Shown piece after piece: positions 1-64,000 of a stretch of 64,000 nt of DNA. The notes below the pieces were generated by a model. It had not been told where the DNA came from and searched no databases. It saw only the letters and a list, made by a program, of their open reading frames with translations. Every line of letters starts with the position of its first letter. Within the stretch, counting starts at the first letter, position 1. Source of the stretch: a virus; IMG/VR virus record IMGVR_UViG_3300034284_002648, positions 1 to 64,000 of that record; one strand, given 5' to 3'. The position numbers and the translations under genes were made by a program.

Positions 1-1136
1 TAGACGTTAATGGATCAGCAAGTGTATCCAGTATAACATCTGATGAATTCAGATACAATACTGCTTCAACCACAGGACAACTTATAGTAGCAAGTGGAGA
101 GAATATAATTCCTAGCGACTATAATGTAGAAAATATTATAGTTGGAAATACAAGTGGTATTCTTGTGAAAACTGGCCCGGTATCATCATCCGGTTTATCT
201 AATATATATATAAATAATAGTGGGTTAAATATTAATGCTGATATCCAGATTCCAAATCTAGTCAATAATTATTTACTTACATTAGATAATAACAATAGAT
301 TATCTAATTATTCATATATATCACTAGGTGCATCCGCTATTAGCTTTGACAAAAATATTAAAGTTAATACTAATAATGAATATACTATAGATGGTAATGA
401 ACCAGATATATTTACCGATGGATATGTTGTTACTAGTGGACTAGTTATTGATCGTTCATCAGTTATGCCATCTGGAGCAATGTTAGTTCACATGGGTAAT
501 GGTTTGGCAAAATGGAAAACTATTACTGGTAATGATCTAATATTTAATGACTCTAATTTACAATGGAATAAATACCCCCATAGAAATGCTACAATTAATA
601 GTAGTACACAAATTACTATAAATGATATTATAGATTCTGCGGAGTTTGTTACCGGTGATACAATAGGTATTATACAAAATAATAATACATATTATACAAC
701 TATTAATAGTCAAAGTATTGTAAATGGATCAACAGTATTGCTAGTAGCCACCATGGGCATATCATCAGGATCAGCTGAAATATATTCAACAACAAGAGGT
801 GGATATTTATCTAGTTCTGTAACTAATGGTGCAACTACTAACAGGTTTAGTATCAGACCCGGCACAGCAACAATATTAAATTCAGGAAAAGCAAACATAG
901 ATTTTGGGGTTTATGGTTCATCAAATAATTATGCATTATATATTAATGCAGATTATGACGATAATAATAACGATGAATCCCAAGTTGTTATCAATGGATC
1001 AGTACCATACAATATTAGTAGTCAAAACTATGCTACACTTACAGTAAATGGATATTTATATGCAGAACAATTAAGAGTAAGTGGTAATGTAGATATTGAC
1101 TTCGGTGTTGTAGTATTTACAGGAGTAGCGCCATAA
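1..1136 (+). CDS. Putative tail fibre/virion structural protein, 5'-partial
   Basis: The frame of ORF 165..1136 is open back to position 3 (DVNGSASVSS...), so the gene starts upstream of the window. It is beta-rich and Asn/Ser/Thr-rich with DVNG and LTVNG fibre-type motifs. Confidence 0.55.
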   Translation, partial: DVNGSASVSSITSDEFRYNTASTTGQLIVASGENIIPSDYNVENIIVGNTSGILVKTGPVSSSGLSNIYINNSGLNINADIQIPNLVNNYLLTLDNNNRLSNYSYISLGASAISFDKNIKVNTNNEYTIDGNEPDIFTDGYVVTSGLVIDRSSVMPSGAMLVHMGNGLAKWKTITGNDLIFNDSNLQWNKYPHRNATINSSTQITINDIIDSAEFVTGDTIGIIQNNNTYYTTINSQSIVNGSTVLLVATMGISSGSAEIYSTTRGGYLSSSVTNGATTNRFSIRPGTATILNSGKANIDFGVYGSSNNYALYINADYDDNNNDESQVVINGSVPYNISSQNYATLTVNGYLYAEQLRVSGNVDIDFGVVVFTGVAP

Positions 1137-1612
1137 TGTCAGGATATATAAAAAGAGATATAACCACCTCCAACCCACCAGCACCAGATCAAATAGGAGT
1201 AGGAGAATTAGTTATTAATGCCACAACTGGTATTATGTATTCTAAATTAACTAATGGTATTATTATCAAATACCTACCAGTCTACGCATCTGCATCAACA
1301 GTGCCAATCATAACCTTTAGTGACTATTCTACCTTCTGTTGTACCGGAGACACCCTCACTGCTACAGTATCCAACTTAACAGTTGGAGAAAGCTATACTT
1401 ATGAATTTGTTGACTTAAATAATAATGGAGTTCAATTTACTGGAGATAGTACAGGATCTCTACTACCCACCTCCAATGCATCAAGAAGCGTAAGTGTTAT
1501 TTTGAGTATGGATGGCCCAGAAAGCGTTACATTGGTGAAATTTGTTGTTAAGCTTAATAATGTGGTTGTAGCAGAAAATATAGCATCTATTTGTTGTAGA
1601 GCTTGTTCATAG
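1136..1612 (+). CDS. Virion protein: N-terminal fibre-attachment-type motif plus one Cys-bounded beta-sandwich domain
   Basis: YIKRDITTSNPPAPDQIGVGELVINATTGIMYSK matches the KR..P..GEL.IN motif seen at phage fibre N-termini (Mtd_N/hyaluronidase_1-like). TAATG overlap with the upstream gene. Confidence 0.6.
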   Translation: MSGYIKRDITTSNPPAPDQIGVGELVINATTGIMYSKLTNGIIIKYLPVYASASTVPIITFSDYSTFCCTGDTLTATVSNLTVGESYTYEFVDLNNNGVQFTGDSTGSLLPTSNASRSVSVILSMDGPESVTLVKFVVKLNNVVVAENIASICCRACS

Positions 1613-1624
1613 GAATAATATTTT

Positions 1625-2572
1625 ATGCCTAAAATTTTTAATTATAGTATTAGTAAGTGCATAGATGGAATTGTTATACCATTTAGTGGAATACCATTAT
1701 CAGTAAATGAAATATACGCAGTAACATTTACTCATCAGGGTTCTACGCCCAGCGGATCAATTATTCTAAATCCAAGCGGATATTCATATACTCCAAGTTC
1801 TCCTACTAGTAATATATATACAACGGCACAAGTAAGTGGTATAATTGAAAGTTCAAGTTCTCATTTAGTAAAATTATCAATTACCAAAAATGGTACTAAT
1901 ATATATACAGATTTCGCTTCTATAGAGTGCGGCGAATTATGTATCACACAAACACCCACATACACATCCACCAATACTCCAACACCTACAGCTTCAGAAA
2001 CCCCAACAAATACACCGACACAAACTCCTACGCCAACCAATACAAGCACAGCAACTCCTACTCCAACAAATACTGTTACCAATACTTCTACTCCAAGCGA
2101 AACTCCAACTAATACTCCTACGCCCACACAGACTCCAACCAACACTCCAACAAACAGTCCAACTAATACTGTCACCCCATCACAAACTGCTACCAATACC
2201 CCAACCCCATCTATTACTCCAAGTAATACGGAAACTCCTCTGCCTAAGCCTGTTGATTTTTCTATGAGTTTCCCCGAACACATTATTGATTTGGAATGCT
2301 GCACATCTCCCAAATTGATCAATGTCAATTTAACCGGTCAATTAAATCAGCAATATTCATATACATTTAGCAGTATAGATAATCCAGAATATGTGGTATT
2401 TGATAATCCTAGTGGAATAGTATACTTATCAGAACCAGAGATGAATATTTATACCAATATCCAAATTTTGAGCGATACAGTTGAGAGCCTTATTAAGTGT
2501 CGTATTTTTGATGGTTTCAATAATATCGATGCGATGGCTGTTGTACGATGCAATAACCATAAAAACACATGA
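1625..2572 (+). CDS. Thr/Pro-linker virion protein with two Cys-bounded beta-sandwich domains
   Basis: 315 aa; a central ~100-aa TPTNT tract is flanked by two copies of the repeated domain. Confidence 0.7.
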
Positions 2573-2575
2573 ACA

Positions 2576-2584
2576 GTGTATAAT
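2576..2584 (+). promoter_or_regulatory. Putative late-type promoter motif GTGTATAAT
   Basis: Lies in an intergenic gap. The same motif occurs at 32303 and a variant at 9948. No TTGACA-like -35 is visible upstream. Confidence 0.45.
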
Positions 2585-2624
2585 TTAATATGAGGACGTC
2601 CCATGATCAATAATAGGTCAAAAA

Positions 2625-3368
2625 ATGAACGATACTAATCTATCTATAGACTTTGATTTTAGCCACTATTTTACTCCAGAAACATACGATATACAAACTA
2701 GTAAAATTGTAGAGCTAAACACAGACCAAATAAAATGCAAAAGAATTATAGTATCTGTAGTAGCTAATGGTTTAGAGCTTGGTAGACAATATACTATACA
2801 ATATTCTTTAAAAAATCTTAATGATAACATTTTTTCACCATCAACAGAAACATTCTACGCATCCAAAGCAACACAAAAGTTTTCTACTGTAGCCACTATA
2901 AATGATAGTCAGGTCTACATAATGAATGTTCTTATAACAAGAACCGGTTCTCCGTCTTCCGCCTCCGACATGGTAACTGTTAAATGTGGCAGTATTATTA
3001 CATGTCCAACAGAGCCAGTACCAATAGTACTTTCAGAATATGTTAGATTTGCCGACAGACCATTATTGCCGGTTGCTGCGCCCTACAGATGTGATGCTCA
3101 AGTAAATATACAAGCATTAATTAATAATGCTACTTTAGGAGAAAATTATACTTATACATTTTCTTCACTCGAAACCAATCCCAAAACAACTATTTCTTTT
3201 CAACCAGCTAGTGGGGTTGTTTCAGCCGGTGATGTCATTCAAAACATAAATACTGTTGCTAAATTTATTGGACAAAGCAATATATATTGTATTAAAATAG
3301 TTGTAGAAAATCAAGCACAAGATTCTTTTGAAGACTACTTATTAGTTCAGTGTTCAACCTGTAATTAG
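2625..3368 (+). CDS. Virion protein, two Cys-bounded beta-sandwich domains
   Basis: C..NGLELGRQY..FSPS..SDMVTVKC and C..NNATLGENY..FQPASG..EDYLLVQC. Confidence 0.7.
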   Translation: MNDTNLSIDFDFSHYFTPETYDIQTSKIVELNTDQIKCKRIIVSVVANGLELGRQYTIQYSLKNLNDNIFSPSTETFYASKATQKFSTVATINDSQVYIMNVLITRTGSPSSASDMVTVKCGSIITCPTEPVPIVLSEYVRFADRPLLPVAAPYRCDAQVNIQALINNATLGENYTYTFSSLETNPKTTISFQPASGVVSAGDVIQNINTVAKFIGQSNIYCIKIVVENQAQDSFEDYLLVQCSTCN

Positions 3369-3376
3369 GAAAGATT

Positions 3377-4024
3377 ATGTCAAAACTATCAGTAAAATTT
3401 GATAATACAACCCAAAAAATTGATAATCCAGACTGTTGTCCTAAAGGGGTTATCCTATCCTTTAAGGTTGAGAACATGGTGCCAGGAGTACAATATAATT
3501 GCTCATTAAGTACAATCGGCTCAGGATCAGCAGTATTTAAGCCTAATAATTTTAATATTACTGGAACACAGATTTCCGAAAGTTTTATGGTTGTAGCAGA
3601 ACTAAAAAATACTAGAGTTCATGTTATAAAAGTATCTATTGTTAACAATAATGATAACACAGATAGGGTTGAAGATATTATGACCCTCGAATGTGGACAA
3701 CCAAAATTCCTAGCTGCTTCATTTGAACAAAATAATATTATTATAGACTGTGGAGGATTTGATAATAGTTTAATTGGAAAAATTACTAATCTAATTTCTG
3801 GGAATAGATATGCTTATAGTTTTTCTGCTCTCGATTCTAGAGAAAGTGGTAATCTTAAATTCTCTCCTCCTAGCGGTACTGTTATTGCTACAACAGATGT
3901 AGAAAATATCAATACTTTGGTGCAATATTCTGGCAGATCAAAATCTGTTATTGTTAAATTAACAGTCACAGACTCATACAATAATTTTTCAGATAGTACA
4001 CTGGCCACACTAAAGTGCAAGTGA
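3377..4024 (+). CDS. Virion protein, two Cys-bounded beta-sandwich domains
   Basis: CC..ENMVPGVQY..EDIMTLEC and C..TNLISGNRY..FSPPSG..ATLKC. SD (TAGGA) overlaps the upstream stop. Confidence 0.7.
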   Translation: MSKLSVKFDNTTQKIDNPDCCPKGVILSFKVENMVPGVQYNCSLSTIGSGSAVFKPNNFNITGTQISESFMVVAELKNTRVHVIKVSIVNNNDNTDRVEDIMTLECGQPKFLAASFEQNNIIIDCGGFDNSLIGKITNLISGNRYAYSFSALDSRESGNLKFSPPSGTVIATTDVENINTLVQYSGRSKSVIVKLTVTDSYNNFSDSTLATLKCK

Positions 4025-4034
4025 GAGGAAATAA

Positions 4035-6338
4035 ATGTTAAGTCTACAATTTACAAAAACTATTATTCAAACCAATAATCCTGATGTTTGTTCATTAGGA
4101 GTAGAAATCTTTTTAAATATTAGTGGATTAATTCCTGGCCATAGCTATCAATTAAATTTTACAAAAGTTACTTCTGACGGCACAGTTAGTTTTGATCCTC
4201 CTTATGAAACTTTTGTTGCCAATTCTACTGTTCTTGGTAATTTCTTGGTCAAGGCCACATGTCAAGATGCAAGATATTATATTTTTAATGCTTCTTTGAC
4301 AGATCTTTCTACAGATGAGGTTGTAGAGGATAATATAACACTAGACTGTGGAGGAATCCCTCCCGGTATAACTCCAACGCCTACTAATACTCCAACTCCC
4401 ACCAATACTCCTAGTCAGACGCCAACAAATACGCCCACCTCTACTGTCACAAGCACAACAACAAATACTCCAACTAATAGCCAGACTCCAACTTCAACAC
4501 CAACTCCGACTACTACAACAACTAACACACCAACTAATACTGTTACTAATACAGCAACGCCTTCCCAAACACCAACTAATACTACAACTCCTACACAGAC
4601 ACCAACCAACTCCCCTACGCCAAGTGAAACACCACCAGTTTCGCCAACGCCAACAAATACTCCTACTAATACAACTACTCCGACTAACACATCTACTCCA
4701 ACACAGACGCCTACTAATACTGCAACTAATACATGCACACCAACGAATAGTGCGACACCAACTACTACAGCAACACCTACAGTTACTCCTACCAATACAT
4801 CAACACCAACACAGTCTATTACTCCATCACTAACACCAACACTGACCGCAACACCAACCACTACATTAACACCGACCAATACTACCAGTCAAACACCAAC
4901 ACCTAGCCCAACCAACTATCCTCTCGATGAATGTATAGGTACTGATAAACCAGCGTACTTCCTAGGTTGCTGCACTAACAATAAGCTTATTTCTCCTCAT
5001 CATAGAATACAGGTTGTTTTTGTTAATTTAAATATTGGCAATAGATACTTTTTTGAAATTATTGGAACAGATAATGTTAAGGTATATTCTACTGAAGATA
5101 ATTTTGTTGCACAGTATTATGAGTATTTAACAACAGCTTTCATCGCGGTTAAACAAGAATTCTGCGAACTGAATTATTTAACCATTAATTTATATGATGA
5201 TAGTAGAAATCTATTAAAGAGTAGATCTGTATTAGTATCTTGTGAGTCAGAAGAATATAAGAATGTAACAGATTGTACAGGAGCATCTGTTTTCTTTATT
5301 AACGATCCCGTAAATAGCAATATCTGTTTCTATTTTTCTGATGATTGTCGTAAAATTATTAATGTCACACCTACTCCAACTCCTACAAACACATTAACTC
5401 CGACAAATACGGCTACAAGCACACCAACTCAGACTACAACACCAACACCTACTAACACTCAGACCCCAACAAATACTACTACACCTAGCCAGACACCAAC
5501 CAATACTCCTACTCCTAGTGTGACTAGTACTAATACTCCAACACCAACAACAACATCCACACCAACACCAACAGCTACGGTCACAAGTAGTCCTACAGCT
5601 ACCAATACGCCCACACCAAGCTTGGTTAATAGATGTGCTATGAGAAACTATCTCATAGTTAAGGTTGGTACCACAGAAGCACTACCATACACAAATCTAT
5701 CTGGATCATATAGATCAGCTATAATGACAGGTTCTAGATCTCCGCTCGTTATAGATGGAATATCTTTAGATAATGGAGATTTAGTATTAGTTAAGAATAA
5801 TATTGGAGGAAATACATGGACAGGTTCAGATGTGTATACTGTACAAAATTCTGGTAGTCAATTTGCTCCTTGGGTTTTAGTTTCTTATGTTCCCACCACA
5901 GGAGAATGGTGCAAATTATTCTCCGATAATTTAGCCGGATCACAAGATAACTATTGTCCTGTTTACATACAACAAGGCAACATTAATTCTAAGAGTGAAT
6001 GGTTATTACCATCCAATTTTTCAACACAAGGTGCTATACAATCTGACTTGAGATGTGTTGATGATGTTATTATTAGACAGGTTCGTTTAGCTACAGTTGC
6101 TAATATAACTCTAACAGGACTACCTGTAATAGATGGAATACAAACATCCATTAATGATAGAGTATTAGTTAAAAACCAAACAGATCCTATTGAAAATGGT
6201 ATATACATAGTAGCTGGAGCGGATAAGTCATGGTACAGATCTTCAGACGTTAGAGATAATTTAAATATAATCACAGAATTAAGGGTCTATGTTTCTCAGG
6301 GTGTAGTAAACAAAGACTCTGTATGGATTATTAACTAA
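4035..6338 (+). CDS. Thr/Pro-linker fibre/decoration protein
   Basis: Two beta-sandwich copies and two long TP tracts. Two C-terminal copies of the phage structural motif IDG....DRVLVKNQT...NGIY..W.R. SD GAGG upstream. Confidence 0.7.
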
Positions 6339-6350
6339 GGAGTAGACTAC

Positions 6351-8492
6351 ATGGTAAAACAGGTACAAATCGGCAAAGACCCATTAAATTTTTCTAGACA
6401 AGAAAATACAGGGATCAACTGCCCACCATGCCAAACCCCAACACCAACTCCAACAGTTGCATGTATCACCGTTAATCTCAAAACCAGTGTTGCCTGTAAT
6501 AATTATACTGTTAAAGATTCTCTAAAGTTGGTATCTACTGATAAGCTTACATCTGTTACTAAAATATCAGATAATGAGTTAATTATGACAGGTTATGGAT
6601 CATGCTTATCTATTAATGATAATGTTCCAGTATCTAGGGCGCTTGTTGGTAAAACAAAACTACAATATGTACAACAAACAGACGGTAAAACTTCAACATA
6701 TTTCTCTATAGACAGTGATTTTGGAACCAAGGGCAAAGTTAATAGCATATTCTATAACTCCAACAACCTAAGAGTCTCTGCAAAATTTGATCACATAACA
6801 ACACAAACCGTATCAGGACAAACCAAAATTATAGCAGCAGGACAAACAGACTACAAAGCACTAGTTGCCAGATATTCAGCAACAGGAGCATTGGACAGAA
6901 CATTTGGCTCTGGAACCGGATACGTAACAATAGATACAATAGGTGAATCATCGTCAATTAAACTTTTAGATGTTTTTGGCTTGCATATTCAAACAGATAA
7001 TAAAATTTTACTATTTTGTAATGGATATGACATTGTTAATAAAAGATCTCTTGGTATAGTATTGAGACTTACTAATTCTGGTCTTATAGATAACACTTTC
7101 AATAATAATAAAACATATATACAACTTAGATCATCATTATCAGAGTTCGACGGTAGTAAATTCATTGGTAAAGAAGTTTATTTTTCTAATGATACTTTAT
7201 ATATTGTATTTGAAACATTTTCATCTATAAAACAAAACACGGTTATAGTAGCTAAATACAATATGTTTTCTGGTACTATGGATGAAAATTTTGGAGATAA
7301 AGGATATATTTATGCCAACACCGATAATAAAAATACCTATCTACAAAATATTTTCGTTAAAACAATTGATAATAAGAATATAATTTGTTTAATCATTAAT
7401 AACAACAACACTAGCTTACAAATTAATAAATATGCAGAAACCGGTATCGCAACGACCGATCAACCAGTAATCATACCCAATACCGTATTTACTATTTCCG
7501 ATAATACTAATAGTGGTTCACTAAAAGTTAATTTTGAGAATATCCGATGCAATCAATTAGATCTAGGCTCAGAAGTTATTTTATTTCTAAACCTCTCTAT
7601 CAAAAGTAATTCATTGGATCAGTTAGGAGGATCAAACCAATCACTATTACACTGGCTAGAAAAACAATCATTAATTACTGGACAATTTAATTATTCAGGA
7701 CTAGACTACCGCGACTGCACAACAGTTCCTTGTGATAGACAGCCCGAAGATAGTTATGGCACCCTTGGAATTAAGTCACAATCTGTAACAAAATATGATA
7801 CTTCAACCAGAGTATTGTTTGGATATTTAAAATTATCTAATAATATTACTACAGCATCTCCAATTAAATTAGACAGATTTAGCTCACTTGATGAGCATAA
7901 TATAGTTAAAAGAGTTATAGAAATATCTCCTAAATCTTATGTTTTAGCAGGATATTACGGCTCCAATACATATTCTAATTTTGGTATAAAAACAATCACC
8001 TTAAATTCTGATACTCAGTCTTTTGGACCAAGACAAAATGAAGTTTTTGGTAATATAGACTTTAGCGATTTTTGTAATACAACAACAGCTATAGATGATG
8101 GAATTGTTATAGAAGAATGTCCATGTGCGCCAGCACCTTCTCCAACACCAAGTCCAACACCGCCCCCAGCAACCAGTGACATTTTTATTGATACTGTTAC
8201 AGATAGTTGCGACAATCAAATTCCTGTTGTTACTTTCGCATGGAAGAAAAACAAAGAATCATTAGCTGGTTCATACGTAATACAGATTACAAAAGCATCT
8301 GATAAATCTGAGTTAGTTGCGGCTTCGTTTGAGATAAAAGCCACGGATAGTCAAGGTTCTGTTAGTGTAGATGTGAGCAACATTGACAAGGCACTAAATA
8401 ATAATAAGACTTGCATAGCCTCTATTTTAGATAATACGGGAACAGTAATATTTACTAAGATTTTTGTACTCAACATTAGAAATTGTGCATAA
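6351..8492 (+). CDS. Delta-60-repeat (beta-propeller) virion protein
   Basis: VARYSATGALDRTFGSG, IQTDNKIL, LRLTNSGLIDNTF and GTMDENFGDKG are delta-60-type repeats. Short TP linkers; SD AAGGAG. Confidence 0.7.
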   Translation: MVKQVQIGKDPLNFSRQENTGINCPPCQTPTPTPTVACITVNLKTSVACNNYTVKDSLKLVSTDKLTSVTKISDNELIMTGYGSCLSINDNVPVSRALVGKTKLQYVQQTDGKTSTYFSIDSDFGTKGKVNSIFYNSNNLRVSAKFDHITTQTVSGQTKIIAAGQTDYKALVARYSATGALDRTFGSGTGYVTIDTIGESSSIKLLDVFGLHIQTDNKILLFCNGYDIVNKRSLGIVLRLTNSGLIDNTFNNNKTYIQLRSSLSEFDGSKFIGKEVYFSNDTLYIVFETFSSIKQNTVIVAKYNMFSGTMDENFGDKGYIYANTDNKNTYLQNIFVKTIDNKNIICLIINNNNTSLQINKYAETGIATTDQPVIIPNTVFTISDNTNSGSLKVNFENIRCNQLDLGSEVILFLNLSIKSNSLDQLGGSNQSLLHWLEKQSLITGQFNYSGLDYRDCTTVPCDRQPEDSYGTLGIKSQSVTKYDTSTRVLFGYLKLSNNITTASPIKLDRFSSLDEHNIVKRVIEISPKSYVLAGYYGSNTYSNFGIKTITLNSDTQSFGPRQNEVFGNIDFSDFCNTTTAIDDGIVIEECPCAPAPSPTPSPTPPPATSDIFIDTVTDSCDNQIPVVTFAWKKNKESLAGSYVIQITKASDKSELVAASFEIKATDSQGSVSVDVSNIDKALNNNKTCIASILDNTGTVIFTKIFVLNIRNCA

Positions 8493-8502
8493 GGTAAAAA
8501 CA

Positions 8503-9948
8503 ATGGAAAGAATCAAATTTAAAAATAATACATTAAATACGGTCATTATACCAAACAGATTTACTCTTAAAGGATATATGGTTGAGGCTATATATGTTGA
8601 TGATCCAACCACTGTTGTTGGTGCTCCTTGCGGAAAGGGACATAGTTGTGATCGTGCCCGATTCAATATTGTTATTAATGATGTTGTGGTCTTGGAAGCT
8701 AATTTAAATAATCAAATAGAGGGTGGTGGCACAGTTGAAAGACCGGATCATCCAATAGCTCCTCGTCCACCATTAATGTCCGATGGCATAGGAGCATCGG
8801 AAATGGATAGATATTCAGCGAATATTATATCAGAATCCACTGCTAATCAAATAGCAGATAACGATCCAATCAACTATACCATTAATATTTTTCCACACCC
8901 AACAAATACTAATCCTCATACAGATATTACTTGGGTTAGAATTAAAGATCCAGAAGAAAATATCATTTATAGTAGCTGTTCATCTGCTGGTCAGGCAGTT
9001 TCTGTGACTGAAAATATTTTATCGAGCCTTTCTGCTGTCAAAAGACTAGAATGTTTAGATACTGTAAGTCTAGATTTTGATATTACAAATATGGAACCTG
9101 GAACAGAATATGCTATTAAATACAGAGTATTAGATATTCAATCTCTTAATACTATACCATTAAATGAGAAGACATATGAATTCTCAAACCCATGCTGCAC
9201 CAATAAATTTACTCAAGAATATTTGAATGGATTTACTATTACTCCATCATCAAGAAATATTTCTTGCAAGGTACAAATGAGTCTCAGATGCACACAATCT
9301 GCTCTTGTAGAAATTTCTTTATTGAGGAACAGCACTACACTCAGCAGAGATATTGCACAAATCATATGCCCCATCTGTAAACTTGACACATCTATTAATC
9401 AACCAATTATTGAAAAAGCATTATTATCTAATATTAATGATCAGTTTACTATTAATTTTACAAATCTTGATGTTTTAGGAAATACCATCAATCAATCTTT
9501 TGGCACCAATAATACAGCTAGTGTTCCTAATATTATTGAGAACAATAATTCTTATATAGATACCCCACTTAGCTTAACAGCTAATAATCTTACTATTAAT
9601 GGATATTACGAATATAAATTCTACACAATACCTGCGAATGCTCCCATATCTATAGAACCTATGACTGGAAGATTTTTTGCCGGAGAAACACAACAAACAG
9701 TAACATCCATGTTTAATATGACAAATAACCAAATCTCAATAATATATGCTTCTTTAAAAGATTTGGAAACTGGCGTTGTAAAAAACACTAGATTAGTATA
9801 TTTGGTAAACACAAGAAATTGTTCCGAACTTCCCAGAAATTTTGAATTGATAGAATATCCACAAAATGTTTCCACAGAATCTGGATTAGAACTTGGAGAA
9901 ACCTGTGATCCAAATAAATTGTTGAAAACATGTATATTGCCCCAATAG
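8503..9948 (+). CDS. Virion protein: HxC...NPH domain plus two beta-sandwich domains
   Basis: Start moved from 8464 to the ATG at 8503, which follows the upstream stop and an AAGG SD. The N-terminal domain is homologous to 48080-48450. Confidence 0.65.
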   Translation: MERIKFKNNTLNTVIIPNRFTLKGYMVEAIYVDDPTTVVGAPCGKGHSCDRARFNIVINDVVVLEANLNNQIEGGGTVERPDHPIAPRPPLMSDGIGASEMDRYSANIISESTANQIADNDPINYTINIFPHPTNTNPHTDITWVRIKDPEENIIYSSCSSAGQAVSVTENILSSLSAVKRLECLDTVSLDFDITNMEPGTEYAIKYRVLDIQSLNTIPLNEKTYEFSNPCCTNKFTQEYLNGFTITPSSRNISCKVQMSLRCTQSALVEISLLRNSTTLSRDIAQIICPICKLDTSINQPIIEKALLSNINDQFTINFTNLDVLGNTINQSFGTNNTASVPNIIENNNSYIDTPLSLTANNLTINGYYEYKFYTIPANAPISIEPMTGRFFAGETQQTVTSMFNMTNNQISIIYASLKDLETGVVKNTRLVYLVNTRNCSELPRNFELIEYPQNVSTESGLELGETCDPNKLLKTCILPQ

Positions 9949-9960
9949 TGTATTAGTATA
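9948..9960 (+). promoter_or_regulatory. Putative late-type promoter motif variant GTGTATTAGTATA
   Basis: Intergenic; resembles GTGTATAAT at 2576 and 32303. Confidence 0.35.
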
Positions 9961-9977
9961 GTACAGAGACCAATAAT

Positions 9978-10454
9978 ATGATTAATAATTTGATCTTAAA
10001 AGTATCGTTATCTGATGGATGTTCAGTAGCACAGGATATATTAACCATAATATGTCCAACCAGTACTCCTACGCCAACAATAACGGCCACTCCTACGAAT
10101 ACTCCAACTCCAACACCTACAGCTACTCCATTGCCAATTAATCAGGTTTCATATTTCCTTAATCAGACAAATAATTATACATATACAGTTGGTGGTAATG
10201 TTGTTGCTAAGTTTGCAACCACTAATACAGACGTATCAAGCGTTAATATAAAGTTACCAATTGTTCAAACAAGCAGCCCAAATATTTTGACACCAATATC
10301 TATTATTTATCAAAATACTGTTATTGGCCAATTACAGATAGATCCATCTCGCATATTCCTTGGTACAAATGTCGATATATCTTTTGCTCTTTCCAATACC
10401 GTCTACCAGTACACAAACATTGCTCTAACGGCCCCAGCAATCAATTTGAGCTAG
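9978..10454 (+). CDS. Small Thr/Pro-linker virion protein
   Basis: The N-terminal 27 aa resemble the final hairpin of the repeated beta-sandwich. A TP linker and a C-terminal beta-rich domain follow. Confidence 0.65.
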   Translation: MINNLILKVSLSDGCSVAQDILTIICPTSTPTPTITATPTNTPTPTPTATPLPINQVSYFLNQTNNYTYTVGGNVVAKFATTNTDVSSVNIKLPIVQTSSPNILTPISIIYQNTVIGQLQIDPSRIFLGTNVDISFALSNTVYQYTNIALTAPAINLS

Positions 10455-10466
10455 GAGTTTAAATAA

Positions 10467-11549
10467 ATGATAATCACAACCAGATTTTTTATATTTACAT
10501 ATTTAGGCAAAGAACCGCTCACTCTTCTTACGCCACCATCAAATATGTCTTCTGATCAAAGAGCACAATATAATACATTTATACAAAATGTTGACTCTAT
10601 TTATACATCTCAAAATAGTGCTGGTATTATTCCTACTTTTTATAAAACAAATGGAGTAGGAGATAAAAATTCTAGTCTCACTCAATTAGAGAGTAATAAA
10701 GCCTATTACGCCATTATGTCATCAACAGCAACATACCCAGTATTTGTTCCGGCTATAGGTGGTTTGGTACAAGGAAGTGGTGCAACAGGGTGTAGTGTTA
10801 GTCAAATACCGGTCATCTCATTCCCTGCTCCATCTTTTGTTCTCGAAGGAGAAAATCAAAATTATCAATATTTAAGTATTAATATTTCTCAATTACTACC
10901 CGGAACAAAATATCAATATAAACTAAGTAATTTTCAATCAAACTGGCCAGTTAAGATATTGCCAAAAGAAGGGGTTATTACACCACAGAGCACTAGCCAA
11001 AATATAAATGCTTATATGATGTTTGCTCCATCGCTTGATACAACAGATTGCCCAGATTGTTTTACAAATTACGTACTTGATCCAGACTATAAAGAAAATT
11101 ATGGACAAAATAATTTGTATGCAATATTACAAGTTTCTGTAGTCGCAGAACCATTCGATTCTTGTATTCCTATTGTGCAATCTATTCCAATTAGATGTAA
11201 GTCTTGTCTACCCAGAAGAACAATCAGTTACCCATCTGTAAAATTTACAAATGGTCCAAAACTAACTCTTTCGGGAGCTTGTGGAGATCAAGCATTTCCA
11301 ATTACTGTTGATGCTAGAAATTTTGATAAAGGTAAACCATATAAATATGTGTTTAGTGTTGATAATAATACATCTGTTATCACCCCTGCTAGCGGAATAG
11401 CAGGATTTGGAGATGGTGTGGGCCAGATAAGTGCGTTGGTAAATATTAAAAATGTATCCCCTATTGTTGCAAAAATTGAGGTGACATCTCAAGATGGTAT
11501 GAATAAAACATCTACAGATTTTCTAACTATCGAATGTAGTAATTGCTAA
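10467..11549 (+). CDS. Virion protein with two Cys-bounded beta-sandwich domains
   Basis: SQLLPGTKY..PKEG..IRCKSC and C..RNFDKGKPY..PASG..TDFLTIECSNC. SD TAGGAG. Confidence 0.7.
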   Translation: MIITTRFFIFTYLGKEPLTLLTPPSNMSSDQRAQYNTFIQNVDSIYTSQNSAGIIPTFYKTNGVGDKNSSLTQLESNKAYYAIMSSTATYPVFVPAIGGLVQGSGATGCSVSQIPVISFPAPSFVLEGENQNYQYLSINISQLLPGTKYQYKLSNFQSNWPVKILPKEGVITPQSTSQNINAYMMFAPSLDTTDCPDCFTNYVLDPDYKENYGQNNLYAILQVSVVAEPFDSCIPIVQSIPIRCKSCLPRRTISYPSVKFTNGPKLTLSGACGDQAFPITVDARNFDKGKPYKYVFSVDNNTSVITPASGIAGFGDGVGQISALVNIKNVSPIVAKIEVTSQDGMNKTSTDFLTIECSNC

Positions 11550-11561
11550 AAAGGATAAAGC

Positions 11562-14500
11562 ATGGCGATATATGTTAAAGGATATAATCCCTGGAATAAT
11601 CCACAGATATATGGAAGTTTTGGAGACACAAGTTGTGGTCAATATGTGGGTTTAGGAGGTATTTATAATACCAGTCCATCATCAGTATTTTACCACAACA
11701 CTTTTGCTCCTGAAGCTATTGATATTGGTGGTGGAGTACAGTCATTTAGTAGTTGTTATACTAATCCAATAGCTGATGGATATAATAATGCTCCCGATCT
11801 ATGTCCTCCTTATGTGGGATCTTTTGCTATTGTTGACAATAATGGAGATGTCTACTTACACGCCCCAAAACATTATGTATATGCTGGGCAATTTGATGCC
11901 AATCCATATCAAACTATGTTTAATAAATTTGCTTCTTGGCCACAGCTTTCGGGGAAAAAATGGAAAAAGGTTTTATTAACACCATTTTCTCTTCACGCTA
12001 TTACAACAACAGGACAATTATGGACTATTGTAAATAATAATGTTTATCAAAATCTGGATCAGTCTCGTCTAGAAGCATATAGCGGCTTGGGTTTGGGATA
12101 TAGAAAAAGAGTTCCAACTATTTTCGGCAGTATAGCTGGTGGTGGAACTTTTATTAGTAGAACATATCCTATGTATGATCGCCCACAATCACCAATATTT
12201 AGCTATACCAATACTATAGATATTTATAGTCCACAAAGAATGGCTTTATTTGGACCAGAATATAGAAAAGTTCTTGGAGATGGTAATCCTGGAACTCTTA
12301 CAACCATCCTAAATGCTAAAGCTGGTATAACTTCGTGTTCAAATGGACCCAGCTGGAGATTTAATGATGCCGGTAATTATGCAAAAATTCTAGATATGTA
12401 TAATTCGGTTTATATTTCTTCTCATAGTAATGTTGCCAATGATGGTAGAACAAATTATACCTCTCCTGGAGACAATCAGCACAGATCATATACTATCCCT
12501 AGTCCATATTACACTGATTGGCCCAATATCAGATCTGGTTCACCAACCTGCGTACCCGCTAATACTGCTGGATGGTTAACCAGAATTACTATAGAAGGTT
12601 CTGTTGCAGATAATTGGAAAGATATATACTATGTGCATGGATGTTTTTATGGAGTAAATACTCTGAATCAGGTTTATGTTTGGGGTCCAAACGTTCCAAC
12701 TCTCGGAGTAGTAGACTATCCTAGATTAACGACCTTGGGCGCAGACGGAGGATTAAGGAATATACAAGGAGGATCTACTGCCCCAGGCTACTCAGCATAT
12801 ACAGCATATGGCATAGACGGTAATGATGATCTAAAATTATGGACCGATATTTCATTAACGCCTGTAACTGTTTATGGTTCATTTAAAAAAGTTATAGCTG
12901 TAAATTCTCTTATGGGCTATAAAAGTGCAGCAAATGGTTTTTTCATAGCTTTAACCAAAACAAATGAAATAGTATTATTATACAACATATCATATAATCC
13001 AGGTATTGCATTCGATAGTAATCTGAGACCAGCACATAGTTTATCTACCATACCACTAGCATCAACACGAGGAGCGACATGGACAGATATTGCTCTAAGT
13101 GCTCCGTGGTTTGGATCCGGATCGGGTGTTAGTATAGACGCTATTAGAAGCGACGGTACGGTATTCAATATCTCTGGTATTACCACTACATTTGCTGGCA
13201 TAGTAACACAGCTATCCAATCAATTATCTGCAAATTCATATTTTGCAATGACATCTAATGATGAATTTAGTCAAACATATGAAAATTATGAGCGTACCAT
13301 ATTTGCAAATTCTTTATCAAATCTGAATACATCATCAACAAAATATATAGTATTTCCTAATGCGGTATACAGTGATATCAACACCCTTATACCAACACCA
13401 ACCCCTACTGCTACAAGTACTAGTACTCCTCCTCCCACTCCTACTGCAACGCCTACGAGAACACCGCCCGTTACTCCGACAACAACCAACACGCCTACTA
13501 TGTCTGTTACTCCGACACAAACACCAACAGGAACAACAACCTGCACACCCACCAATACAGCCACACCAACTAATACATCGACAACTACGCCGACAGCTAC
13601 CAACACCAGAACCCCAACTAATACTGCCACACCAACAAACACAATCACCCCAAGTAACACACCCACAAACAGTCAGACTCCTAGTAATAGTCCTACTATC
13701 AGCACAACACCTACTAATACGGCAACAAACACACAAACCCCAACCAACACACCAACAAATACACAAACTCCTACAAATACGGTTACATCAACTATTACTA
13801 GTACTCCTACTAGAACACAATGTTATTTTACTGATGTTATCCAAAATCCAAGCTTTGAAAATAATGAAACTCAAATATTAGAAAATTGGGATTATTATGG
13901 AGTTTATGTACTTGGAGGGACTAACAAACAAATAGGCTATCTCGGAGGACAGGGCGGAGTTGGACCACTCAGTAATGGTGACTATGCAGTAAGCTTAACT
14001 GGATATACTAATGGTTGGATCAGTCAATCGTTCTATACGAATGTGGGAGACTCTTATGCTATTAGGTTTAAATATACCGGAAACCCAGGCAATAGTCTAA
14101 CACCCAATAATGTCTTGAAAACGGTAAGAGTAGCCATAGGAGAAAATGATAAATCTATAAATTGGTCTAGCGCCGACAAGAGAAATATTAAACCAATATC
14201 ATCTAAGATGAAAACGACAGACTTCACGTTTTCTTCTGCATCATATCCCAATCATAGTCTTACTAATTTACAATGGGAAGATGGTATTATAACATATACA
14301 GCTACATCGGAAGTAACCAGAGTAGTATTTCAAGATTTATCAACCAGTGTAGATGGTAATGACGGTATTATTATCGATAATATAGTTTCTTGTGGAGCAC
14401 AGTATTTTACTAAAACTCCTACTCCTACCTATACTAGTACTCCAACCAATACTCCGACATTAACATCGACAACAACCAATACTCCTACAAACACACCAAC

Positions 14501-16868
14501 ACCAACACAAACACCTTCTCAACCAGAAGATAAATATCTGTATTTCTGGGGGAAAAATATTGTTTCTGATACAACAGGAAAAGCTTTTAGAATTATTCCA
14601 GATAGTCGTACTTATGTACAAGTAGCGGATAATCCAAGAGTAGATTCTAAACTAGCTACACAACTATGGTCTAAAACATTGGCTCTGTCCATAGCTGAAA
14701 ACCTAACATTCAGTTTTGCCGCAAGCGAAGACGGTTCGGAACTATACGGTTGGGGTGGGGCGGATGATCGTGACACTGATATATTTACAGAATTTTACTA
14801 TCCAGAATTTATTTCCAAATTCCCAAATCAAAAAATTCTAGATATCAGCTATGGTCAAATTAGTAGAAATAATTATATTTTATATGTATTAACCAAAGTA
14901 ATAAATGATGATCCTTTAGTTCGTGCTGCTGGTATAAATGGAATACTATTACCAGGATATGATTATTCAGTAAATCCAGTGGCGACCATATATCCAAATA
15001 TTAGGGCTACTACAGGATATTCTCTTCCATTGCCACAGAATGTCTATGTTGTAGCACCAAAAGGCATAAATATTTTATATTCTATACCAATTGGAAATAA
15101 TAGTGCTTCTTTAGGTAGATTAGCAAATATTGAAGATATCTCGAATGGTGTCAATTCAGGTATTCCGGCATACAATAGTTCAGCCACCAAAACATCTATG
15201 AGAATATTGAATACAATATTACATTCTGGGATAACTTTGATAACTCAAAGATTTTCTTTTGTGTCTATGAGTGGGTACAACTCTATTCCAAACGCTTTCC
15301 CATTCCCTGTTTCAAACAATATACCACAAGGTCCAGATATTGATATTGTAACTAAGTTTGATAGGTCTGCGGGTATAAAAACTATCGTATCTAGTATACC
15401 ACTTGCCCCAGATAATAATTTACCTCCGCTATCCTATAGCGAAGGACCATATCATTCTATGTTGATTAGTCAGACCGGTAAATTATTTGCCAGAGGATCA
15501 AACGAGGGTCGTTTTGGAAATAATGGTACCGGTGGTACATCTACTTTTGTAGAAATAGGCAGTGATAATAATTGGAAAACTGTTGTTTGCGGAGTTAATC
15601 ACACGCTTGCGCTCAAACAAGATAATTCATTATGGTCATGGGGCTGGAATAATCATGGACAGTTAGGACTTGGAGACAACCTAGATAGATACGCACCTGT
15701 TCAAATTCCTGGAGATTGGACTAAAGTTAAAGTATTTGATGGAAATATTGGACAGCATATTAATTATGGTATACAGGGTAATGGGTCTGTATGGTATTGG
15801 GGTTCCTATGTTGGCAATACTCCTGTTTTACTAGATGATTCTATAGAGTATGAAGACTTTTCATTTAGTTGTCGATCATATGATCCAACACCAACACCAA
15901 CAAATAGTCCTACTCCTACTATTACTCCAAGCAATACCGCAACTAATACGCCAACTAATACTCCGACTATATCCTCAACACCAAGTCAAACCCCAACAAA
16001 TACATCAACACCAAGTCAGACTCCAAGTAACACACCAACAATTAGTTTCACCCCAACTAACACTCCAACTATTAGTTTCACTCCAACTAATACTCCCACC
16101 ATAAGTTTGACCCCAACAAATACCAGAACTCCATCAAGAACTCCAACAATTACTCCAACAAATACCGTAACTCCAGGATTGACTGCTACTCCAACAGCCA
16201 CTCCAACACAAACACCTACAAATAGTGTAACTCCAACCAGAACACCCAGCAATACTCCAACAAACACATTTACTCCAACAAACACATCAACACCAACCAA
16301 CACACCAAGCTTTTCGCCTACCAATACCGTAACACCCAGTAATACTCCTACCAATACAGTCACTCCAACATATACTGCTACTCCAACACCCAGTCCGAGA
16401 TATGTGAATGTTCTAAGTGTAGAACAGTCAAATAAATCGGCTATAGTAGGACTATCTGCTACTGGTTCTTGGACACAAACATTTACAAATAATATTTTTG
16501 GTAGATTATCTAGAATAGAAACTATGTTTGTTGGATTATATAGTGGTACAGGTACAGTGCAAATTTACAGTGGACAACCAGGTAATAATATGACACTATT
16601 ACATAGCCAAAGTGTCAATATTCAGGCCAGTAATTCTTATCAATATAATACTTGGGATATTACTTCTGGAATTAATATCAATTTAATACCAGGATCTACA
16701 TATACTATTAAATTTATGCCAAATAATGATTTACCAGATCCATACGGTATGGTAATTAGTTTAAATAATCAATATATTGGAGGAGCTTTCTGTGAGGATG
16801 ATTCGTGTATTAAGAAGGATAGAGATCTGGTGTTTAGGGTTTATGTAGGGGTGTTAGCCACATCCTAG
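11562..16868 (+). CDS. Large multidomain adhesin-like virion protein (RCC1 propellers, DUF642-like jelly roll, TP linkers, C-terminal beta-sandwich)
   Basis: The RCC1 repeat [29 protein letters not shown] is present. NPSFEN...WISQSF...IIIDNI at 13821-14400 is a DUF642/CBM-like fold. Three TP tracts; the C-terminal domain has QTF...DLVFRVY. Confidence 0.75.
16021..16120 (+). repeat. Imperfect 30-bp tandem repeat (~3.3 copies) encoding [10 protein letters not shown]
   Basis: ctccaagtaacacaccaacaattagtttca / ccccaactaacactccaactattagtttca / ctccaactaatactcccaccataagtttga. Confidence 0.8.
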
Positions 16869-16879
16869 GAGAAAAATAG

Positions 16880-19800
16880 ATGATCGAATTTGTACAAATT
16901 ATAAATGGATCAATTAATCGTGGTGTATTACCATCCCTTAATGGAGCAGTATTAACATCTTATAATCCTCACGGATGTAATGCTGCGGTATTTGATTATT
17001 TTTTGGTAATAACTGGTCAAGACGGAGTATCAAATCGCAGAGAGATATTCCTATTTACAATCAACCACAATACATTTGGTGCTGTTAATATTGGTGGAAA
17101 AATCTATGCCCCATACGGAGGAAATACTCCCGCTAAAGAGACATTTGTTGGACTACCTATTCCACTAAGCGGTGAAAGATATTTCATAGATGTTAGACCA
17201 AATAGACTAACACCAAATCCACACTGGGCTATGAATCTATGTATATCTGGAAATGGTTTGGCGTTTACCAAAGATGGTGTTACCGCTGGTTTATGTGCAG
17301 CTCCACTAGGAACTATTACACAACCATTACCAACCCCACCTCCAACATCTACTCCTACTCCTACTCCTACAACAATCATATCTCAATGTAAATATAATTT
17401 AACTATCAACCCAAAAACCCATGGACCAAATACTCCATTAGATACTGGCGTTGATATAGATATAACAAATGGTAGAAATATCCGACTAGTAATAGGTACT
17501 ATTGGAACGATAGATTCTAGTTTTGGTACTCCAAGCGGACCCAATGGACTTCCAAACACCGTTGGACCTAATTATATATTTGAAAGACAGTCGTTGTTGG
17601 GTAAAATAGGAATGAATGGAACCCCATTCAAGGTAGGAACATCATATAATAATATACCAACAACAAGCGGTAGACTCTACTTGTTTGTAGATTTATCTTC
17701 TCCGAGTTTTGCTACAGGCAGTTTTTTATCGTCCATCAGTTACGGCTTTACACCCTGCATAAGTCAAACACCAACATCTACAGCAACTCCAACAACCACC
17801 CCTCCATCTACACCATGTATATTTAATAATAGTATACTTAGTAATAGTAGTTTTGAGAATGGGGTTACAGATTGGGATAAATATGCTGTTAATTTAGCTC
17901 CAAATAAAGGTAAAATAGCTTTATCTTTACCTATGAATGGAACTAATGGTTCACAAAATTTCTTAGATACTAGCCCAGAGGGAAAAACGGTAAAAGTATA
18001 CGAAGACGCGACAATCAGTACTCTTAACTATAGAGTTGGAGGATCCAGCGCCTATTTCAACCAATCTGCTATAATTAAAGATTCAATAGTATGCAATAAT
18101 TTTTATTTAGAGGCCAACAAATCTGGATTTTTTAATACAGGTGTTTATTTTAATACAGGAGAAAATATTTTTATCTCCAGTGAAGGCTGTGCTACATTTA
18201 ATGGAACGAATCCTTTTTCAGGAGGATATATTAATGGTGTTATAGTTGATTCTGCTAATCCAACACTGGGTTCAGTATCAAACAATAATAATGTTATATC
18301 TTTTGGAAAGACATATTCTGGTAAAGCTCTATCATCTGGCTACCTATTTTTAGGAATAAATGATTCGTTCTATGGAGATAATACTGGAGGATATTGTGTA
18401 TGTGTGAAAAAAGATATCCTGGACCCAGACTGTAACAGCATAACTAATAGTCCTAATAAATTTATAGATCAAACAAAATGTAAACAAAATATTCAGAATT
18501 GGATTTATCTAGATGATAGTCAAGATTGGGATTTTATTTGTAGCGGAGATTTTACGCTTGAGATGTGGATCAATTTTGATGATGTGTCAAAAGTTATAGG
18601 TATCTGTGGACAATCAGACGGACCATTATTAAATAATAAATGGGGACTATATTATAATGGAACATCCACAACAAATGTTGTTAACGTTGGACATATAGGT
18701 ATATTAATTGGAGATAAAACATTCTCTTCATCTATTAGCGTACCATGGAAACCTATTACTGGAAGATGGTATAATTTAGCAATTACTAGAGAAGATAATA
18801 ATTGGAAATTCTTTATAGATGGACTACAAATAGGTTCAACAGTTATCTCATCTCTTAGACCGGGAAGATCATTAGGACAACTAAGAATAGGCGCAGACGG
18901 CGAAAATTTTGCCAGATTTAGTGGATTCATGAATAGTTTTAGGATAGTCAAAGGGTATGTTGCTTATAAGAATAATTTCATTCCGTCTACTACCCCACTT
19001 ACAAATAATCTTCCTATCACTGTCAGCAATGCTGATGTTGATTCTGTTGTAGATGGAAACGAATGCTTGTTACTAAATGCCGATGGATGGGTGTCCCAAT
19101 CTTTCTTAGCTAGTCCTGGCCAAAGATATATTTTAAGATTTAAATATAGCTCAGATATAGCTAATAAAAATATTCTTTTGCCTACACCTACCGTTACTCC
19201 AAGTATAACTCCATCTAGAAGAAACTTTACCCCATCAAATTTATTAGATCAACAAATTACTGTTGGTAGTGGTCCAGTCGATTTAGTTTCTGATCCAATA
19301 AACCGTAAATTATATGTTGCTAATTCTCTAAGTAATAATATTAGTGTAATAGATCCATATTCATATAAAACATTGAATACATTCGACACAGGAGCTGGAC
19401 AGTGGACATCGGTAGTATCTGGTGGCGTGGTGAATACTGCTCCCGGAAAATTTGCCAAAACATCCGGCAGTAATAACTGGAATGCTCAGGTATACTCCAA
19501 TGAAGGGTTCGTAAGAAGCGCATACTGCTCCGCTCGTGCATCACAAACCAATGCCGGTATAATGTTTGGTCTAACCTCTGACCCAAAAGCAGATGCTGAT
19601 TTTACTGATATAAATTATTGTTGGTATTTTAATTCTAATGGAATTTTAGAAATTTATGAAAATAATGTCAGTAGAGGAGGTTTCGGAACATATACAACTT
19701 CTACTGTTGTATCCATTACATATGACGGAAATAATATTATATATGCAAAAGACGGAGCAGTACAGAGAACCGTCAGTCGTCCAATAGGCAGCGCATTATT

Positions 19801-22800
19801 TTTAGATAGCAGTTTCTTCAACGTTTCATCCGAATTAAATGCTGTTACATTCGCCCCATCCGTTACAGGACAAGGTGGACCAGTAGCACTAGGAATTAAT
19901 AAGAAAACTAACAAGCTGTATATAGCCAATAATACTAGTAATATGGTTACTATTATAGATACTAATACAGATGCTTTTATTGGTAGTATAAATATAAATG
20001 ATGGGCCAAAAAATATAACAGTAGATGATATATTAAATAAGGTTTATGTATCTACAGATACATCTGTTGTTGTGTTAGACGGATATAATGATAAAGTTTT
20101 ATATATTATTAATTGCAGACAATATAATGCTAAACCAGGTAAAGTTGTTTTAGATACATCCTTAAATAGGGTTTTTGTTCTATTAGATCAACCATCATAT
20201 AGTAACAGCACACCCTCCCTCCTATATTTTGATGGTAATAGTAATGTTACACCCACCATTAATACTATCATATCCGAACCATTAAAAGACTTCTATATAG
20301 ACTCTACATCAAATACCCTACACGCAACATTTAAGTTTACAGGATATGGAAAAGATAATCAACTATTTAAATTGAATACTCTGAGTACGAATAAGTCCTT
20401 GTCTGCTGAATGTTTCTTGTCAGGAACAACCAAGCTTATGGTTTCTGGCTTAGACCTAATATATGATCAGGCTACTGGTAGAACTTATCTATATGACAGA
20501 TCAACAAATACACTATACTTAACATATTCATCTAACATAACTTCTTCGACCAAGAAAGTATTTGTTACTTCAGGTATAGTTTATGCTGGCTCTTTTATTA
20601 AGATTAACGAGGTTTACGACGATCCTAGATTAATTTTTATTAATAGCAGTAATTCTAGAATATTCTTTGTTAATGTGCCTAATCAGTTACCACTATCGGT
20701 TTCTTTAGACACTGTTTCCACAGGAAATAGACCAATTGATGGAGATATCAATCCTTTAACACTGAAGGCATATATAACTAATTTTAATAGCGAAGATATA
20801 ACAATAGTAACAGGATTAACTAATAATCCGATTACTTCTGTCTCTAGACAATCTGTTAATGTTGGTAAAAATCCAAGAGCATCAGCTATCAATAAAAACA
20901 CCAATAAGATCTATGTATCCCTGATTACCACAAGTCAAATAGCAGTAATAAATGGATCCACAGATACAGTTGAACAATATATTAGCGTTAATAAATTTCC
21001 CAAATATATAACAGTCGATCACGCCCTAAATCGCATATATGTTTCCACCGCCTCAACAATAGATATTATAGATTGTACAACCAACACAATAATAGCATCT
21101 ATTCCCCATAATTTATCTGCTGGACAATTAGGCAAAGCCATAATTGATTCAAATGCCAGAAGAGTCTTTTTCATGGTGGATTACACATCATTACTTAATC
21201 CTGCTAATGGTAGCTACTCTGTAGTCGCAGACCCCAACGACCCATCATTGCTCTATTTTGATACTAATTTTACATCTGTTCCAAATTTAGCAAGTATTAA
21301 TTATGGTCCAATAAGTGATTTCTTTATTGATGAATTTTTTAATAATTTATACGCTATTCCTTTCAATGATACAACAACATCTTTCTTAAGAATCAACACT
21401 GTTACCTTAGCCAATAGTACCTCTCCAAATATTCTCGATCCAAATAATAAACCAATTCAAATTGGGAATTCATTGTTATATTACAATACCGTTTCCAGCA
21501 GAGTTATACTACACGATCCCGATGCTCAAATTATTTATACATTCTATTCTTTAGCTCTTAGTGGAACAACAGATATTAAGACGAATGTATACTTAAATAA
21601 TGTTATAAATATTAGATCTCTATTTATTAATACTGCATATGATGATAATAAAGTATATCTATTAAATAGTGACTATGATAGAATTAATATCGCTGATCCA
21701 TCAACCGTATTGAATGTCACATTTACTCCAACTCCGACTAGGGCAACGGCCACACCAACGCCAACGCCTACAATTACACCCCCAAACAATGCTAAAAATC
21801 TTATAGTTGCTATAGGTTCGGATAGTGGTTCTACATTATGGAAAAATCCAACATCAGAATTTGATCCGGTAGTAGGCTTGACACAGACCGTATTTAGCTA
21901 TAACCCAGATATTTATCCAAACCATTCATTAAATAATGTTGTTTGGACTGAAGGCGTTGTATTATACACACCAGCAACCCCATCTAATAGAATAGTATTC
22001 AAGACAACTTCAGGTAACATTTTACTGGATTCTATCAATATTTGTGGACAACTAAATATTACCAAAACACCAACACCAACCAATACGATAACACCAAGCA
22101 TCACACCCACCAAAACACCAACAAGTAGCGTTACACCTAGCGTTACTCCAACCATATATACCGACCCATCGTTAAATATTAAACACTATCTTGGTGTTAG
22201 TAGAAAAAAGCGCCTATATAGCTGGGGATTGAATAGTAATGGAGAATTAGGTCAAGGAGACACTATTTCTCGTATCACCCCAACCCTATTTAGGGTCCCA
22301 GGATGGAAAAGAGTCATAAGCAACCCATACTTCTTAACTGCATCACCATCCAAGGATATCGGCAATTTATGGTACGGCATCAAAAATAATTATACTTTAT
22401 GGGAATGGAGAGAAAAATCACCTTCTACCCTTGATGGTGAATTGCTGTTCGTTACTCCTAATGTCTATAGTTTTGTTTATAAGAATGCAAGTTCTATATA
22501 CTATATTCATAGCGATTCTCGTAAGCTATATAGTTATGACTTAATACAGTATCAAAGAAGCTATCAGCCAATTATAGATGAAAAAGTTTATGATGTAGTA
22601 AGCATAGCTCCAAATTTCTTTGCTGTTTTATATGATGGCGAAACAGATTTATTAATCCGCATCAATGGTGAAGATAGCTTTTTGAAATTCAACAAAGATG
22701 AATACCTACAATTATCAGCAAATAGTAATGGCACCCTCTTTGCTATAAAAAATGATAACAAGCTCTATGCATTAGGCAATAATACTAATGGTCAAATAGG

Positions 22801-23992
22801 TAATAATAGTAAACAATATATACAATTTTTAACTAAAATTGGTAATATGTCATGGAAATTTATAAGTAGTGGACAAAAACACACCCTTGCTATTAATACA
22901 GATGGTAATCTATATGGCTGGGGAGATAATTTCTATGGTCAACTTGGAGACGGAACTGCAAGAGAAAGACTTGTTCCAACAGCGTCGGTGAATACATCTA
23001 CGGATTGGACAGAAGTTTTTGCAGGCACGACCTATTCTCTTGGTAAACAATCTAGTAATGTTTTATATGGCTGGGGTCAAAATAATGAATATATGTTAGG
23101 CCTCTTCCCTCCAACAACAAGCAACATATCTGCACCAACAGCACTATTAGGTTATTGGACGGACATTACATTATCTAGCAATAGTGTTTTTGCTCTTGGA
23201 GAACCACCACCAACACCCACACCATCAGTTACAACTACAGTAACTCCATCTATTACTCCAACAAAAACACCAACACAAACACCAACAACCAGCAATACTC
23301 CTACTAAGACACCAACATGTACAGGTACTTCGACCCCGACAAATACTGCTACTCCTACTAATACTGTAACAAATAGTGCAACACCCACTAATACTCCTAC
23401 TCCCACATTAACCGGTACTGTAACTGTAACACCAACCGTATCTAATACGCCAACAAATACAGCTACTCCAACTAATACTGCAACTCCTACAGTAACAAGA
23501 ACTCCAACAAATACGCCAACTAACACAATCACTCCAAGTAGTACTAGTACGCAAACTCCTACAAATACTCTAACAAATACTCCAACAAATAGTGTCACTC
23601 CTAGTATTACTCCAACCATGACTCCCACTCAGACTATGACAAACACTCTGACAAATTCACCAACACCAACTATCACTCCATCAACAAGTCCATTGCTTAC
23701 TGTATTTTTCTATTATATTTCTGAAAGCCAATCTGATATTTGTAATAATAAAGAGGCCAATACAGTTAGAGTTATTAGTGTATACGATAGAGATAATAGT
23801 TTACAGTCTGGATCTTTTATATACAAAGATAAATATGCAAATACAAAATGGGTATTTAATGATTTAGAAACTATACTAAATACCAGCGCCCCTGTAATAT
23901 ATATGTTAGAGCTAAGTTCTAATAAATTATCTACACTTATTGCAGATAATAATGGATATGCTATAATAGATGAACAAGACATTAGTTGCTAA
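16880..23992 (+). CDS. Giant multidomain adhesin-like virion protein (LecA-like x2, LamG, DUF642-like, YVTN propeller, RCC1, TP linkers)
   Basis: LamG: [25 protein letters not shown]: [24 protein letters not shown]. LecA/PA-IL-like: [29 protein letters not shown]1: [28 protein letters not shown]. Confidence 0.75.
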
Positions 23993-24010
23993 TAGAATTG
24001 ATTATAATAT

Positions 24011-26071
24011 ATGCTATACAATATAAATTTATCACAATATAATTTATGTCATACATTAACCACCACTACAGTAGATATAGATACTACTGATATAAGTGTT
24101 GGTAACTATCTATATAAAACAAATAATATTCCTTTTTTATGGACAGAATTAAGAGCTATAAGCTCATTATTTGCCACATCTAGAAGTTTCTATCTCAATA
24201 GAACCAATGATACGACCACCATACAAGTAAAAGAAGACTTGACAAATGGCTATGCATTAATTGTGGAAGTCAACGCAACATGTCCTACTCAAACTCCTAC
24301 TCCGTCCATTACAGCATCCAATACTCCCACACCAACTAATACGCCAACACCCACTAATACTAGAACGCCCACAAGAACCCCAACTGTTACACCTAGTCCT
24401 CCTTTAAATAGATATTTATATTATGTCTCATCTAATTTAGAAGATGTTTGCTATAATAGATCTTCTACAGTAGTTAATCCTATCAGTCTGTTCGATATTA
24501 ATTCAACCCTAGAAATAGGGTCTTTCATATATAAAAACTCATCAGCTACTAGCAGATGGTTATTTAGTGAACTCACCACAAGATTAGGTGTTGTGGTATC
24601 TAAACTATATTTAATTCAGAGTAGTACAGGTTTGGTGGCCAGTATAATTTCTGGAACGGGTGGCTTTGCCGTCGTCGATGCAGACAACATACAATGTCCT
24701 GCTATGCAAATGTCAGATGAAACATATTTATTATGTCATACAAATTCATATGTTAATGTACAAATCAGCACAAAAAGTTTAGCAATCAGCAATTATATTT
24801 ATAAGAATAATGGTATAGATAATTGGACTTGGACAGAGTTAGTGGCATTGGATCCATCTTTTTCTGGTGCTGTAAAATTATTCTTAAAAAGGAATAACTA
24901 TATTATACGTATAGAGCAAGACATAGCAACAGACTATGCTGTTATTACAGATACAACCACCATATGTCCAACACAAACACCTACTCCAACCAGAACATCT
25001 ACACCAACTATAAGTGTAAGTCCGACAGTATCAGTCACACCATCTAATAGCAACACTCCTACTCCGAGCATTACTCTAAGTCGCACACCAACAAACACCC
25101 CTACTCCATCATATTCTCCTACTCCAACACCTACAGCAACAGACCCATTGAATGGAGTATACTATTATCTTTCTAATGATTCTTATGCTTTATGTCATAA
25201 TAATCCTGGTAAAATAATTTTAGTTTATGATAATAACGGTATACTAAATATTGGAGAAATATTATATCAAACATCAAATGCTTTAGATATTTGGATGTAT
25301 AGTGAGCTATTAACACTATTAGGTTTACTATCATCTGATGAACTATATATTAGAAGACAAATAGGTGCTTCAACAACAACCTACAAGATAATATCTAATC
25401 AGAATGGGGAATCAGAAGTTGCAGATATTCAAGTTTGTGTTACACAAACGCCAACACCAACTCCAACGAACACTCAAACACCCACTAATACTCAAACACC
25501 AACACAAACACTTACTAGTACTCCTACAAATACAAATACTCCTACTACTAGTGAGACCCCAACAAACACACCTACCAATACAAATACTCCTACAATGACG
25601 GAGACACCAACCAACACACCTACACCAACTAATACGGCCACACCAACTATAACAACTACTCAAACACCAACTAATACTAGTACCCCAAGCGAAACACCAA
25701 CTAATACCCCAACACCAACCAACACATCAACAGTAACTCCTACTGCCACAACAACTAGTACCACTACAGTTACTCCTTCTCCAACAGCTATTTATATTTA
25801 TAAAGCGATAAATATGAAAATTAATAGAGTAATTATTGGACATAATTATAAAGTAGAATTGTCTACAGACGATATTGGATTGGCCAAGGTTGAACCATCC
25901 ATAATAACATTTACAGGAACTTATGATCCTCAAAATATAGCATTTAAAATAGGGTTCTCTGCTGCTTTAGCTACCATTATATTAAATGCCAAAGTAACAG
26001 ATTTAGATACAAATATGATAGAATATAATACTGTATTTATTAAATGTAATGAAATACAAGATTGTTATTAA
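24011..26071 (+). CDS. Thr/Pro-linker virion protein with four ~90-aa Cys-bounded repeats and a C-terminal beta-sandwich
   Basis: Repeats of the form Y.S....LCH...L.IG..IYK...W...EL...C; three TP tracts. Confidence 0.7.
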   Translation: MLYNINLSQYNLCHTLTTTTVDIDTTDISVGNYLYKTNNIPFLWTELRAISSLFATSRSFYLNRTNDTTTIQVKEDLTNGYALIVEVNATCPTQTPTPSITASNTPTPTNTPTPTNTRTPTRTPTVTPSPPLNRYLYYVSSNLEDVCYNRSSTVVNPISLFDINSTLEIGSFIYKNSSATSRWLFSELTTRLGVVVSKLYLIQSSTGLVASIISGTGGFAVVDADNIQCPAMQMSDETYLLCHTNSYVNVQISTKSLAISNYIYKNNGIDNWTWTELVALDPSFSGAVKLFLKRNNYIIRIEQDIATDYAVITDTTTICPTQTPTPTRTSTPTISVSPTVSVTPSNSNTPTPSITLSRTPTNTPTPSYSPTPTPTATDPLNGVYYYLSNDSYALCHNNPGKIILVYDNNGILNIGEILYQTSNALDIWMYSELLTLLGLLSSDELYIRRQIGASTTTYKIISNQNGESEVADIQVCVTQTPTPTPTNTQTPTNTQTPTQTLTSTPTNTNTPTTSETPTNTPTNTNTPTMTETPTNTPTPTNTATPTITTTQTPTNTSTPSETPTNTPTPTNTSTVTPTATTTSTTTVTPSPTAIYIYKAINMKINRVIIGHNYKVELSTDDIGLAKVEPSIITFTGTYDPQNIAFKIGFSAALATIILNAKVTDLDTNMIEYNTVFIKCNEIQDCY

Positions 26072-26082
26072 AAGGACATTTT

Positions 26083-26307
26083 ATGGCTATTAAAAATATA
26101 TCATTGTCTGATGTTGCAGATAAACTAGTTGTCAGTAGTATGAACATTAACGATAGTTCATTGACGGAAAGAAAAAACAACATCTTTTCAACAGCATCAT
26201 ACTATTTATTCTCAATTAATAAACCAGCTTTTGCTATAGAACTAGCAGAGAACATCAATCCTGTAACTTTCAGTCCGTCTAGAGACTCTCCACCTTTGTC
26301 TACATAA
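26083..26307 (+). CDS. Small hypothetical protein (74 aa)
   Basis: The ATG at 26083 has an AAGGA SD and is preferred over the TTG at 26062. The ORF fills the gap between two large genes. Confidence 0.55.
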   Translation: MAIKNISLSDVADKLVVSSMNINDSSLTERKNNIFSTASYYLFSINKPAFAIELAENINPVTFSPSRDSPPLST

Positions 26308-26308
26308 T

Positions 26309-29029
26309 ATGATCACCAATAATCTTCAAATTTATAGCTGGACATATGGATATTATATCGACAGTATCACTAATAAAAAATTATCTATCGGTGATATTGT
26401 TAGATATAAAAATATCAATAATAATAAAGTATTATTTAATAATACAATAAATGTTGTTTCCAAACCGGCTGGTGGAGGCGAGATAGTAGGAGATATTATT
26501 CAGGATTATAATGGTATATTTGAAGATAATGATATATTAGATGAAAGTAGACAATATATCAAAATACCTTTTGATGAATTAACAAATATTATTGATATAG
26601 AAATCAATGCCGATATTTTTTCTGATATTTATAATGTTGAAGGAAAAGCACAGAGTAGTTTACCAACAGATAAATCCTCATATTTATCTTTATATCTATA
26701 TGATGGTACCGAAATAAAAATAAGTATTACCGATTTTATTTATTCTGATACTAATAAAATTACAGTTAATTTACCGTCTACTATATATTATGTTAAAGAA
26801 ATTAGATTCTATGGACCAAGACCACAGAAAAAACAAGCAATAGGATCTTCTATAGAACCCAATATCAATATTTCTGCTGAATATCACCAGTCTCAAGATG
26901 GTATTATTAGGAATTGGGGTTATGAGCCAGAACTCTATAACATAGATACCACCACCTTTAGATTAACAGATCCATCACTTAATGGTAGAAATAACTTAAT
27001 TTTTAAAGAAAATATTTTAACTAATTTTCAAAATTATACTAGATCAAGATATAATCCACTAAATATTTCTTCTAATAACTCACTAATAAATATCGATACA
27101 AATAGTAGTCTGACAGTATCCAAGTCTGCTCAAACATATGGTGCTCTATTTGGATATTTAGAATTAATATCTACAGATAGTACTAATACCTCTAATATAT
27201 TTTTAAAAAATGTTACATTTAATTCTCCTGCATATTTTTACAATATCAATGAAAACCTCATACCTCCAAAAGATCCCACTATTGTTGATGGAGGATTATA
27301 TCTAGTTAATCCTCAAGATAAAACACAAAAACAAAGAGTTGTACATTTATTTTCTCGAAATTGGAATTCATATTTGGATTCTCTTGACGATAACTGGGTG
27401 AATGATGCTATTGTACTAGCCAATAATTTAAATAGATCCTCTGTTATATCTCCATATTTTAATTTGGATGATTTTGAATTTTTAGATACATATGAAGCAA
27501 CTCCTGTGAGATTAACACATCTTAATATAACAGTGGATACTGAAAAACCAACACCTACGCCGACGCAAACACCAGATAGTACGTTAACTCCTACTCCCAC
27601 ACCAACACAAACCATAACACCATCCGTTTCAGCGCCTCCTATTAAATCTGGATACGTTTATGTTTGGGGAACAAATGGCTATAATGATGAACAAATAATT
27701 AATCCTGTTCAAATAGACCAAGATAACAACTTCGTTGGTATCAATTTATCATTCACCAACATATTCACAGGCTTAAACCACCTGATCGCATCAAGACAAG
27801 ACAAGATATTATTCCCAATTAAAGACAATCGTTCTTCTCAGCTAGGTCTTCCTTTTTCAGATAATATTAAACAATTAAATAAACTTAATACTGTAATAAG
27901 TACTATTAATAGTAGATGGAAAAATGTATCCATAGGTGATGACTTCACATATCTGCTCAATAATGACAATGAAGTTTATAGATGGGGATCAAACCGTTTT
28001 GGTCAATTAGACTCCACATACAATCAATTACCTCTACCAACTCAACTTATACTAGATAATACATTTTATTTCTTAGACGTATCTTGTGCCAAAACACACG
28101 CTTTTGTTATAGATAATTTTGGTTCTTTGTATGTTTGCGGAAGTATAGATGGGTATAGTTTTAGTAAGTTTACCAAATATAATAATGAAAACTGGATTAA
28201 GATTTTTACTAACGAAACCCATACCTTTGGAATCAAGCCTAATGACACAGCACTATATGTACTCAGAGGAAAAGTAGCATCAGATGTATTATCATTTAAT
28301 CATACTCCACAAATTATAGATCATAATATAGAAAATTATAGGAGTATAGATGCTGGAGATAGTCATTTATTAGTTATTAAACAAGACGGATCTTTATGGG
28401 TTTTTGGAAATAATGATTATGGTCAATTAGGTACAGGAGATAATGATTCTGTATATGATAGATTAATAACAAAAGATACTTATCAAAATTGGGTTAAAGT
28501 AGCCGCTGGAAGCAGACATTCGTTGGCAATAAACACTATTGGGGTATTATATGGTTGGGGATCTGGACAAGATTACCAGTTTGGTTTTGTTCAAAACGAC
28601 TTTAATATACCAACATTAATTTGGGGAGGTAATTGGATAGATATATCGGCTAAGGGTAATTTAAATGGAGCTATAGCTGGGGATTATATATTCCAAGAGT
28701 TAACCACTCAAACCCCAACACCCACTCCTACTAATACCTCAACTCCGACTATCACACCAAGTATTAGTGATACGCCACCTCCAACACCTCCACCACCATC
28801 ACAATCGGCAACAACAACAAGAACTCCAACACCAACAGCAACACCAACAAGAACCAGTACTCAAACTCCAACCCCAACTCCAACACAACCGATATTCCTA
28901 TTCAAGATTATAGATGTTTTACCAGTTACACCACCACCAACACCGTCACAAACACCACCACCGGTATCACCCAGCGCATCTCCGCCTGTGGAAGTGTATG
29001 ATTTTACAGCACTATCATTTATAGTATAG
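26309..29029 (+). CDS. RCC1-repeat, Thr/Pro-linker virion protein
   Basis: AGDSHLLVIKQDGSLWVFGNNDYGQLGTGD and AGSRHSLAI..LYGWG; TP tracts on both sides of the RCC1 domain. Confidence 0.75.
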   Translation: MITNNLQIYSWTYGYYIDSITNKKLSIGDIVRYKNINNNKVLFNNTINVVSKPAGGGEIVGDIIQDYNGIFEDNDILDESRQYIKIPFDELTNIIDIEINADIFSDIYNVEGKAQSSLPTDKSSYLSLYLYDGTEIKISITDFIYSDTNKITVNLPSTIYYVKEIRFYGPRPQKKQAIGSSIEPNINISAEYHQSQDGIIRNWGYEPELYNIDTTTFRLTDPSLNGRNNLIFKENILTNFQNYTRSRYNPLNISSNNSLINIDTNSSLTVSKSAQTYGALFGYLELISTDSTNTSNIFLKNVTFNSPAYFYNINENLIPPKDPTIVDGGLYLVNPQDKTQKQRVVHLFSRNWNSYLDSLDDNWVNDAIVLANNLNRSSVISPYFNLDDFEFLDTYEATPVRLTHLNITVDTEKPTPTPTQTPDSTLTPTPTPTQTITPSVSAPPIKSGYVYVWGTNGYNDEQIINPVQIDQDNNFVGINLSFTNIFTGLNHLIASRQDKILFPIKDNRSSQLGLPFSDNIKQLNKLNTVISTINSRWKNVSIGDDFTYLLNNDNEVYRWGSNRFGQLDSTYNQLPLPTQLILDNTFYFLDVSCAKTHAFVIDNFGSLYVCGSIDGYSFSKFTKYNNENWIKIFTNETHTFGIKPNDTALYVLRGKVASDVLSFNHTPQIIDHNIENYRSIDAGDSHLLVIKQDGSLWVFGNNDYGQLGTGDNDSVYDRLITKDTYQNWVKVAAGSRHSLAINTIGVLYGWGSGQDYQFGFVQNDFNIPTLIWGGNWIDISAKGNLNGAIAGDYIFQELTTQTPTPTPTNTSTPTITPSISDTPPPTPPPPSQSATTTRTPTPTATPTRTSTQTPTPTPTQPIFLFKIIDVLPVTPPPTPSQTPPPVSPSASPPVEVYDFTALSFIV

Positions 29030-29039
29030 GATTAATTAT

Positions 29040-32000
29040 ATGGCACTAGTAGATCCAGTAGTAGACAATAGCTTAGTATACATGATTTCAAATGGTAGAC
29101 AGAATTTACATATTCTGAATACAAGAAATCAAATAGATGATATCAACCTTAATGGTTTAGCAGAGACTATAACTGTGGGTGGTGTTCAATATGCAGCTAA
29201 GAGAATATATAGTGTTATAGTATATAGTGGTGAAGTATTGGCTGGCGGAGATTTTGGACTTAAAAAATGGAATGTATCTACTAGAAGATGGGAAAAATAT
29301 GCAACATTTACTGGCGGAATTAGTAGTCTAATTAATAAAGGATTATTTCCTAATAGCGTACTTGGTATGAAAGTTTATAATGGTAAACTTTATATCTTTG
29401 GTAATTTTGTAGATAGCCTTGTTGGTAATTCTGCATCCTCAGTTACTTCAAGATATCTAGTTATATACAATGGATCCTTTTTTGAACCAGTAGCGGGCGC
29501 GAACAGTCTGCCGATTATCAACTTATCTAATTATGGACTATTGAGCAAATCAACAACTAACTTTGCATTAAATGATAATATTTTTTCTTTCTACGTATAT
29601 AACAACAATATTTATATTTTAGATAAAGGCATATTTACTGGAAAATCAACGCTACAGGATATTGTAAGAACAGATGCCGGTGCAGATATAGCTAATGATG
29701 GAACAACGCTAATTTATTATTTATTAGATGGTTCCTCAACCGTTGCTACAAAAAAAATTAATGGACAGGTACTGAACGATTATCAAATAGACAATACTCT
29801 CTACATCACATCTGCTGTTAAAAAAACAGGATCAGAATATCAACAAAATATATTTTCTTCTATTAACTTAGAAACATCAGAAATTTCTAGAGGTAACGAA
29901 ATATTTCTTGGTACTACTTATGCATCTGTAATAGGAGACGTATTTACTAATTACAACGTAGAATCCAACTCTACATCATCAGCCGCAAGCAATAAATGCA
30001 CTAAATTTTTGAAACAAAATGATGTAAGTTTTAGAAAAATTCATAATGGAATTTCTATACAAAATGGAACATATGAACAAACTAAATCTGCAATTTTAAT
30101 AGACACAAATAATAATCTATGGGCTTTGAAATCACCTTGGGTAGAAACCAATATTAATGCAGCATATTATGTGCCACTTTCTCAAGAAACACAATATAAG
30201 CTATTTGTAAGATATAATTTAGATTATGGTCCACTAAAACTTAATGGCAGAATATCAGATGCGGTAATGGGCTTAGATACTGTAGCGATACTAACAAATT
30301 CTGGAGAAATTTATATTTGGGGGAAAAATAGTCATGGACAATTAGGTCCAGATATTCCTATTGGATCAACAATAGATTCTCCGGTGAAAGTTTTTGGGTC
30401 TGGATATAAAAAACTATACGTTTGTGACAATACCTACTACGCATTAAAAGATGATGACACGCTATTTGCTTGGGGACAAAGCACTACCGATTTAGGTGGA
30501 CAATTGATTCCTGGAGTAGCTGGTAATGCTGTTCTACCTGTACAGATAGAAATACCTATTGGAACGAATGATACCCCAATCAACAGAACAGGAGTCAGTA
30601 GTGTAGCGGATGAGATGGGTAGTTTTTGGAGTAGTATTAGTCCATCTCCTGTTGGTGTGTATGCTATTGATAAAACTGGACTACTATTCTTTTGGGGAGG
30701 TCCAGAAGGAACATCCTCATATCCTATTACTAGAACAGTTTCTGGTAATTCTGAAACACATACAGGACTATTTGATATAGATAATATTAGGCCGGTACCA
30801 AAACCTTCTGAACCAGGAAAAGCCGTTTTGATAGGTTGTCCAGCATTCACTAATGATCAAACCCCTGTCACAGGAGATCCCGGTAAATATACGTCAATAT
30901 CCCATGATAGTTGCTGGTATAATCAAATATATAACTTTAACTTTTCTATATTATCAAATTCCACAGGCGTTCAAAGCAATATATATAGTTTGCTCAATAA
31001 GTCTATTAATGCTAATTTAATTTTTGTTAGTAGTTTTGTAGCCTATACATATGTTATTAATGACAAGTCATATTCTTCTATATGGCATAAGAATTTTCTT
31101 AATGATGAAACGAATGAAAACTCTCTAGGTCAAATTAGAACATCCACATGGCTCAAAACATCTGAAGTACCATCGTATGTAATCAATTTACCAATACCTC
31201 AAGCAAAAACGCTGGCTGCTGGAAATGCATACGAGCTAAATCTAAACAGCAATCAGTCAAAACAATTGGTAATCAAGTTTAGATTCAATAATAAGCCTTA
31301 TTGGACTATTAATAGTGTTGGTGGTGTCAGTATCCTCGGAGGTATCAATTCCAACTCATCAAATTTGACGAATATCCGCCTTTGTTCTATAGATTCTTCT
31401 GATAGTTTGAGAATAGATACTGGAGCACCAGTTAAATACGACTATATTACAAAAACCAAAAAATGGAATTTTACTAATCAGTATTATGCTTTGGACCAAA
31501 ATGGCGAACTATACGGACTTCCATATTCTGGTTATATAGGAACATCCAATAGATATCCTTTTACTCTTCCGTTTAAGTATTATATAAATGCTGAAAATAA
31601 TAATTTTACCGGCGCTACCACACTATTTGACATAAACAATTCTTATATTTCTGATATTATCATTAATAATAATCGATTGATTATCGGTGGATATATACCT
31701 AATGGAAATAGCTTTTATTCATATAAGAGTTTAGCAATATATGATTTGGAACAGAATGCTGTTGTTAATCTATCTATTGATCCTACATCTTTAATTAGTA
31801 CAGTAATTAATAATCTAGTTCCTCAATCAGAATGGGTTCAACCACCTCCTCCACCAAGCCCAACTCCAACACCGACACAAACACCCACGATGAGTATTAC
31901 TCCATCTAATACTCCAACAATAAGTCTCAGTCCAACAAATACTGTCAGTCCTACTAACACTAGAACGCCAACTTTAACAATTAGCGAAACTCCAACTTTA

Positions 32001-32297
32001 ACACCAACTATTAGTCAAACACCAACACTAACTCCCACTATAACATCTACCAGAACACCTCAGCCAACCCCAACTAGAACACCCACAAGAACAGTGTCGG
32101 CAACTCCAACAAATACCAGAACTCCGACACCCACTCCTACTCAGACTCAAACAATGACTCCTACTAATAGTCCTAGTCCCAGGAATTCATGGGATATTGA
32201 TGGTCAACAAATTGTCTTCACAGATGCCGAAAGAAATGCTGTTGGTCTGAATTGTGCTTGTATAGCAGAAGAAACAGCTGCTAGAGAGGGAAGATAA
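29040..32297 (+). CDS. Beta-propeller/RCC1 virion protein with a C-terminal TP tract
   Basis: Blades VYSGEVLAGGDF, VYNGKLYIFGNF and NNNRLIIGGY; RCC1 repeat LTNSGEIYIWGKNSHGQLG. Confidence 0.7.
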   Translation: MALVDPVVDNSLVYMISNGRQNLHILNTRNQIDDINLNGLAETITVGGVQYAAKRIYSVIVYSGEVLAGGDFGLKKWNVSTRRWEKYATFTGGISSLINKGLFPNSVLGMKVYNGKLYIFGNFVDSLVGNSASSVTSRYLVIYNGSFFEPVAGANSLPIINLSNYGLLSKSTTNFALNDNIFSFYVYNNNIYILDKGIFTGKSTLQDIVRTDAGADIANDGTTLIYYLLDGSSTVATKKINGQVLNDYQIDNTLYITSAVKKTGSEYQQNIFSSINLETSEISRGNEIFLGTTYASVIGDVFTNYNVESNSTSSAASNKCTKFLKQNDVSFRKIHNGISIQNGTYEQTKSAILIDTNNNLWALKSPWVETNINAAYYVPLSQETQYKLFVRYNLDYGPLKLNGRISDAVMGLDTVAILTNSGEIYIWGKNSHGQLGPDIPIGSTIDSPVKVFGSGYKKLYVCDNTYYALKDDDTLFAWGQSTTDLGGQLIPGVAGNAVLPVQIEIPIGTNDTPINRTGVSSVADEMGSFWSSISPSPVGVYAIDKTGLLFFWGGPEGTSSYPITRTVSGNSETHTGLFDIDNIRPVPKPSEPGKAVLIGCPAFTNDQTPVTGDPGKYTSISHDSCWYNQIYNFNFSILSNSTGVQSNIYSLLNKSINANLIFVSSFVAYTYVINDKSYSSIWHKNFLNDETNENSLGQIRTSTWLKTSEVPSYVINLPIPQAKTLAAGNAYELNLNSNQSKQLVIKFRFNNKPYWTINSVGGVSILGGINSNSSNLTNIRLCSIDSSDSLRIDTGAPVKYDYITKTKKWNFTNQYYALDQNGELYGLPYSGYIGTSNRYPFTLPFKYYINAENNNFTGATTLFDINNSYISDIIINNNRLIIGGYIPNGNSFYSYKSLAIYDLEQNAVVNLSIDPTSLISTVINNLVPQSEWVQPPPPPSPTPTPTQTPTMSITPSNTPTISLSPTNTVSPTNTRTPTLTISETPTLTPTISQTPTLTPTITSTRTPQPTPTRTPTRTVSATPTNTRTPTPTPTQTQTMTPTNSPSPRNSWDIDGQQIVFTDAERNAVGLNCACIAEETAAREGR

Positions 32298-32302
32298 GTA
32301 CG

Positions 32303-32311
32303 GTGTATAAT
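32303..32311 (+). promoter_or_regulatory. Putative late-type promoter motif GTGTATAAT
   Basis: Intergenic, identical to 2576-2584, followed by an AAGGA SD. Confidence 0.45.
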
Positions 32312-32339
32312 ACTTTGAACAATTAAGGAATATATAATT

Positions 32340-33203
32340 ATGGCTAATTTTAAAGTTAATTTCATTACTAATAGCAAAGTAATCAATTTTACCAATTGCT
32401 GTTGTCCAAATCTTATAAATGTTGTTTGTAGAGACTTAGAATTGGGACAAAAGTATTATGTATCGTTTGATGATACCCCAACATATAGAGCCCAAGTTTT
32501 TCCTGCAAAATACTCGTTTATAGCACAAGCACAGGTTGTAGGATTTAAAATTATCAATGGTGGACTCAACTATACTTCTACTCCAACCATAACTATAACG
32601 GGCGGAGGAGCGTCTACAAATGCTAGGGCTACAGTTACTCTCACAGAAAAAACTTTCGCCAATAATGTTAAAACAAAAACTATTACTGCTATAAATCTGA
32701 TAGATCCAGGTAGCGGCTATACCAGTATGCCAACTGTTACTATTACAGGAGGTGGTGGTAAGGATGCGGTTATTAAACCTATTTTAGGTAATGTAGTAAA
32801 AAATTTAACCTTTTTTGTAGCGTTTGGATGTAATGAAAAAAGTATGCCAATTCCTACTCCGTATCCAAGCAATACTCCTACACTTACTCCTACTCCAACA
32901 CTCACTCAAACTCCAACACTTACACCTACTCCAACATCAATATCTTTGGAGATATTACCATCTAATATTACTACATATACATCTCCTTTAGGTCAAACTA
33001 TTACGCTAGAAGATTACTTTACTGATAGGACTACTTATCCTGTTAGGGTATATTATGGTGTTACAGGTCAAAGTGTTGTGGTACCTCCAGATTATGATTA
33101 TGCTGTTTTCATTAAGGGTGACGGAACTGTTACAGATAGTGCTGTTGTTCCTGGAACTAATATTTCTTTTAAGAGTCAAATTTTATTAGGAAAAGGTATT
33201 TAA
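32340..33203 (+). CDS. Virion protein: truncated beta-sandwich carrying an inserted GxGYTSxPTVTITGGG repeat domain
   Basis: IINGGLNYTSTPTITITGGG and IDPGSGYTSMPTVTITGGGG are repeats typical of phage baseplate/tail proteins; a TP linker follows. Confidence 0.65.
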   Translation: MANFKVNFITNSKVINFTNCCCPNLINVVCRDLELGQKYYVSFDDTPTYRAQVFPAKYSFIAQAQVVGFKIINGGLNYTSTPTITITGGGASTNARATVTLTEKTFANNVKTKTITAINLIDPGSGYTSMPTVTITGGGGKDAVIKPILGNVVKNLTFFVAFGCNEKSMPIPTPYPSNTPTLTPTPTLTQTPTLTPTPTSISLEILPSNITTYTSPLGQTITLEDYFTDRTTYPVRVYYGVTGQSVVVPPDYDYAVFIKGDGTVTDSAVVPGTNISFKSQILLGKGI

Positions 33204-33239
33204 AATAAGACTATAAACAAATTAAGATAGAGGAAACAG

Positions 33240-35075
33240 ATGCCAGGACCGATTGTAAACCCAAGAACAGGTCAAAATTCAGCGTGTATAGACGTTAGAT
33301 TCGCACATAGCGGATTAAATGCAGACCTCAAGCTAGGTGCTGCTCCACTAGTCTCTATCAATAGGGATTTTTTGCAAGATGGTGCTGGAACTATAATCGG
33401 CGTTAATACAAAAATTAATTTATCAGGACAAATTAGACCTAGTGGTACTCAACTTGGTTTTACAGAACTTCTTAAGAGAGAAAAAAGATTAAGAGATCTA
33501 TTCTCTTATGGTGCTGGTGATTTTGAAATCATCAAAGAGGGTAGTGTTATATTTAGCGGAATAAACGCTAAAGTTTTATCATATTCTACAGAAAAGTCTG
33601 ATAATAACTGGGTCATGAGTATGGGATATTCTGTAGACCTTGAATTTTATGAATCTGTACGCGCTCCCGGAGAAGGAAATCCAGAATATAGAGTTACAAG
33701 TATTAGTGAAGGATGGTCGATAGAACCGCTAGAAGACTATATTTATACTATTATACAAACCCCAGCATCTGATCCAGACCCAGATTCAAATGGGGGCCAG
33801 TCTCAAATAGAAGGAGTTCCACAATTTAGAGTCACCAGAAAACTATCTGCTGTTGGTGTGCCTAAAAATGGTTTTTATTCGCATTTTGACAAAAATAGAA
33901 ATAACGATTCTGAATATAATTTTAGAAATACCACACAGAAACCTAGTGATGATGCATATCTTCAAGCAAAAAAATGGGTAGACGATAGATTAAAACTTCC
34001 TTTTAATAAAACCGATAATACAGATGGGAGATATACTGTATTATTAAGCAATTCAGATGCTTCTTCTGGTAGTATGTTTAGTACTTTTAGCGATTTATAT
34101 TTATATAATCATACCAGAAATATTAATTATAGTATTACGGACGGTTCTTATGAGGTTAGTGATAGTTGGTTAGCCTTAAACAAGGCAGCTAAATTTACAG
34201 AAGATTTTACCATAGAAACATCAACAGATAATAAAAATATTAGAACAGTTAAAGTACAAGGAACTATTAATGGTTTACAAATTACTCAAGGTAATTTATA
34301 TATGGAGAAAGATAGTTTAAAAGTTCCGTATAGTGGGGATGGGAATATATATCTTAGTGGATATAATGTTGGTGGTGAAACCTATAATGATATTATGCCA
34401 GAAAAATATAATAATGCTTTCTCAGGATGGATATACGACGTTAAACCGGCACTATACAAAAGAGCTTGTTTAGCAATTAATAGTAGAGATAGAACACAGC
34501 CTTGGTATCCGTCTACTCCTGGTTTGTTACCTCCTGGAAATCCTGTTTTTAGAACAGAGAATGTTTTAAACTATATTCCAATATCTACATCAGAAAATCA
34601 TGACTTATTCAATGGAACCGTATCATATACTTATGAATATAATAATATCGTTAAAATAATTAGCGGTGTAATTTCCGAATCATACAGAATAAATACCACC
34701 GGTCCAACAGACAGTGTTGCTGAACTTTTTGTTCTCAACCGTCCACTTGGGCCAGTATTACAATCTTTAGGCACAAAAACAAGCACAACTAAGAAGATAG
34801 AAGTGGAATTGGTTTTGGTTCCACCAACTAGTATAGCTGGTTTTTCTTTAGATGATCCTAGTTGCCCAGTTGGCATAGGAACTTATGTATTTAATAAATG
34901 TGAAGAATTTATAGATGCACAACAACCTACAGAAGAATCAGGAAATGGTATGATAGTTTCTGTTAAAAGTGATACATATAGCTGGAGTCCAACAGACGGA
35001 AGATATACCAGAAACAAAGAATGGCTGTATCAGCCCTGTTATAAAGATGGACATCCTTATCAGTTTATGAGGTAA
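33240..35075 (+). CDS. Putative tail/baseplate structural protein, paralog A
   Basis: Colinear similarity to 35079..37034; located before two giant tail-tip-like genes; SD GAGG. Confidence 0.55.
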   Translation: MPGPIVNPRTGQNSACIDVRFAHSGLNADLKLGAAPLVSINRDFLQDGAGTIIGVNTKINLSGQIRPSGTQLGFTELLKREKRLRDLFSYGAGDFEIIKEGSVIFSGINAKVLSYSTEKSDNNWVMSMGYSVDLEFYESVRAPGEGNPEYRVTSISEGWSIEPLEDYIYTIIQTPASDPDPDSNGGQSQIEGVPQFRVTRKLSAVGVPKNGFYSHFDKNRNNDSEYNFRNTTQKPSDDAYLQAKKWVDDRLKLPFNKTDNTDGRYTVLLSNSDASSGSMFSTFSDLYLYNHTRNINYSITDGSYEVSDSWLALNKAAKFTEDFTIETSTDNKNIRTVKVQGTINGLQITQGNLYMEKDSLKVPYSGDGNIYLSGYNVGGETYNDIMPEKYNNAFSGWIYDVKPALYKRACLAINSRDRTQPWYPSTPGLLPPGNPVFRTENVLNYIPISTSENHDLFNGTVSYTYEYNNIVKIISGVISESYRINTTGPTDSVAELFVLNRPLGPVLQSLGTKTSTTKKIEVELVLVPPTSIAGFSLDDPSCPVGIGTYVFNKCEEFIDAQQPTEESGNGMIVSVKSDTYSWSPTDGRYTRNKEWLYQPCYKDGHPYQFMR

Positions 35076-35078
35076 AAT

Positions 35079-37034
35079 ATGCCTGGCCCATTAATATCTA
35101 ATATAAATAATACTAATAATAATGTTACTATATTATCTCATCCTAGTGATAACACTGGATCTCCAAGAGATGAAAAAATAGATGTATTTTTTTGTGGCAG
35201 TGGTTTCCATAAAGATTTGGAACTTGGCCCAACACCGTTAATGACTATAACAAGAGAATTTATTAAAGACGGCGCCGGTTCTTATATTGGTATTAATAAT
35301 AAGATTAATTTAACTGGAAAAATATACAACAGTGGAACTCCTGGAATAATTGATATTCTGGATGTGAAAGAAAAAAATCTTAAAGATCTCATAAGAAAAG
35401 GGGTAGGAGATTTAGAAATTAGAGGGAATAATGGAGGTAATAATCTTTTAGGAGATAAGGCTGGGAAAAATGCTAAAGTTGTAAGCTATTCTATAGATAA
35501 AACCCCAGATCAATGGGTTTATAGTGCAGACTACTCTATCGATTTTGCTTACTACGAATCTATCGCTAAATCCAACTATAGGGTTAGTAGCGTAACAGAA
35601 TCATGGTCTTTGGAACCTTTAGGAGAATTGGTATATTTGGCATTAAATAAACCAGTAGCAAAAAGATCAGAAACAGAACCATCATCTGCAACATCAATGA
35701 ATAATGTGATGGTTACTGGCTTACCACAGTTTAGATTAACTAGAAAGTTGGCTGCTGTTGGAGTCAGAGGAGAAAAATTTATCTCCCATGATAAAAGTTC
35801 TAGACATGAATTTAATACTCAATCTTCTGCTGACGAAGACAGAGGAGAAAATGATGCTTATTTGCAAGCTAAAAAGTGGATAGAAGATAGACTAGATCTA
35901 CCATTTAATACATCCTATAATAGTAAAGGAGATTATACAACCAAAGTATCCTCTGCTTATAACATAAGTAGTTTTACTAACTTATTTGTTTGTAATCATA
36001 CTAGAAATATTAGTTTTAGTATTACTGACGGATCTTACGAAGTAAATGATACTTGGCTAGCATTACCTAGTGGGGTTAGACACACAGAAGAATTTACTAT
36101 AGAAAGCTCAACAGATGAAAAATTTATCAAAACAGTAAAAGTACAAGGAATGATTAAAGGACTACATGTTCCTGTTAGTAATGTTGTAACACAAAATACT
36201 AATATTCCTCAATTAGATGATGCAAAAATAGATCTTGCCAAATATAAACAGAGTGGTTCATCTGGTAGTGTTGGGGGTAAAGCTTTTAAATCAGAAAAAT
36301 ATAACAATGCACTAGATGCTTGGATAGATGATATTAAGCCTAGTTTATATACTAGGGCTTGTTTGGCGCTTAGAAGTCCTGATAGAACACAAGATTATTT
36401 TCCACCAGGATACAATGGAGGAACTGCACCACCAGGAAATCCAGCGTTCAGAAAAGAGAACCTATTAAATATTATACCAATTTCATCTTCAGAATCTCAT
36501 GACACTCTTAAAGGAGCAATAGGATATACTTATGAATATAATAATGCTACTAAAATTTTTAGTGGTGTGATAGCAGAAAGTGTTAGTATAGATACTACTG
36601 GTCCAGCTAATCAAATGGCCGAAATCTTTGTTCTAGGTAGGCCGCTTGGTCCTGTTATTCAAGATTTAGGCACCAAAACATCATGTACAAAAAGTGTCAA
36701 TATAGAATTAATTATACCTCCTCCAACAACAGCAGCAGCCTTTAATATGAAAAATAATAGCTGTCCAGTATGGACAGGTGGATATATATTTCAGACTTGT
36801 GAAGCTATTATAGAGGGGCAGAAACCATATGGTCAAAGATTGGGTACTGGTACAAACTTGCCAGATTCTCAAACAAAAGGCGTTTATACTAATACTTTAG
36901 GCCCTTTTAATGGAGATGTTTTTGTTAAATCTGATACATATTCTTGGAATCCTTCAGAAGGACGCTATACAAGAAATGTTGAATGGATTTATCAACCAAG
37001 GGCAGGACAGTTTAACTTTTTAAGATTAGGATAA
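35079..37034 (+). CDS. Putative tail/baseplate structural protein, paralog B
   Basis: Shares QFR.TRKL.AVG, AYLQAKKW, NHTRNI..SITDGSYEV and VKSDTYSW.P..GRYTRN.EW.YQP with paralog A. Confidence 0.55.
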   Translation: MPGPLISNINNTNNNVTILSHPSDNTGSPRDEKIDVFFCGSGFHKDLELGPTPLMTITREFIKDGAGSYIGINNKINLTGKIYNSGTPGIIDILDVKEKNLKDLIRKGVGDLEIRGNNGGNNLLGDKAGKNAKVVSYSIDKTPDQWVYSADYSIDFAYYESIAKSNYRVSSVTESWSLEPLGELVYLALNKPVAKRSETEPSSATSMNNVMVTGLPQFRLTRKLAAVGVRGEKFISHDKSSRHEFNTQSSADEDRGENDAYLQAKKWIEDRLDLPFNTSYNSKGDYTTKVSSAYNISSFTNLFVCNHTRNISFSITDGSYEVNDTWLALPSGVRHTEEFTIESSTDEKFIKTVKVQGMIKGLHVPVSNVVTQNTNIPQLDDAKIDLAKYKQSGSSGSVGGKAFKSEKYNNALDAWIDDIKPSLYTRACLALRSPDRTQDYFPPGYNGGTAPPGNPAFRKENLLNIIPISSSESHDTLKGAIGYTYEYNNATKIFSGVIAESVSIDTTGPANQMAEIFVLGRPLGPVIQDLGTKTSCTKSVNIELIIPPPTTAAAFNMKNNSCPVWTGGYIFQTCEAIIEGQKPYGQRLGTGTNLPDSQTKGVYTNTLGPFNGDVFVKSDTYSWNPSEGRYTRNVEWIYQPRAGQFNFLRLG

Positions 37035-37047
37035 TAGGAGATAGATA

Positions 37048-40000
37048 ATGTCGTTAGCAAGAACTAATACTAGACCAGATACTAATAGTTTTGTAAAGAA
37101 AACTATACCACAAACTTTGTTTTTGGGGGCTAGTGTTTCTAACTTTACAACAAACCTTGGATGGGGAGCACAAGCGTCTTCTCTATCTATTAATATGGTC
37201 AACGACACATCTGGATGTGCTCCACTTACCCAAATATCTATGACAGGACAAGCTGGTTCTAATTTTAATGATGAAAATCATTATTATGATACTGAAGATG
37301 GAGATAGTTTATATGTTGGAAGAGACCCTAGTACTGGACGAGGTATTCTATACGGGAAAATTCATCATAGATGGAGTACAGATAAGAAACAATTTGTTTC
37401 TATATATCATAGAGATAAAGATCCAGGATTTTTAGGACTTAAAAATACTTGGGGAGGAGAAAACCCAGGATATGATATTACTGGAACCCCTGTATACTTT
37501 AGGTCTGGTGATTTTGAATACTGTGGCTTGGTTAAAAATTGGGATCATACTGTGGGAACTGGTGGAGGTACAACATCGGTTACCATAGAAAGTCCAGCAT
37601 CTTTACTGGCAAATTCATATGTTATTGTTGGAGAATATGCTGGATCAATTTTTTCTAGATCAACATCTACAGCCAGTATAGGCGCACCAAGAAATTATGT
37701 TGGTTCTGCTGTTGATTATACTCCAGATGTTGGTAAAGGAACAATTCATAATTTATTTAATGCTTTTGGATTTTTAGAATCTTTTTCTTTTGGATATTCT
37801 GATTCTAATGATCAAGGTATGCCCATATCGTATATTATTAATGCCTTACAGGTCTTAACAAGCGAAAAAGATAAGGCAAGCAAGGGGGCCTATAGTCCTT
37901 TTGGTAGAATTATAGGTAGAGCAGCTATGACTAGCGATCAAGCATTTTGCGGCTCTAGTTTTTATACCGGACATGGATTATTTCCTAGTGTAGCTGGATC
38001 TAATGGCGAATATTATCATGAATATATATTGGATTTATCAGAATTGCCCCGTCCAAACAATATGTTAAGGATGGCCGGTCCTGTAATAAGTATTTTAGAT
38101 TTGGTATCAGAAGTTTGCGAAATAACATCACGAGACTTTTTCGTTGAGTTGATGCCCGCTGCTGATGAAAATGGTAATGTGTTACCAACCATAAAGATTA
38201 GAACAGTAAATAGATATTCTCAGCCAATTCCAAATCAAGTTAGAAATGTAGTAAATAGTATATCGAATACTTATGCTCTTAGCAATGTAACCTATGGTCA
38301 AGAATCTGGAGAAGCATTAAATAGAACGATGCTTATAGGTGGACCACAACAAAGATTATATCAAGCAAAAAATTATAGATTGGCATATACCCAATGCAAT
38401 TATGTACTAGACCCATCAGCTAATAAGGTTGTTAATTTTTACTCCTACAATCAATCAAAATATAGGACACCTAGTTTTGCTTCTACAAGATTAGCACTTA
38501 ATAGCAACGCTGTTGCTAGCGACTACTCATGGTTGATAGCAGACGATGAACTTGTCAAAGAAAATGTTGATAATTTAAGAACAACATCAACATCTACTGA
38601 ATTTTTAGACACAACTAATGGTCCTGGTGTTGGAGGATTAATAGGCGGAGGCGGTAATAAAGTTGGTAATTATAGAGAAGATAAATCATACAACCCTATT
38701 CCTGCTGGAACATTTGCCCCTACTCTTGGAGGTTCTCCAGCCACAAACTTTCAAGCAAGATGGATTCCACTGTTTGAAGATATTATAGCTCCATTTTATG
38801 GATTTGAATTTGAAGATCAATCTGCCGATACTAGTGGATTACCAGAAGAAAGTTTAAAGCGACCACGCAAAGTATTTTTAGATAGTTTTACAGGTCAACA
38901 AGTTGTGGTTTTTGATATAGGTGAATTACCTCCGTTGAGATATGGTATTAGTACATTGTACTCTGGAACGAAATTTGTTGTTACAGAAACCGAAATGAGA
39001 GCCGCACTCGCCGGTTTTGACAACTTGATACTGTACTATGCTTCAAAAACATACAAACCAGATCTAATCTTAATGTTACAGAAAACATATATAGACAATA
39101 GACTATCTGTAGTATCATCTAATGAAGGACCTATGGCTATGGGTGCCTGGGGTATGGTCGAAGATGAAAATGCAGCAGATACAGAAGGATACCCAACAAA
39201 TGTATTTGCCGACCAAGATGAAGAGGTAAACGTTACCAACTTATTACTGAGCAAATCTTTTACAGAAGACTTAATGAGTATACATGCTTTTATATCGGAT
39301 ATTGCTTCTAAGTACTATGGCAAATCGTATACTGTTAAACTTCCAGGAATAAGAGGATATAGAGACTGGAGTAGTGGAGGTAATCAACAAGTTGGAGAAG
39401 ATTCTCAAGGAAGACCTATTTATGTTTGGGCCGGATCTCCAAAAGTATACTATGATTATCAGGTAGCATCTGATGGAGCATGGGAAGAGCCAGGTAACTA
39501 TATCGACGATAATATAATTGTTGGATCTGTAGACTCTTATCATTTAATGGATGAAACAGGTAAAATATTACCCGTATTAGGATATAATGCTTCTGATAAT
39601 TTTGATCATACAGCTTACAAGATGTGTGCCGATAGTACATTGACCCAAGCCGCCTATCGTTCAAGAAAAGAGAGTCCTGTTTTTGGAATAGAATTATATA
39701 GTATGCAGGCTGTTGAGTTTCAGGATTGCGACACGGCCAAATTTTATTATCCGTCTGTAGACCTAAGTGGTGTTTCACAAGACGTATTATTAGTAGATAA
39801 TAAAGATACAATAAAAAATCCTTATGGTATAGGTAGTAATATTGCTCCAGGATATGGCAGAAAGGCTTATGTAAAATCAGCTGTAAGAAATGATTTATAT
39901 TTTAAAGACGCTAGTACATTCTTTGACCCTAAAGTAATAATAGACTCTCCCGGCATCTTTTTAAATAGTAGTAGTCTGGAATATACTCAAGATCCTAATA

Positions 40001-42804
40001 GAACTGTGGTATCTAATGCAGCACTAGAAGATCTTCTTATCTATATGTATAGCACACCAGCTAATTTACAAATACTGGATGTTATTAGAGTATGGTCATC
40101 CAGATTAAGTCATATGTATAATGGATATCTACTAAGAACAAAACACAAAAAATCCGAATCTGCTCAAATGGTAGAATTAGCACCTAAAGCTGCCCAACCA
40201 TTTTTTGCTGCTGTTCCTATTAAAAGCAATAAATTTGTTTACGGTCCATGGACAGATTATCCGCATCAATATAAAAACATTATATTTCCTGGCGCAACCA
40301 ATCAGGATAATATGGTAAGAAATTTATTAAACGGTATTCGTGTAGAGGTGGATCCAGAAATGGTTCCTTGGAATTATGGCGGGTCATCACTGCTAGATAA
40401 AGCAGCTATGTTAAAGATCTATCAGGGTCAAACATATCAAAATGTTATAGAGTCTGGATCATTTGAAATTCCCGGATTGCCAGTATTTGGTTTGGGTGGC
40501 AGATTTTCAGCCCCATATGCTACTAAAAATTATAGTAATCAATATTTTATATTACAAACAGATTATTATGAGTATACAGATGCTGATGGTAATACTACAC
40601 AATATAATTTTAATTATTTACAAGATCAAAATTTTAATGATACAAATCCAGTTTTGAGTAACCTTCAAATCAATGTATCAGAAAGTAAAATTTCAACATC
40701 TTATTCTTTGAAAGTGTATTCAAAACCACTCAGTAGATTTAATAAAGAAGCTGCGGATAGACTAAAGAAAATAGCCAAACAAAATCTAGCATTATCACAA
40801 AGAAACTCTACAGCTACTAAAAAATTAATTGGTGAACAAATTAAAGCTTTACAAAGTTCAATAGGTAAAAGAGAGAGTGGTGCTTCTGGATGGTCTAGTG
40901 AGGGGGCTTCTAAGAAATTAATGGGATGGAGCCCAGTAAGATTGATTATTGGCAGTGCAGAATATCATTCTTCTCCACCTACAAAAATAGCCGCTCGAAC
41001 CACTAGAACAAATATTAGAAACTCTCAGAATAGTGCTACTCCAGGAACAGGAACCACAGGACAAGCAAATAATACTAACGTAACAACAAAAACATATGAG
41101 GGTTCCAGAGGTGACTGGGATATTAATGCTTCATTCAATGGTAATAATAGTAATGTTCCTTGGGATCAAGCTAACGGCCCAATAAATACCATGCTTAAGG
41201 ATCTGAGACATTATGCCACTATCAATATACATCAATTAAAAGAAAGAGGCTTGGACGAAAAAGATAACTATGGAGATAAAGCCATAATGAGCTTAGACGG
41301 CCTATTATCTCCTGTATCATTTTACCCAACGAGATACAATTCTTGTTATAGTATAGCAAAATGGCCAAGATCAAAATGTCCAGTATGTTGTGGTAGTAAA
41401 ACTATGACCGAGAATATTAAAAACTATAGTAGTAATACTGAAGTATCTGTTACTAAGGTTTGTGAGTATTGTTATGATGATGCAAATACAAAAGCAAAAA
41501 ATACTCTACCCAAGAAAAGAAACAGTAATTTAGCACTTCCTCCTTATGTTACCGTAAGAAATACTTCTGATACCAATATACTTGGTATAAATGCAGACCA
41601 ATATAATCTAAACAAGGTTAGTGATGCAACTATTAATGTATTTAGTTTACAGCCGGTTTTACAAAGCACTGGCGATTTTGCCAACCCGAATGCTCAAGCT
41701 ACTGACAAAAAAAGACACTCTATTAGTGCTGTTGGTCGAGGTGGTGTTCATCATGGAGAAACCATAGGTGGAGTAACAGATCTAATTATCAAAAATAATA
41801 TAGAGAATAATTATTATGGTGTAAATCCAGATTTTTATGGTGAAACAGACATAAGACTTCAGCAGTATTTACAATCTTGTGGAGATGCTGCTTCTAGCAT
41901 AGCAGGAAACTGCGGATATCTGCAATATCCATTGAATAATAGATTTATAGGACTTAGAGGCCCAATTATGGTTCATGGTTGGGGATATGATACCGATGGG
42001 TATCCAGTACCTAATGCGGCCGAAGAACCTAAATTTGTTAATGATAAGGGTATGTTTAAAAGGCATAAAAAAAAGAAAAGTACTTATGCTGATGGTACAG
42101 ACATTTTGGATGCTGATGGTAATAATGTTTATGAAGATGATTATGATCATCCGGGAGATTATCCAGGAGGATCAATTGCTGCAAATGATTTGGGTAGTGT
42201 GATTAGTAAAAGTCAATATTGGGTTAATAATAAGTGGACTAGACCAGTACGAAGCGATAAGTTTTATTTAAACTGGGGGGAAAGACCTGACCTATGGCCT
42301 GTTGGACCTATTGATTTAAGATGGGACAAGGAGAGAAAGGTTTGGGTGACACCACAACCAAAAATTTATAAGAATGTATATATAACACTAGAAGAAGATT
42401 TAGTTACAGTACAAAATCCAGAAGATACACTCAAGCCTTGTAGGGGATTTATTACAGACTTAGAATATGATACAACGTCTGATACTAGTAGAAAATTGGT
42501 ATTTGTCGTAGATAAATCAGGATATACTGCTCCAAGAGGAGCAAAATTATTATGTATGTATAATGCAGATAGCGGTTTTTATGAGGTATTGAGCAAACCT
42601 ACATTTACAGCTTTTGGAACAATACAAGCTGATGGATCATCAGCAGTATTAGTATTAACATATATGCAGAGCAGAAATAGAAATATAGATGCCAATACTG
42701 TGAGTGTTAATTTTAGTAACCCATTTGGGTTTAGTGTGTCATCGGACCAAAAAGGATTATTTATGTATATGGACAGTTCATGGAACCTTATAGCAACACA
42801 TTAA
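37048..42804 (+). CDS. Giant structural protein, candidate baseplate hub/tail-tip protein
   Basis: 1918 aa with a strong SD (TAAGGAG). Function is inferred from size and position only. It contains a helical coiled-coil-like stretch and a CxxC...CxxC insert. Confidence 0.45.
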   Translation: MSLARTNTRPDTNSFVKKTIPQTLFLGASVSNFTTNLGWGAQASSLSINMVNDTSGCAPLTQISMTGQAGSNFNDENHYYDTEDGDSLYVGRDPSTGRGILYGKIHHRWSTDKKQFVSIYHRDKDPGFLGLKNTWGGENPGYDITGTPVYFRSGDFEYCGLVKNWDHTVGTGGGTTSVTIESPASLLANSYVIVGEYAGSIFSRSTSTASIGAPRNYVGSAVDYTPDVGKGTIHNLFNAFGFLESFSFGYSDSNDQGMPISYIINALQVLTSEKDKASKGAYSPFGRIIGRAAMTSDQAFCGSSFYTGHGLFPSVAGSNGEYYHEYILDLSELPRPNNMLRMAGPVISILDLVSEVCEITSRDFFVELMPAADENGNVLPTIKIRTVNRYSQPIPNQVRNVVNSISNTYALSNVTYGQESGEALNRTMLIGGPQQRLYQAKNYRLAYTQCNYVLDPSANKVVNFYSYNQSKYRTPSFASTRLALNSNAVASDYSWLIADDELVKENVDNLRTTSTSTEFLDTTNGPGVGGLIGGGGNKVGNYREDKSYNPIPAGTFAPTLGGSPATNFQARWIPLFEDIIAPFYGFEFEDQSADTSGLPEESLKRPRKVFLDSFTGQQVVVFDIGELPPLRYGISTLYSGTKFVVTETEMRAALAGFDNLILYYASKTYKPDLILMLQKTYIDNRLSVVSSNEGPMAMGAWGMVEDENAADTEGYPTNVFADQDEEVNVTNLLLSKSFTEDLMSIHAFISDIASKYYGKSYTVKLPGIRGYRDWSSGGNQQVGEDSQGRPIYVWAGSPKVYYDYQVASDGAWEEPGNYIDDNIIVGSVDSYHLMDETGKILPVLGYNASDNFDHTAYKMCADSTLTQAAYRSRKESPVFGIELYSMQAVEFQDCDTAKFYYPSVDLSGVSQDVLLVDNKDTIKNPYGIGSNIAPGYGRKAYVKSAVRNDLYFKDASTFFDPKVIIDSPGIFLNSSSLEYTQDPNRTVVSNAALEDLLIYMYSTPANLQILDVIRVWSSRLSHMYNGYLLRTKHKKSESAQMVELAPKAAQPFFAAVPIKSNKFVYGPWTDYPHQYKNIIFPGATNQDNMVRNLLNGIRVEVDPEMVPWNYGGSSLLDKAAMLKIYQGQTYQNVIESGSFEIPGLPVFGLGGRFSAPYATKNYSNQYFILQTDYYEYTDADGNTTQYNFNYLQDQNFNDTNPVLSNLQINVSESKISTSYSLKVYSKPLSRFNKEAADRLKKIAKQNLALSQRNSTATKKLIGEQIKALQSSIGKRESGASGWSSEGASKKLMGWSPVRLIIGSAEYHSSPPTKIAARTTRTNIRNSQNSATPGTGTTGQANNTNVTTKTYEGSRGDWDINASFNGNNSNVPWDQANGPINTMLKDLRHYATINIHQLKERGLDEKDNYGDKAIMSLDGLLSPVSFYPTRYNSCYSIAKWPRSKCPVCCGSKTMTENIKNYSSNTEVSVTKVCEYCYDDANTKAKNTLPKKRNSNLALPPYVTVRNTSDTNILGINADQYNLNKVSDATINVFSLQPVLQSTGDFANPNAQATDKKRHSISAVGRGGVHHGETIGGVTDLIIKNNIENNYYGVNPDFYGETDIRLQQYLQSCGDAASSIAGNCGYLQYPLNNRFIGLRGPIMVHGWGYDTDGYPVPNAAEEPKFVNDKGMFKRHKKKKSTYADGTDILDADGNNVYEDDYDHPGDYPGGSIAANDLGSVISKSQYWVNNKWTRPVRSDKFYLNWGERPDLWPVGPIDLRWDKERKVWVTPQPKIYKNVYITLEEDLVTVQNPEDTLKPCRGFITDLEYDTTSDTSRKLVFVVDKSGYTAPRGAKLLCMYNADSGFYEVLSKPTFTAFGTIQADGSSAVLVLTYMQSRNRNIDANTVSVNFSNPFGFSVSSDQKGLFMYMDSSWNLIATH

Positions 42805-42808
42805 TAAT

Positions 42809-45800
42809 ATGATAAATAAAGATTACGGAAGTTGTAATTTATTTAAAACCGAAATATATGATAATCTACAACCATTTTATATATACTATGATAATGGAGG
42901 ATCTTTAAGTTCCAGGTTCGGAACATCTTCTCAGTCGCTATATATCAATAATATGTCACAAATGACACAGTTAATTGATAGCTCAGTAGAAGAAGAAGTA
43001 TGGGCTCCAGCTTTCGCTTATGCCGCTTCTACAACACAAATGCCTTATTTAGAAGGTGCAGCTAATAGAAAACCTGTTCTTGGATTTAATCAATTTTTTG
43101 TACTGAGCAACCCTTCTTTTAAAGATATGTCTATAGAAAACAATATTAAGGTTGGAGTAGACTGGTTTTTGAACGATGTGTTGAACAGCGATATAACACC
43201 AAACAATGGAGTAATGTTTTGGTATAAAAAAAGAGGAGAGAGATCATCTACATCCACCCTAGAAAACATGGCTGTAGGAGAGTGGATTTACGCATCCACC
43301 GCTTTTAATGTTAAATCTATTAATAATAAGACCTTATCGATACCAGCAGGACAAATTTGTGTAAAATTAAACAATAAAGAATTACAAGTATTACCTATTA
43401 ATAAGATTACTAAGGGTAATCAACAAATCTCCAGAGCAATTTATCTACATAAATCAGTAGCCTCAGACCCTGAACCATATAATCCACTCGGTACTCAAAA
43501 CAATATTTATGAACCAACAAAAATCAATCTAGAAACAAGTACTAATAAACCATCCTCATGGTCTCTTTATGAAGACTATAACTATTTAAATGTTAATGGA
43601 TCTTACTATAGTATTCATATCAGTGAAGGAGACTACTTTTCTTATTTTAATAGCTCAAATCAAACAGATCATTTTTTATCTTTTAATTTGATGCCAATAT
43701 ATAGAACCATATATAATAATTTATTGAATATAACAGGACTATCGAGCCTTAGTTCCCAGCAAGCTAAAAAATTAAGAGAATTAGCATACGTACTTGCAAC
43801 AGGACCACAAAACGATAAAGTTACATTTAATGTTAATGGATATAATCCAACCAGCTATATTAGTTCAATAACTTCTTATATCAATAGTAGTACTTATTCA
43901 GTAACAGACGTTCAAAATATTTGTAAAAATATATATAAAGAAATAAAAGATTTAGAAAAAAATAGAACATATAATACATCATTAGTACCATATAAAATAA
44001 ATCTTAGTGATCTTAATGATAATTTTTCTAAAGTACCCAATGATATTTTTCACAAACTTGTTTCTAAATATGGCTTATACTTAAGACTTGCTGGAGATAA
44101 TGCCAAAATCACTGTTAATAAATTATTAAGATGGAAAGAGAGTAAAAAATCTAATAATTATGTTGGAGGTCCTAATATTTCTATTGATGCTAGATTTATA
44201 TATTGGACATCAAACAGAGATATTACAAATGAAGCAGTTTCTAGACCAACCCCAGGAAATGTTGGACACCCATATTATGATCAGCATATTCAAGCTGGTC
44301 CTATGAAAATAGAAACAGATGTTGGTAATCAAGTGGTTTATTTCAAAAGTGTAGAAACCGGTAGCGAACAAGCAACTATAAAAGCTGGTATAATTAAACC
44401 ATCTCAAAATCCCAGAATTAATACTTCAGAATCTTCTTATTTGTTGTTGCCAGAAATCAAATATTGCATGTTTTATAAACAGGGTGGTTTTAAAATTATT
44501 AGCAGTACCTGTTATATAGATGAAAATGTTGGACAAGCTAGTATGTATAATGGTAAACTTGATGGTAAACCCATCTTCTTGAAGATAGATAAGTTATCAT
44601 CAAAATGGAATTCTGGCACTAACAAAGAATATAATTTCGACAACAGCGATCCCGACGAATATAAAAAACCATCGATTAAATTTAAAATATACAATAGTAA
44701 TGATGTTATTAAAATAGATAGTTTATATATCAATTTTATAAGATACAAAGAAGATACCCTATGTCAATGTGAATCTTTTTATAAAGAAATTATAAACAGA
44801 AGTGAAAACTACACTAAAGAAATCGGAGTAAATAGATTTTTAGGTATCGATATATTTGAACAAACACCAAAAAGAGTTGGTTTTGGTAGAGCAGGATATT
44901 GTGATAATGTTTATCTGGGCAGGGTAAAAAATATGGTTGCTGGTGTTGAAATAGAAGAAACTTCTAGTGCAGGCGTTCCTGGCGTATCAACCAGATTCGC
45001 CCCTCCTATTTTAGCGTATGGAGGCTATGACGCTTCTATTGTATCGGAATTAGGGGTTAAATTACCTAGTCATCCTATGCCGGGAGAAAAACTACCAACA
45101 TTAAATACTAGAAACCCAAACTATATTGATGAAACTAAGTGTTACGAAAGAAGCGGATTTGTTCAAGATAGTTCCTATTTCACACATACATCAGACAATA
45201 GTTCATCAGATAACCTAATTGGAAGTACAGTTTTTGAAAAGGGCTTCTTTCATCCACACAAGGGATGGATATCCGAAGCTAATTCTCTATATAATAATTT
45301 CAAAAATAAAACAGCTGTTACTAGCTATAAACCACATAAAAAATCTAGATTTGTATTCAAGGGTGTTGGATTTCTATTTGATAGTGACCTGTCATATTCC
45401 AGCACCATATCAATAAATAAAGGAAGTCAAAAAACAACAATTGATGAATTTTCTCCTCAAACAGCCATTAGAGATATTGGATCATTTTTATCTAAATATT
45501 CATCAGAATATATTACTGAAGAATGTATTCCTTACAAAGGAAAAAGGGATGAGAACGGTAAATTTATCAATAACACAGAGCAGTTTAAAGATAATAGTTG
45601 TGACAATAATTATCAGCCTAAAGTTGAGCATCTAATATACCCACTCAAAGATGCTGCTACAGGAGTAGAGATAGTACCTACTGCTGATATAGATAATTTA
45701 AGAATAAAAGATATAGAGGTTAAACTTAATTTTATTAATTTCGATAATATACAAGATATTAAACTTACTCTCAAATATACTGGAACTGCTGGAACAGATA

Positions 45801-48800
45801 CTAGACCAAGTAGTTATTATGGCATGGTTTCATCTTCCCCGTTTCCGTCAGCAGAAACAGGAGTAAATAATTACATCAATGCTTTAATTAGTCAGCATCC
45901 ATCGGACACTATTATTCTATTAAATAAAGAACATATTAAACAATATGGTAGTGAATTTGTTTTAAGATTTTCTGATTATGCTGATCCTCACACCTTTGGA
46001 AATCCAACTAATGGAGGCACAGAAATAAGTCATAGTGCATTACTGAATAATGGGTTATCAGACGGTGGCGTTATCCACCCATCGTTTAAGCCAGATGGGT
46101 ACACTGACCAACAAGCACAACTTTATAGAGAAATATTAAACAACTATAATGTATGCATCATAAATAACAAATTTAGAAAATGGTATGGGTCTCAACTCAT
46201 TGGAAGCAAATTTGTTTTAGAGGTTGAATTAGTTAATAAATATACCAAAAATAATTATGGAAACATTAAAGACTTGCACCTTAAAAATAATAAGGAGTAT
46301 GATCTTTTAAAATCTAATATTGCTAGAAATTCTATATGTAATTGGGAATTAATCATAGACACATACAAGACCACGGATGCTGCACACAGGAAAGAGCAAA
46401 GATTAAATATCAACCACCCGGCGGCTGAACATATAGATTATACCAGAACAGATACGTCTGTTAATGCAACAGGATCATCATATTCTGATGGATATAACTT
46501 TTTAGGTGATTTCACAGATAGAAAATTCATGATCCCACCGGTCAATATGAATGCTCCACACCAATATCTAATAGACTATAACTCTTGTGTCTATCCTGAT
46601 AGAACTTTAAATAATTTTGGTTTTTCTAGACTGGAAGAGAATGGACTAAGATATATCTATCAGGCATTTAATTTATTCTCTATGGGTATTGGGGCTGCGG
46701 TTGGTTTTGCTGCTGCTGGAGGATTAACTGGGGCATTTGTGGGAGGAACGCTTTTTGGAACAGCCTCTTCTTTAGCAGTTAGTTCTATTGTAAATTATTT
46801 TGGTAGTCTAAGAAGAACTAGACTTGTAGATGCATATGATAACAGTTTTTATGACCCATATTATGATGATTATGGGTATGGTGTTCCAGATAGAGCACTG
46901 GTAGAGATATCTACAGACGGTGGATACAAATGGTATACTTTTGATGCAAAAATATTCAAATATAATCAAACTTGCTCTCCCATCTATAAACCTTTAACTG
47001 TAACATATACAGGAGCAGGAGATTCGTCAAAAGATACGTGTTCAAAATTAAGCGTCAGCACAGCGCCAGATACACCGTCAGAATCTGACCCCATTAAAAT
47101 TGATCCAGATACTTTCTATATGCCTGAATCTTTTATTTTTACAGGCAAATATATAAAAGCTAAAGAATTGTATATTAGAAAAAATATCAAACTATTAGAT
47201 AGTAGACCAAATATATCGAATATATCTAACTTATTTATTGGACAAAATACATATGACAAAGATAGTACGGTATGTATAGAATTACCAAATGTAAAACCAT
47301 TCTATTATCTTAAGAGTGGTACTACAACTATTTCTGAATCTATAGATCTTATACATTACGATAGTACTGGCTTTGGTTATAGAAATAAAAGAACTATTAC
47401 AGCTAATAACATTGCTGTTTTAAACAAAGACAATCAATATAATACATATATCTTATTAAATGATCTAGATTTTAAAAATAAATTAGAAAAATATCCTAAT
47501 ACAAAAATTATAGCACAAAAAACTAATGCTAGTAATAGATTAGCCGTCATACTGAATAATGGAGGTAATTATTTAACATTAGCTTCTATTAAAAATAATA
47601 GTTCAAATATTTTTACTCCAGATTATACAATGCCGGTTTATGGTGAGGGTGCTTGGGGAAGAGGAACTGCTTCTATACAGTTAATGCCAGCTAAAAAAAT
47701 AGCCTTTGCTGCTGATTACGATTTGTCAAATTATGCTATAGGATATAGTCACAATAGATATGTTGGAAGACTACATATAAAAGGTCCAACAAGCAGCAGT
47801 GTTGTTAGTACAAGTTATTTGAATATAGGATTATTCGATAATGTTAATGGATGGCCACTGTATAAAAATCTAGATAAGTATAATTTATATCCTAATTTAA
47901 GCGATAATACAAATTATCCGTATAAGGGCATAAGTGATCTTAACTCAATTTTTTGTCTATATACTAATACCGAAATTAGTGGTTTAAAAAATTCTGAACT
48001 CAATTATGGTGGTTCAATAACCCTATTGGATCATCTTATACAGGCTCCAGTTGGATCTAATGAGAACGCTAATCTAGCTGGATATCGTGTAGAAGCCATA
48101 TATAGTGCTAATCAGATAGAGGGCAGTAGTTGCTGGGGAGGTCATTATTGTGATAGGGCTAAATTTAATATTTATATTAATGGGGTTTTCTTATTTGTTG
48201 CCAATTTAAACAATGAAACACAGGGTTCTGCACCTAATCCTCCATTAGATAATGGAGTAGGACTTGATTCATCTGATAGATACGCATTTCATATTATAAC
48301 AGAAGAAGAAGCTAGTGAAATAGCAAGAGTAAGCACTGAAGATATAACAATATCATATTCACCAACAGCAGACAATACCAATCCACACAGTAATATTACA
48401 TGGATCAGGGTTTTGACACCAGAGGGACAAGAAGTTACTAGTACTTGTGCCGATAATACAGGACTATCAACTAAAATTCTACCATATGACGATAATAAAT
48501 ATTGGATAAGTATAGATAAAGATCAATATGGTAGCTATAGCAGAACTACATCTATTAAAGTTTTAGATAAAATAGAATACTCTTGTAGTGAACCTAGAAC
48601 TATGCCGGGTGGATTAAATTGTAAAAATATTTGTGGTATTTCTAGGAACTATGGATCAACCATAGGGGTGGGAGATGACGGTGTAACATGGACACCTAAT
48701 ATTACAACACCTTTAGAGATTATGAAGGTTCAAGCTAAATCAACAGCTTTTGATCAAATAATCGCACAATCAGACACTCCTGCAACAGCAATATTTACAA

Positions 48801-49633
48801 ATGTACAAGCTGATGCCCATAAAGCTGCAATAGCCACCAAATATCCTCAAGTTCAGTGGACAAAATTAATTATTTCCAGGCCAGATGTTAGAGTATCTTG
48901 TGGTAATAGCAATGGAGATACAGTAATGTTTATTAAAGAACATTATTGGATACCTAAAAATACAGATGGAGATTCTAGTAGCTATGCTACTTTAGGAGTA
49001 AAAGCTTCAACAATATTAGATTCAGCTTCTAATATAATGGTTAGATTTAGATATAATACAAGAAAATTGCGACATGTAGATAATTTCTTGAAGAAATATA
49101 TTATTTCTCCAAATGGTAGCGTGGCCTATGGTGGCATAGGGGGTACTGATGAACTACCAATTAAGAATAGTTTTTATTCATGGTTTTGCAACTATATAGA
49201 TAGAGGAACCAATACTTTGAATACTGTTGTGCCTCCATACTATATGATGTTGAACGAAATGATTTTTAGAGGATTTTTCGGTAGTGCTGATGGTTTGGAA
49301 TTTAAGACATCAACTCTTAAAACCCAATATCCTCACGAATGGATTCCATATGAATACGACAATTCCATCACTTGCAATAATTCTGAATTTGAAGATAGCG
49401 TATTTATAGCAGGATTGCATAATTTAGATAAGTTAGGATATAGATTAAGATGTTGGCTGTTATCCAAATTAGTCGATACGCCATATGATAAGAAGAAGAT
49501 AGTATCAAGATGTTTGGCCTATATGCAGAATCTTGGTGGTCCTGGAATAGTACCAGATAAAAAAACTTTTGATAGGTTGTACGAAACTAAAGATCCTCAA
49601 CTTAATACTTTAAGACAAACATTTATGGGTTAG
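42809..49633 (+). CDS. Giant structural protein with a P-domain-like region, a Gly/Ala hydrophobic segment and an HxC...NPH domain
   Basis: 2274 aa. IKDIEVKLNF...DIKLTL...NWELII resembles a proprotein-convertase P-domain with insertions. 48080-48450 is homologous to the N-terminus of the 8503 protein. Confidence 0.5.
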   Translation: MINKDYGSCNLFKTEIYDNLQPFYIYYDNGGSLSSRFGTSSQSLYINNMSQMTQLIDSSVEEEVWAPAFAYAASTTQMPYLEGAANRKPVLGFNQFFVLSNPSFKDMSIENNIKVGVDWFLNDVLNSDITPNNGVMFWYKKRGERSSTSTLENMAVGEWIYASTAFNVKSINNKTLSIPAGQICVKLNNKELQVLPINKITKGNQQISRAIYLHKSVASDPEPYNPLGTQNNIYEPTKINLETSTNKPSSWSLYEDYNYLNVNGSYYSIHISEGDYFSYFNSSNQTDHFLSFNLMPIYRTIYNNLLNITGLSSLSSQQAKKLRELAYVLATGPQNDKVTFNVNGYNPTSYISSITSYINSSTYSVTDVQNICKNIYKEIKDLEKNRTYNTSLVPYKINLSDLNDNFSKVPNDIFHKLVSKYGLYLRLAGDNAKITVNKLLRWKESKKSNNYVGGPNISIDARFIYWTSNRDITNEAVSRPTPGNVGHPYYDQHIQAGPMKIETDVGNQVVYFKSVETGSEQATIKAGIIKPSQNPRINTSESSYLLLPEIKYCMFYKQGGFKIISSTCYIDENVGQASMYNGKLDGKPIFLKIDKLSSKWNSGTNKEYNFDNSDPDEYKKPSIKFKIYNSNDVIKIDSLYINFIRYKEDTLCQCESFYKEIINRSENYTKEIGVNRFLGIDIFEQTPKRVGFGRAGYCDNVYLGRVKNMVAGVEIEETSSAGVPGVSTRFAPPILAYGGYDASIVSELGVKLPSHPMPGEKLPTLNTRNPNYIDETKCYERSGFVQDSSYFTHTSDNSSSDNLIGSTVFEKGFFHPHKGWISEANSLYNNFKNKTAVTSYKPHKKSRFVFKGVGFLFDSDLSYSSTISINKGSQKTTIDEFSPQTAIRDIGSFLSKYSSEYITEECIPYKGKRDENGKFINNTEQFKDNSCDNNYQPKVEHLIYPLKDAATGVEIVPTADIDNLRIKDIEVKLNFINFDNIQDIKLTLKYTGTAGTDTRPSSYYGMVSSSPFPSAETGVNNYINALISQHPSDTIILLNKEHIKQYGSEFVLRFSDYADPHTFGNPTNGGTEISHSALLNNGLSDGGVIHPSFKPDGYTDQQAQLYREILNNYNVCIINNKFRKWYGSQLIGSKFVLEVELVNKYTKNNYGNIKDLHLKNNKEYDLLKSNIARNSICNWELIIDTYKTTDAAHRKEQRLNINHPAAEHIDYTRTDTSVNATGSSYSDGYNFLGDFTDRKFMIPPVNMNAPHQYLIDYNSCVYPDRTLNNFGFSRLEENGLRYIYQAFNLFSMGIGAAVGFAAAGGLTGAFVGGTLFGTASSLAVSSIVNYFGSLRRTRLVDAYDNSFYDPYYDDYGYGVPDRALVEISTDGGYKWYTFDAKIFKYNQTCSPIYKPLTVTYTGAGDSSKDTCSKLSVSTAPDTPSESDPIKIDPDTFYMPESFIFTGKYIKAKELYIRKNIKLLDSRPNISNISNLFIGQNTYDKDSTVCIELPNVKPFYYLKSGTTTISESIDLIHYDSTGFGYRNKRTITANNIAVLNKDNQYNTYILLNDLDFKNKLEKYPNTKIIAQKTNASNRLAVILNNGGNYLTLASIKNNSSNIFTPDYTMPVYGEGAWGRGTASIQLMPAKKIAFAADYDLSNYAIGYSHNRYVGRLHIKGPTSSSVVSTSYLNIGLFDNVNGWPLYKNLDKYNLYPNLSDNTNYPYKGISDLNSIFCLYTNTEISGLKNSELNYGGSITLLDHLIQAPVGSNENANLAGYRVEAIYSANQIEGSSCWGGHYCDRAKFNIYINGVFLFVANLNNETQGSAPNPPLDNGVGLDSSDRYAFHIITEEEASEIARVSTEDITISYSPTADNTNPHSNITWIRVLTPEGQEVTSTCADNTGLSTKILPYDDNKYWISIDKDQYGSYSRTTSIKVLDKIEYSCSEPRTMPGGLNCKNICGISRNYGSTIGVGDDGVTWTPNITTPLEIMKVQAKSTAFDQIIAQSDTPATAIFTNVQADAHKAAIATKYPQVQWTKLIISRPDVRVSCGNSNGDTVMFIKEHYWIPKNTDGDSSSYATLGVKASTILDSASNIMVRFRYNTRKLRHVDNFLKKYIISPNGSVAYGGIGGTDELPIKNSFYSWFCNYIDRGTNTLNTVVPPYYMMLNEMIFRGFFGSADGLEFKTSTLKTQYPHEWIPYEYDNSITCNNSEFEDSVFIAGLHNLDKLGYRLRCWLLSKLVDTPYDKKKIVSRCLAYMQNLGGPGIVPDKKTFDRLYETKDPQLNTLRQTFMG

Positions 49634-49640
49634 TTAATAG

Positions 49641-51326
49641 ATGTCCACTCCAACACCAACTAAAACCATAACTAGTACGCCTACTAATACCAGAACACCT
49701 AGTAAAACACCAACAAATACCGTAACTAGTACTCACACATCAACTGCTACTCCAACCTGTACTTCTACAAATACTCCCACACCAAGTATAACAAATACTG
49801 CTACAGGTACATCTACACCTACTCCAACTAATACTCGTAGTGTTACTCCAACTAGAACACCTTCTAGGACGCCTACAAAAACACCTACATCAACACCAAC
49901 CCAAACGCCTACAGCTACGCCCACCCCAACAAACACCAAGACGCCAACAAGAACACTTACTTCAACCCCCACTAATACGACTACCCCATCAAATACTTGT
50001 ACTAATTCTGCTACTCCAACAAATACATCGACAACCAATAAAGTTTATATTTGCACCACTCGTACCAATACTCCAACAGCATCATCTACATCAACTGTTA
50101 CGCCAACACCAACCCCATCGATTACAGCCAGTAATAGTCCAACACCATCGGTAACAGCTACTAATACTAGAACTCCATCCAGAACCCCAACTAATACTCC
50201 AACTAATTCTCCTACTAATACAGTAACTAATTCCCCTACCTCTAGCATAACTCCAAGCATTACTCCTTCTATAACAACAACAAATACGCCTAGTCCTACC
50301 AATTTACCAATTCAATATTTTACTGGTCCTAAATTAGCTGAAGGAGAGACCACCCTACAATATAAAGGAAAATTTGTATTTACTGCTGGTCCAGATAGTT
50401 CTGGTATTGTTCAATGGGTTGGTAGTAGTCTAAGGGGTAGTGGTAAATTGCTTGCATTAGATTCTAACAATGCTGTTACTAATATAGAACTATCTAAAGA
50501 ATATGGCGTTATCAATGAATCCATTACTATTGTTCCTTCAGAAACTACAGAAGACTGTACCGATGGTGAAGGTCCAGGATGTTATGCGGTAGAACTTAGG
50601 TGGCCAGTTAAATGTCAGCCAGTAGGTGAATTATTAATACCATTTACTGTTGAGAGGGCTGTCCCTCCTCCGACACCTAGCATTTCTGTAACACCAACAA
50701 TAACAACATCATTATCACCATCTGTTACAAAAACAAATACTCCAAGTATTAGCCCAAGTATTAGTTTGACTCCTAGTAATACTCCATCTAATAGTCCAAC
50801 TTGTACACCCACGAAAACTAGTACTCCCACTATGTCAAATACTAGGACTAACACACCCACCCCAACACAGACTGCTAGTTCTACTTGTACTCCAACTCCA
50901 ACCGAGACGCCCTATTTTAATTGTGAACTACAAGAAGCCCCATATCCAGACCCAATTGTATATGATGATATAACTCAAGATCTAGTTATATTCGGAGATG
51001 TAAATTTTAGCACACCCACACCGACTAGTACTATAACATCGACTATAACAGCAACACCCACGCTCACTAAATCTCCCACACCATCAAATACCAGTACCCC
51101 ACCTGTTACTAGAACAGCAACACCAACGCCGACACCCACCAAAACCGGTACTCCTGCCCCAACTCATACTAGAACGCCAACAAAAACACCAACCCAAACA
51201 CCTAGCAATACTTCTAGCTTAACTCCAACAAGAACATGCACACCTACGAATAGCGTAACTAGAACTCCTACCAGAACACCCACTACTACAACAACTAAAA
51301 CGCCAACGCCAACTAAGACAGTATAA
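49641..51326 (+). CDS. Mucin-like Thr/Pro/Ser-rich protein with one central globular domain
   Basis: 561 aa, mostly T/P/S/N tracts; non-repetitive region at ~50315-50660. Confidence 0.7.
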
Positions 51327-51343
51327 ATAGGAGAGATTTAATT

Positions 51344-51763
51344 ATGGAAATAAATATAGATTTATTAGATATATTTTGTGAATTTGAACATAAAGACGAT
51401 AATACTTATGTGTGCAAATTATGCAATAATAGAATGTCTTATGTTTCTAAGGATGGTGAGATTCCTAAAATACCATGCGTAACAAAGTTATCCAAACCCA
51501 TTCCTGTTCCGAAAGTTCAACATCAACAACCAGCTTTACACAAGAAGATTTTTAATTTTATTGTTGCAGTATATAATCATATACGTAATGGTGGTAAGAG
51601 AACCACGCTAGAAGAAAGAACCAAGCGATTGAACATATGCACTGGATGCGAATACTATGATGGTATAGCATGTACCAAATGCGGATGTCCAATCACTAGG
51701 TATCAACAATATATTAGTAAGCTAGACTGGAAAGATCAAAAGTGTCCAATCGGTAAGTGGTAA
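51344..51763 (+). CDS. Cys-rich DUF6171-like protein
   Basis: The C-terminal RLNICTGCEY...CTKCGC...K......CPIGKW pattern; SD AGGAG; last gene of the + arm. Confidence 0.6.
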   Translation: MEINIDLLDIFCEFEHKDDNTYVCKLCNNRMSYVSKDGEIPKIPCVTKLSKPIPVPKVQHQQPALHKKIFNFIVAVYNHIRNGGKRTTLEERTKRLNICTGCEYYDGIACTKCGCPITRYQQYISKLDWKDQKCPIGKW

Positions 51764-51768
51764 TATGA

Positions 51769-52113
51769 TTACTTTTTCTTACCTTTATTATCAGACTCTT
51801 CTTTCTGCCACTTATGCCAGCCTTTATTAGGTAGCCAATTCCCTTCATCGTCTTTTCTCTTCGGAAAAAGAGTACCACCCTTTTTATGCTGACCAAATGC
51901 TAGAACGGCACCGCAATCATTGCATCGTAATTCATAGTAGTCATTACTGTCTACATTTCTAACCACGAATCTTAAATTGGTGCTTCCACATAGTCCACAC
52001 TTTTCTTCAGCGAAAATTTCCTGAATAGTGGCTAGTTCCTTAAAGATTTCCTTTTGACCAGATCCCTCTAGTTCGAACTCTAGTCTATCTCCTACTTTGT
52101 ACTTAACTTTCAT
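51769..52113 (-). CDS. Zn-ribbon hypothetical protein
   Basis: CGLC...CNDC; SD GAGGTG overlaps the upstream stop. Confidence 0.7.
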   Translation of the reverse strand: MKVKYKVGDRLEFELEGSGQKEIFKELATIQEIFAEEKCGLCGSTNLRFVVRNVDSNDYYELRCNDCGAVLAFGQHKKGGTLFPKRKDDEGNWLPNKGWHKWQKEESDNKGKKK

Positions 52114-52121
52114 TTTTCACC

Positions 52122-52835
52122 TCATGGTTTCCAATTTTCTGAATATCCCAAAAGACTTTCTGGAATATCAGAAATGTTTTGTTGATGTTTAGATAACTCT
52201 CTTATAATAGAGACAGCATCATCATGCATCAAGCTCTTAACATTATTTTCATTGAATCCAAGTTTATTAATTAGTGATAATGTATTAATATTTAAGCGTT
52301 TTGACATAACGTCTATAAAGTTAATTTGATTATTACTGATTTTACTAACACTATCACCAGTAGGATCATCTTCAAGATTTGTGGCCAATTCTTCCGCAGC
52401 CACTACTTTTCTTAGCTTTAGAGCCCTTCTTAATGCTCTACCTTCAGCCCTAGTTTCTGCAACGGCAACCGGATGATTTCGATAAGTTTTATCGCAATTA
52501 CCCCAATAAACGTCTGCCGCCCCGCTTACTGTACGACAACGGTTTAAATCATCGGTCTCGACACCCTTATCATTTAAAACGTAGCTTATGGTGTGTACCA
52601 CGGTGGCTCTTTTTTCATTTGAAGGCTCAGGATTCTGTACCACATCGCTGGTAGACTGGATAACAGAACAATTCAGAGCAATCTCAAAAATTCGCCTAAG
52701 TCCATCGGTTGTTGGATTGCCATCAATCTTTTCATCATCAGATAATAGACCTAGAACATAATCATTCCATTCTAAGTCATTTGGCCCAATTTTCTTCGTT
52801 TCAGTAGATTCTACAACTTTCTCTTTTTTGACCAT
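52122..52835 (-). CDS. Rad52/Sak-like single-strand annealing protein (putative)
   Basis: Beta-beta-beta-alpha pattern ending AVAETRAEGRALRRAL; helical C-terminal domain ISNNQINFI; replication-arm context. Confidence 0.55.
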   Translation of the reverse strand: MVKKEKVVESTETKKIGPNDLEWNDYVLGLLSDDEKIDGNPTTDGLRRIFEIALNCSVIQSTSDVVQNPEPSNEKRATVVHTISYVLNDKGVETDDLNRCRTVSGAADVYWGNCDKTYRNHPVAVAETRAEGRALRRALKLRKVVAAEELATNLEDDPTGDSVSKISNNQINFIDVMSKRLNINTLSLINKLGFNENNVKSLMHDDAVSIIRELSKHQQNISDIPESLLGYSENWKP

Positions 52836-52836
52836 T

Positions 52837-53640
52837 TTAGTCTCCTAGTTCTATAATCCTATTATTATTTGATGATTTATTATTTAGTTGATCAAGAGCA
52901 GATCGTAAATCTTGATATATTAAACTTGCTCTAGATTCAGAAAAATCCTTAGTTTGTTTTATCCTTATCAAGCTCCAACCCTTACCCAATATCAAGCCGG
53001 TTTTTTTGTTGTCGTATTTTTGATTTCTTTGTAAAGATTCATCGCCCCAAACAGGCTCGAAATGAGATGGGCCGTCAACTTCTATTGCCGTATTCATTGT
53101 AGGGAGGAAAATGTCTATTTGCAACTTGGTATTTACAAGAACTTGTTCTTTGTGAAATTCAGCTTTGTATCCATCTGATATGAGTGCCTTAAAGAGAAAT
53201 TTCTCTAATTTAGAACCTGTTTTACTAGCATCTCTAACTGCTTGGTTTGCTTTTTTTAGAATGTTATCTTTTGTATTATCGTCTAAAGATTCCCACGCTA
53301 ATCTAGCCTTTTCTTTTCTTTCTTTTATTTCTTTATCAGATAATGAGTCCCAAGATTTTAGAACACCCATACCTATCTTTTGTTTGGTGTCCTCGTCTCG
53401 TTCTTTGCCCTTTGTCGGATGCTTATGCTTACCAGTAGACAAAGCATTTTTTTGAGCCTCAGACTTAGTACGAATATCTATATTGAGCCTTTTGGCATCT
53501 CTCCTTATTTTGTTGGCATATGTGCCATAAATAGCAGCAATATCAGCAAAGCTTTTATTTTGATTAAGATAAAGATCTTTTAATATTTTTTCTTTGTCAC
53601 TATCACTAAGTAGTGAATATGATGTTTTTGAAGTTTTCAT
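52837..53640 (-). CDS. HTH/NUMOD3 plus Vsr/DUF559-like endonuclease (homing-endonuclease architecture)
   Basis: N-terminal HTH SFADIAAIYGT; NUMOD3-like HPTKGKERDEDTKQKIG; nuclease motifs SKLE..IDIFLP..AIEVDGPSH..D..K...GWSLIRI. Confidence 0.75.
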   Translation of the reverse strand: MKTSKTSYSLLSDSDKEKILKDLYLNQNKSFADIAAIYGTYANKIRRDAKRLNIDIRTKSEAQKNALSTGKHKHPTKGKERDEDTKQKIGMGVLKSWDSLSDKEIKERKEKARLAWESLDDNTKDNILKKANQAVRDASKTGSKLEKFLFKALISDGYKAEFHKEQVLVNTKLQIDIFLPTMNTAIEVDGPSHFEPVWGDESLQRNQKYDNKKTGLILGKGWSLIRIKQTKDFSESRASLIYQDLRSALDQLNNKSSNNNRIIELGD

Positions 53641-54079
53641 ATGATAATACTTCCATAACTCCTATTGGTTTTTTGTTCCAGCATCTCTGATATATGTTGT
53701 AAATATTATAGTTTTGTGCAATAACTGAAATTTTTTCATTTTCCGCATAGATATTTCTTAAATCAAAATGATTAACCTGGGCATAATTCATCCATTCTGG
53801 GTGTTGTAGAAAATAATATATCTGGTCTATCCCTGGAAAATTTTTAACTATATCTATAACCTCTAGATCAAAGACAAATAATCTACCTTGCCAAAACTTA
53901 GCTTCCGATAGTGGCAATATAGGCATATTTAATTTATTAGTATTGATACTATTATTATATGTAAAACATAGATATTGATTAACAGGATCATTCTGTATTA
54001 ATTCTAGAAATAAATTATGAAGATTATTGTATATATGATTGTTTGATACTATGAAGCCAATATCTTTATTAATTGCCAT
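53606..54079 (-). CDS. Hypothetical protein, possibly a GT-B N-terminal-like fragment
   Basis: Likely start is the ATG at 54079 (MAINKDIG). The alpha/beta pattern YYFLQHPEW..VIAQN and the operon context are suggestive only. Confidence 0.45.
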   Translation of the reverse strand: MAINKDIGFIVSNNHIYNNLHNLFLELIQNDPVNQYLCFTYNNSINTNKLNMPILPLSEAKFWQGRLFVFDLEVIDIVKNFPGIDQIYYFLQHPEWMNYAQVNHFDLRNIYAENEKISVIAQNYNIYNIYQRCWNKKPIGVMEVLSYENFKNIIFTT

Positions 54080-54698
54080 AAAATTCTTTCTTAATATATT
54101 CATTTATATCTGTGATATTTTGATCATGATGAACACTAGTTACTTCTCCAGAGTCCATATCAATATATGACGCACCACATAATAGACTCTCGTTTTTATA
54201 TATATTATTTTTCCCAACAATATATTTATATGAAGAGAAGATAAATGCCTTTTGATGCTCTAGCAATGTTCCGAGATTCATAGGGTGTTTTATATTGGGA
54301 TTATTAAACATATGAACTACTCTTGTATCACATAATTTTAGAATATTCTCTGGTAATTCATTGATATTATCAAGTAATATAGCGATATCATTACTTTTTT
54401 CCATAGAGTATTTTCTGAAAATTTCAGTATTTACCACATGAAATAAACTATCATTATCTATGATAAAAATGGATTTTTCTTTATCTGTAGCAGCAGTATA
54501 GAATGCTTTGACTTCCATGCTATTAAAATCATGTTCGCTTACACAAATACGATACGGCTGGATAATATCGTAAGCTTTAAAAATTTCTTTCATATCTATA
54601 ACATAGACATCAACATTATTCTTATGGTGATACATTGCTATTTTAAGATTATCAAGAAGTCTGCTATTGCTTTTGGATACAATAATCTTATTATTCAT
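54069..54698 (-). CDS. Hypothetical protein, degenerate glycosyltransferase-like
   Basis: VVNTEIFR and NESLLCGASYI resemble the GT-B 'D...F' and 'EA..CG' motifs; ATGA-coupled to the upstream gene. Confidence 0.4.
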   Translation of the reverse strand: MNNKIIVSKSNSRLLDNLKIAMYHHKNNVDVYVIDMKEIFKAYDIIQPYRICVSEHDFNSMEVKAFYTAATDKEKSIFIIDNDSLFHVVNTEIFRKYSMEKSNDIAILLDNINELPENILKLCDTRVVHMFNNPNIKHPMNLGTLLEHQKAFIFSSYKYIVGKNNIYKNESLLCGASYIDMDSGEVTSVHHDQNITDINEYIKKEFYGN

Positions 54699-55378
54699 AT
54701 AAAAATTTTAGCCTTATTAATGTCTTTGATATGATTTATTTTTGTTATCTGTGTTTTGGGAATCATTACCTTGTCAAAACTAACAGATCTTTCCAAAAGC
54801 TTGTTAACTAATTCAAAGAAAAATAGTGTTTTTAGTTCGTGGGGCAATAACATATCTTTTACAATAGACATTGTTTCATTGTTAAGGTAGATGCACTCAG
54901 ACCACAAAACAGGCAGATCATAAAACAAATACTCTATAGAGTTCTGATCGGCACAACCTATATTAAAGTTGTTTTTTTTACCCTTAATCAAGAAAATGGA
55001 ATTATTTGATTTATTAAAGTTTTTAGCAAAATTAAATTTTGTTATAATACCATTATTAATAAAGATAGCTCCATTATTATTTTCTTTTTGTCTGATATAG
55101 GATACAACCGAAGTCATCTGACCACTAGTGTCGTATTGTTTATTTTCGAGTATTGATATGTTTTTAGGAGAAATTATTTTTGATGTTAGAATAGTTTTTT
55201 TAATTCTATCAGACTCAAAACCCGTGAGTAAATAGATGTGATTATTTTTATAAACTGACCTAAGAATAGAAATCTGATGTTCTATCAGGGTTTTGCCCCT
55301 GATTGTTATTAGTGCTTTTGGGCCAAAAGATTTCATACCTTTGGTTATTTCAGGTATAATCATTACTATATCAGTCAT
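54695..55378 (-). CDS. Sugar nucleotidyltransferase-fold protein (LicC/GlmU-N-like), degenerate signature
   Basis: MKSFGPKALITIRGKTLIEHQI..IYLLTGF..EN..Y are present; the canonical AAGxGxR is replaced by IPEITKG. Confidence 0.65.
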   Translation of the reverse strand: MTDIVMIIPEITKGMKSFGPKALITIRGKTLIEHQISILRSVYKNNHIYLLTGFESDRIKKTILTSKIISPKNISILENKQYDTSGQMTSVVSYIRQKENNNGAIFINNGIITKFNFAKNFNKSNNSIFLIKGKKNNFNIGCADQNSIEYLFYDLPVLWSECIYLNNETMSIVKDMLLPHELKTLFFFELVNKLLERSVSFDKVMIPKTQITKINHIKDINKAKIFI

Positions 55379-56102
55379 TATATAACACTAATTTGCACCC
55401 CGGATTATCTATAAAAAATGTATCTGTATCATAAAAAAACTTAGCTTTGTCACCACCAAGAATATTGTATGTGTCGTATGTCATAAATAGACCATCTAGA
55501 GCAGAGGTACTTTTCATATAAACGCCATAACTATGGTTGATCACAGATTCTGTATGAATTGTGTTCATAATATCGTCTAAGCTATTAAAAGAATCCTCTG
55601 TGGCTATATATAAGAATGAATTAGATTCATGCTTATTAACGACAACATCTACCCCAGAAATAATAGATATTACTTCATCTATGTGTGGCAGTATTTTATT
55701 AACTTTCCATGGAACTTTTATTTGTTGCTCAAAACTATGAACTGTCAAACCATCTACATTTTTACCAAAACATATTATATTTTTTGGATAAAAACTAGAT
55801 TTATTAACTTTATCTATAATATATGATATTGATTGATTGATTGTATCAAAATTTATAACTAGCGTATAATAAATTTTATTCTTAGCAAATATATAGTCTA
55901 TAATTTCTTGTTTATTGACTTTATCTTTATAAGTTTCTAATGTATTTTTGCCAAAAGCATATGAGCAACTGTAATTGCAGATGGTTTTGTTCTCGGAATC
56001 TACCAATATTTCAGGGTTATTTATTGCGTCCGGTATATCAAAAAAACACCACTTATCTTCTGAATTAAATATACATTTTTTACAATCGGTTGTATTATTC
56101 AT
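55371..56102 (-). CDS. Hypothetical protein with an N-terminal CxxC motif, possibly GT-A-like
   Basis: DCKKCIF..WC..C..C at the N-terminus followed by an alpha/beta region; operon context. Confidence 0.45.
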   Translation of the reverse strand: MNNTTDCKKCIFNSEDKWCFFDIPDAINNPEILVDSENKTICNYSCSYAFGKNTLETYKDKVNKQEIIDYIFAKNKIYYTLVINFDTINQSISYIIDKVNKSSFYPKNIICFGKNVDGLTVHSFEQQIKVPWKVNKILPHIDEVISIISGVDVVVNKHESNSFLYIATEDSFNSLDDIMNTIHTESVINHSYGVYMKSTSALDGLFMTYDTYNILGGDKAKFFYDTDTFFIDNPGCKLVLYND

Positions 56103-56485
56103 CAGTAGTTAATTTTCTTTAGTGTTAATGCTATTTTAAAATTTTCTTCTATCATCTTATATAGAACTATCTTTGGTTCTAGAGACACAATAAAATTAAT
56201 AATAGTCATAGGTTCAGTATAAAATTCTATAGTTTGTAGGAGCTTTAGGCCAGTTTCAACATCTATAGTATCTTTACATAGCGCATCAATAATCTTAGAA
56301 TAATCTATAATTTTAACTACTAGCTCACCATCTTGTCTTAATTTTTCTAGTAATAAATTGATTGTCGGTATTTTTTTATCTTTCTCTATACAATCAATAT
56401 CTTCAAGAACTATAGCTAATTGAGAAAAATCAGCAATATTGTTTAATGTATTAATGTTGTTTTTATTAATAGATAATAGATTCAT
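56102..56485 (-). CDS. Small degenerate class I methyltransferase-like protein
   Basis: LLEKLRQDGELVVKIID resembles the 'L..L.pgG.l.i..pD' MTase motif; no SAM-binding GxG motif is present. Confidence 0.4.
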   Translation of the reverse strand: MNLLSINKNNINTLNNIADFSQLAIVLEDIDCIEKDKKIPTINLLLEKLRQDGELVVKIIDYSKIIDALCKDTIDVETGLKLLQTIEFYTEPMTIINFIVSLEPKIVLYKMIEENFKIALTLKKINY

Positions 56486-57222
56486 AATTTAATTACCTTA
56501 GATAGTATTTTAGAGAATGTGGCAAAGTCATAATTTATTTTGGTATTATTTGCATGACTAATGTTGGAGGGTACGATTCTTTGATTTTTTAGAATATCAA
56601 TGGATGATATTGTTGAGCAACCAGCCGATAAAGCGACGATATTATCAATATAATTTTTGTATACAACAAGATTATAGTCAGCTAGACTGTTGATTAAACT
56701 ATAATAGTCTTTATGAGATGAAAAGTCAATCACATCTATATTAGTCTGTTTAAGTATGTGAGCTATATCTTTATAATTATTATTGTCAATAATTAATACT
56801 CTATCTCTTTTTGCAGATGGGTTTGATATTTTAATTTTAGGCAGAGCTATGTTTATATTTGTGTCAAATAAATCATTGTTTGATTCGATAAGATTGATTA
56901 TTGTAAATTTTTGTAGCCTATTTTTGATAAGAAAAATATCTTCTTTTTTCATGTAAGAAATGTCTGAATGTATAAATACAACTTTATCGTGCTCGCCAGA
57001 CATGTAATAATTTTGATATGAATCAGACATAATATATGATTGATAGTTATTAATTAATACCGATTTTAGAGTAAGGTATTCAGACACATCTGAATTATTT
57101 ATTCTGATAATTTTTTCTCCAAAAGCATGGTCTATTAATAGATCAAAAGATGAACCATTATTAATATAATGTATTAAAGAATTATTATTTTTACAATAGA
57201 GTTTATTATATAGCTTATTCAT
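56482..57222 (-). CDS. Degenerate GT-B glycosyltransferase-like protein
   Basis: LADYNLVVY...VALSAGCSTIS resembles EAMA.G.PVIS with the Glu lost. Confidence 0.45.
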   Translation of the reverse strand: MNKLYNKLYCKNNNSLIHYINNGSSFDLLIDHAFGEKIIRINNSDVSEYLTLKSVLINNYQSYIMSDSYQNYYMSGEHDKVVFIHSDISYMKKEDIFLIKNRLQKFTIINLIESNNDLFDTNINIALPKIKISNPSAKRDRVLIIDNNNYKDIAHILKQTNIDVIDFSSHKDYYSLINSLADYNLVVYKNYIDNIVALSAGCSTISSIDILKNQRIVPSNISHANNTKINYDFATFSKILSKVIKL

Positions 57223-58112
57223 ACAATGATCTTAGATATGCCTGTGGATTTATCATTTGAGTAAATTTGATTCATAGATTTGTTTTCAATAGGAAATACA
57301 TTTTTAAGTTTTTGATAGAGGTCGTGATCATCAAACTTATGGAAAAAATTGCAGCCACTATCAAACTTAAATAGTTTATTATGATAAGAAACTGTTTCTA
57401 TCTCATATCTCTTGTCTAAATTGTATTTTCCTATAATTCTTTTTCTTAGACTTAAAGCATAATAATATTCTAGATCAGATACAAAAACCGTGTTCATTTG
57501 CAACAAACAGTCAATTGTATTAATAATAGACATTCTAATATTATCATCGATAGTATCGTTAATGGATAGTATAATTTTAGATGATGACGGATCTATGTTC
57601 AATTGTCTATTAATATCCTCAATATATGAGAGTGTTTGATTTGTATCTTCGGATTCTATACCTAATAATAAAATAATATTATTTTGATGTTTGCTAGATT
57701 CATAAAAAACAGATATTAAATCCTTCAAGATACCTATGTCTTGTTTAAAATTTAAAATACATCCATACTTATAAAATTTATTAAATGCATTACTAATTTT
57801 TAAAGAGTCATTATTTGGCTTAAGATACATATTAAGTTTTATGCACTCTATGCCGTTGTTGTCTAATATATCTTTATGAAAATCATTTGATACACAAACA
57901 TGTGACACTAATTTGTATGATATTGGAAAATATAAATTTGTAACGCATGGAATATTAGGTATTAAAATATTTTGTTTATATTCTCTAGCTACAAAAATCT
58001 TGTTATAGTATGAAAATTGTAGAACGGTTTGTTGCGAAGGTTTTGCTTCTTCAACCAACTTGTCTGAAAAATAAGAAAACTTATCTCTAATGAGTAACAG
58101 ATTGCTATTCAT
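57219..58112 (-). CDS. Degenerate GT-B glycosyltransferase-like protein
   Basis: VCVSNDFHKDIL, LISVFYE..NIILLL and IDCLL..YALSLRKRII follow the GT4 layout without the catalytic motifs. Confidence 0.45.
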   Translation of the reverse strand: MNSNLLLIRDKFSYFSDKLVEEAKPSQQTVLQFSYYNKIFVAREYKQNILIPNIPCVTNLYFPISYKLVSHVCVSNDFHKDILDNNGIECIKLNMYLKPNNDSLKISNAFNKFYKYGCILNFKQDIGILKDLISVFYESSKHQNNIILLLGIESEDTNQTLSYIEDINRQLNIDPSSSKIILSINDTIDDNIRMSIINTIDCLLQMNTVFVSDLEYYYALSLRKRIIGKYNLDKRYEIETVSYHNKLFKFDSGCNFFHKFDDHDLYQKLKNVFPIENKSMNQIYSNDKSTGISKIIV

Positions 58113-59797
58113 GCGTGTGATTCTTTTATATGTGCGTATTCTATGAAATCTTCATTAATCTTATTGTTATTTTTTATAAAGCTTACAATAGTATTATTAT
58201 TACGAATAATTGTATTAAAATATTCAATTGCATCTTTCCATGAGTATGGAACAACTTTCTGATTATCGTTTTGATAACCCTGCGTCAGCTTTTGTAGTAT
58301 ATTTAATATAAAGTATGAGTCTATCGTATGGGTGCCATTTAAATAATTTGTACAGATATGTTGTAGCTTGGCTAGGTCAGGATCTTTTGAGCTATTGATA
58401 AGTTCTAGAGATAGAGGAGAATGTATTTTCCAGTCCTTTATTTGTTCATATTTATTGATAGGATCTTGTTGTTTTTGTTCAAAAAGCTTAGTGAGTCTAT
58501 TTTCCCATTTCAATATAATATTTTCCCAATTAAAATGTTTAATACATAATTCTCTGGTTTTTATTCTCTGTTGGAACTTCATCGGGTTGGGTATGTGGAT
58601 ATAGTCATAAAGTATATTAACTAAACTGTCATTATCTGGATAAGCTCTATATGCTTCTGTTTCCAGCTCTTTAAACATTGTTGCAATATTAACCGGATAT
58701 GCATTGAGCTTGGATACTATATCCTCCATAGCACTATATGGAATCGTTACTATCGGAACACCACAAGCAGCAGCTTCAACTTGAGGCATACCAAATCCTT
58801 CACATATAGAATATTGGATATAAAGATCGAAAGCGTTGTATATACCAACTAACTGCTCCTGTGTTACTCCAGCAGTAACAGAAGGAAAAGTAGCATGATT
58901 ATTACAATATATGCAATTTCTTGTTGAGCCGCTATAGACATCAGCAAAAACCTTATTGCAATTTTTGCACGTATATGTCAATAGTACCTTATTTAATAAT
59001 CTATTCTCTTTCAATAAAGACGGTATATTCCAGCCCAAATAGTCTGGATAACCAGTATGTAAATACAAGAATACCTTGTTTGCAAAAGGAGACTGTTCTT
59101 TTTCAAGTCTATCAACCAGTAATCTAAACGATTTAATTAATTCTGGTATTAATTTTCTTTTTTGATTTCTCATTACAGAGCCAAGAACAATACTGTCTGT
59201 AGGTATTGATAGTGATGCCTTGGAGGCATTAGTGTCGAGCATTGTATATTTTTGAGTATCTATACCCGGAGAAGCTGTATCTACATAGTTGATTGTATTA
59301 TTTGTTTGTTGTAACAAAATATCTCTAGCCCAATCAGAGTATGTAAAAATAGAATCAGCACCAGAATAAGTATCAAGCCACATCTCTTGTTGAGGATATG
59401 AATCCACAGTTGGCATAAGCATCCAATGATAACATTTCCTCATAGGAGAGAATGCTTGATAGGAATTCATCCAATAATCTCTGATATCAATAACTACATC
59501 TGGCTGAAAATCTAAAAGAGTTTTTTCAAATCTCCATCTACCAAATGCATTTTCTGCATTAGCAGAGTATTCTTGAAATCTACTATCGTTGCTTTTAACA
59601 GCATTAGCATAGTATCTCCAGGATATGTCTTTATCTCTAGGATCATTGACAAAACCATAGCAAGCCAATTCTGCCACATGAAATAGTGGATTTGAATGTA
59701 GTCTACTTAATAGTTCTTTTCCGTATACAGAATATCCGGTACTTAAAAAACTAGCTTCATTACATAACAAAATTTTCAGCCGCTGTTTTGTATTCAT
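58109..59797 (-). CDS. GT4 (GT-B) glycosyltransferase
   Basis: TGYS, PGID, VMRNQKRK and EGFGMPQVEAAACGVP (E-x7-E motif) are all intact; Zn-ribbon-like insertion CKNC...CIYC. Confidence 0.9.
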   Translation of the reverse strand: MNTKQRLKILLCNEASFLSTGYSVYGKELLSRLHSNPLFHVAELACYGFVNDPRDKDISWRYYANAVKSNDSRFQEYSANAENAFGRWRFEKTLLDFQPDVVIDIRDYWMNSYQAFSPMRKCYHWMLMPTVDSYPQQEMWLDTYSGADSIFTYSDWARDILLQQTNNTINYVDTASPGIDTQKYTMLDTNASKASLSIPTDSIVLGSVMRNQKRKLIPELIKSFRLLVDRLEKEQSPFANKVFLYLHTGYPDYLGWNIPSLLKENRLLNKVLLTYTCKNCNKVFADVYSGSTRNCIYCNNHATFPSVTAGVTQEQLVGIYNAFDLYIQYSICEGFGMPQVEAAACGVPIVTIPYSAMEDIVSKLNAYPVNIATMFKELETEAYRAYPDNDSLVNILYDYIHIPNPMKFQQRIKTRELCIKHFNWENIILKWENRLTKLFEQKQQDPINKYEQIKDWKIHSPLSLELINSSKDPDLAKLQHICTNYLNGTHTIDSYFILNILQKLTQGYQNDNQKVVPYSWKDAIEYFNTIIRNNNTIVSFIKNNNKINEDFIEYAHIKESHA

Positions 59798-59816
59798 TAT
59801 TTGTTGATATATATAT

Positions 59817-59850
59817 GAAAAAGGGCTATGTTATTAGCATAGCCCTCTTT
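59817..59850 (-). terminator. Rho-independent terminator after ssb
   Basis: On the minus strand AGGGCTATG-CTAATAA-CATAGCCCT is followed by TTTT. Confidence 0.75.
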
Positions 59851-59872
59851 CAAACACACTATTCCTAGTTTA

Positions 59873-60247
59873 TTAGAAAGCTACCGATTCTTCTTCCTTT
59901 GACTCGCTCTTCTTTGAAGACAGCTTAGTAATCTTAGAGAAATTATTTACGCGAATCTTTAGAGATGAATGCTTAACACCATCCTTTTCCCAAGAATCAT
60001 TTCTAATAGAACCTTCTACTAGAACTAGATCGCCCTTCTTAAAGGACTTGCCGATAATCTCCGCTCCAGTATCCCATGCTTCGCAAGGAATAAAAGACGT
60101 AATCTTATCCTTTGATCCATTTGCCTTGGTATATTCTCTAGAAGTCGCAACAGTAAAGTTAACAACTGAAGTTTCCTTACCATTACTGCTGATCGACCTT
60201 AGTTCCGGATCTCTTGCTAAATTTCCACGAATAATAACAATATTCAT
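59873..60247 (-). CDS. ssb: Single-stranded DNA-binding protein
   Basis: MNIVIIRGNLARDPELR..NFTVATSR..CEAW..KGDLVLVEGSIR; acidic tip ending in F; SD AAGGAG. Confidence 0.95.
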   Translation of the reverse strand: MNIVIIRGNLARDPELRSISSNGKETSVVNFTVATSREYTKANGSKDKITSFIPCEAWDTGAEIIGKSFKKGDLVLVEGSIRNDSWEKDGVKHSSLKIRVNNFSKITKLSSKKSESKEEESVAF

Positions 60248-60293
60248 CGTTTTGAACTCCTTGTTTAAAAACCAAATGTCCCAACACTACAGT

Positions 60294-60321
60294 ATTATAC
60301 AAATGGCTGACACCGAGTCAA
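60294..60321 (-). promoter_or_regulatory. Sigma70-type promoter for ssb
   Basis: Minus strand TTGACT-N16-TATAAT, ~46 nt upstream of the ssb ATG. Confidence 0.65.
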
Positions 60322-61934
60322 GCCATAGGTACATAACATTTTTCTACGATCAAGTCGCTTTTCTTGAAGGACTTGGCTCCTTTAAAAATCAGAATGTTTC
60401 CATCAAATAGCTGATTTCTGTATAACGATAGCTGTTCTGTAAAAAATATAACAGAGTCTATATAGCCGGTGCTATCGGTTATACTAACAAATGCCATTTC
60501 ATTACCCTTATTTTTCCCATTCTTAATCTTAATCACATTAACATTATCAATTTCACCAGCGACAATAATATTTTTTCTGTCGGAATCTTTGAACTCTTTA
60601 CATGTTGTATTAGTCATACTTATATCGTATGAATCTACTTTTGAATAGGTTAGATTTATTCCGAGCAGGTTGCTTTCATTATCACAGACCCACTCTATTT
60701 TGTCATCCAAAGAAAATGGAGGCTTGATAAGAGAAGAAATTAAACCTTGTAATATATTTTTACGATTTTGAGTTAGTTTTGGTTTCTTGACCAAAATATT
60801 CATTAGCTGTAAAGTATTGAACTGAGAGACATCAATTGATCTTAAATATTCTATCTCTTTGCTTGTTAGCTCACTCATAATCTCGTATTCAAAAAGCATA
60901 GAGGTTCTAGTTTTAGTAATATAACTGAATGCCCCACTACATATCAAAGCTTTTGCAGCGGTAGAATTGATATTTACTAATAGATTAAGCAGTATTTCTG
61001 ACCATGTAAGATGCTGTATGTCTAAATTTTTAGATAGATCCACAATCTTTTTATAAACCGAGTCGCCCACACCCTTTATGTCTGTAAGACCAAAGTGTAT
61101 TTTGTTGTTATGGATTACAAAAAATTGATTCAACAATCTATAATCTGGTACACAGATTTCTATATCCATATCTGTGGCATTTTTCACCAACTCTTTGATT
61201 TCTTGCTGGGGGTCTATTTTATCTTTTGCATATTTGAGATACGAAGCAAAGAAAATCTTAGGGAAGTGTGCTTTACTATATGCTGATAAATATGCGTTAA
61301 TAGCATAGCTTACGGCGTGAGATTTATTAAATGAGTATCGTTGAGATTTTTCAATCCAACTAAAAATTTGTTCAGCTTCATTTTCTGATGCTAAATTAGT
61401 TTTTTTGCACCCCTCTATAAATATCTTCTTAAGTTTTGCCATCTCTTCTGGTTTTTTCTTACCAATAGCTTTTCTTAACTGATCAGCTTCTTGAAGATCA
61501 AAACCAGCAATTTTCTGAGCTATTTCCATAGCCTGTTCTTGATATACCATCTCTCCGAAGGTGGTCTTAAGAATTGGCTCTAGGGCTGGATTAAAATAGT
61601 CTATAGATTCTTGGCCATTCTTTTTATCTATAAAGTGATTACTAACAGTTTTACCATCTCTAATAGCTTCCAAACATCCCGGTCTCATAATACTAATAAG
61701 AGCAGAAAGTTCTTCTATATTTGAGGGTTTGAGTTTTCTGGCCATGCTTTGCCCTAGGCGTGATTCTAGCTGAAAACATCCTTTGGTATTGCCAGAAGAC
61801 AACATTTCCCAAGTTCTACTGCATTCAAAATTTATGGCATCCATATTAATTGAAAAATCAATTTTTGGCATACCATCAGTGGATTTGTCGATAATAGGGA
61901 ATCGACAACCACAATCAAATGTATAATATTCCAT
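60318..61934 (-). CDS. dnaE: DNA polymerase III alpha, C-terminal half (fingers, HhH, OB)
   Basis: GCFQLES, MRPG, VYQEQAM, RKAIGKKK, YSFNKSHAVSYA, FGLTDIKGVG, MAFVSITDSTG. Confidence 0.9.
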   Translation of the reverse strand: MEYYTFDCGCRFPIIDKSTDGMPKIDFSINMDAINFECSRTWEMLSSGNTKGCFQLESRLGQSMARKLKPSNIEELSALISIMRPGCLEAIRDGKTVSNHFIDKKNGQESIDYFNPALEPILKTTFGEMVYQEQAMEIAQKIAGFDLQEADQLRKAIGKKKPEEMAKLKKIFIEGCKKTNLASENEAEQIFSWIEKSQRYSFNKSHAVSYAINAYLSAYSKAHFPKIFFASYLKYAKDKIDPQQEIKELVKNATDMDIEICVPDYRLLNQFFVIHNNKIHFGLTDIKGVGDSVYKKIVDLSKNLDIQHLTWSEILLNLLVNINSTAAKALICSGAFSYITKTRTSMLFEYEIMSELTSKEIEYLRSIDVSQFNTLQLMNILVKKPKLTQNRKNILQGLISSLIKPPFSLDDKIEWVCDNESNLLGINLTYSKVDSYDISMTNTTCKEFKDSDRKNIIVAGEIDNVNVIKIKNGKNKGNEMAFVSITDSTGYIDSVIFFTEQLSLYRNQLFDGNILIFKGAKSFKKSDLIVEKCYVPMA

Positions 61935-61937
61935 ACT

Positions 61938-62639
61938 TTATATGTTTGCTATATTAAAAGAATTCCTAAATTTTACTTTGGATGCTAATTTCCTATGCAG
62001 TTTCAAAAATCGAATTAGAATTTCAGCAGTGTCTTTTACATCTTTCAAAGCATCATGAGCACCCTCTTTACTAATACCAAGATAATCTCTTACATCATCT
62101 AGAGTATAGCTTTTAAGTTCTTTAGATCCTTCAAACCAATAAAATATAAGATTCATGATATCTATAACATCTCTTGGATAAAAAAGAGAAGAATTCCCTT
62201 CTTTATTCAAGTTTTTATATTTAGTGCTTAGATTTTGAACAATCTTTAAGTCAAACCTATTGATATTGTAGCCCGCTGCTATCGGTGCAGTAAAGCAGGA
62301 TTTTCTTTCTGAACGAATATGATACATCTCTAAATAAGATGTAAACATCTTCCATCCCGCCTCCTGTTTTGGAAAAGATTTCCAAGAATTAAGAATATCA
62401 TCTTTGGATGATCCTCTAACCTTAGCATGAAAATCTAAAACATCAGAATCCTCATACGCATAGCTACTATTTTTTTCCAGAGCATCTGGTCTTAGATTGA
62501 TATTAAATTCGGAATCTGGTATGATTTCTAATTTAAATGGATCTACGATAATAGCAGCTATTTGTACAGGACTACAAACATTCGGATCCTTGCCATCTGT
62601 CTCAAGGTCGAAGACACAAATTTTTTGATTATTAGCCAT
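61938..62639 (-). CDS. dnaQ: DnaQ-like DEDDh 3'-5' exonuclease
   Basis: ExoI FDLETDG, ExoII GYNINRFD, ExoIII HDALKD. Confidence 0.85.
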   Translation of the reverse strand: MANNQKICVFDLETDGKDPNVCSPVQIAAIIVDPFKLEIIPDSEFNINLRPDALEKNSSYAYEDSDVLDFHAKVRGSSKDDILNSWKSFPKQEAGWKMFTSYLEMYHIRSERKSCFTAPIAAGYNINRFDLKIVQNLSTKYKNLNKEGNSSLFYPRDVIDIMNLIFYWFEGSKELKSYTLDDVRDYLGISKEGAHDALKDVKDTAEILIRFLKLHRKLASKVKFRNSFNIANI

Positions 62640-62829
62640 TAATTACCACTGCTGTTCCTGGTGCGAAAAAAGTCTTATTGCCTGTGTTAGCCGTATCCTC
62701 TGCATTATAAGATTTGCAGCAACTAACCTTAATTAACTCTATCTTTCTGTATGTGGTGTCTGATCCTGGTACTTTAAACTCTTGACCAACACCTAGTTCA
62801 GAAAATAGTTTGTTCATAACTACCTCCAT
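62632..62829 (-). CDS. Small hypothetical protein (62-65 aa)
   Basis: Fills the gap between dnaE-N and dnaQ and overlaps both. A GGAGG SD precedes the second ATG (MNKLF, 62817). Confidence 0.6.
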   Translation of the reverse strand: MEVVMNKLFSELGVGQEFKVPGSDTTYRKIELIKVSCCKSYNAEDTANTGNKTFFAPGTAVVING

Positions 62830-64000
62830 TTTTCAATAGTGTGCTTACTGTCATTACTTTATCTAACATTGCTACGCCCAAAATATCGAATTTGATTATA
62901 CCCAATGTTTCCAAATCTTGCATTTCCATGCCAGCTATTTGTTGTTTATTTTTAGTATCATAGACCATAGGACAAATACTCCCTAGTCTTTGATCCGATA
63001 TAACAATACCAGCAGCATGTTTGGACTGATTCACTTTTGTCCCTTCTAGCCTAATGGCTTGTTCAAACCTTTTTGCTAGAGGGCCAGACAGAGAGCCATC
63101 CTCATTAATATAACACCAATTCTTCAGTTTGTCAACATTATTTTCTAAGGCCCACTGGATTATCGACGCTTCTCCGTATTCCTCTTTCATTTCTTGAAGT
63201 TCGTCAGCTATTTTGGCTTCGTCTGGTATATTTTTTGTAATTGAATTCATTTCGTCAAAACTTATATCGCCATACACTCGGAGAACATCTTTTAGAGCAC
63301 CCCTACCCTTAAGAGTATTGAAAGTGATCATTTGCGAAACATTTTCAACACCATATCTATTCTTAATGTAGTTGATAACATCCTCTCTCTTATTAATAGG
63401 GACGTCAACATCAATATCTGGCATCGAAATTCTATCTTTAGTATTTCTACCAGCATTATAAAATCTTTCAAAGATCAGATTATATTTTAATGGATCAATA
63501 CTGGTTATACCTATGAGATATGAAACCAGACATCCTGCTGCCGAACCACGACCGGGACCGGGTAACCACCCCTTATTCCTCACAAAATTCACTATATCGG
63601 ACACTATTAAAAAGTAGCTAGACAGACCAGCACCCTGTAAAACAGAGAGTTCGTATTTGATTCTATCTGTGTATTCGCCTTGCTTATCCTTATCTATAAC
63701 ATTGGCGATTTTATCCCTCCAGCCGTTTCTACATAGTTGTCTAAGAAATTCATCTGGATCATTACCTTCGCATTCAAATGGAGGCAACATTGGTCTATGA
63801 GATATATCATAATCTTCACACATACTATCTACTAGATTAGTATTCTCTATCTCTTCTGAGGTATGAATAGACGACATTTCTTCTGGAGACAATATATAAT
63901 AATTATCTGAAATGAAAAATGTAGACATTGGAACAGATTCATGGTTGACTATTTTCCTGTTAATGTCTGTAAATGTTGTCTTTAGATTATTGCATAATAA
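62798..64000 (-). CDS. dnaE: DNA polymerase III alpha, N-terminal half (end of PHP plus palm/thumb), 5'-partial
   Basis: The frame is open to the window edge (LLCNNLKTT...). Motifs GPGRGSAAG, FERF, catalytic MPDIDVD, HAAGIVI and KFDILG are followed by a stop. Confidence 0.9.
   Translation of the reverse strand, partial: LLCNNLKTTFTDINRKIVNHESVPMSTFFISDNYYILSPEEMSSIHTSEEIENTNLVDSMCEDYDISHRPMLPPFECEGNDPDEFLRQLCRNGWRDKIANVIDKDKQGEYTDRIKYELSVLQGAGLSSYFLIVSDIVNFVRNKGWLPGPGRGSAAGCLVSYLIGITSIDPLKYNLIFERFYNAGRNTKDRISMPDIDVDVPINKREDVINYIKNRYGVENVSQMITFNTLKGRGALKDVLRVYGDISFDEMNSITKNIPDEAKIADELQEMKEEYGEASIIQWALENNVDKLKNWCYINEDGSLSGPLAKRFEQAIRLEGTKVNQSKHAAGIVISDQRLGSICPMVYDTKNKQQIAGMEMQDLETLGIIKFDILGVAMLDKVMTVSTLLKNGGSYEQTIF

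Follow-up and report, generated by a model that had tools for sequence, protein, structure and literature searches.

The window, a 64,000-nucleotide stretch of DNA from an uncultured giant lake-water phage, encodes a β-sandwich domain bounded by cysteines that occurs in 14 firm copies in nine genes (ORFs 1136, 1625, 2625, 3377, 4035, 8503, 10467, 24011 and 32340), all on the + strand. The domain is a new, unnamed Ig-like sequence family; building blocks of this kind are well known in phages, and our tests show no new mechanism. The best account, to which we give somewhat better than even credence, is that it forms a disulfide-stapled bead, both structural and adhesive, in the fibre or decoration proteins of virions of uncultured freshwater jumbo phages.

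The search was started from a single copy, at the C-terminus of ORF 1136, and phmmer with iterated hmmsearch converged on 13 domain copies. The 13-copy model then picked up the C-terminal copy of ORF 24011, on which it had not been trained (iE 2e-8). When models were built only from the copies of other genes and tested on those of the left-out gene, all left-out copies were regained with iE values between 2e-4 and 3e-17, and nothing was found in shuffled controls (each ORF shuffled five times; best E 0.06). The copies align significantly, as had been supposed. The rest of the 80-kb contig contained zero additional copies. Mutual identity is about 20–25%, and the copies are old paralogues, 14–15 across nine adjacent genes. 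The initial annotation had counted about 16 copies in about 11 genes; the repeat is real, with 14 firm copies and a probable 15th, and the divergent copy assigned to ORF 6351 lacks support from sequence. Compared with the other copies, that Cys-bounded stretch (8193..8489, + strand, at the C-terminus of ORF 6351-8492) gave an hhalign probability of 2.9% and no hmmsearch match.

Copy 1 (1310..1609; iE with its own gene left out, 7e-10) forms the C-terminus of ORF 1136-1612 (158 aa); a CC doublet opens the domain and the protein ends in CCxxC. ORF 1625-2572 begins with copy 2 (1631..1945; left-out iE 7.5e-9), which is followed by a Pro/Thr linker, and ends with copy 3 (2273..2569; left-out iE 3e-7). 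Copies 4 (2709..3002; left-out iE 1e-14) and 5 (3063..3365; left-out iE 1e-16) are the first and the C-terminal domain of ORF 2625-3368. The 215 residues of ORF 3377-4024 hold nothing besides two copies, copy 6 first (3410..3709) and copy 7 second (3722..4021). Copy 8 (4062..4364; left-out iE 6e-13) is the N-terminus of ORF 4035-6338 and again precedes a Pro/Thr linker. The second copy proposed for this ORF (4950..5249, + strand) is probable: it would be a diverged 15th copy, with an hmmsearch iE of 0.049 over its full length and an hhalign P of 2e-5 (probability 77%), the alignment running through 86 columns between the CC doublet and the last Cys.

ORF 8503-9948, whose start at 8503 is correct, its orthologues beginning at the same place, contains copy 9 (9025..9384; left-out iE 1.8e-4), with an additional Cys-bearing loop, and copy 10 (9520..9819; left-out iE 5e-8), the sole copy in which both flanking cysteines are missing. 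In ORF 10467-11549, copy 11 (10827..11213) combines the usual N-terminal half with a Cys-rich inserted loop and a CxxCLP end, and copy 12 (11253..11546; left-out iE 9e-9) forms the C-terminus. Copy 11 exemplifies a long form defined by comparison with relatives; the short form of the domain has about 100 residues, the long form, with its Cys-rich loop, about 130. Copy 13 (25763..26059; iE 1.4e-13 with the family model) closes ORF 24011-26071. Copy 14 (32370..32831; hmm positions 2–60; left-out iE 4e-5), at the N-terminus of ORF 32340-33203, is laid out as an N-terminal half reaching to about 32624, two 'GG...ITGGG' repeats matching PHROG baseplate-wedge/Hc2 families, and a short strand (about 32766–32831) whose last residue is Cys164; a distant relative (L012) shows the same layout. 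A 28-residue, two-strand fragment missing from the earlier list of copies was found at the extreme N-terminus of ORF 9978-10454 (9984..10067, + strand), where it precedes a Pro/Thr linker. It comprises the last two strands and the terminal Cys (hmm positions 72–101, conditional E 1.4e-4), and another relative (L001) keeps the same arrangement.

Copies are often terminal, as the initial annotation had observed, both in the window and family-wide: a full copy lies within 12 residues of the C-terminus in 76 of 135 representatives, and a copy lies within 25 residues of the N-terminus in 69 of the 135. Pro/Thr linkers connect the beads with one another and with domains of lectin-like, RCC1-propeller and tail-fibre type, and four proteins consist of beads only (ORFs 1625, 2625, 3377 and, for the most part, 1136). 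No signal peptide was evident in the proteins of the locus, which open directly with the domain.

AF2 modelling of three canonical copies gave a confident Ig-like sandwich of eight or nine strands (pLDDT 91–93). Copy 7 was modelled with eight strands at pLDDT 93, and in the two-domain model of ORF 3377, which includes copy 6 (pLDDT 91 for the whole protein), strand order was identical in both domains. In each of the modelled canonical copies the last strand is supplied in cis and predicted with confidence (E89-99; E97-106 and E204-214). Fold searches agreed with the models, so the Ig/Fn3-like β-sandwich first proposed from sequence is upheld. Conservation in the family falls on Cys, Tyr-x-Tyr-x-Phe, Gly, Pro, and aromatic and aliphatic residues in alternation, all of core or turn type, and neither a conserved surface patch nor shared polar pocket residues were evident among them.

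Whole-domain matches were obtained to PapD-like, macroglobulin (MG), ASH and MSP sandwiches (Z 9–11.4, rmsd 2.3–2.7, 90–99 residues), which tie as the nearest solved folds at Z of about 10–11. PapD-like/MSP domains are seven-strand s-type Ig sandwiches, and together with ASH domains (pilus chaperone N-domain, major sperm protein, CFAP65/CEP192) they provide the best whole-domain structural likeness, with Foldseek E values of about 1e-4 and TM of 0.6–0.7. Copy 6 matched the N-domains of SafB and FimC at Z 10.5–10.8; the VIA scores were Z 10.5 for FimC, 10.8 for SafB and 9.7–9.9 for ASH3. Tandem ASH proteins ranked first in the two-domain search, and pilus chaperones and pilins were among the top matches. 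This likeness is without a sequence signal, however, and PapD-like/MSP superpositions (Z 10.1–10.8, 93–97 residues) are equalled by those of unrelated Ig-like sandwiches, namely MG, HAP2 and sialidase-linker domains. Unlike PapD-like chaperones, moreover, the phage proteins have no second chaperone domain and give no sign of strand donation. MG domains (complement C3/C4/C5, alpha-2-macroglobulin) fit equally well or better (Z 10.0–11.4, rmsd 2.3–2.6, 92–99 residues) and are likewise strung as serial beads, but no sequence relation to them was detected and their biological context is different.

The N- and C-terminal flanking cysteines (columns 27 and 194) co-occur with an odds ratio of 44 (p 4.5e-8) in a set of 139 sequences, and columns 26 and 169 co-occur with p 7e-7, both values being uncorrected for relatedness. 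Strand topology of the AF2 models puts both flanking cysteines at one pole of the sandwich. The flanking cysteines thus behave as a pair, in line with the clamp first proposed for them, and their co-occurrence supports a clamp disulfide; disulfide bonds probably hold the domain closed. In the arrangement that we envisage, the Cys after strand A would be bonded to the Cys ending the last strand, often with a second bond between the leading Cys of the CC doublet and a Cys in strand F, and oxidation would close these bonds after the particle has reached lake water. The cysteine count is odd in many copies and proteins, which leaves free thiols; a purely intradomain clamp does not account for this. 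In Agrobacterium phage Milano, disulfides within and between chains of the virion proteins stabilise the particle (PMC10491603). Milano thus shows what cysteines in phage structural proteins can do, but its proteins are unrelated to those studied here, in which the main pair would lie within one domain. A small, confidently predicted bead with such a staple could serve as a display scaffold.

No family for the domain was present in Pfam, NCBIfam or PHROGs, which bears out the impression that it is not a recognised one. Against Pfam, ten window proteins that carry the domain or are encoded next to it (ORFs 1136 to 10467, and ORF 32340) showed only chance-level matches at E≤1, and ORF 24011 matched no family at E≤0.001. 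Membership in fn3 (PF00041), Big_2, I-set, PKD or CARDB was rejected, with no domain-level match above the gathering threshold in these proteins. Multi-repeat relatives gave only summed partial matches to Pur_ac_phosph_N, CBM_48, PhoD_N and fn3, in which no stretch passed by itself. About 408 metagenomic protein clusters (50% identity) carry the domain at E≤1e-3. Members sit on jumbo-phage contigs (IMG/VR, 97–244 kb) with four domain-bearing genes in succession, and tandem arrays of 5–12 copies, closed by a full terminal copy, are common in relatives. A family of some 400 clusters would allow a "hypothetical" gene block of freshwater jumbo phages to receive a fibre or decoration annotation, and gives phage Ig-like domains a fourth sequence family, one with a predicted built-in disulfide staple.

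The full set of 14 copies, in the same order, was found only in a complete 233-kb relative. Orthologue identity is 71–92%, compared with 76–87% for neighbouring large proteins and DnaE, and dN/dS of the domain genes is 0.03–0.12, indicating strong purifying selection. A 130-kb relative has only an ORF 32340-type half copy and one other copy, and a homologue of ORF 9978 was not detectable there. The complete relative yielded neither a sheath nor a baseplate-J gene, so the module is not placeable on a known tail type. We infer a virion location solely from the matches of ORFs 4035 and 32340 to PHROG tail-fibre, head-decoration, baseplate-wedge and virion-structural families. The large neighbouring proteins hold RCC1, LamG and DUF642 domains.

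The beads may be the standard surface-protein unit of a freshwater jumbo-phage lineage, their chief role being that of rigid and stable elements of stalks and caps that would space and display binding domains. Ig-like domains on phage surfaces (Fraser 2006, cited in PMC9853417) are presumed to act in display and weak adhesion, and the beads probably add weak, unspecific adhesion of the same sort. Like the known Ig-like accessory domains on structural proteins of tailed phages (T4 Hoc; Big_2, I-set, fn3), this one is a small β-sandwich, terminal or in tandem, in fibre- or decoration-type proteins with mixed modules. It differs from them in having no HMM membership in the Big_2, I-set or fn3 families, in its co-varying flanking cysteines, in forming whole proteins of the domain alone, and in numbering 14–15 copies over nine genes against the usual one or two. 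As four proteins are domain only, some copies must anchor them to the particle, and in ORFs 1625, 2625, 3377 and, mostly, 1136 one bead would also fix the protein there.

That same need for anchoring is an argument for the docking or polymerising role proposed at the outset, in which terminal copies on different proteins would bind to each other by strand exchange or inter-chain disulfides and join the nine proteins into a branched fibre. Over half of the family proteins have a copy at an extreme N- or C-terminus, odd Cys counts and terminal CC or CxxC clusters would leave thiols for inter-chain bonds as in Milano, pilus chaperones and pilins are among the top fold matches, and two copies are incomplete (ORF 32340 has an N-terminal half, ORF 9978 just two final strands). 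Chaperone-usher pilins have an Ig fold lacking its own last strand and an N-terminal extension donated to a neighbour. The three canonical models, unlike pilins, hold their own last strand, only the ORF 32340 and ORF 9978 copies being incomplete, and the pilin-type donor-strand class was rejected for these canonical copies; the 130-kb relative, moreover, keeps the half copy with one other copy and no detectable ORF 9978 homologue, and MG, ASH and HAP2 domains score as well as the PapD-like ones. Cohesin–dockerin systems resemble the present one in terminal β-sandwich modules, Pro/Thr linkers and multi-protein extracellular assemblies, and are recognised by a cohesin HMM match, by a dockerin (a duplicated Ca-binding segment) on partners, and by tight, specific pairing of the modules. 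The HMM evidence speaks against this class: a Pfam scan of 18 window proteins (a set without ORFs 26309, 35079 and 42794) matched neither Cohesin nor Dockerin, nor was cohesin among the fold matches listed. Long homotypic arrays are typical of stalks rather than docking modules and, with complete sandwiches and conservation of core type, favour a general structural bead, leaving the docking role doubtful. Its most elaborate version, in which inter-chain disulfides of CC and CxxC clusters and completion in trans of the ORF 32340 and ORF 9978 partial copies weld the nine products into a branched network, would amount to a phage counterpart of the strand complementation of pili, with cross-linking of the Milano type added. 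We regard it as distinctly improbable; if beads do join proteins covalently, the locus would show how a large multi-protein adhesin is put together without a dedicated machine.

It is rather unlikely that the beads themselves are receptor- or glycan-binding units fixing host range, as Ig-like or lectin-like fibre tips do in other phages. Many copies are distal and C-terminal in fibre-like proteins, they keep company with binding-type domains (LamG, DUF642, RCC1), and carbohydrate binding by phage Ig-like domains is a general precedent (PMC9853417), but orthologue divergence does not exceed that of DnaE or of the large neighbours, the low dN/dS lacks the diversification usual for host-range tips, and the family has no common polar pocket residues. 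Few hallmark virion families are detectable in the lineage, which would suit proteins made in infection for ends outside the particle, such as lysis release or action on the host surface. This we consider extremely improbable, given the PHROG tail-fibre, baseplate-wedge and virion-structural domains of ORFs 4035 and 32340, the single long co-oriented gene block, which also encodes giant multi-domain proteins such as fibres usually are, and proteins that begin directly with the domain.

The family profile also matches fibronectin chains (E 1e-4), and the domain has in common with fn3/Pur_ac_phosph_N (E-set) a short 'L-x-P-G-x-x-Y-x-Y' hairpin motif. The likeness covers only about 40 matching positions, which span strands B–C here but E–F in fn3.

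A phmmer search seeded with the C-terminal copy of ORF 1136 (ORFs are named by their start nucleotide) matched ORF 2625, and four rounds of hmmbuild and hmmsearch brought the search to convergence, with 13 copies of a cysteine-flanked domain of about 100 residues. The converged model also recovered a copy outside its training set, at the C-terminus of ORF 24011 (iE 2e-8). In a leave-one-gene-out experiment all copies were recovered by models built from the copies of other genes, with iE values from 1.8e-4 to 3e-17, and five shuffles of every ORF on the contig gave a best E of only 0.06. These results show that the recurring domain is real, and alignment of the copies reproduced the consensus proposed in the initial annotation (C(C), I.v.v.nL..G..Y.y.F, F.P.sG, NI.t, ikv.v.d and D...I.C). 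Pairwise identity among the copies is only about 20–25%, and they are therefore the products of old duplications. The count had first been put at about 16 copies in about 11 genes; 14 copies in nine genes are firm, and no further copy was found when the rest of the 80-kb contig was searched with the converged model. The second copy assigned to ORF 4035 is probably genuine, judging by profile comparison (iE 0.049 at full length; hhalign P 2e-5 over 86 columns). Sequence comparison does not support the C-terminus of ORF 6351 as a copy (hhalign probability 2.9%). ORF 9978, not previously listed, begins with 28 residues that match the two final strands and the terminal cysteine.

No family for the domain was found in Pfam-A, NCBIfam or PHROGs, in keeping with the initial failure to assign it to a named family. 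When the family profile was compared with PDB sequences, fibronectin was the sole match, with an E-value of 1e-4 over about 40 positions. The match covers profile positions 17–56, where the 'nL.PG..Y.Y.F' hairpin is formed by strands B and C, as against the E–F hairpin in fibronectin type III (fn3), and the alignment extends into the first strand of the next fibronectin repeat. In relatives with many repeats, partial Fn3-like matches on this same short hairpin motif are summed, and no single stretch passes. The likeness could have arisen by convergence on a tyrosine corner or by circular permutation in the distant past. Membership of fn3, or circular permutation of it, was rejected, as only the 40-position motif is shared and structural alignments run in sequential order along the entire domain; the motif is treated here as convergent or too weak. 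A language-model look-up in the ESM Atlas returned Big_9/Cadherin-like clusters with a score of 0.90, which is a lead only.

Copy 7, the second domain of ORF 3377, was modelled by AlphaFold2 with the 14-copy alignment and gave eight strands (pLDDT 93, pTM 0.83). The whole of ORF 3377, a protein of 215 residues made of copies 6 and 7 only, was modelled with 20 homologues and gave two sandwiches with the same strand order (pLDDT 91), each with one extra short N-terminal strand relative to the copy 7 model. The pTM of this model was 0.64, and the relative orientation of its two domains is therefore less certain. The three modelled copies share one fold, so the refuting outcome named in the initial annotation, different predicted folds, did not occur. 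In a Foldseek search of the PDB, MSP, PapD-like chaperones and ASH domains ranked first (E about 1e-4, TM 0.6–0.7). An exhaustive aligner scored pilus-chaperone N-domains, complement MG domains and ASH domains alike (Z 10–11.4), with matches spanning 90–99 of about 100 residues at an rmsd of 2.3–2.7. The two-domain model gave only loose matches (TM 0.3–0.5), to tandem ASH, pilin, intimin and RbmA arrays. Because the fold scores alike across several sandwich families, the predicted domain is an ordinary Ig-like sandwich of the E-set type without any single close structural relative. Specific kinship with PapD is not supported, its score being tied with those of many other sandwiches.

Cysteine columns were analysed in 139 sequences, non-redundant at 70%. 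Four columns are rich in cysteine. Two form the doublet that follows strand A (56% and 82%), one closes the last strand (91%), and one lies a few residues beyond it (62%). In statistics that ignore relatedness, the second cysteine of the doublet co-occurs with the last-strand cysteine (112/2/14/11; odds ratio 44, p 4.5e-8), and the first is accompanied by a strand F cysteine in 22 of 22 sequences (p 7e-7). The flanking cysteines thus behave as a pair, and the strand order of the models would put the A–B turn on the same edge and at the same pole of the sandwich as the end of strand G. Since the columns co-occur and would lie at the same pole, the clamp disulfide that had been suggested between them is likely. 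Cysteine totals are odd in six of the nine domain-bearing proteins (5, 7, 7, 13, 9 and 5), and at least one thiol per chain is therefore unpaired within the chain. This would leave room for inter-chain bonds like those of phage Milano, whose inter-chain disulfides were solved in a structure (PMC10491603). In the small proteins of 1136–11549 and 32340–33203, nearly all cysteines are at domain boundaries.

A complete relative in IMG/VR (G001, 232,683 bp, rated complete by CheckV) carries the same 14 copies in identical order, all within 79.6–110.4 kb. Domain proteins are 71–92% identical to their orthologues in this genome; for comparison, identity is 87% for DnaE-C and 76% for two large neighbours. 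The ratio dN/dS is 0.03–0.12, with dS near saturation. The domain genes are working genes and lack the signature of fast diversification that host-range tips usually show.

When 1.84 billion cluster representatives were searched with the profile, 408 proteins passed E≤1e-3 and 148 passed the stricter E≤1e-10; many have 5–21 matched stretches. A full copy was found at the protein end in 76 of 135 representatives, and a copy at the start in 69 of 135. A long form of the domain, about 130 residues, has the shared first half with an NWPV motif, a cysteine-rich inserted loop and a CxxCLP end; the first copy of ORF 10467 is of this form. Long-form arrays contain 5–12 copies, with a single short-form copy closing the protein at its extreme C-terminus, and are found on IMG/VR contigs of 48–244 kb, 7 of 10 being at least 97 kb. 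Up to four consecutive genes on these contigs bear the domain, which makes its reuse across adjacent genes a feature shared by a wider set of large phages. On these contigs (L002–L011) the consecutive genes are almost purely long-form, with 1, 2, 2–5 and 6–12 copies, and the last gene closes with the short form. Other large phages thus deploy the family in a second, larger architecture.

The family is thus real, cleanly delimited, unnamed and Ig-like, and probably carries a disulfide staple. It is best interpreted as a new family among the Ig-like domains that are well known from phage surfaces (Fraser et al. 2006, as cited in PMC9853417). The domain would act as a disulfide-stapled bead that builds and caps fibre or decoration proteins; we favour this reading because conservation falls on core-type or turn-type residues, because long homotypic arrays occur and because the genes evolve conservatively. 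The initial annotation had proposed a docking or polymerising role. Proteins consisting of beads alone (ORFs 1625, 2625 and 3377, and most of ORF 1136) need an anchor, and the placement of the domain at protein termini, the spare cysteines and two incomplete copies also speak for docking. However, canonical copies carry their own last strand in the models, which argues against a pilin-like mechanism, and we regard docking as rather unlikely. Only if covalent or strand-exchange docking were true would the domain be of greater interest.

One of the incomplete copies (32340–32831, in ORF 32340–33203) is broken after the fifth or sixth strand by two 'GG..Y..P.V.ItGGGG' repeats, and resumes only for about 20 residues, invariant among the orthologues, that end in ...FFVAFGC. 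The other is in ORF 9978–10454, whose product opens precisely with the penultimate strand of the domain (9978–10070): two strands and the terminal cysteine come first, then a Pro/Thr linker, then about 100 residues of an unrelated domain. The preceding gene stops 30 nt before it in another frame, and this layout is kept in the 233-kb relative. The N-terminal fragment of ORF 9978 may be left over from a full copy, or may be a strand pair that acts in trans; in the latter case it might complete the half copy of ORF 32340, which we consider unlikely. Against such completion, the more distant 130-kb relative G002 keeps the truncated ORF 32340 layout (locus L012, 3001–3590), including ...FFVAFGC and stopping directly behind the Pro/Thr tail, and has no detectable homologue of ORF 9978; in addition, the clamp could be closed in cis by the short strand and cysteine that follow the insertion. 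Searches for related loci with P0025 alone and with ORF 9978 found none.

The window is AT-rich (G+C about 33%) and carries a single co-oriented gene block from base 3 to about 51.7 kb, with several giant genes. The repeats of ORF 32340 match PHROG baseplate-wedge, Hc2 and virion-structural families, the C-terminal domain of ORF 4035 matches PHROG tail-fibre and head-decoration families, and the large neighbours contain RCC1 propellers, a LamG lectin domain and a DUF642-like module; most other proteins gave no family match. From these few domain matches and the logic of the gene block, we infer that the domain proteins are probably virion proteins. No match to Phage_sheath_1 or Baseplate_J was found in the complete 232,683-bp genome, and the tail type is therefore not readable from standard markers.

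A second unnamed cysteine-bounded module appears, by eye in translations, to be present in the same block. ORF 24011 has, within 24011–25700, four more cysteine-bounded modules of about 95 residues, of two alternating types with Pro/Thr linkers between them, and a module of the same type (...YY.S....D.C.N...) forms the C-terminus (23690–23989) of the 2370-residue ORF 16880. Two adjacent paralogous genes at 33240–37034 encode proteins of 611 and 651 residues without a Pfam or PHROG family; the second paralogue of the relative is 52% identical to ORF 33240. The next proteins, of 1918 and 2279 residues, are likewise unannotated.

The source virus record is 80,257 bp in total, of which the window is the first 64 kb. 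Megablast and tblastn searches of the deposited phage genome collection with the region and its neighbouring genes detected no DNA or protein likeness, and the closest relatives of the DnaE-C fragment are all below 31% identity; on this basis no cultured phage can be named as a relative. ORF 3377 has exact or near-exact relatives on contigs of 203–248 kb, one of them complete at 232,683 bp, indicating that this is a jumbo phage. No RNA datasets were listed among the sequencing runs matching the stretch. With three possible source samples left aside and a threshold of at least 80% of sampled words, the region 1136–6338 was nearly whole (80–92%) in four further metagenome runs of lake-water or aquatic origin, which belong to two studies. 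The phage thus recurs in fresh water.

Follow-up and report, generated by a model that had tools for sequence, protein, structure and literature searches.

A beta-jelly-roll domain divided into three collinear pieces by large insertions in a 2370-residue protein of an uncultured phage

The window analysed here is a stretch of 64,000 nucleotides from a virus (positions 1 to 64,000 of IMG/VR record IMGVR_UViG_3300034284_002648). Two neighbouring genes of the window encode P0001 and P0002, which share a jelly-roll domain that is contiguous in P0002 and interrupted in P0001 (Table 1). The P0001 chain is ordered as an N-terminal domain, a domain at aa 166–292, a nested cluster, an RCC1 propeller and a C-terminal domain, with Pro/Thr linkers between them. 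The nested cluster spans aa 313–1725 (1413 aa, compared to about 1255 aa in orthologs). Four full-length orthologs with approximately 70% identity were found.

PHROGs gave P0001 no tail-fibre assignment. Searches against GenBank phages yielded no match for the P0001 gene (megablast) or for jelly-roll piece 3 (tblastn), and with a DnaE fragment all relatives matched at less than 40% identity. Sequence searches of Pfam, NCBIfam and PDB returned nothing significant for the domain at aa 166–292; it was considered as a homolog of the PA-IL-like insert described below, but homology was not established (hhalign probability of just 27%). We regard it as likely that P0001, a large protein from a large uncultured phage, acts at the surface or in adhesion, and the nested layout is part of the same reading. 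The types of the inserted domains suggest a putative binding function, and domain types and gene neighbourhood together suggest that P0001 may bind a receptor and may belong to a fibre.

Table 1 Features of the split and the contiguous jelly-roll copies and of the inserted domains (coordinates refer to the window)
Feature	Coordinates	Strand	Basis
Contiguous copy of the same jelly roll, P0002 aa 754–947 (reference)	13821..14402	+	TIGR04362, DUF642, AF2, Foldseek
P0001 gene, 2370-aa multidomain protein	16880..23992	+	One open frame
Jelly-roll piece 1, aa 313–345, straight after a Pro/Thr linker	17816..17914	+	BLASTP, independent HMM
LamG N-terminal strands (probable), aa 346–396	17915..18067	+	Weak HMM match, 26-aa matches
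PA-IL/LecA-like candidate, about 150 aa, aa 397–548, flanked by LamG parts	18068..18523	+	PDB profile, Atlas leads
LamG main body and connector, aa 549–717	18524..19030	+	Pfam, local LamG HMM
Jelly-roll piece 2, aa 718–763	19031..19168	+	BLASTP, independent HMM
Pro/Thr linker out of the jelly roll, aa 764–778	19169..19213	+	Translation; invariant in orthologs
YVTN propeller unit 1, first blade, aa 779–839	19214..19396	+	Weak YncE/lactonase propeller hits; aligns to unit 2
160-aa autonomous module, aa 840–999, in a blade-to-blade loop	19397..19876	+	Clean ortholog indel
YVTN propeller unit 1, remainder, aa 1000–1235	19877..20584	+	TIGR02276, hhalign
YVTN propeller unit 2, aa 1236–1612, paralog of unit 1	20585..21715	+	YncE 7-blade and PQQ-propeller hits, hhalign
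Pro/Thr linker back into the jelly roll, aa 1613–1633	21716..21778	+	Translation
Jelly-roll piece 3, aa 1634–1725, followed by another Pro/Thr linker	21779..22054	+	BLASTP, independent HMM

The contiguous domain of P0002 serves as the reference. It matches the choice-of-anchor C profile (TIGR04362) with an E-value of 5.3e-14 and 52.7 bits (cut-off 120) and Pfam DUF642 (PF04862) with an E-value of 7.8e-5 and 22.9 bits (cut-off 27), while P0001 has no hit to Pfam DUF642 at E ≤ 1. By their profile scores, the phage copies appear related to both families, but they fall below both curated cut-offs and hence are not members. Choice-of-anchor C and DUF642 domains occur in PEP-CTERM-anchored bacterial surface proteins and in plant cell-wall proteins; like them, the host jelly roll of P0001 shows the conserved arrangement of motifs, and it can be aligned with the family profile. 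The AF2 model of the reference domain has a pLDDT of 85.3 and a pTM of 0.87. When searched with Foldseek, it matched CBM61, CBM16 and CBM4, each at a probability of 1.00, as well as Fbs1, with E-values of 1e-7 to 9e-9 for CBM61, CBM16 and Cry domains. The predicted fold is thus that of a galactose-binding-domain-like/CBM beta-jelly-roll, an assignment that applies to the contiguous copy only.

When the contiguous domain was compared to P0001 by BLASTP, the top matches were three collinear segments. Reference residues 1–30 matched aa 313–345 (E = 0.019), residues 64–91 matched aa 735–762 (E = 5e-6) and residues 86–192 matched aa 1625–1723 (E = 3e-15, 35% identity over 107 columns). The pieces are 33, 46 and 92 aa in size, and the first alone is a weak match, with an E-value of about 0.01–0.02. 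The sequence-only reading of this stretch had proposed that the jelly roll is cut into three pieces and that these, once joined, should align to the domain of the neighbouring gene. Both points hold: the concatenated pieces (168 aa) align to the entire P0002 reference with 33% identity (E = 8e-25). An independent HMM, built from 23 contiguous family members only and leaving out the sequences of P0001's own family, recovered the same three complementary segments in five of five orthologs. Piece 1 covered nodes 32–63 (i-E-value 0.012), piece 2 nodes 83–123 (1.8e-6) and piece 3 nodes 127–204 (9.3e-7).

Judged by the 23-sequence alignment, all five split orthologs preserve seven of the eight invariant family columns and seven of the twelve near-invariant ones; piece 1 retains the family columns N, F, E and W and piece 2 the invariant columns G, G, Q, Y and F. 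A Pro/Thr linker lies on the outer side of each piece, so that there is no adjacent sequence which could complete a separate jelly roll. At the level of sequence, these comparisons confirm that P0001 carries one jelly roll of choice-of-anchor-C/DUF642-like type, whose three pieces are collinear and complementary. The domain is contiguous in all of the approximately 40 other homologs examined, with the exception of the second copy in P0056, which has one LamG insert. The insertions into the P0001 jelly roll add up to 1242 aa in a host domain of 171 aa, close to the earlier estimate of about 1250 aa in a domain of about 190 aa.

Insert 1 (aa 346–717, 372 aa) is without long linkers. Pfam Laminin_G_3 (PF13385) matches at aa 553–690 with 46.7 bits, above the gathering threshold of 27.6, and a local LamG HMM aligns to the main body over nodes 76–221 (E = 4.9e-34). 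A LamG domain had been proposed for this insert and is indeed present, which places LamG inside the jelly roll as a nested insertion. The proposed interruption of this LamG domain by a LecA-like domain finds weaker backing. In the candidate lectin region, the PDB profile search gave the PA-I galactophilic lectin 6ygq_A as its sole hit, at an E-value of 0.72 with near-full coverage of the lectin, and an Atlas lead pointed to a cluster with PA-IL in 17% of its members (score 0.91). Pfam PA-IL/LecA (PF07828) had no hit in this region at E ≤ 10, PDB and NCBIfam sequence searches of the region yielded nothing significant, and a word-indexed homolog search against small proteins returned no homologs. 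We refer to aa 397–548 as a PA-IL-like candidate, since its PA-IL identity lies under every significance threshold and the region does not qualify as a family member.

Whether the candidate is enclosed by LamG depends on the strands upstream of it. Nodes 19–61 of the full-unit LamG HMM match aa 355–396 weakly (c-E-value 0.012, 1.3 bits), and three 26-aa matches (58% identical) to this region are found directly upstream of LamG units in P0028 and P0029. Alternatively, insert 1 may be a tandem rather than a nested arrangement, in which a unit at aa 346–548 that includes the PA-IL-like part is followed by a complete LamG domain at approximately aa 520–712; this branch would then be one level deep. 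The score of only 1.3 bits is in line with a tandem, as are LamG-N-like motifs at aa 525–553, after the PA-IL-like region, and an extension of LamG into the middle region that hhalign gave with low confidence only. However, three independent weak matches place the LamG N-strands at aa 346–397, collinear with the main body, and the LamG HMM runs unbroken in P0056 (nodes 14–218), whereas here 157 residues replace 15 nodes. We therefore consider the tandem arrangement rather unlikely. Nesting is preferred: the LamG domain of insert 1 probably carries a PA-IL/LecA-like domain itself, as suggested by weak but concordant leads.

Insert 2 (aa 764–1633, 870 aa) begins and ends with Pro/Thr linkers of 15 and 21 aa. 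As the sequence-only reading had it, the linkers flank a YVTN region: the YVTN repeat TIGR02276 was found in the remainder of unit 1 with 40.9 bits (cut-off 27.85), and the source name of ortholog P0003 is 'YVTN family beta-propeller protein'. Units 1 and 2 align to each other in hhalign with a probability of 99.8% (E = 2e-27). Self-BLAST of insert 2 detected no repeats, the duplication of the unit being visible by profile comparison only.

The further beta domain that had been noticed within the propeller corresponds to the 160-aa module. It is a clean gap in all four orthologs with about 70% identity (P0003, P0004, P0005 and the L001 ORF), so that relative to the four orthologs compared it is specific to the phage of this window. 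Homologs of the module with 40–55% identity occur elsewhere as single copies or as two, four or seven tandem copies, the latter in P0033. Its G + C fraction is 0.40, compared to 0.33 and 0.29 in the flanks. Sequence searches in Pfam, NCBIfam and PDB yielded nothing significant for the module. Homology together with the ortholog indel supports nested insertion from the jelly roll through the YVTN propeller to the 160-aa module.

The sequence-only reading held that modules are gained by loop insertion. Alignments provide two direct cases of such a gain, namely the indel of the 160-aa module and the LamG of P0056, a more distant relative in which a contiguous LamG domain (E = 5e-31) sits in a third loop of the second jelly-roll copy. 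For the two large inserts, we infer the same process from the unbroken paralog in the neighbouring gene and from the break points of the split copy, which map to loops of the P0002 model (reference residues 33–54 and 88–99). Microhomology at the junctions, which had been put forward as a check, gave no signal beyond chance: all that was found was ACAGGA, a 6-nt sequence repeated directly at both ends of the 160-aa module, and a 9-nt word shared by the DNA of the two Pro/Thr linkers.

Based on these results, the CBM-type jelly roll of about 171 aa would act as a 'split domain' hub, with two surface loops that each bear a large excursion of the chain. The excursions would exit the hub, fold as other binding-type domains and come back. 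Loop 1 would bear LamG, which probably bears the PA-IL-like lectin domain, and loop 2 the two tandem YVTN propeller units tethered by Pro/Thr; in this phage only, propeller unit 1 would bear the extra 160-aa module in its blade-to-blade loop. Modules may have been acquired via in-frame recombination into loops, leaving close relatives with different sets of binding modules, and the inserted domains may bind ligands of the host surface. The earlier picture of a tree-like rather than a beads-on-string protein suits the nested cluster, while over its full length P0001 remains a Pro/Thr-linked string of units. Taken together, the earlier interpretation is partly supported.

We further infer that the three pieces of a chain come together as one folded domain. 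A co-fold of aa 306–770 with aa 1625–1730 as separate chains scored 0.60, rated as 'weak support', with the best of three controls at 0.00. The runs gave 0.56, 0.77 and 0.60, at least 62% of contacts were shared between runs and the partner pLDDT was at least 52. Of 78 solved complexes, 51 attained the mark applied, as did 2 of 108 mismatched pairs; scores of 0.60 or lower belong to 5 of those 78 complexes and to all four passing mismatches (of 180), and a pass by halves of one fold may stem from resemblance to solved jelly rolls. The two-chain co-fold does not discriminate between cis and trans, and the jelly roll might be completed in trans, by pieces 1 and 2 of one subunit and piece 3 of another, as domain swapping in an oligomeric fibre; the split would then serve assembly in addition to display. 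The 870-aa insert 2, with two propeller units and flexible linkers at both ends, would allow this as readily as closure in cis. Against it, insert 1 is without long linkers and cis closure is usual for nested insertions, as in the solved split domains of RTX adhesins (PMC12077191), which makes completion in trans improbable.

That the domain was disrupted, no longer folds and survives only as decaying remnants, which would leave the protein effectively as beads on a string, is very improbable: AF2 gave a pLDDT of just 40 (pTM 0.32) for aa 300–770 from a five-sequence alignment, but the pieces are exactly complementary without overlap or lost strands, retain the family-invariant residues mentioned above, exceed the co-fold controls by 0.60 and are as conserved as the remaining protein (74% identity), with purifying selection similar to that on the remainder (dN/dS about 0.08, with dS saturated). 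Folding of the three pieces into one domain within one chain is the reading we take as probable.

P0001 is a variant of a theme already described, that of nested insertions and of split domains used to display binding modules. In the RTX adhesins AhLap of Aeromonas hydrophila and FrhA of Vibrio cholerae, 'split domains' project ligand-binding domains whose N and C termini are adjacent, and nesting occurs in AhLap, whose RTX roll holds a vWFA domain with another insert inside it (PMC12077191, PMC10865825). P0001 resembles these adhesins in that the sequence of a small beta-sandwich is broken by a binding domain (CBM, vWFA or another type), which protrudes sideways. This is a likeness of architecture only, for which no sequence relationship is claimed. 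In RTX adhesins, which are bacterial, an Ig-like extender-type domain or a beta-roll serves as the host and typically takes up a single insert, whereas in P0001, a phage protein, the host is a CBM-type jelly roll with two inserts, one of them a Pro/Thr-tethered propeller pair.

A catalogue of nested insertions based on ECOD and the AlphaFold DB describes arrangements of the type A1-B1-C-B2-A2, with NdhH as an example and up to six levels in the cyanobacterial RNA polymerase beta' subunit, and found inserts to be consistently smaller than their hosts (PMC13114784). P0001 shares with these cases the recursive A1-B-A2 pattern and several insertions in one host; it departs from the surveyed trend with 1242 aa inside a 171-aa host and with one level that is polymorphic among 70%-identical orthologs. 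In lactococcal and streptococcal siphophages, 'evolved' Dit, Tal and neck-passage proteins are reported to have CBM insertions (PMC6669499, PMC7533335). In these phage virion proteins, carbohydrate-binding modules are gained in loops of a structural domain and vary in presence among relatives, as in P0001, and the host domains are conserved parts of the baseplate or tail with CBM insertions at a single level. The host in P0001 differs from them, being a module of CBM-like type within a giant protein of many domains, with nesting two levels deep on two branches, of which the LamG/PA-IL-like level is probable.

What is unusual in P0001 is a 171-aa host that bears seven times its own mass, with an insert mounted on linkers. 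Inserts seven times the size of their host, one of them on flexible linkers, go against the reported trend towards smaller inserts (PMC13114784). One insertion event is captured as presence or absence between the window and the orthologs, and in a relative a third loop of this host is occupied; the result is a natural series of unbroken, one-insert, two-insert and nested forms. Pfam does not detect a jelly roll split into parts of 33, 46 and 92 aa, so that giant phage proteins of this kind are mis-segmented into 'unknown' stretches. The layout of P0001 could also inform the design of loop grafts.

Tentatively, and with less confidence than we place in the nested layout itself, the jelly roll may be a dedicated plug-in hub in this phage lineage, in which at least three loops take up whole binding domains, even tethered propeller pairs, and the plugged-in content varies among close relatives. 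If this is true, a 171-aa domain must fold across an 870-aa excursion, and the jelly roll would be a natural loop-grafting scaffold for fast changes in host recognition as well as an extreme test case for the folding of discontinuous domains.

In the 2370-aa protein P0001, which is encoded by a single ORF (16880-23992, + strand), a jelly roll domain is split into three pieces, as the sequence-only reading had claimed. When P0001 was searched by BLASTP with the contiguous domain of P0002, the protein of the upstream gene, the best three matches were three collinear segments (see table). The concatenated pieces (168 aa) align with the full-length P0002 reference at 33% identity (E 8e-25), with a single sizeable gap at the position of insert 1. 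To avoid circularity, an independent HMM was built from 23 contiguous family members obtained by exhaustive search, none of them from the P0001 family. Its nodes 32-63, 83-123 and 127-204 were found at aa 315-346, 724-762 and 1638-1736 of P0001, and equivalent places were matched in four of four orthologs. Seven of the eight invariant family columns are retained in all five proteins. At its outer end every piece borders on a Pro/Thr linker, and none of the three has adjoining sequence able to complete a separate jelly roll. Compared to the ortholog in L001, an IMG/VR viral contig, the pieces are 74% identical with a dN/dS of about 0.08 (whole protein 0.09), both of which are rough values since dS is saturated. 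In total, 1242 aa are inserted in a 171-aa host domain, close to the ~1250 aa in ~190 aa proposed before.

The contiguous P0002 domain is related to choice-of-anchor C (TIGR04362, E 5.3e-14) and DUF642 (E 7.8e-5), with scores under the curated cut-offs of both. Its AlphaFold2 model, based on the 23-sequence alignment, reached a pLDDT of 85.3 and a pTM of 0.87. Foldseek matched the model to CBM61, CBM16, CBM4, the Fbs1 sugar-binding domain and Cry toxin domains (E 9e-9 to 1e-5, probability 1.00), which makes the domain a CBM-type jelly roll. According to model and alignment, break 1 falls at reference residues 48/49 within loop 33-54 and break 2 at residues 92-95 within loop 88-99. The unbroken loop of the neighbour (14085-14115) reads ..SLTPNN.. 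at the exact place where insert 2 ends with ..ITPPNN.. (21760-21800); the ancestral loop may already have carried a short Thr-Pro motif resembling that of the linkers.

The AlphaFold2 model of P0001 aa 300-770 had a pLDDT of 40. Co-folding of aa 306-770 with aa 1625-1730 was graded as weak support with a score of 0.60 (runs 0.56, 0.77 and 0.60), against 0.00 for the best of three controls. The runs share at least 62% of contacts, with partner pLDDT of at least 52. Among solved complexes 51 of 78 came up to the mark, and among mismatched pairs 2 of 108; a score of 0.60 or below was obtained for only five of those 78 complexes and for all four mismatches that passed (of 180). As the partners are halves of one common fold, the pass may also mirror resemblance to solved jelly rolls.

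Insert 2 was correctly read as a linker-flanked YVTN propeller region, with YVTN repeats over the curated cut-off. It is an internal tandem duplication (window 19214-21715) that comprises unit 1 (aa 779-1235) and its paralog unit 2 (aa 1236-1612), both YVTN propeller-like and about 30% identical to each other (hhalign 99.8%, E 2e-27); the duplication was undetected by BLAST self-comparison. The further module claimed to interrupt this region was found as 160 aa (aa 840-999) inside unit 1, in a loop between two blades. All four orthologs (P0003, P0004, P0005 and the L001 ORF) show a clean gap there. The module is autonomous: homologs with 40-55% identity occur as seven, two and four copies in P0033, P0034 and P0043, in tandem in P0033, and as single copies in proteins with collagen repeats, an S74 chaperone domain or RCC1. 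The only fold lead is a weak SPRY-related Atlas match (0.89). Both junctions (19385-19400 and 19862-19880) carry the 6-nt direct repeat ACAGGA, encoding Thr-Gly. Together with the higher GC content of the module (0.40, flanks 0.33 and 0.29) the repeat is suggestive of a recent acquisition, but its short length could be due to chance.

The body of insert 1 is clearly LamG: nodes 76-221 of a local HMM cover aa 554-709 (E 4.9e-34), and Pfam search matched Laminin_G_3 at aa 553-690. The only other Pfam domain recognised in P0001 is an RCC1 propeller (aa ~1950-2090). The claimed interruption by a LecA-like domain depends on the N-terminal strands of LamG, for which the best collinear match is aa 355-396 (nodes 19-61, only 1.3 bits). 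This placement agrees with short matches of 58% identity that directly precede the LamG units of P0028 and P0029 and with a weak match in P0056, a more distant relative. Accordingly placed, 157 residues occupy the position of 15 HMM nodes. For aa 397-548, no Pfam match was found; the profile search of the PDB gave a single match, the PA-I galactophilic lectin 6ygq_A, covering nearly the whole lectin at E 0.72, and an Atlas cluster (score 0.91) carries PA-IL on 17% of members. A tandem instead of a nested order would fit the low score of the N-terminal strands, and is the less probable arrangement. A LamG domain interrupted by a PA-IL-like candidate is favoured and appears likely. The domain preceding the nested cluster (aa 166-292, window 17375-17755) has a weak motif in common with this candidate, a G.LYLF pattern with a Gly-rich turn after it (hhalign probability only 27%), and may be a second PA-IL-like domain.

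P0056 (2839 aa, RCC1-containing) features one contiguous jelly roll and a second copy (aa 1853-2233) with a complete uninterrupted LamG (aa 1982-2188, E 5.1e-31) between its N and C parts. The loop concerned is unused in P0001, and the copy shows the same host domain receiving an insert independently. The remaining family matches examined were all contiguous.

Coordinates of features in P0001, its relatives and the window
Feature	Coordinates	Strand	Remarks
BLASTP segments in P0001	aa 313-345; aa 735-762; aa 1625-1723		E 0.019; 5e-6; 3e-15
Insert 1	aa 346-717 of P0001
Insert 2	aa 764-1633 of P0001		Pro/Thr linkers of 15 and 21 aa on either side
P0002 gene	11562-16868		Upstream of P0001 gene
Contiguous P0002 domain (194 aa)	aa 754-947; window 13821-14402
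Second jelly roll copy of P0056	aa 1853-~1975; aa 2184-2233		N part; C part
Copies of P0001 C-terminal domain in next gene	24404-24697; 25160-25306		tblastn; one copy weaker
DnaE finger/HHH/OB part	60318-61934	-
233-aa ORF between both DnaE parts	61938-62639
DnaE NTPase/palm part	62798-63928	-

Taken from the start of a single contig of 80,257 bp, the 64-kb window is tightly packed with genes. Many of their products are very large proteins, which feature Pro/Thr linkers, propellers of RCC1-like type and modules matching tail fibre or head decoration PHROGs. The nearest relative is L001 (232,683 bp); nucleotide and protein comparison, including DnaE, yielded no close cultured phage, and we take the window to belong to a large phage that is uncultured. 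Downstream, DnaE (Pol III alpha, - strand, 60318-63928) is split over separate ORFs. The C-terminal domain of P0001 (~100 aa, window 23690-23989) is repeated in the next gene (33% identity, E 1e-20).

P0001 shares its split-domain design with RTX adhesins, in which ligand-binding domains bud from split domains, nested cases included (PMC12077191, PMC10865825). Common to it are also the nested insertions of ECOD-wide surveys, which found insertions in 20% of multidomain proteins, nesting up to six levels and inserts usually smaller than hosts (PMC13114784), as well as the CBM insertions in the Dit and Tal proteins of siphophages (PMC6669499, PMC7533335). Unusual in P0001 are the size ratio, the two-propeller insert tethered by linkers and one insertion seen as a polymorphism among close orthologs; the host family is unusual in using three different loops.

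Taken together, the architecture of P0001 is one of split-domain display. From one loop of its small CBM-like jelly roll, LamG would be looped out, probably carrying a PA-IL-like domain; a second loop would carry the tethered propeller pair, plus the extra module in this phage. The gain of modules by loop insertion and the tree-like fibre proposed before are supported in part; at its top level P0001 still consists of units strung together through Pro/Thr linkers. The design principle is already known, and P0001 is a variant of it.
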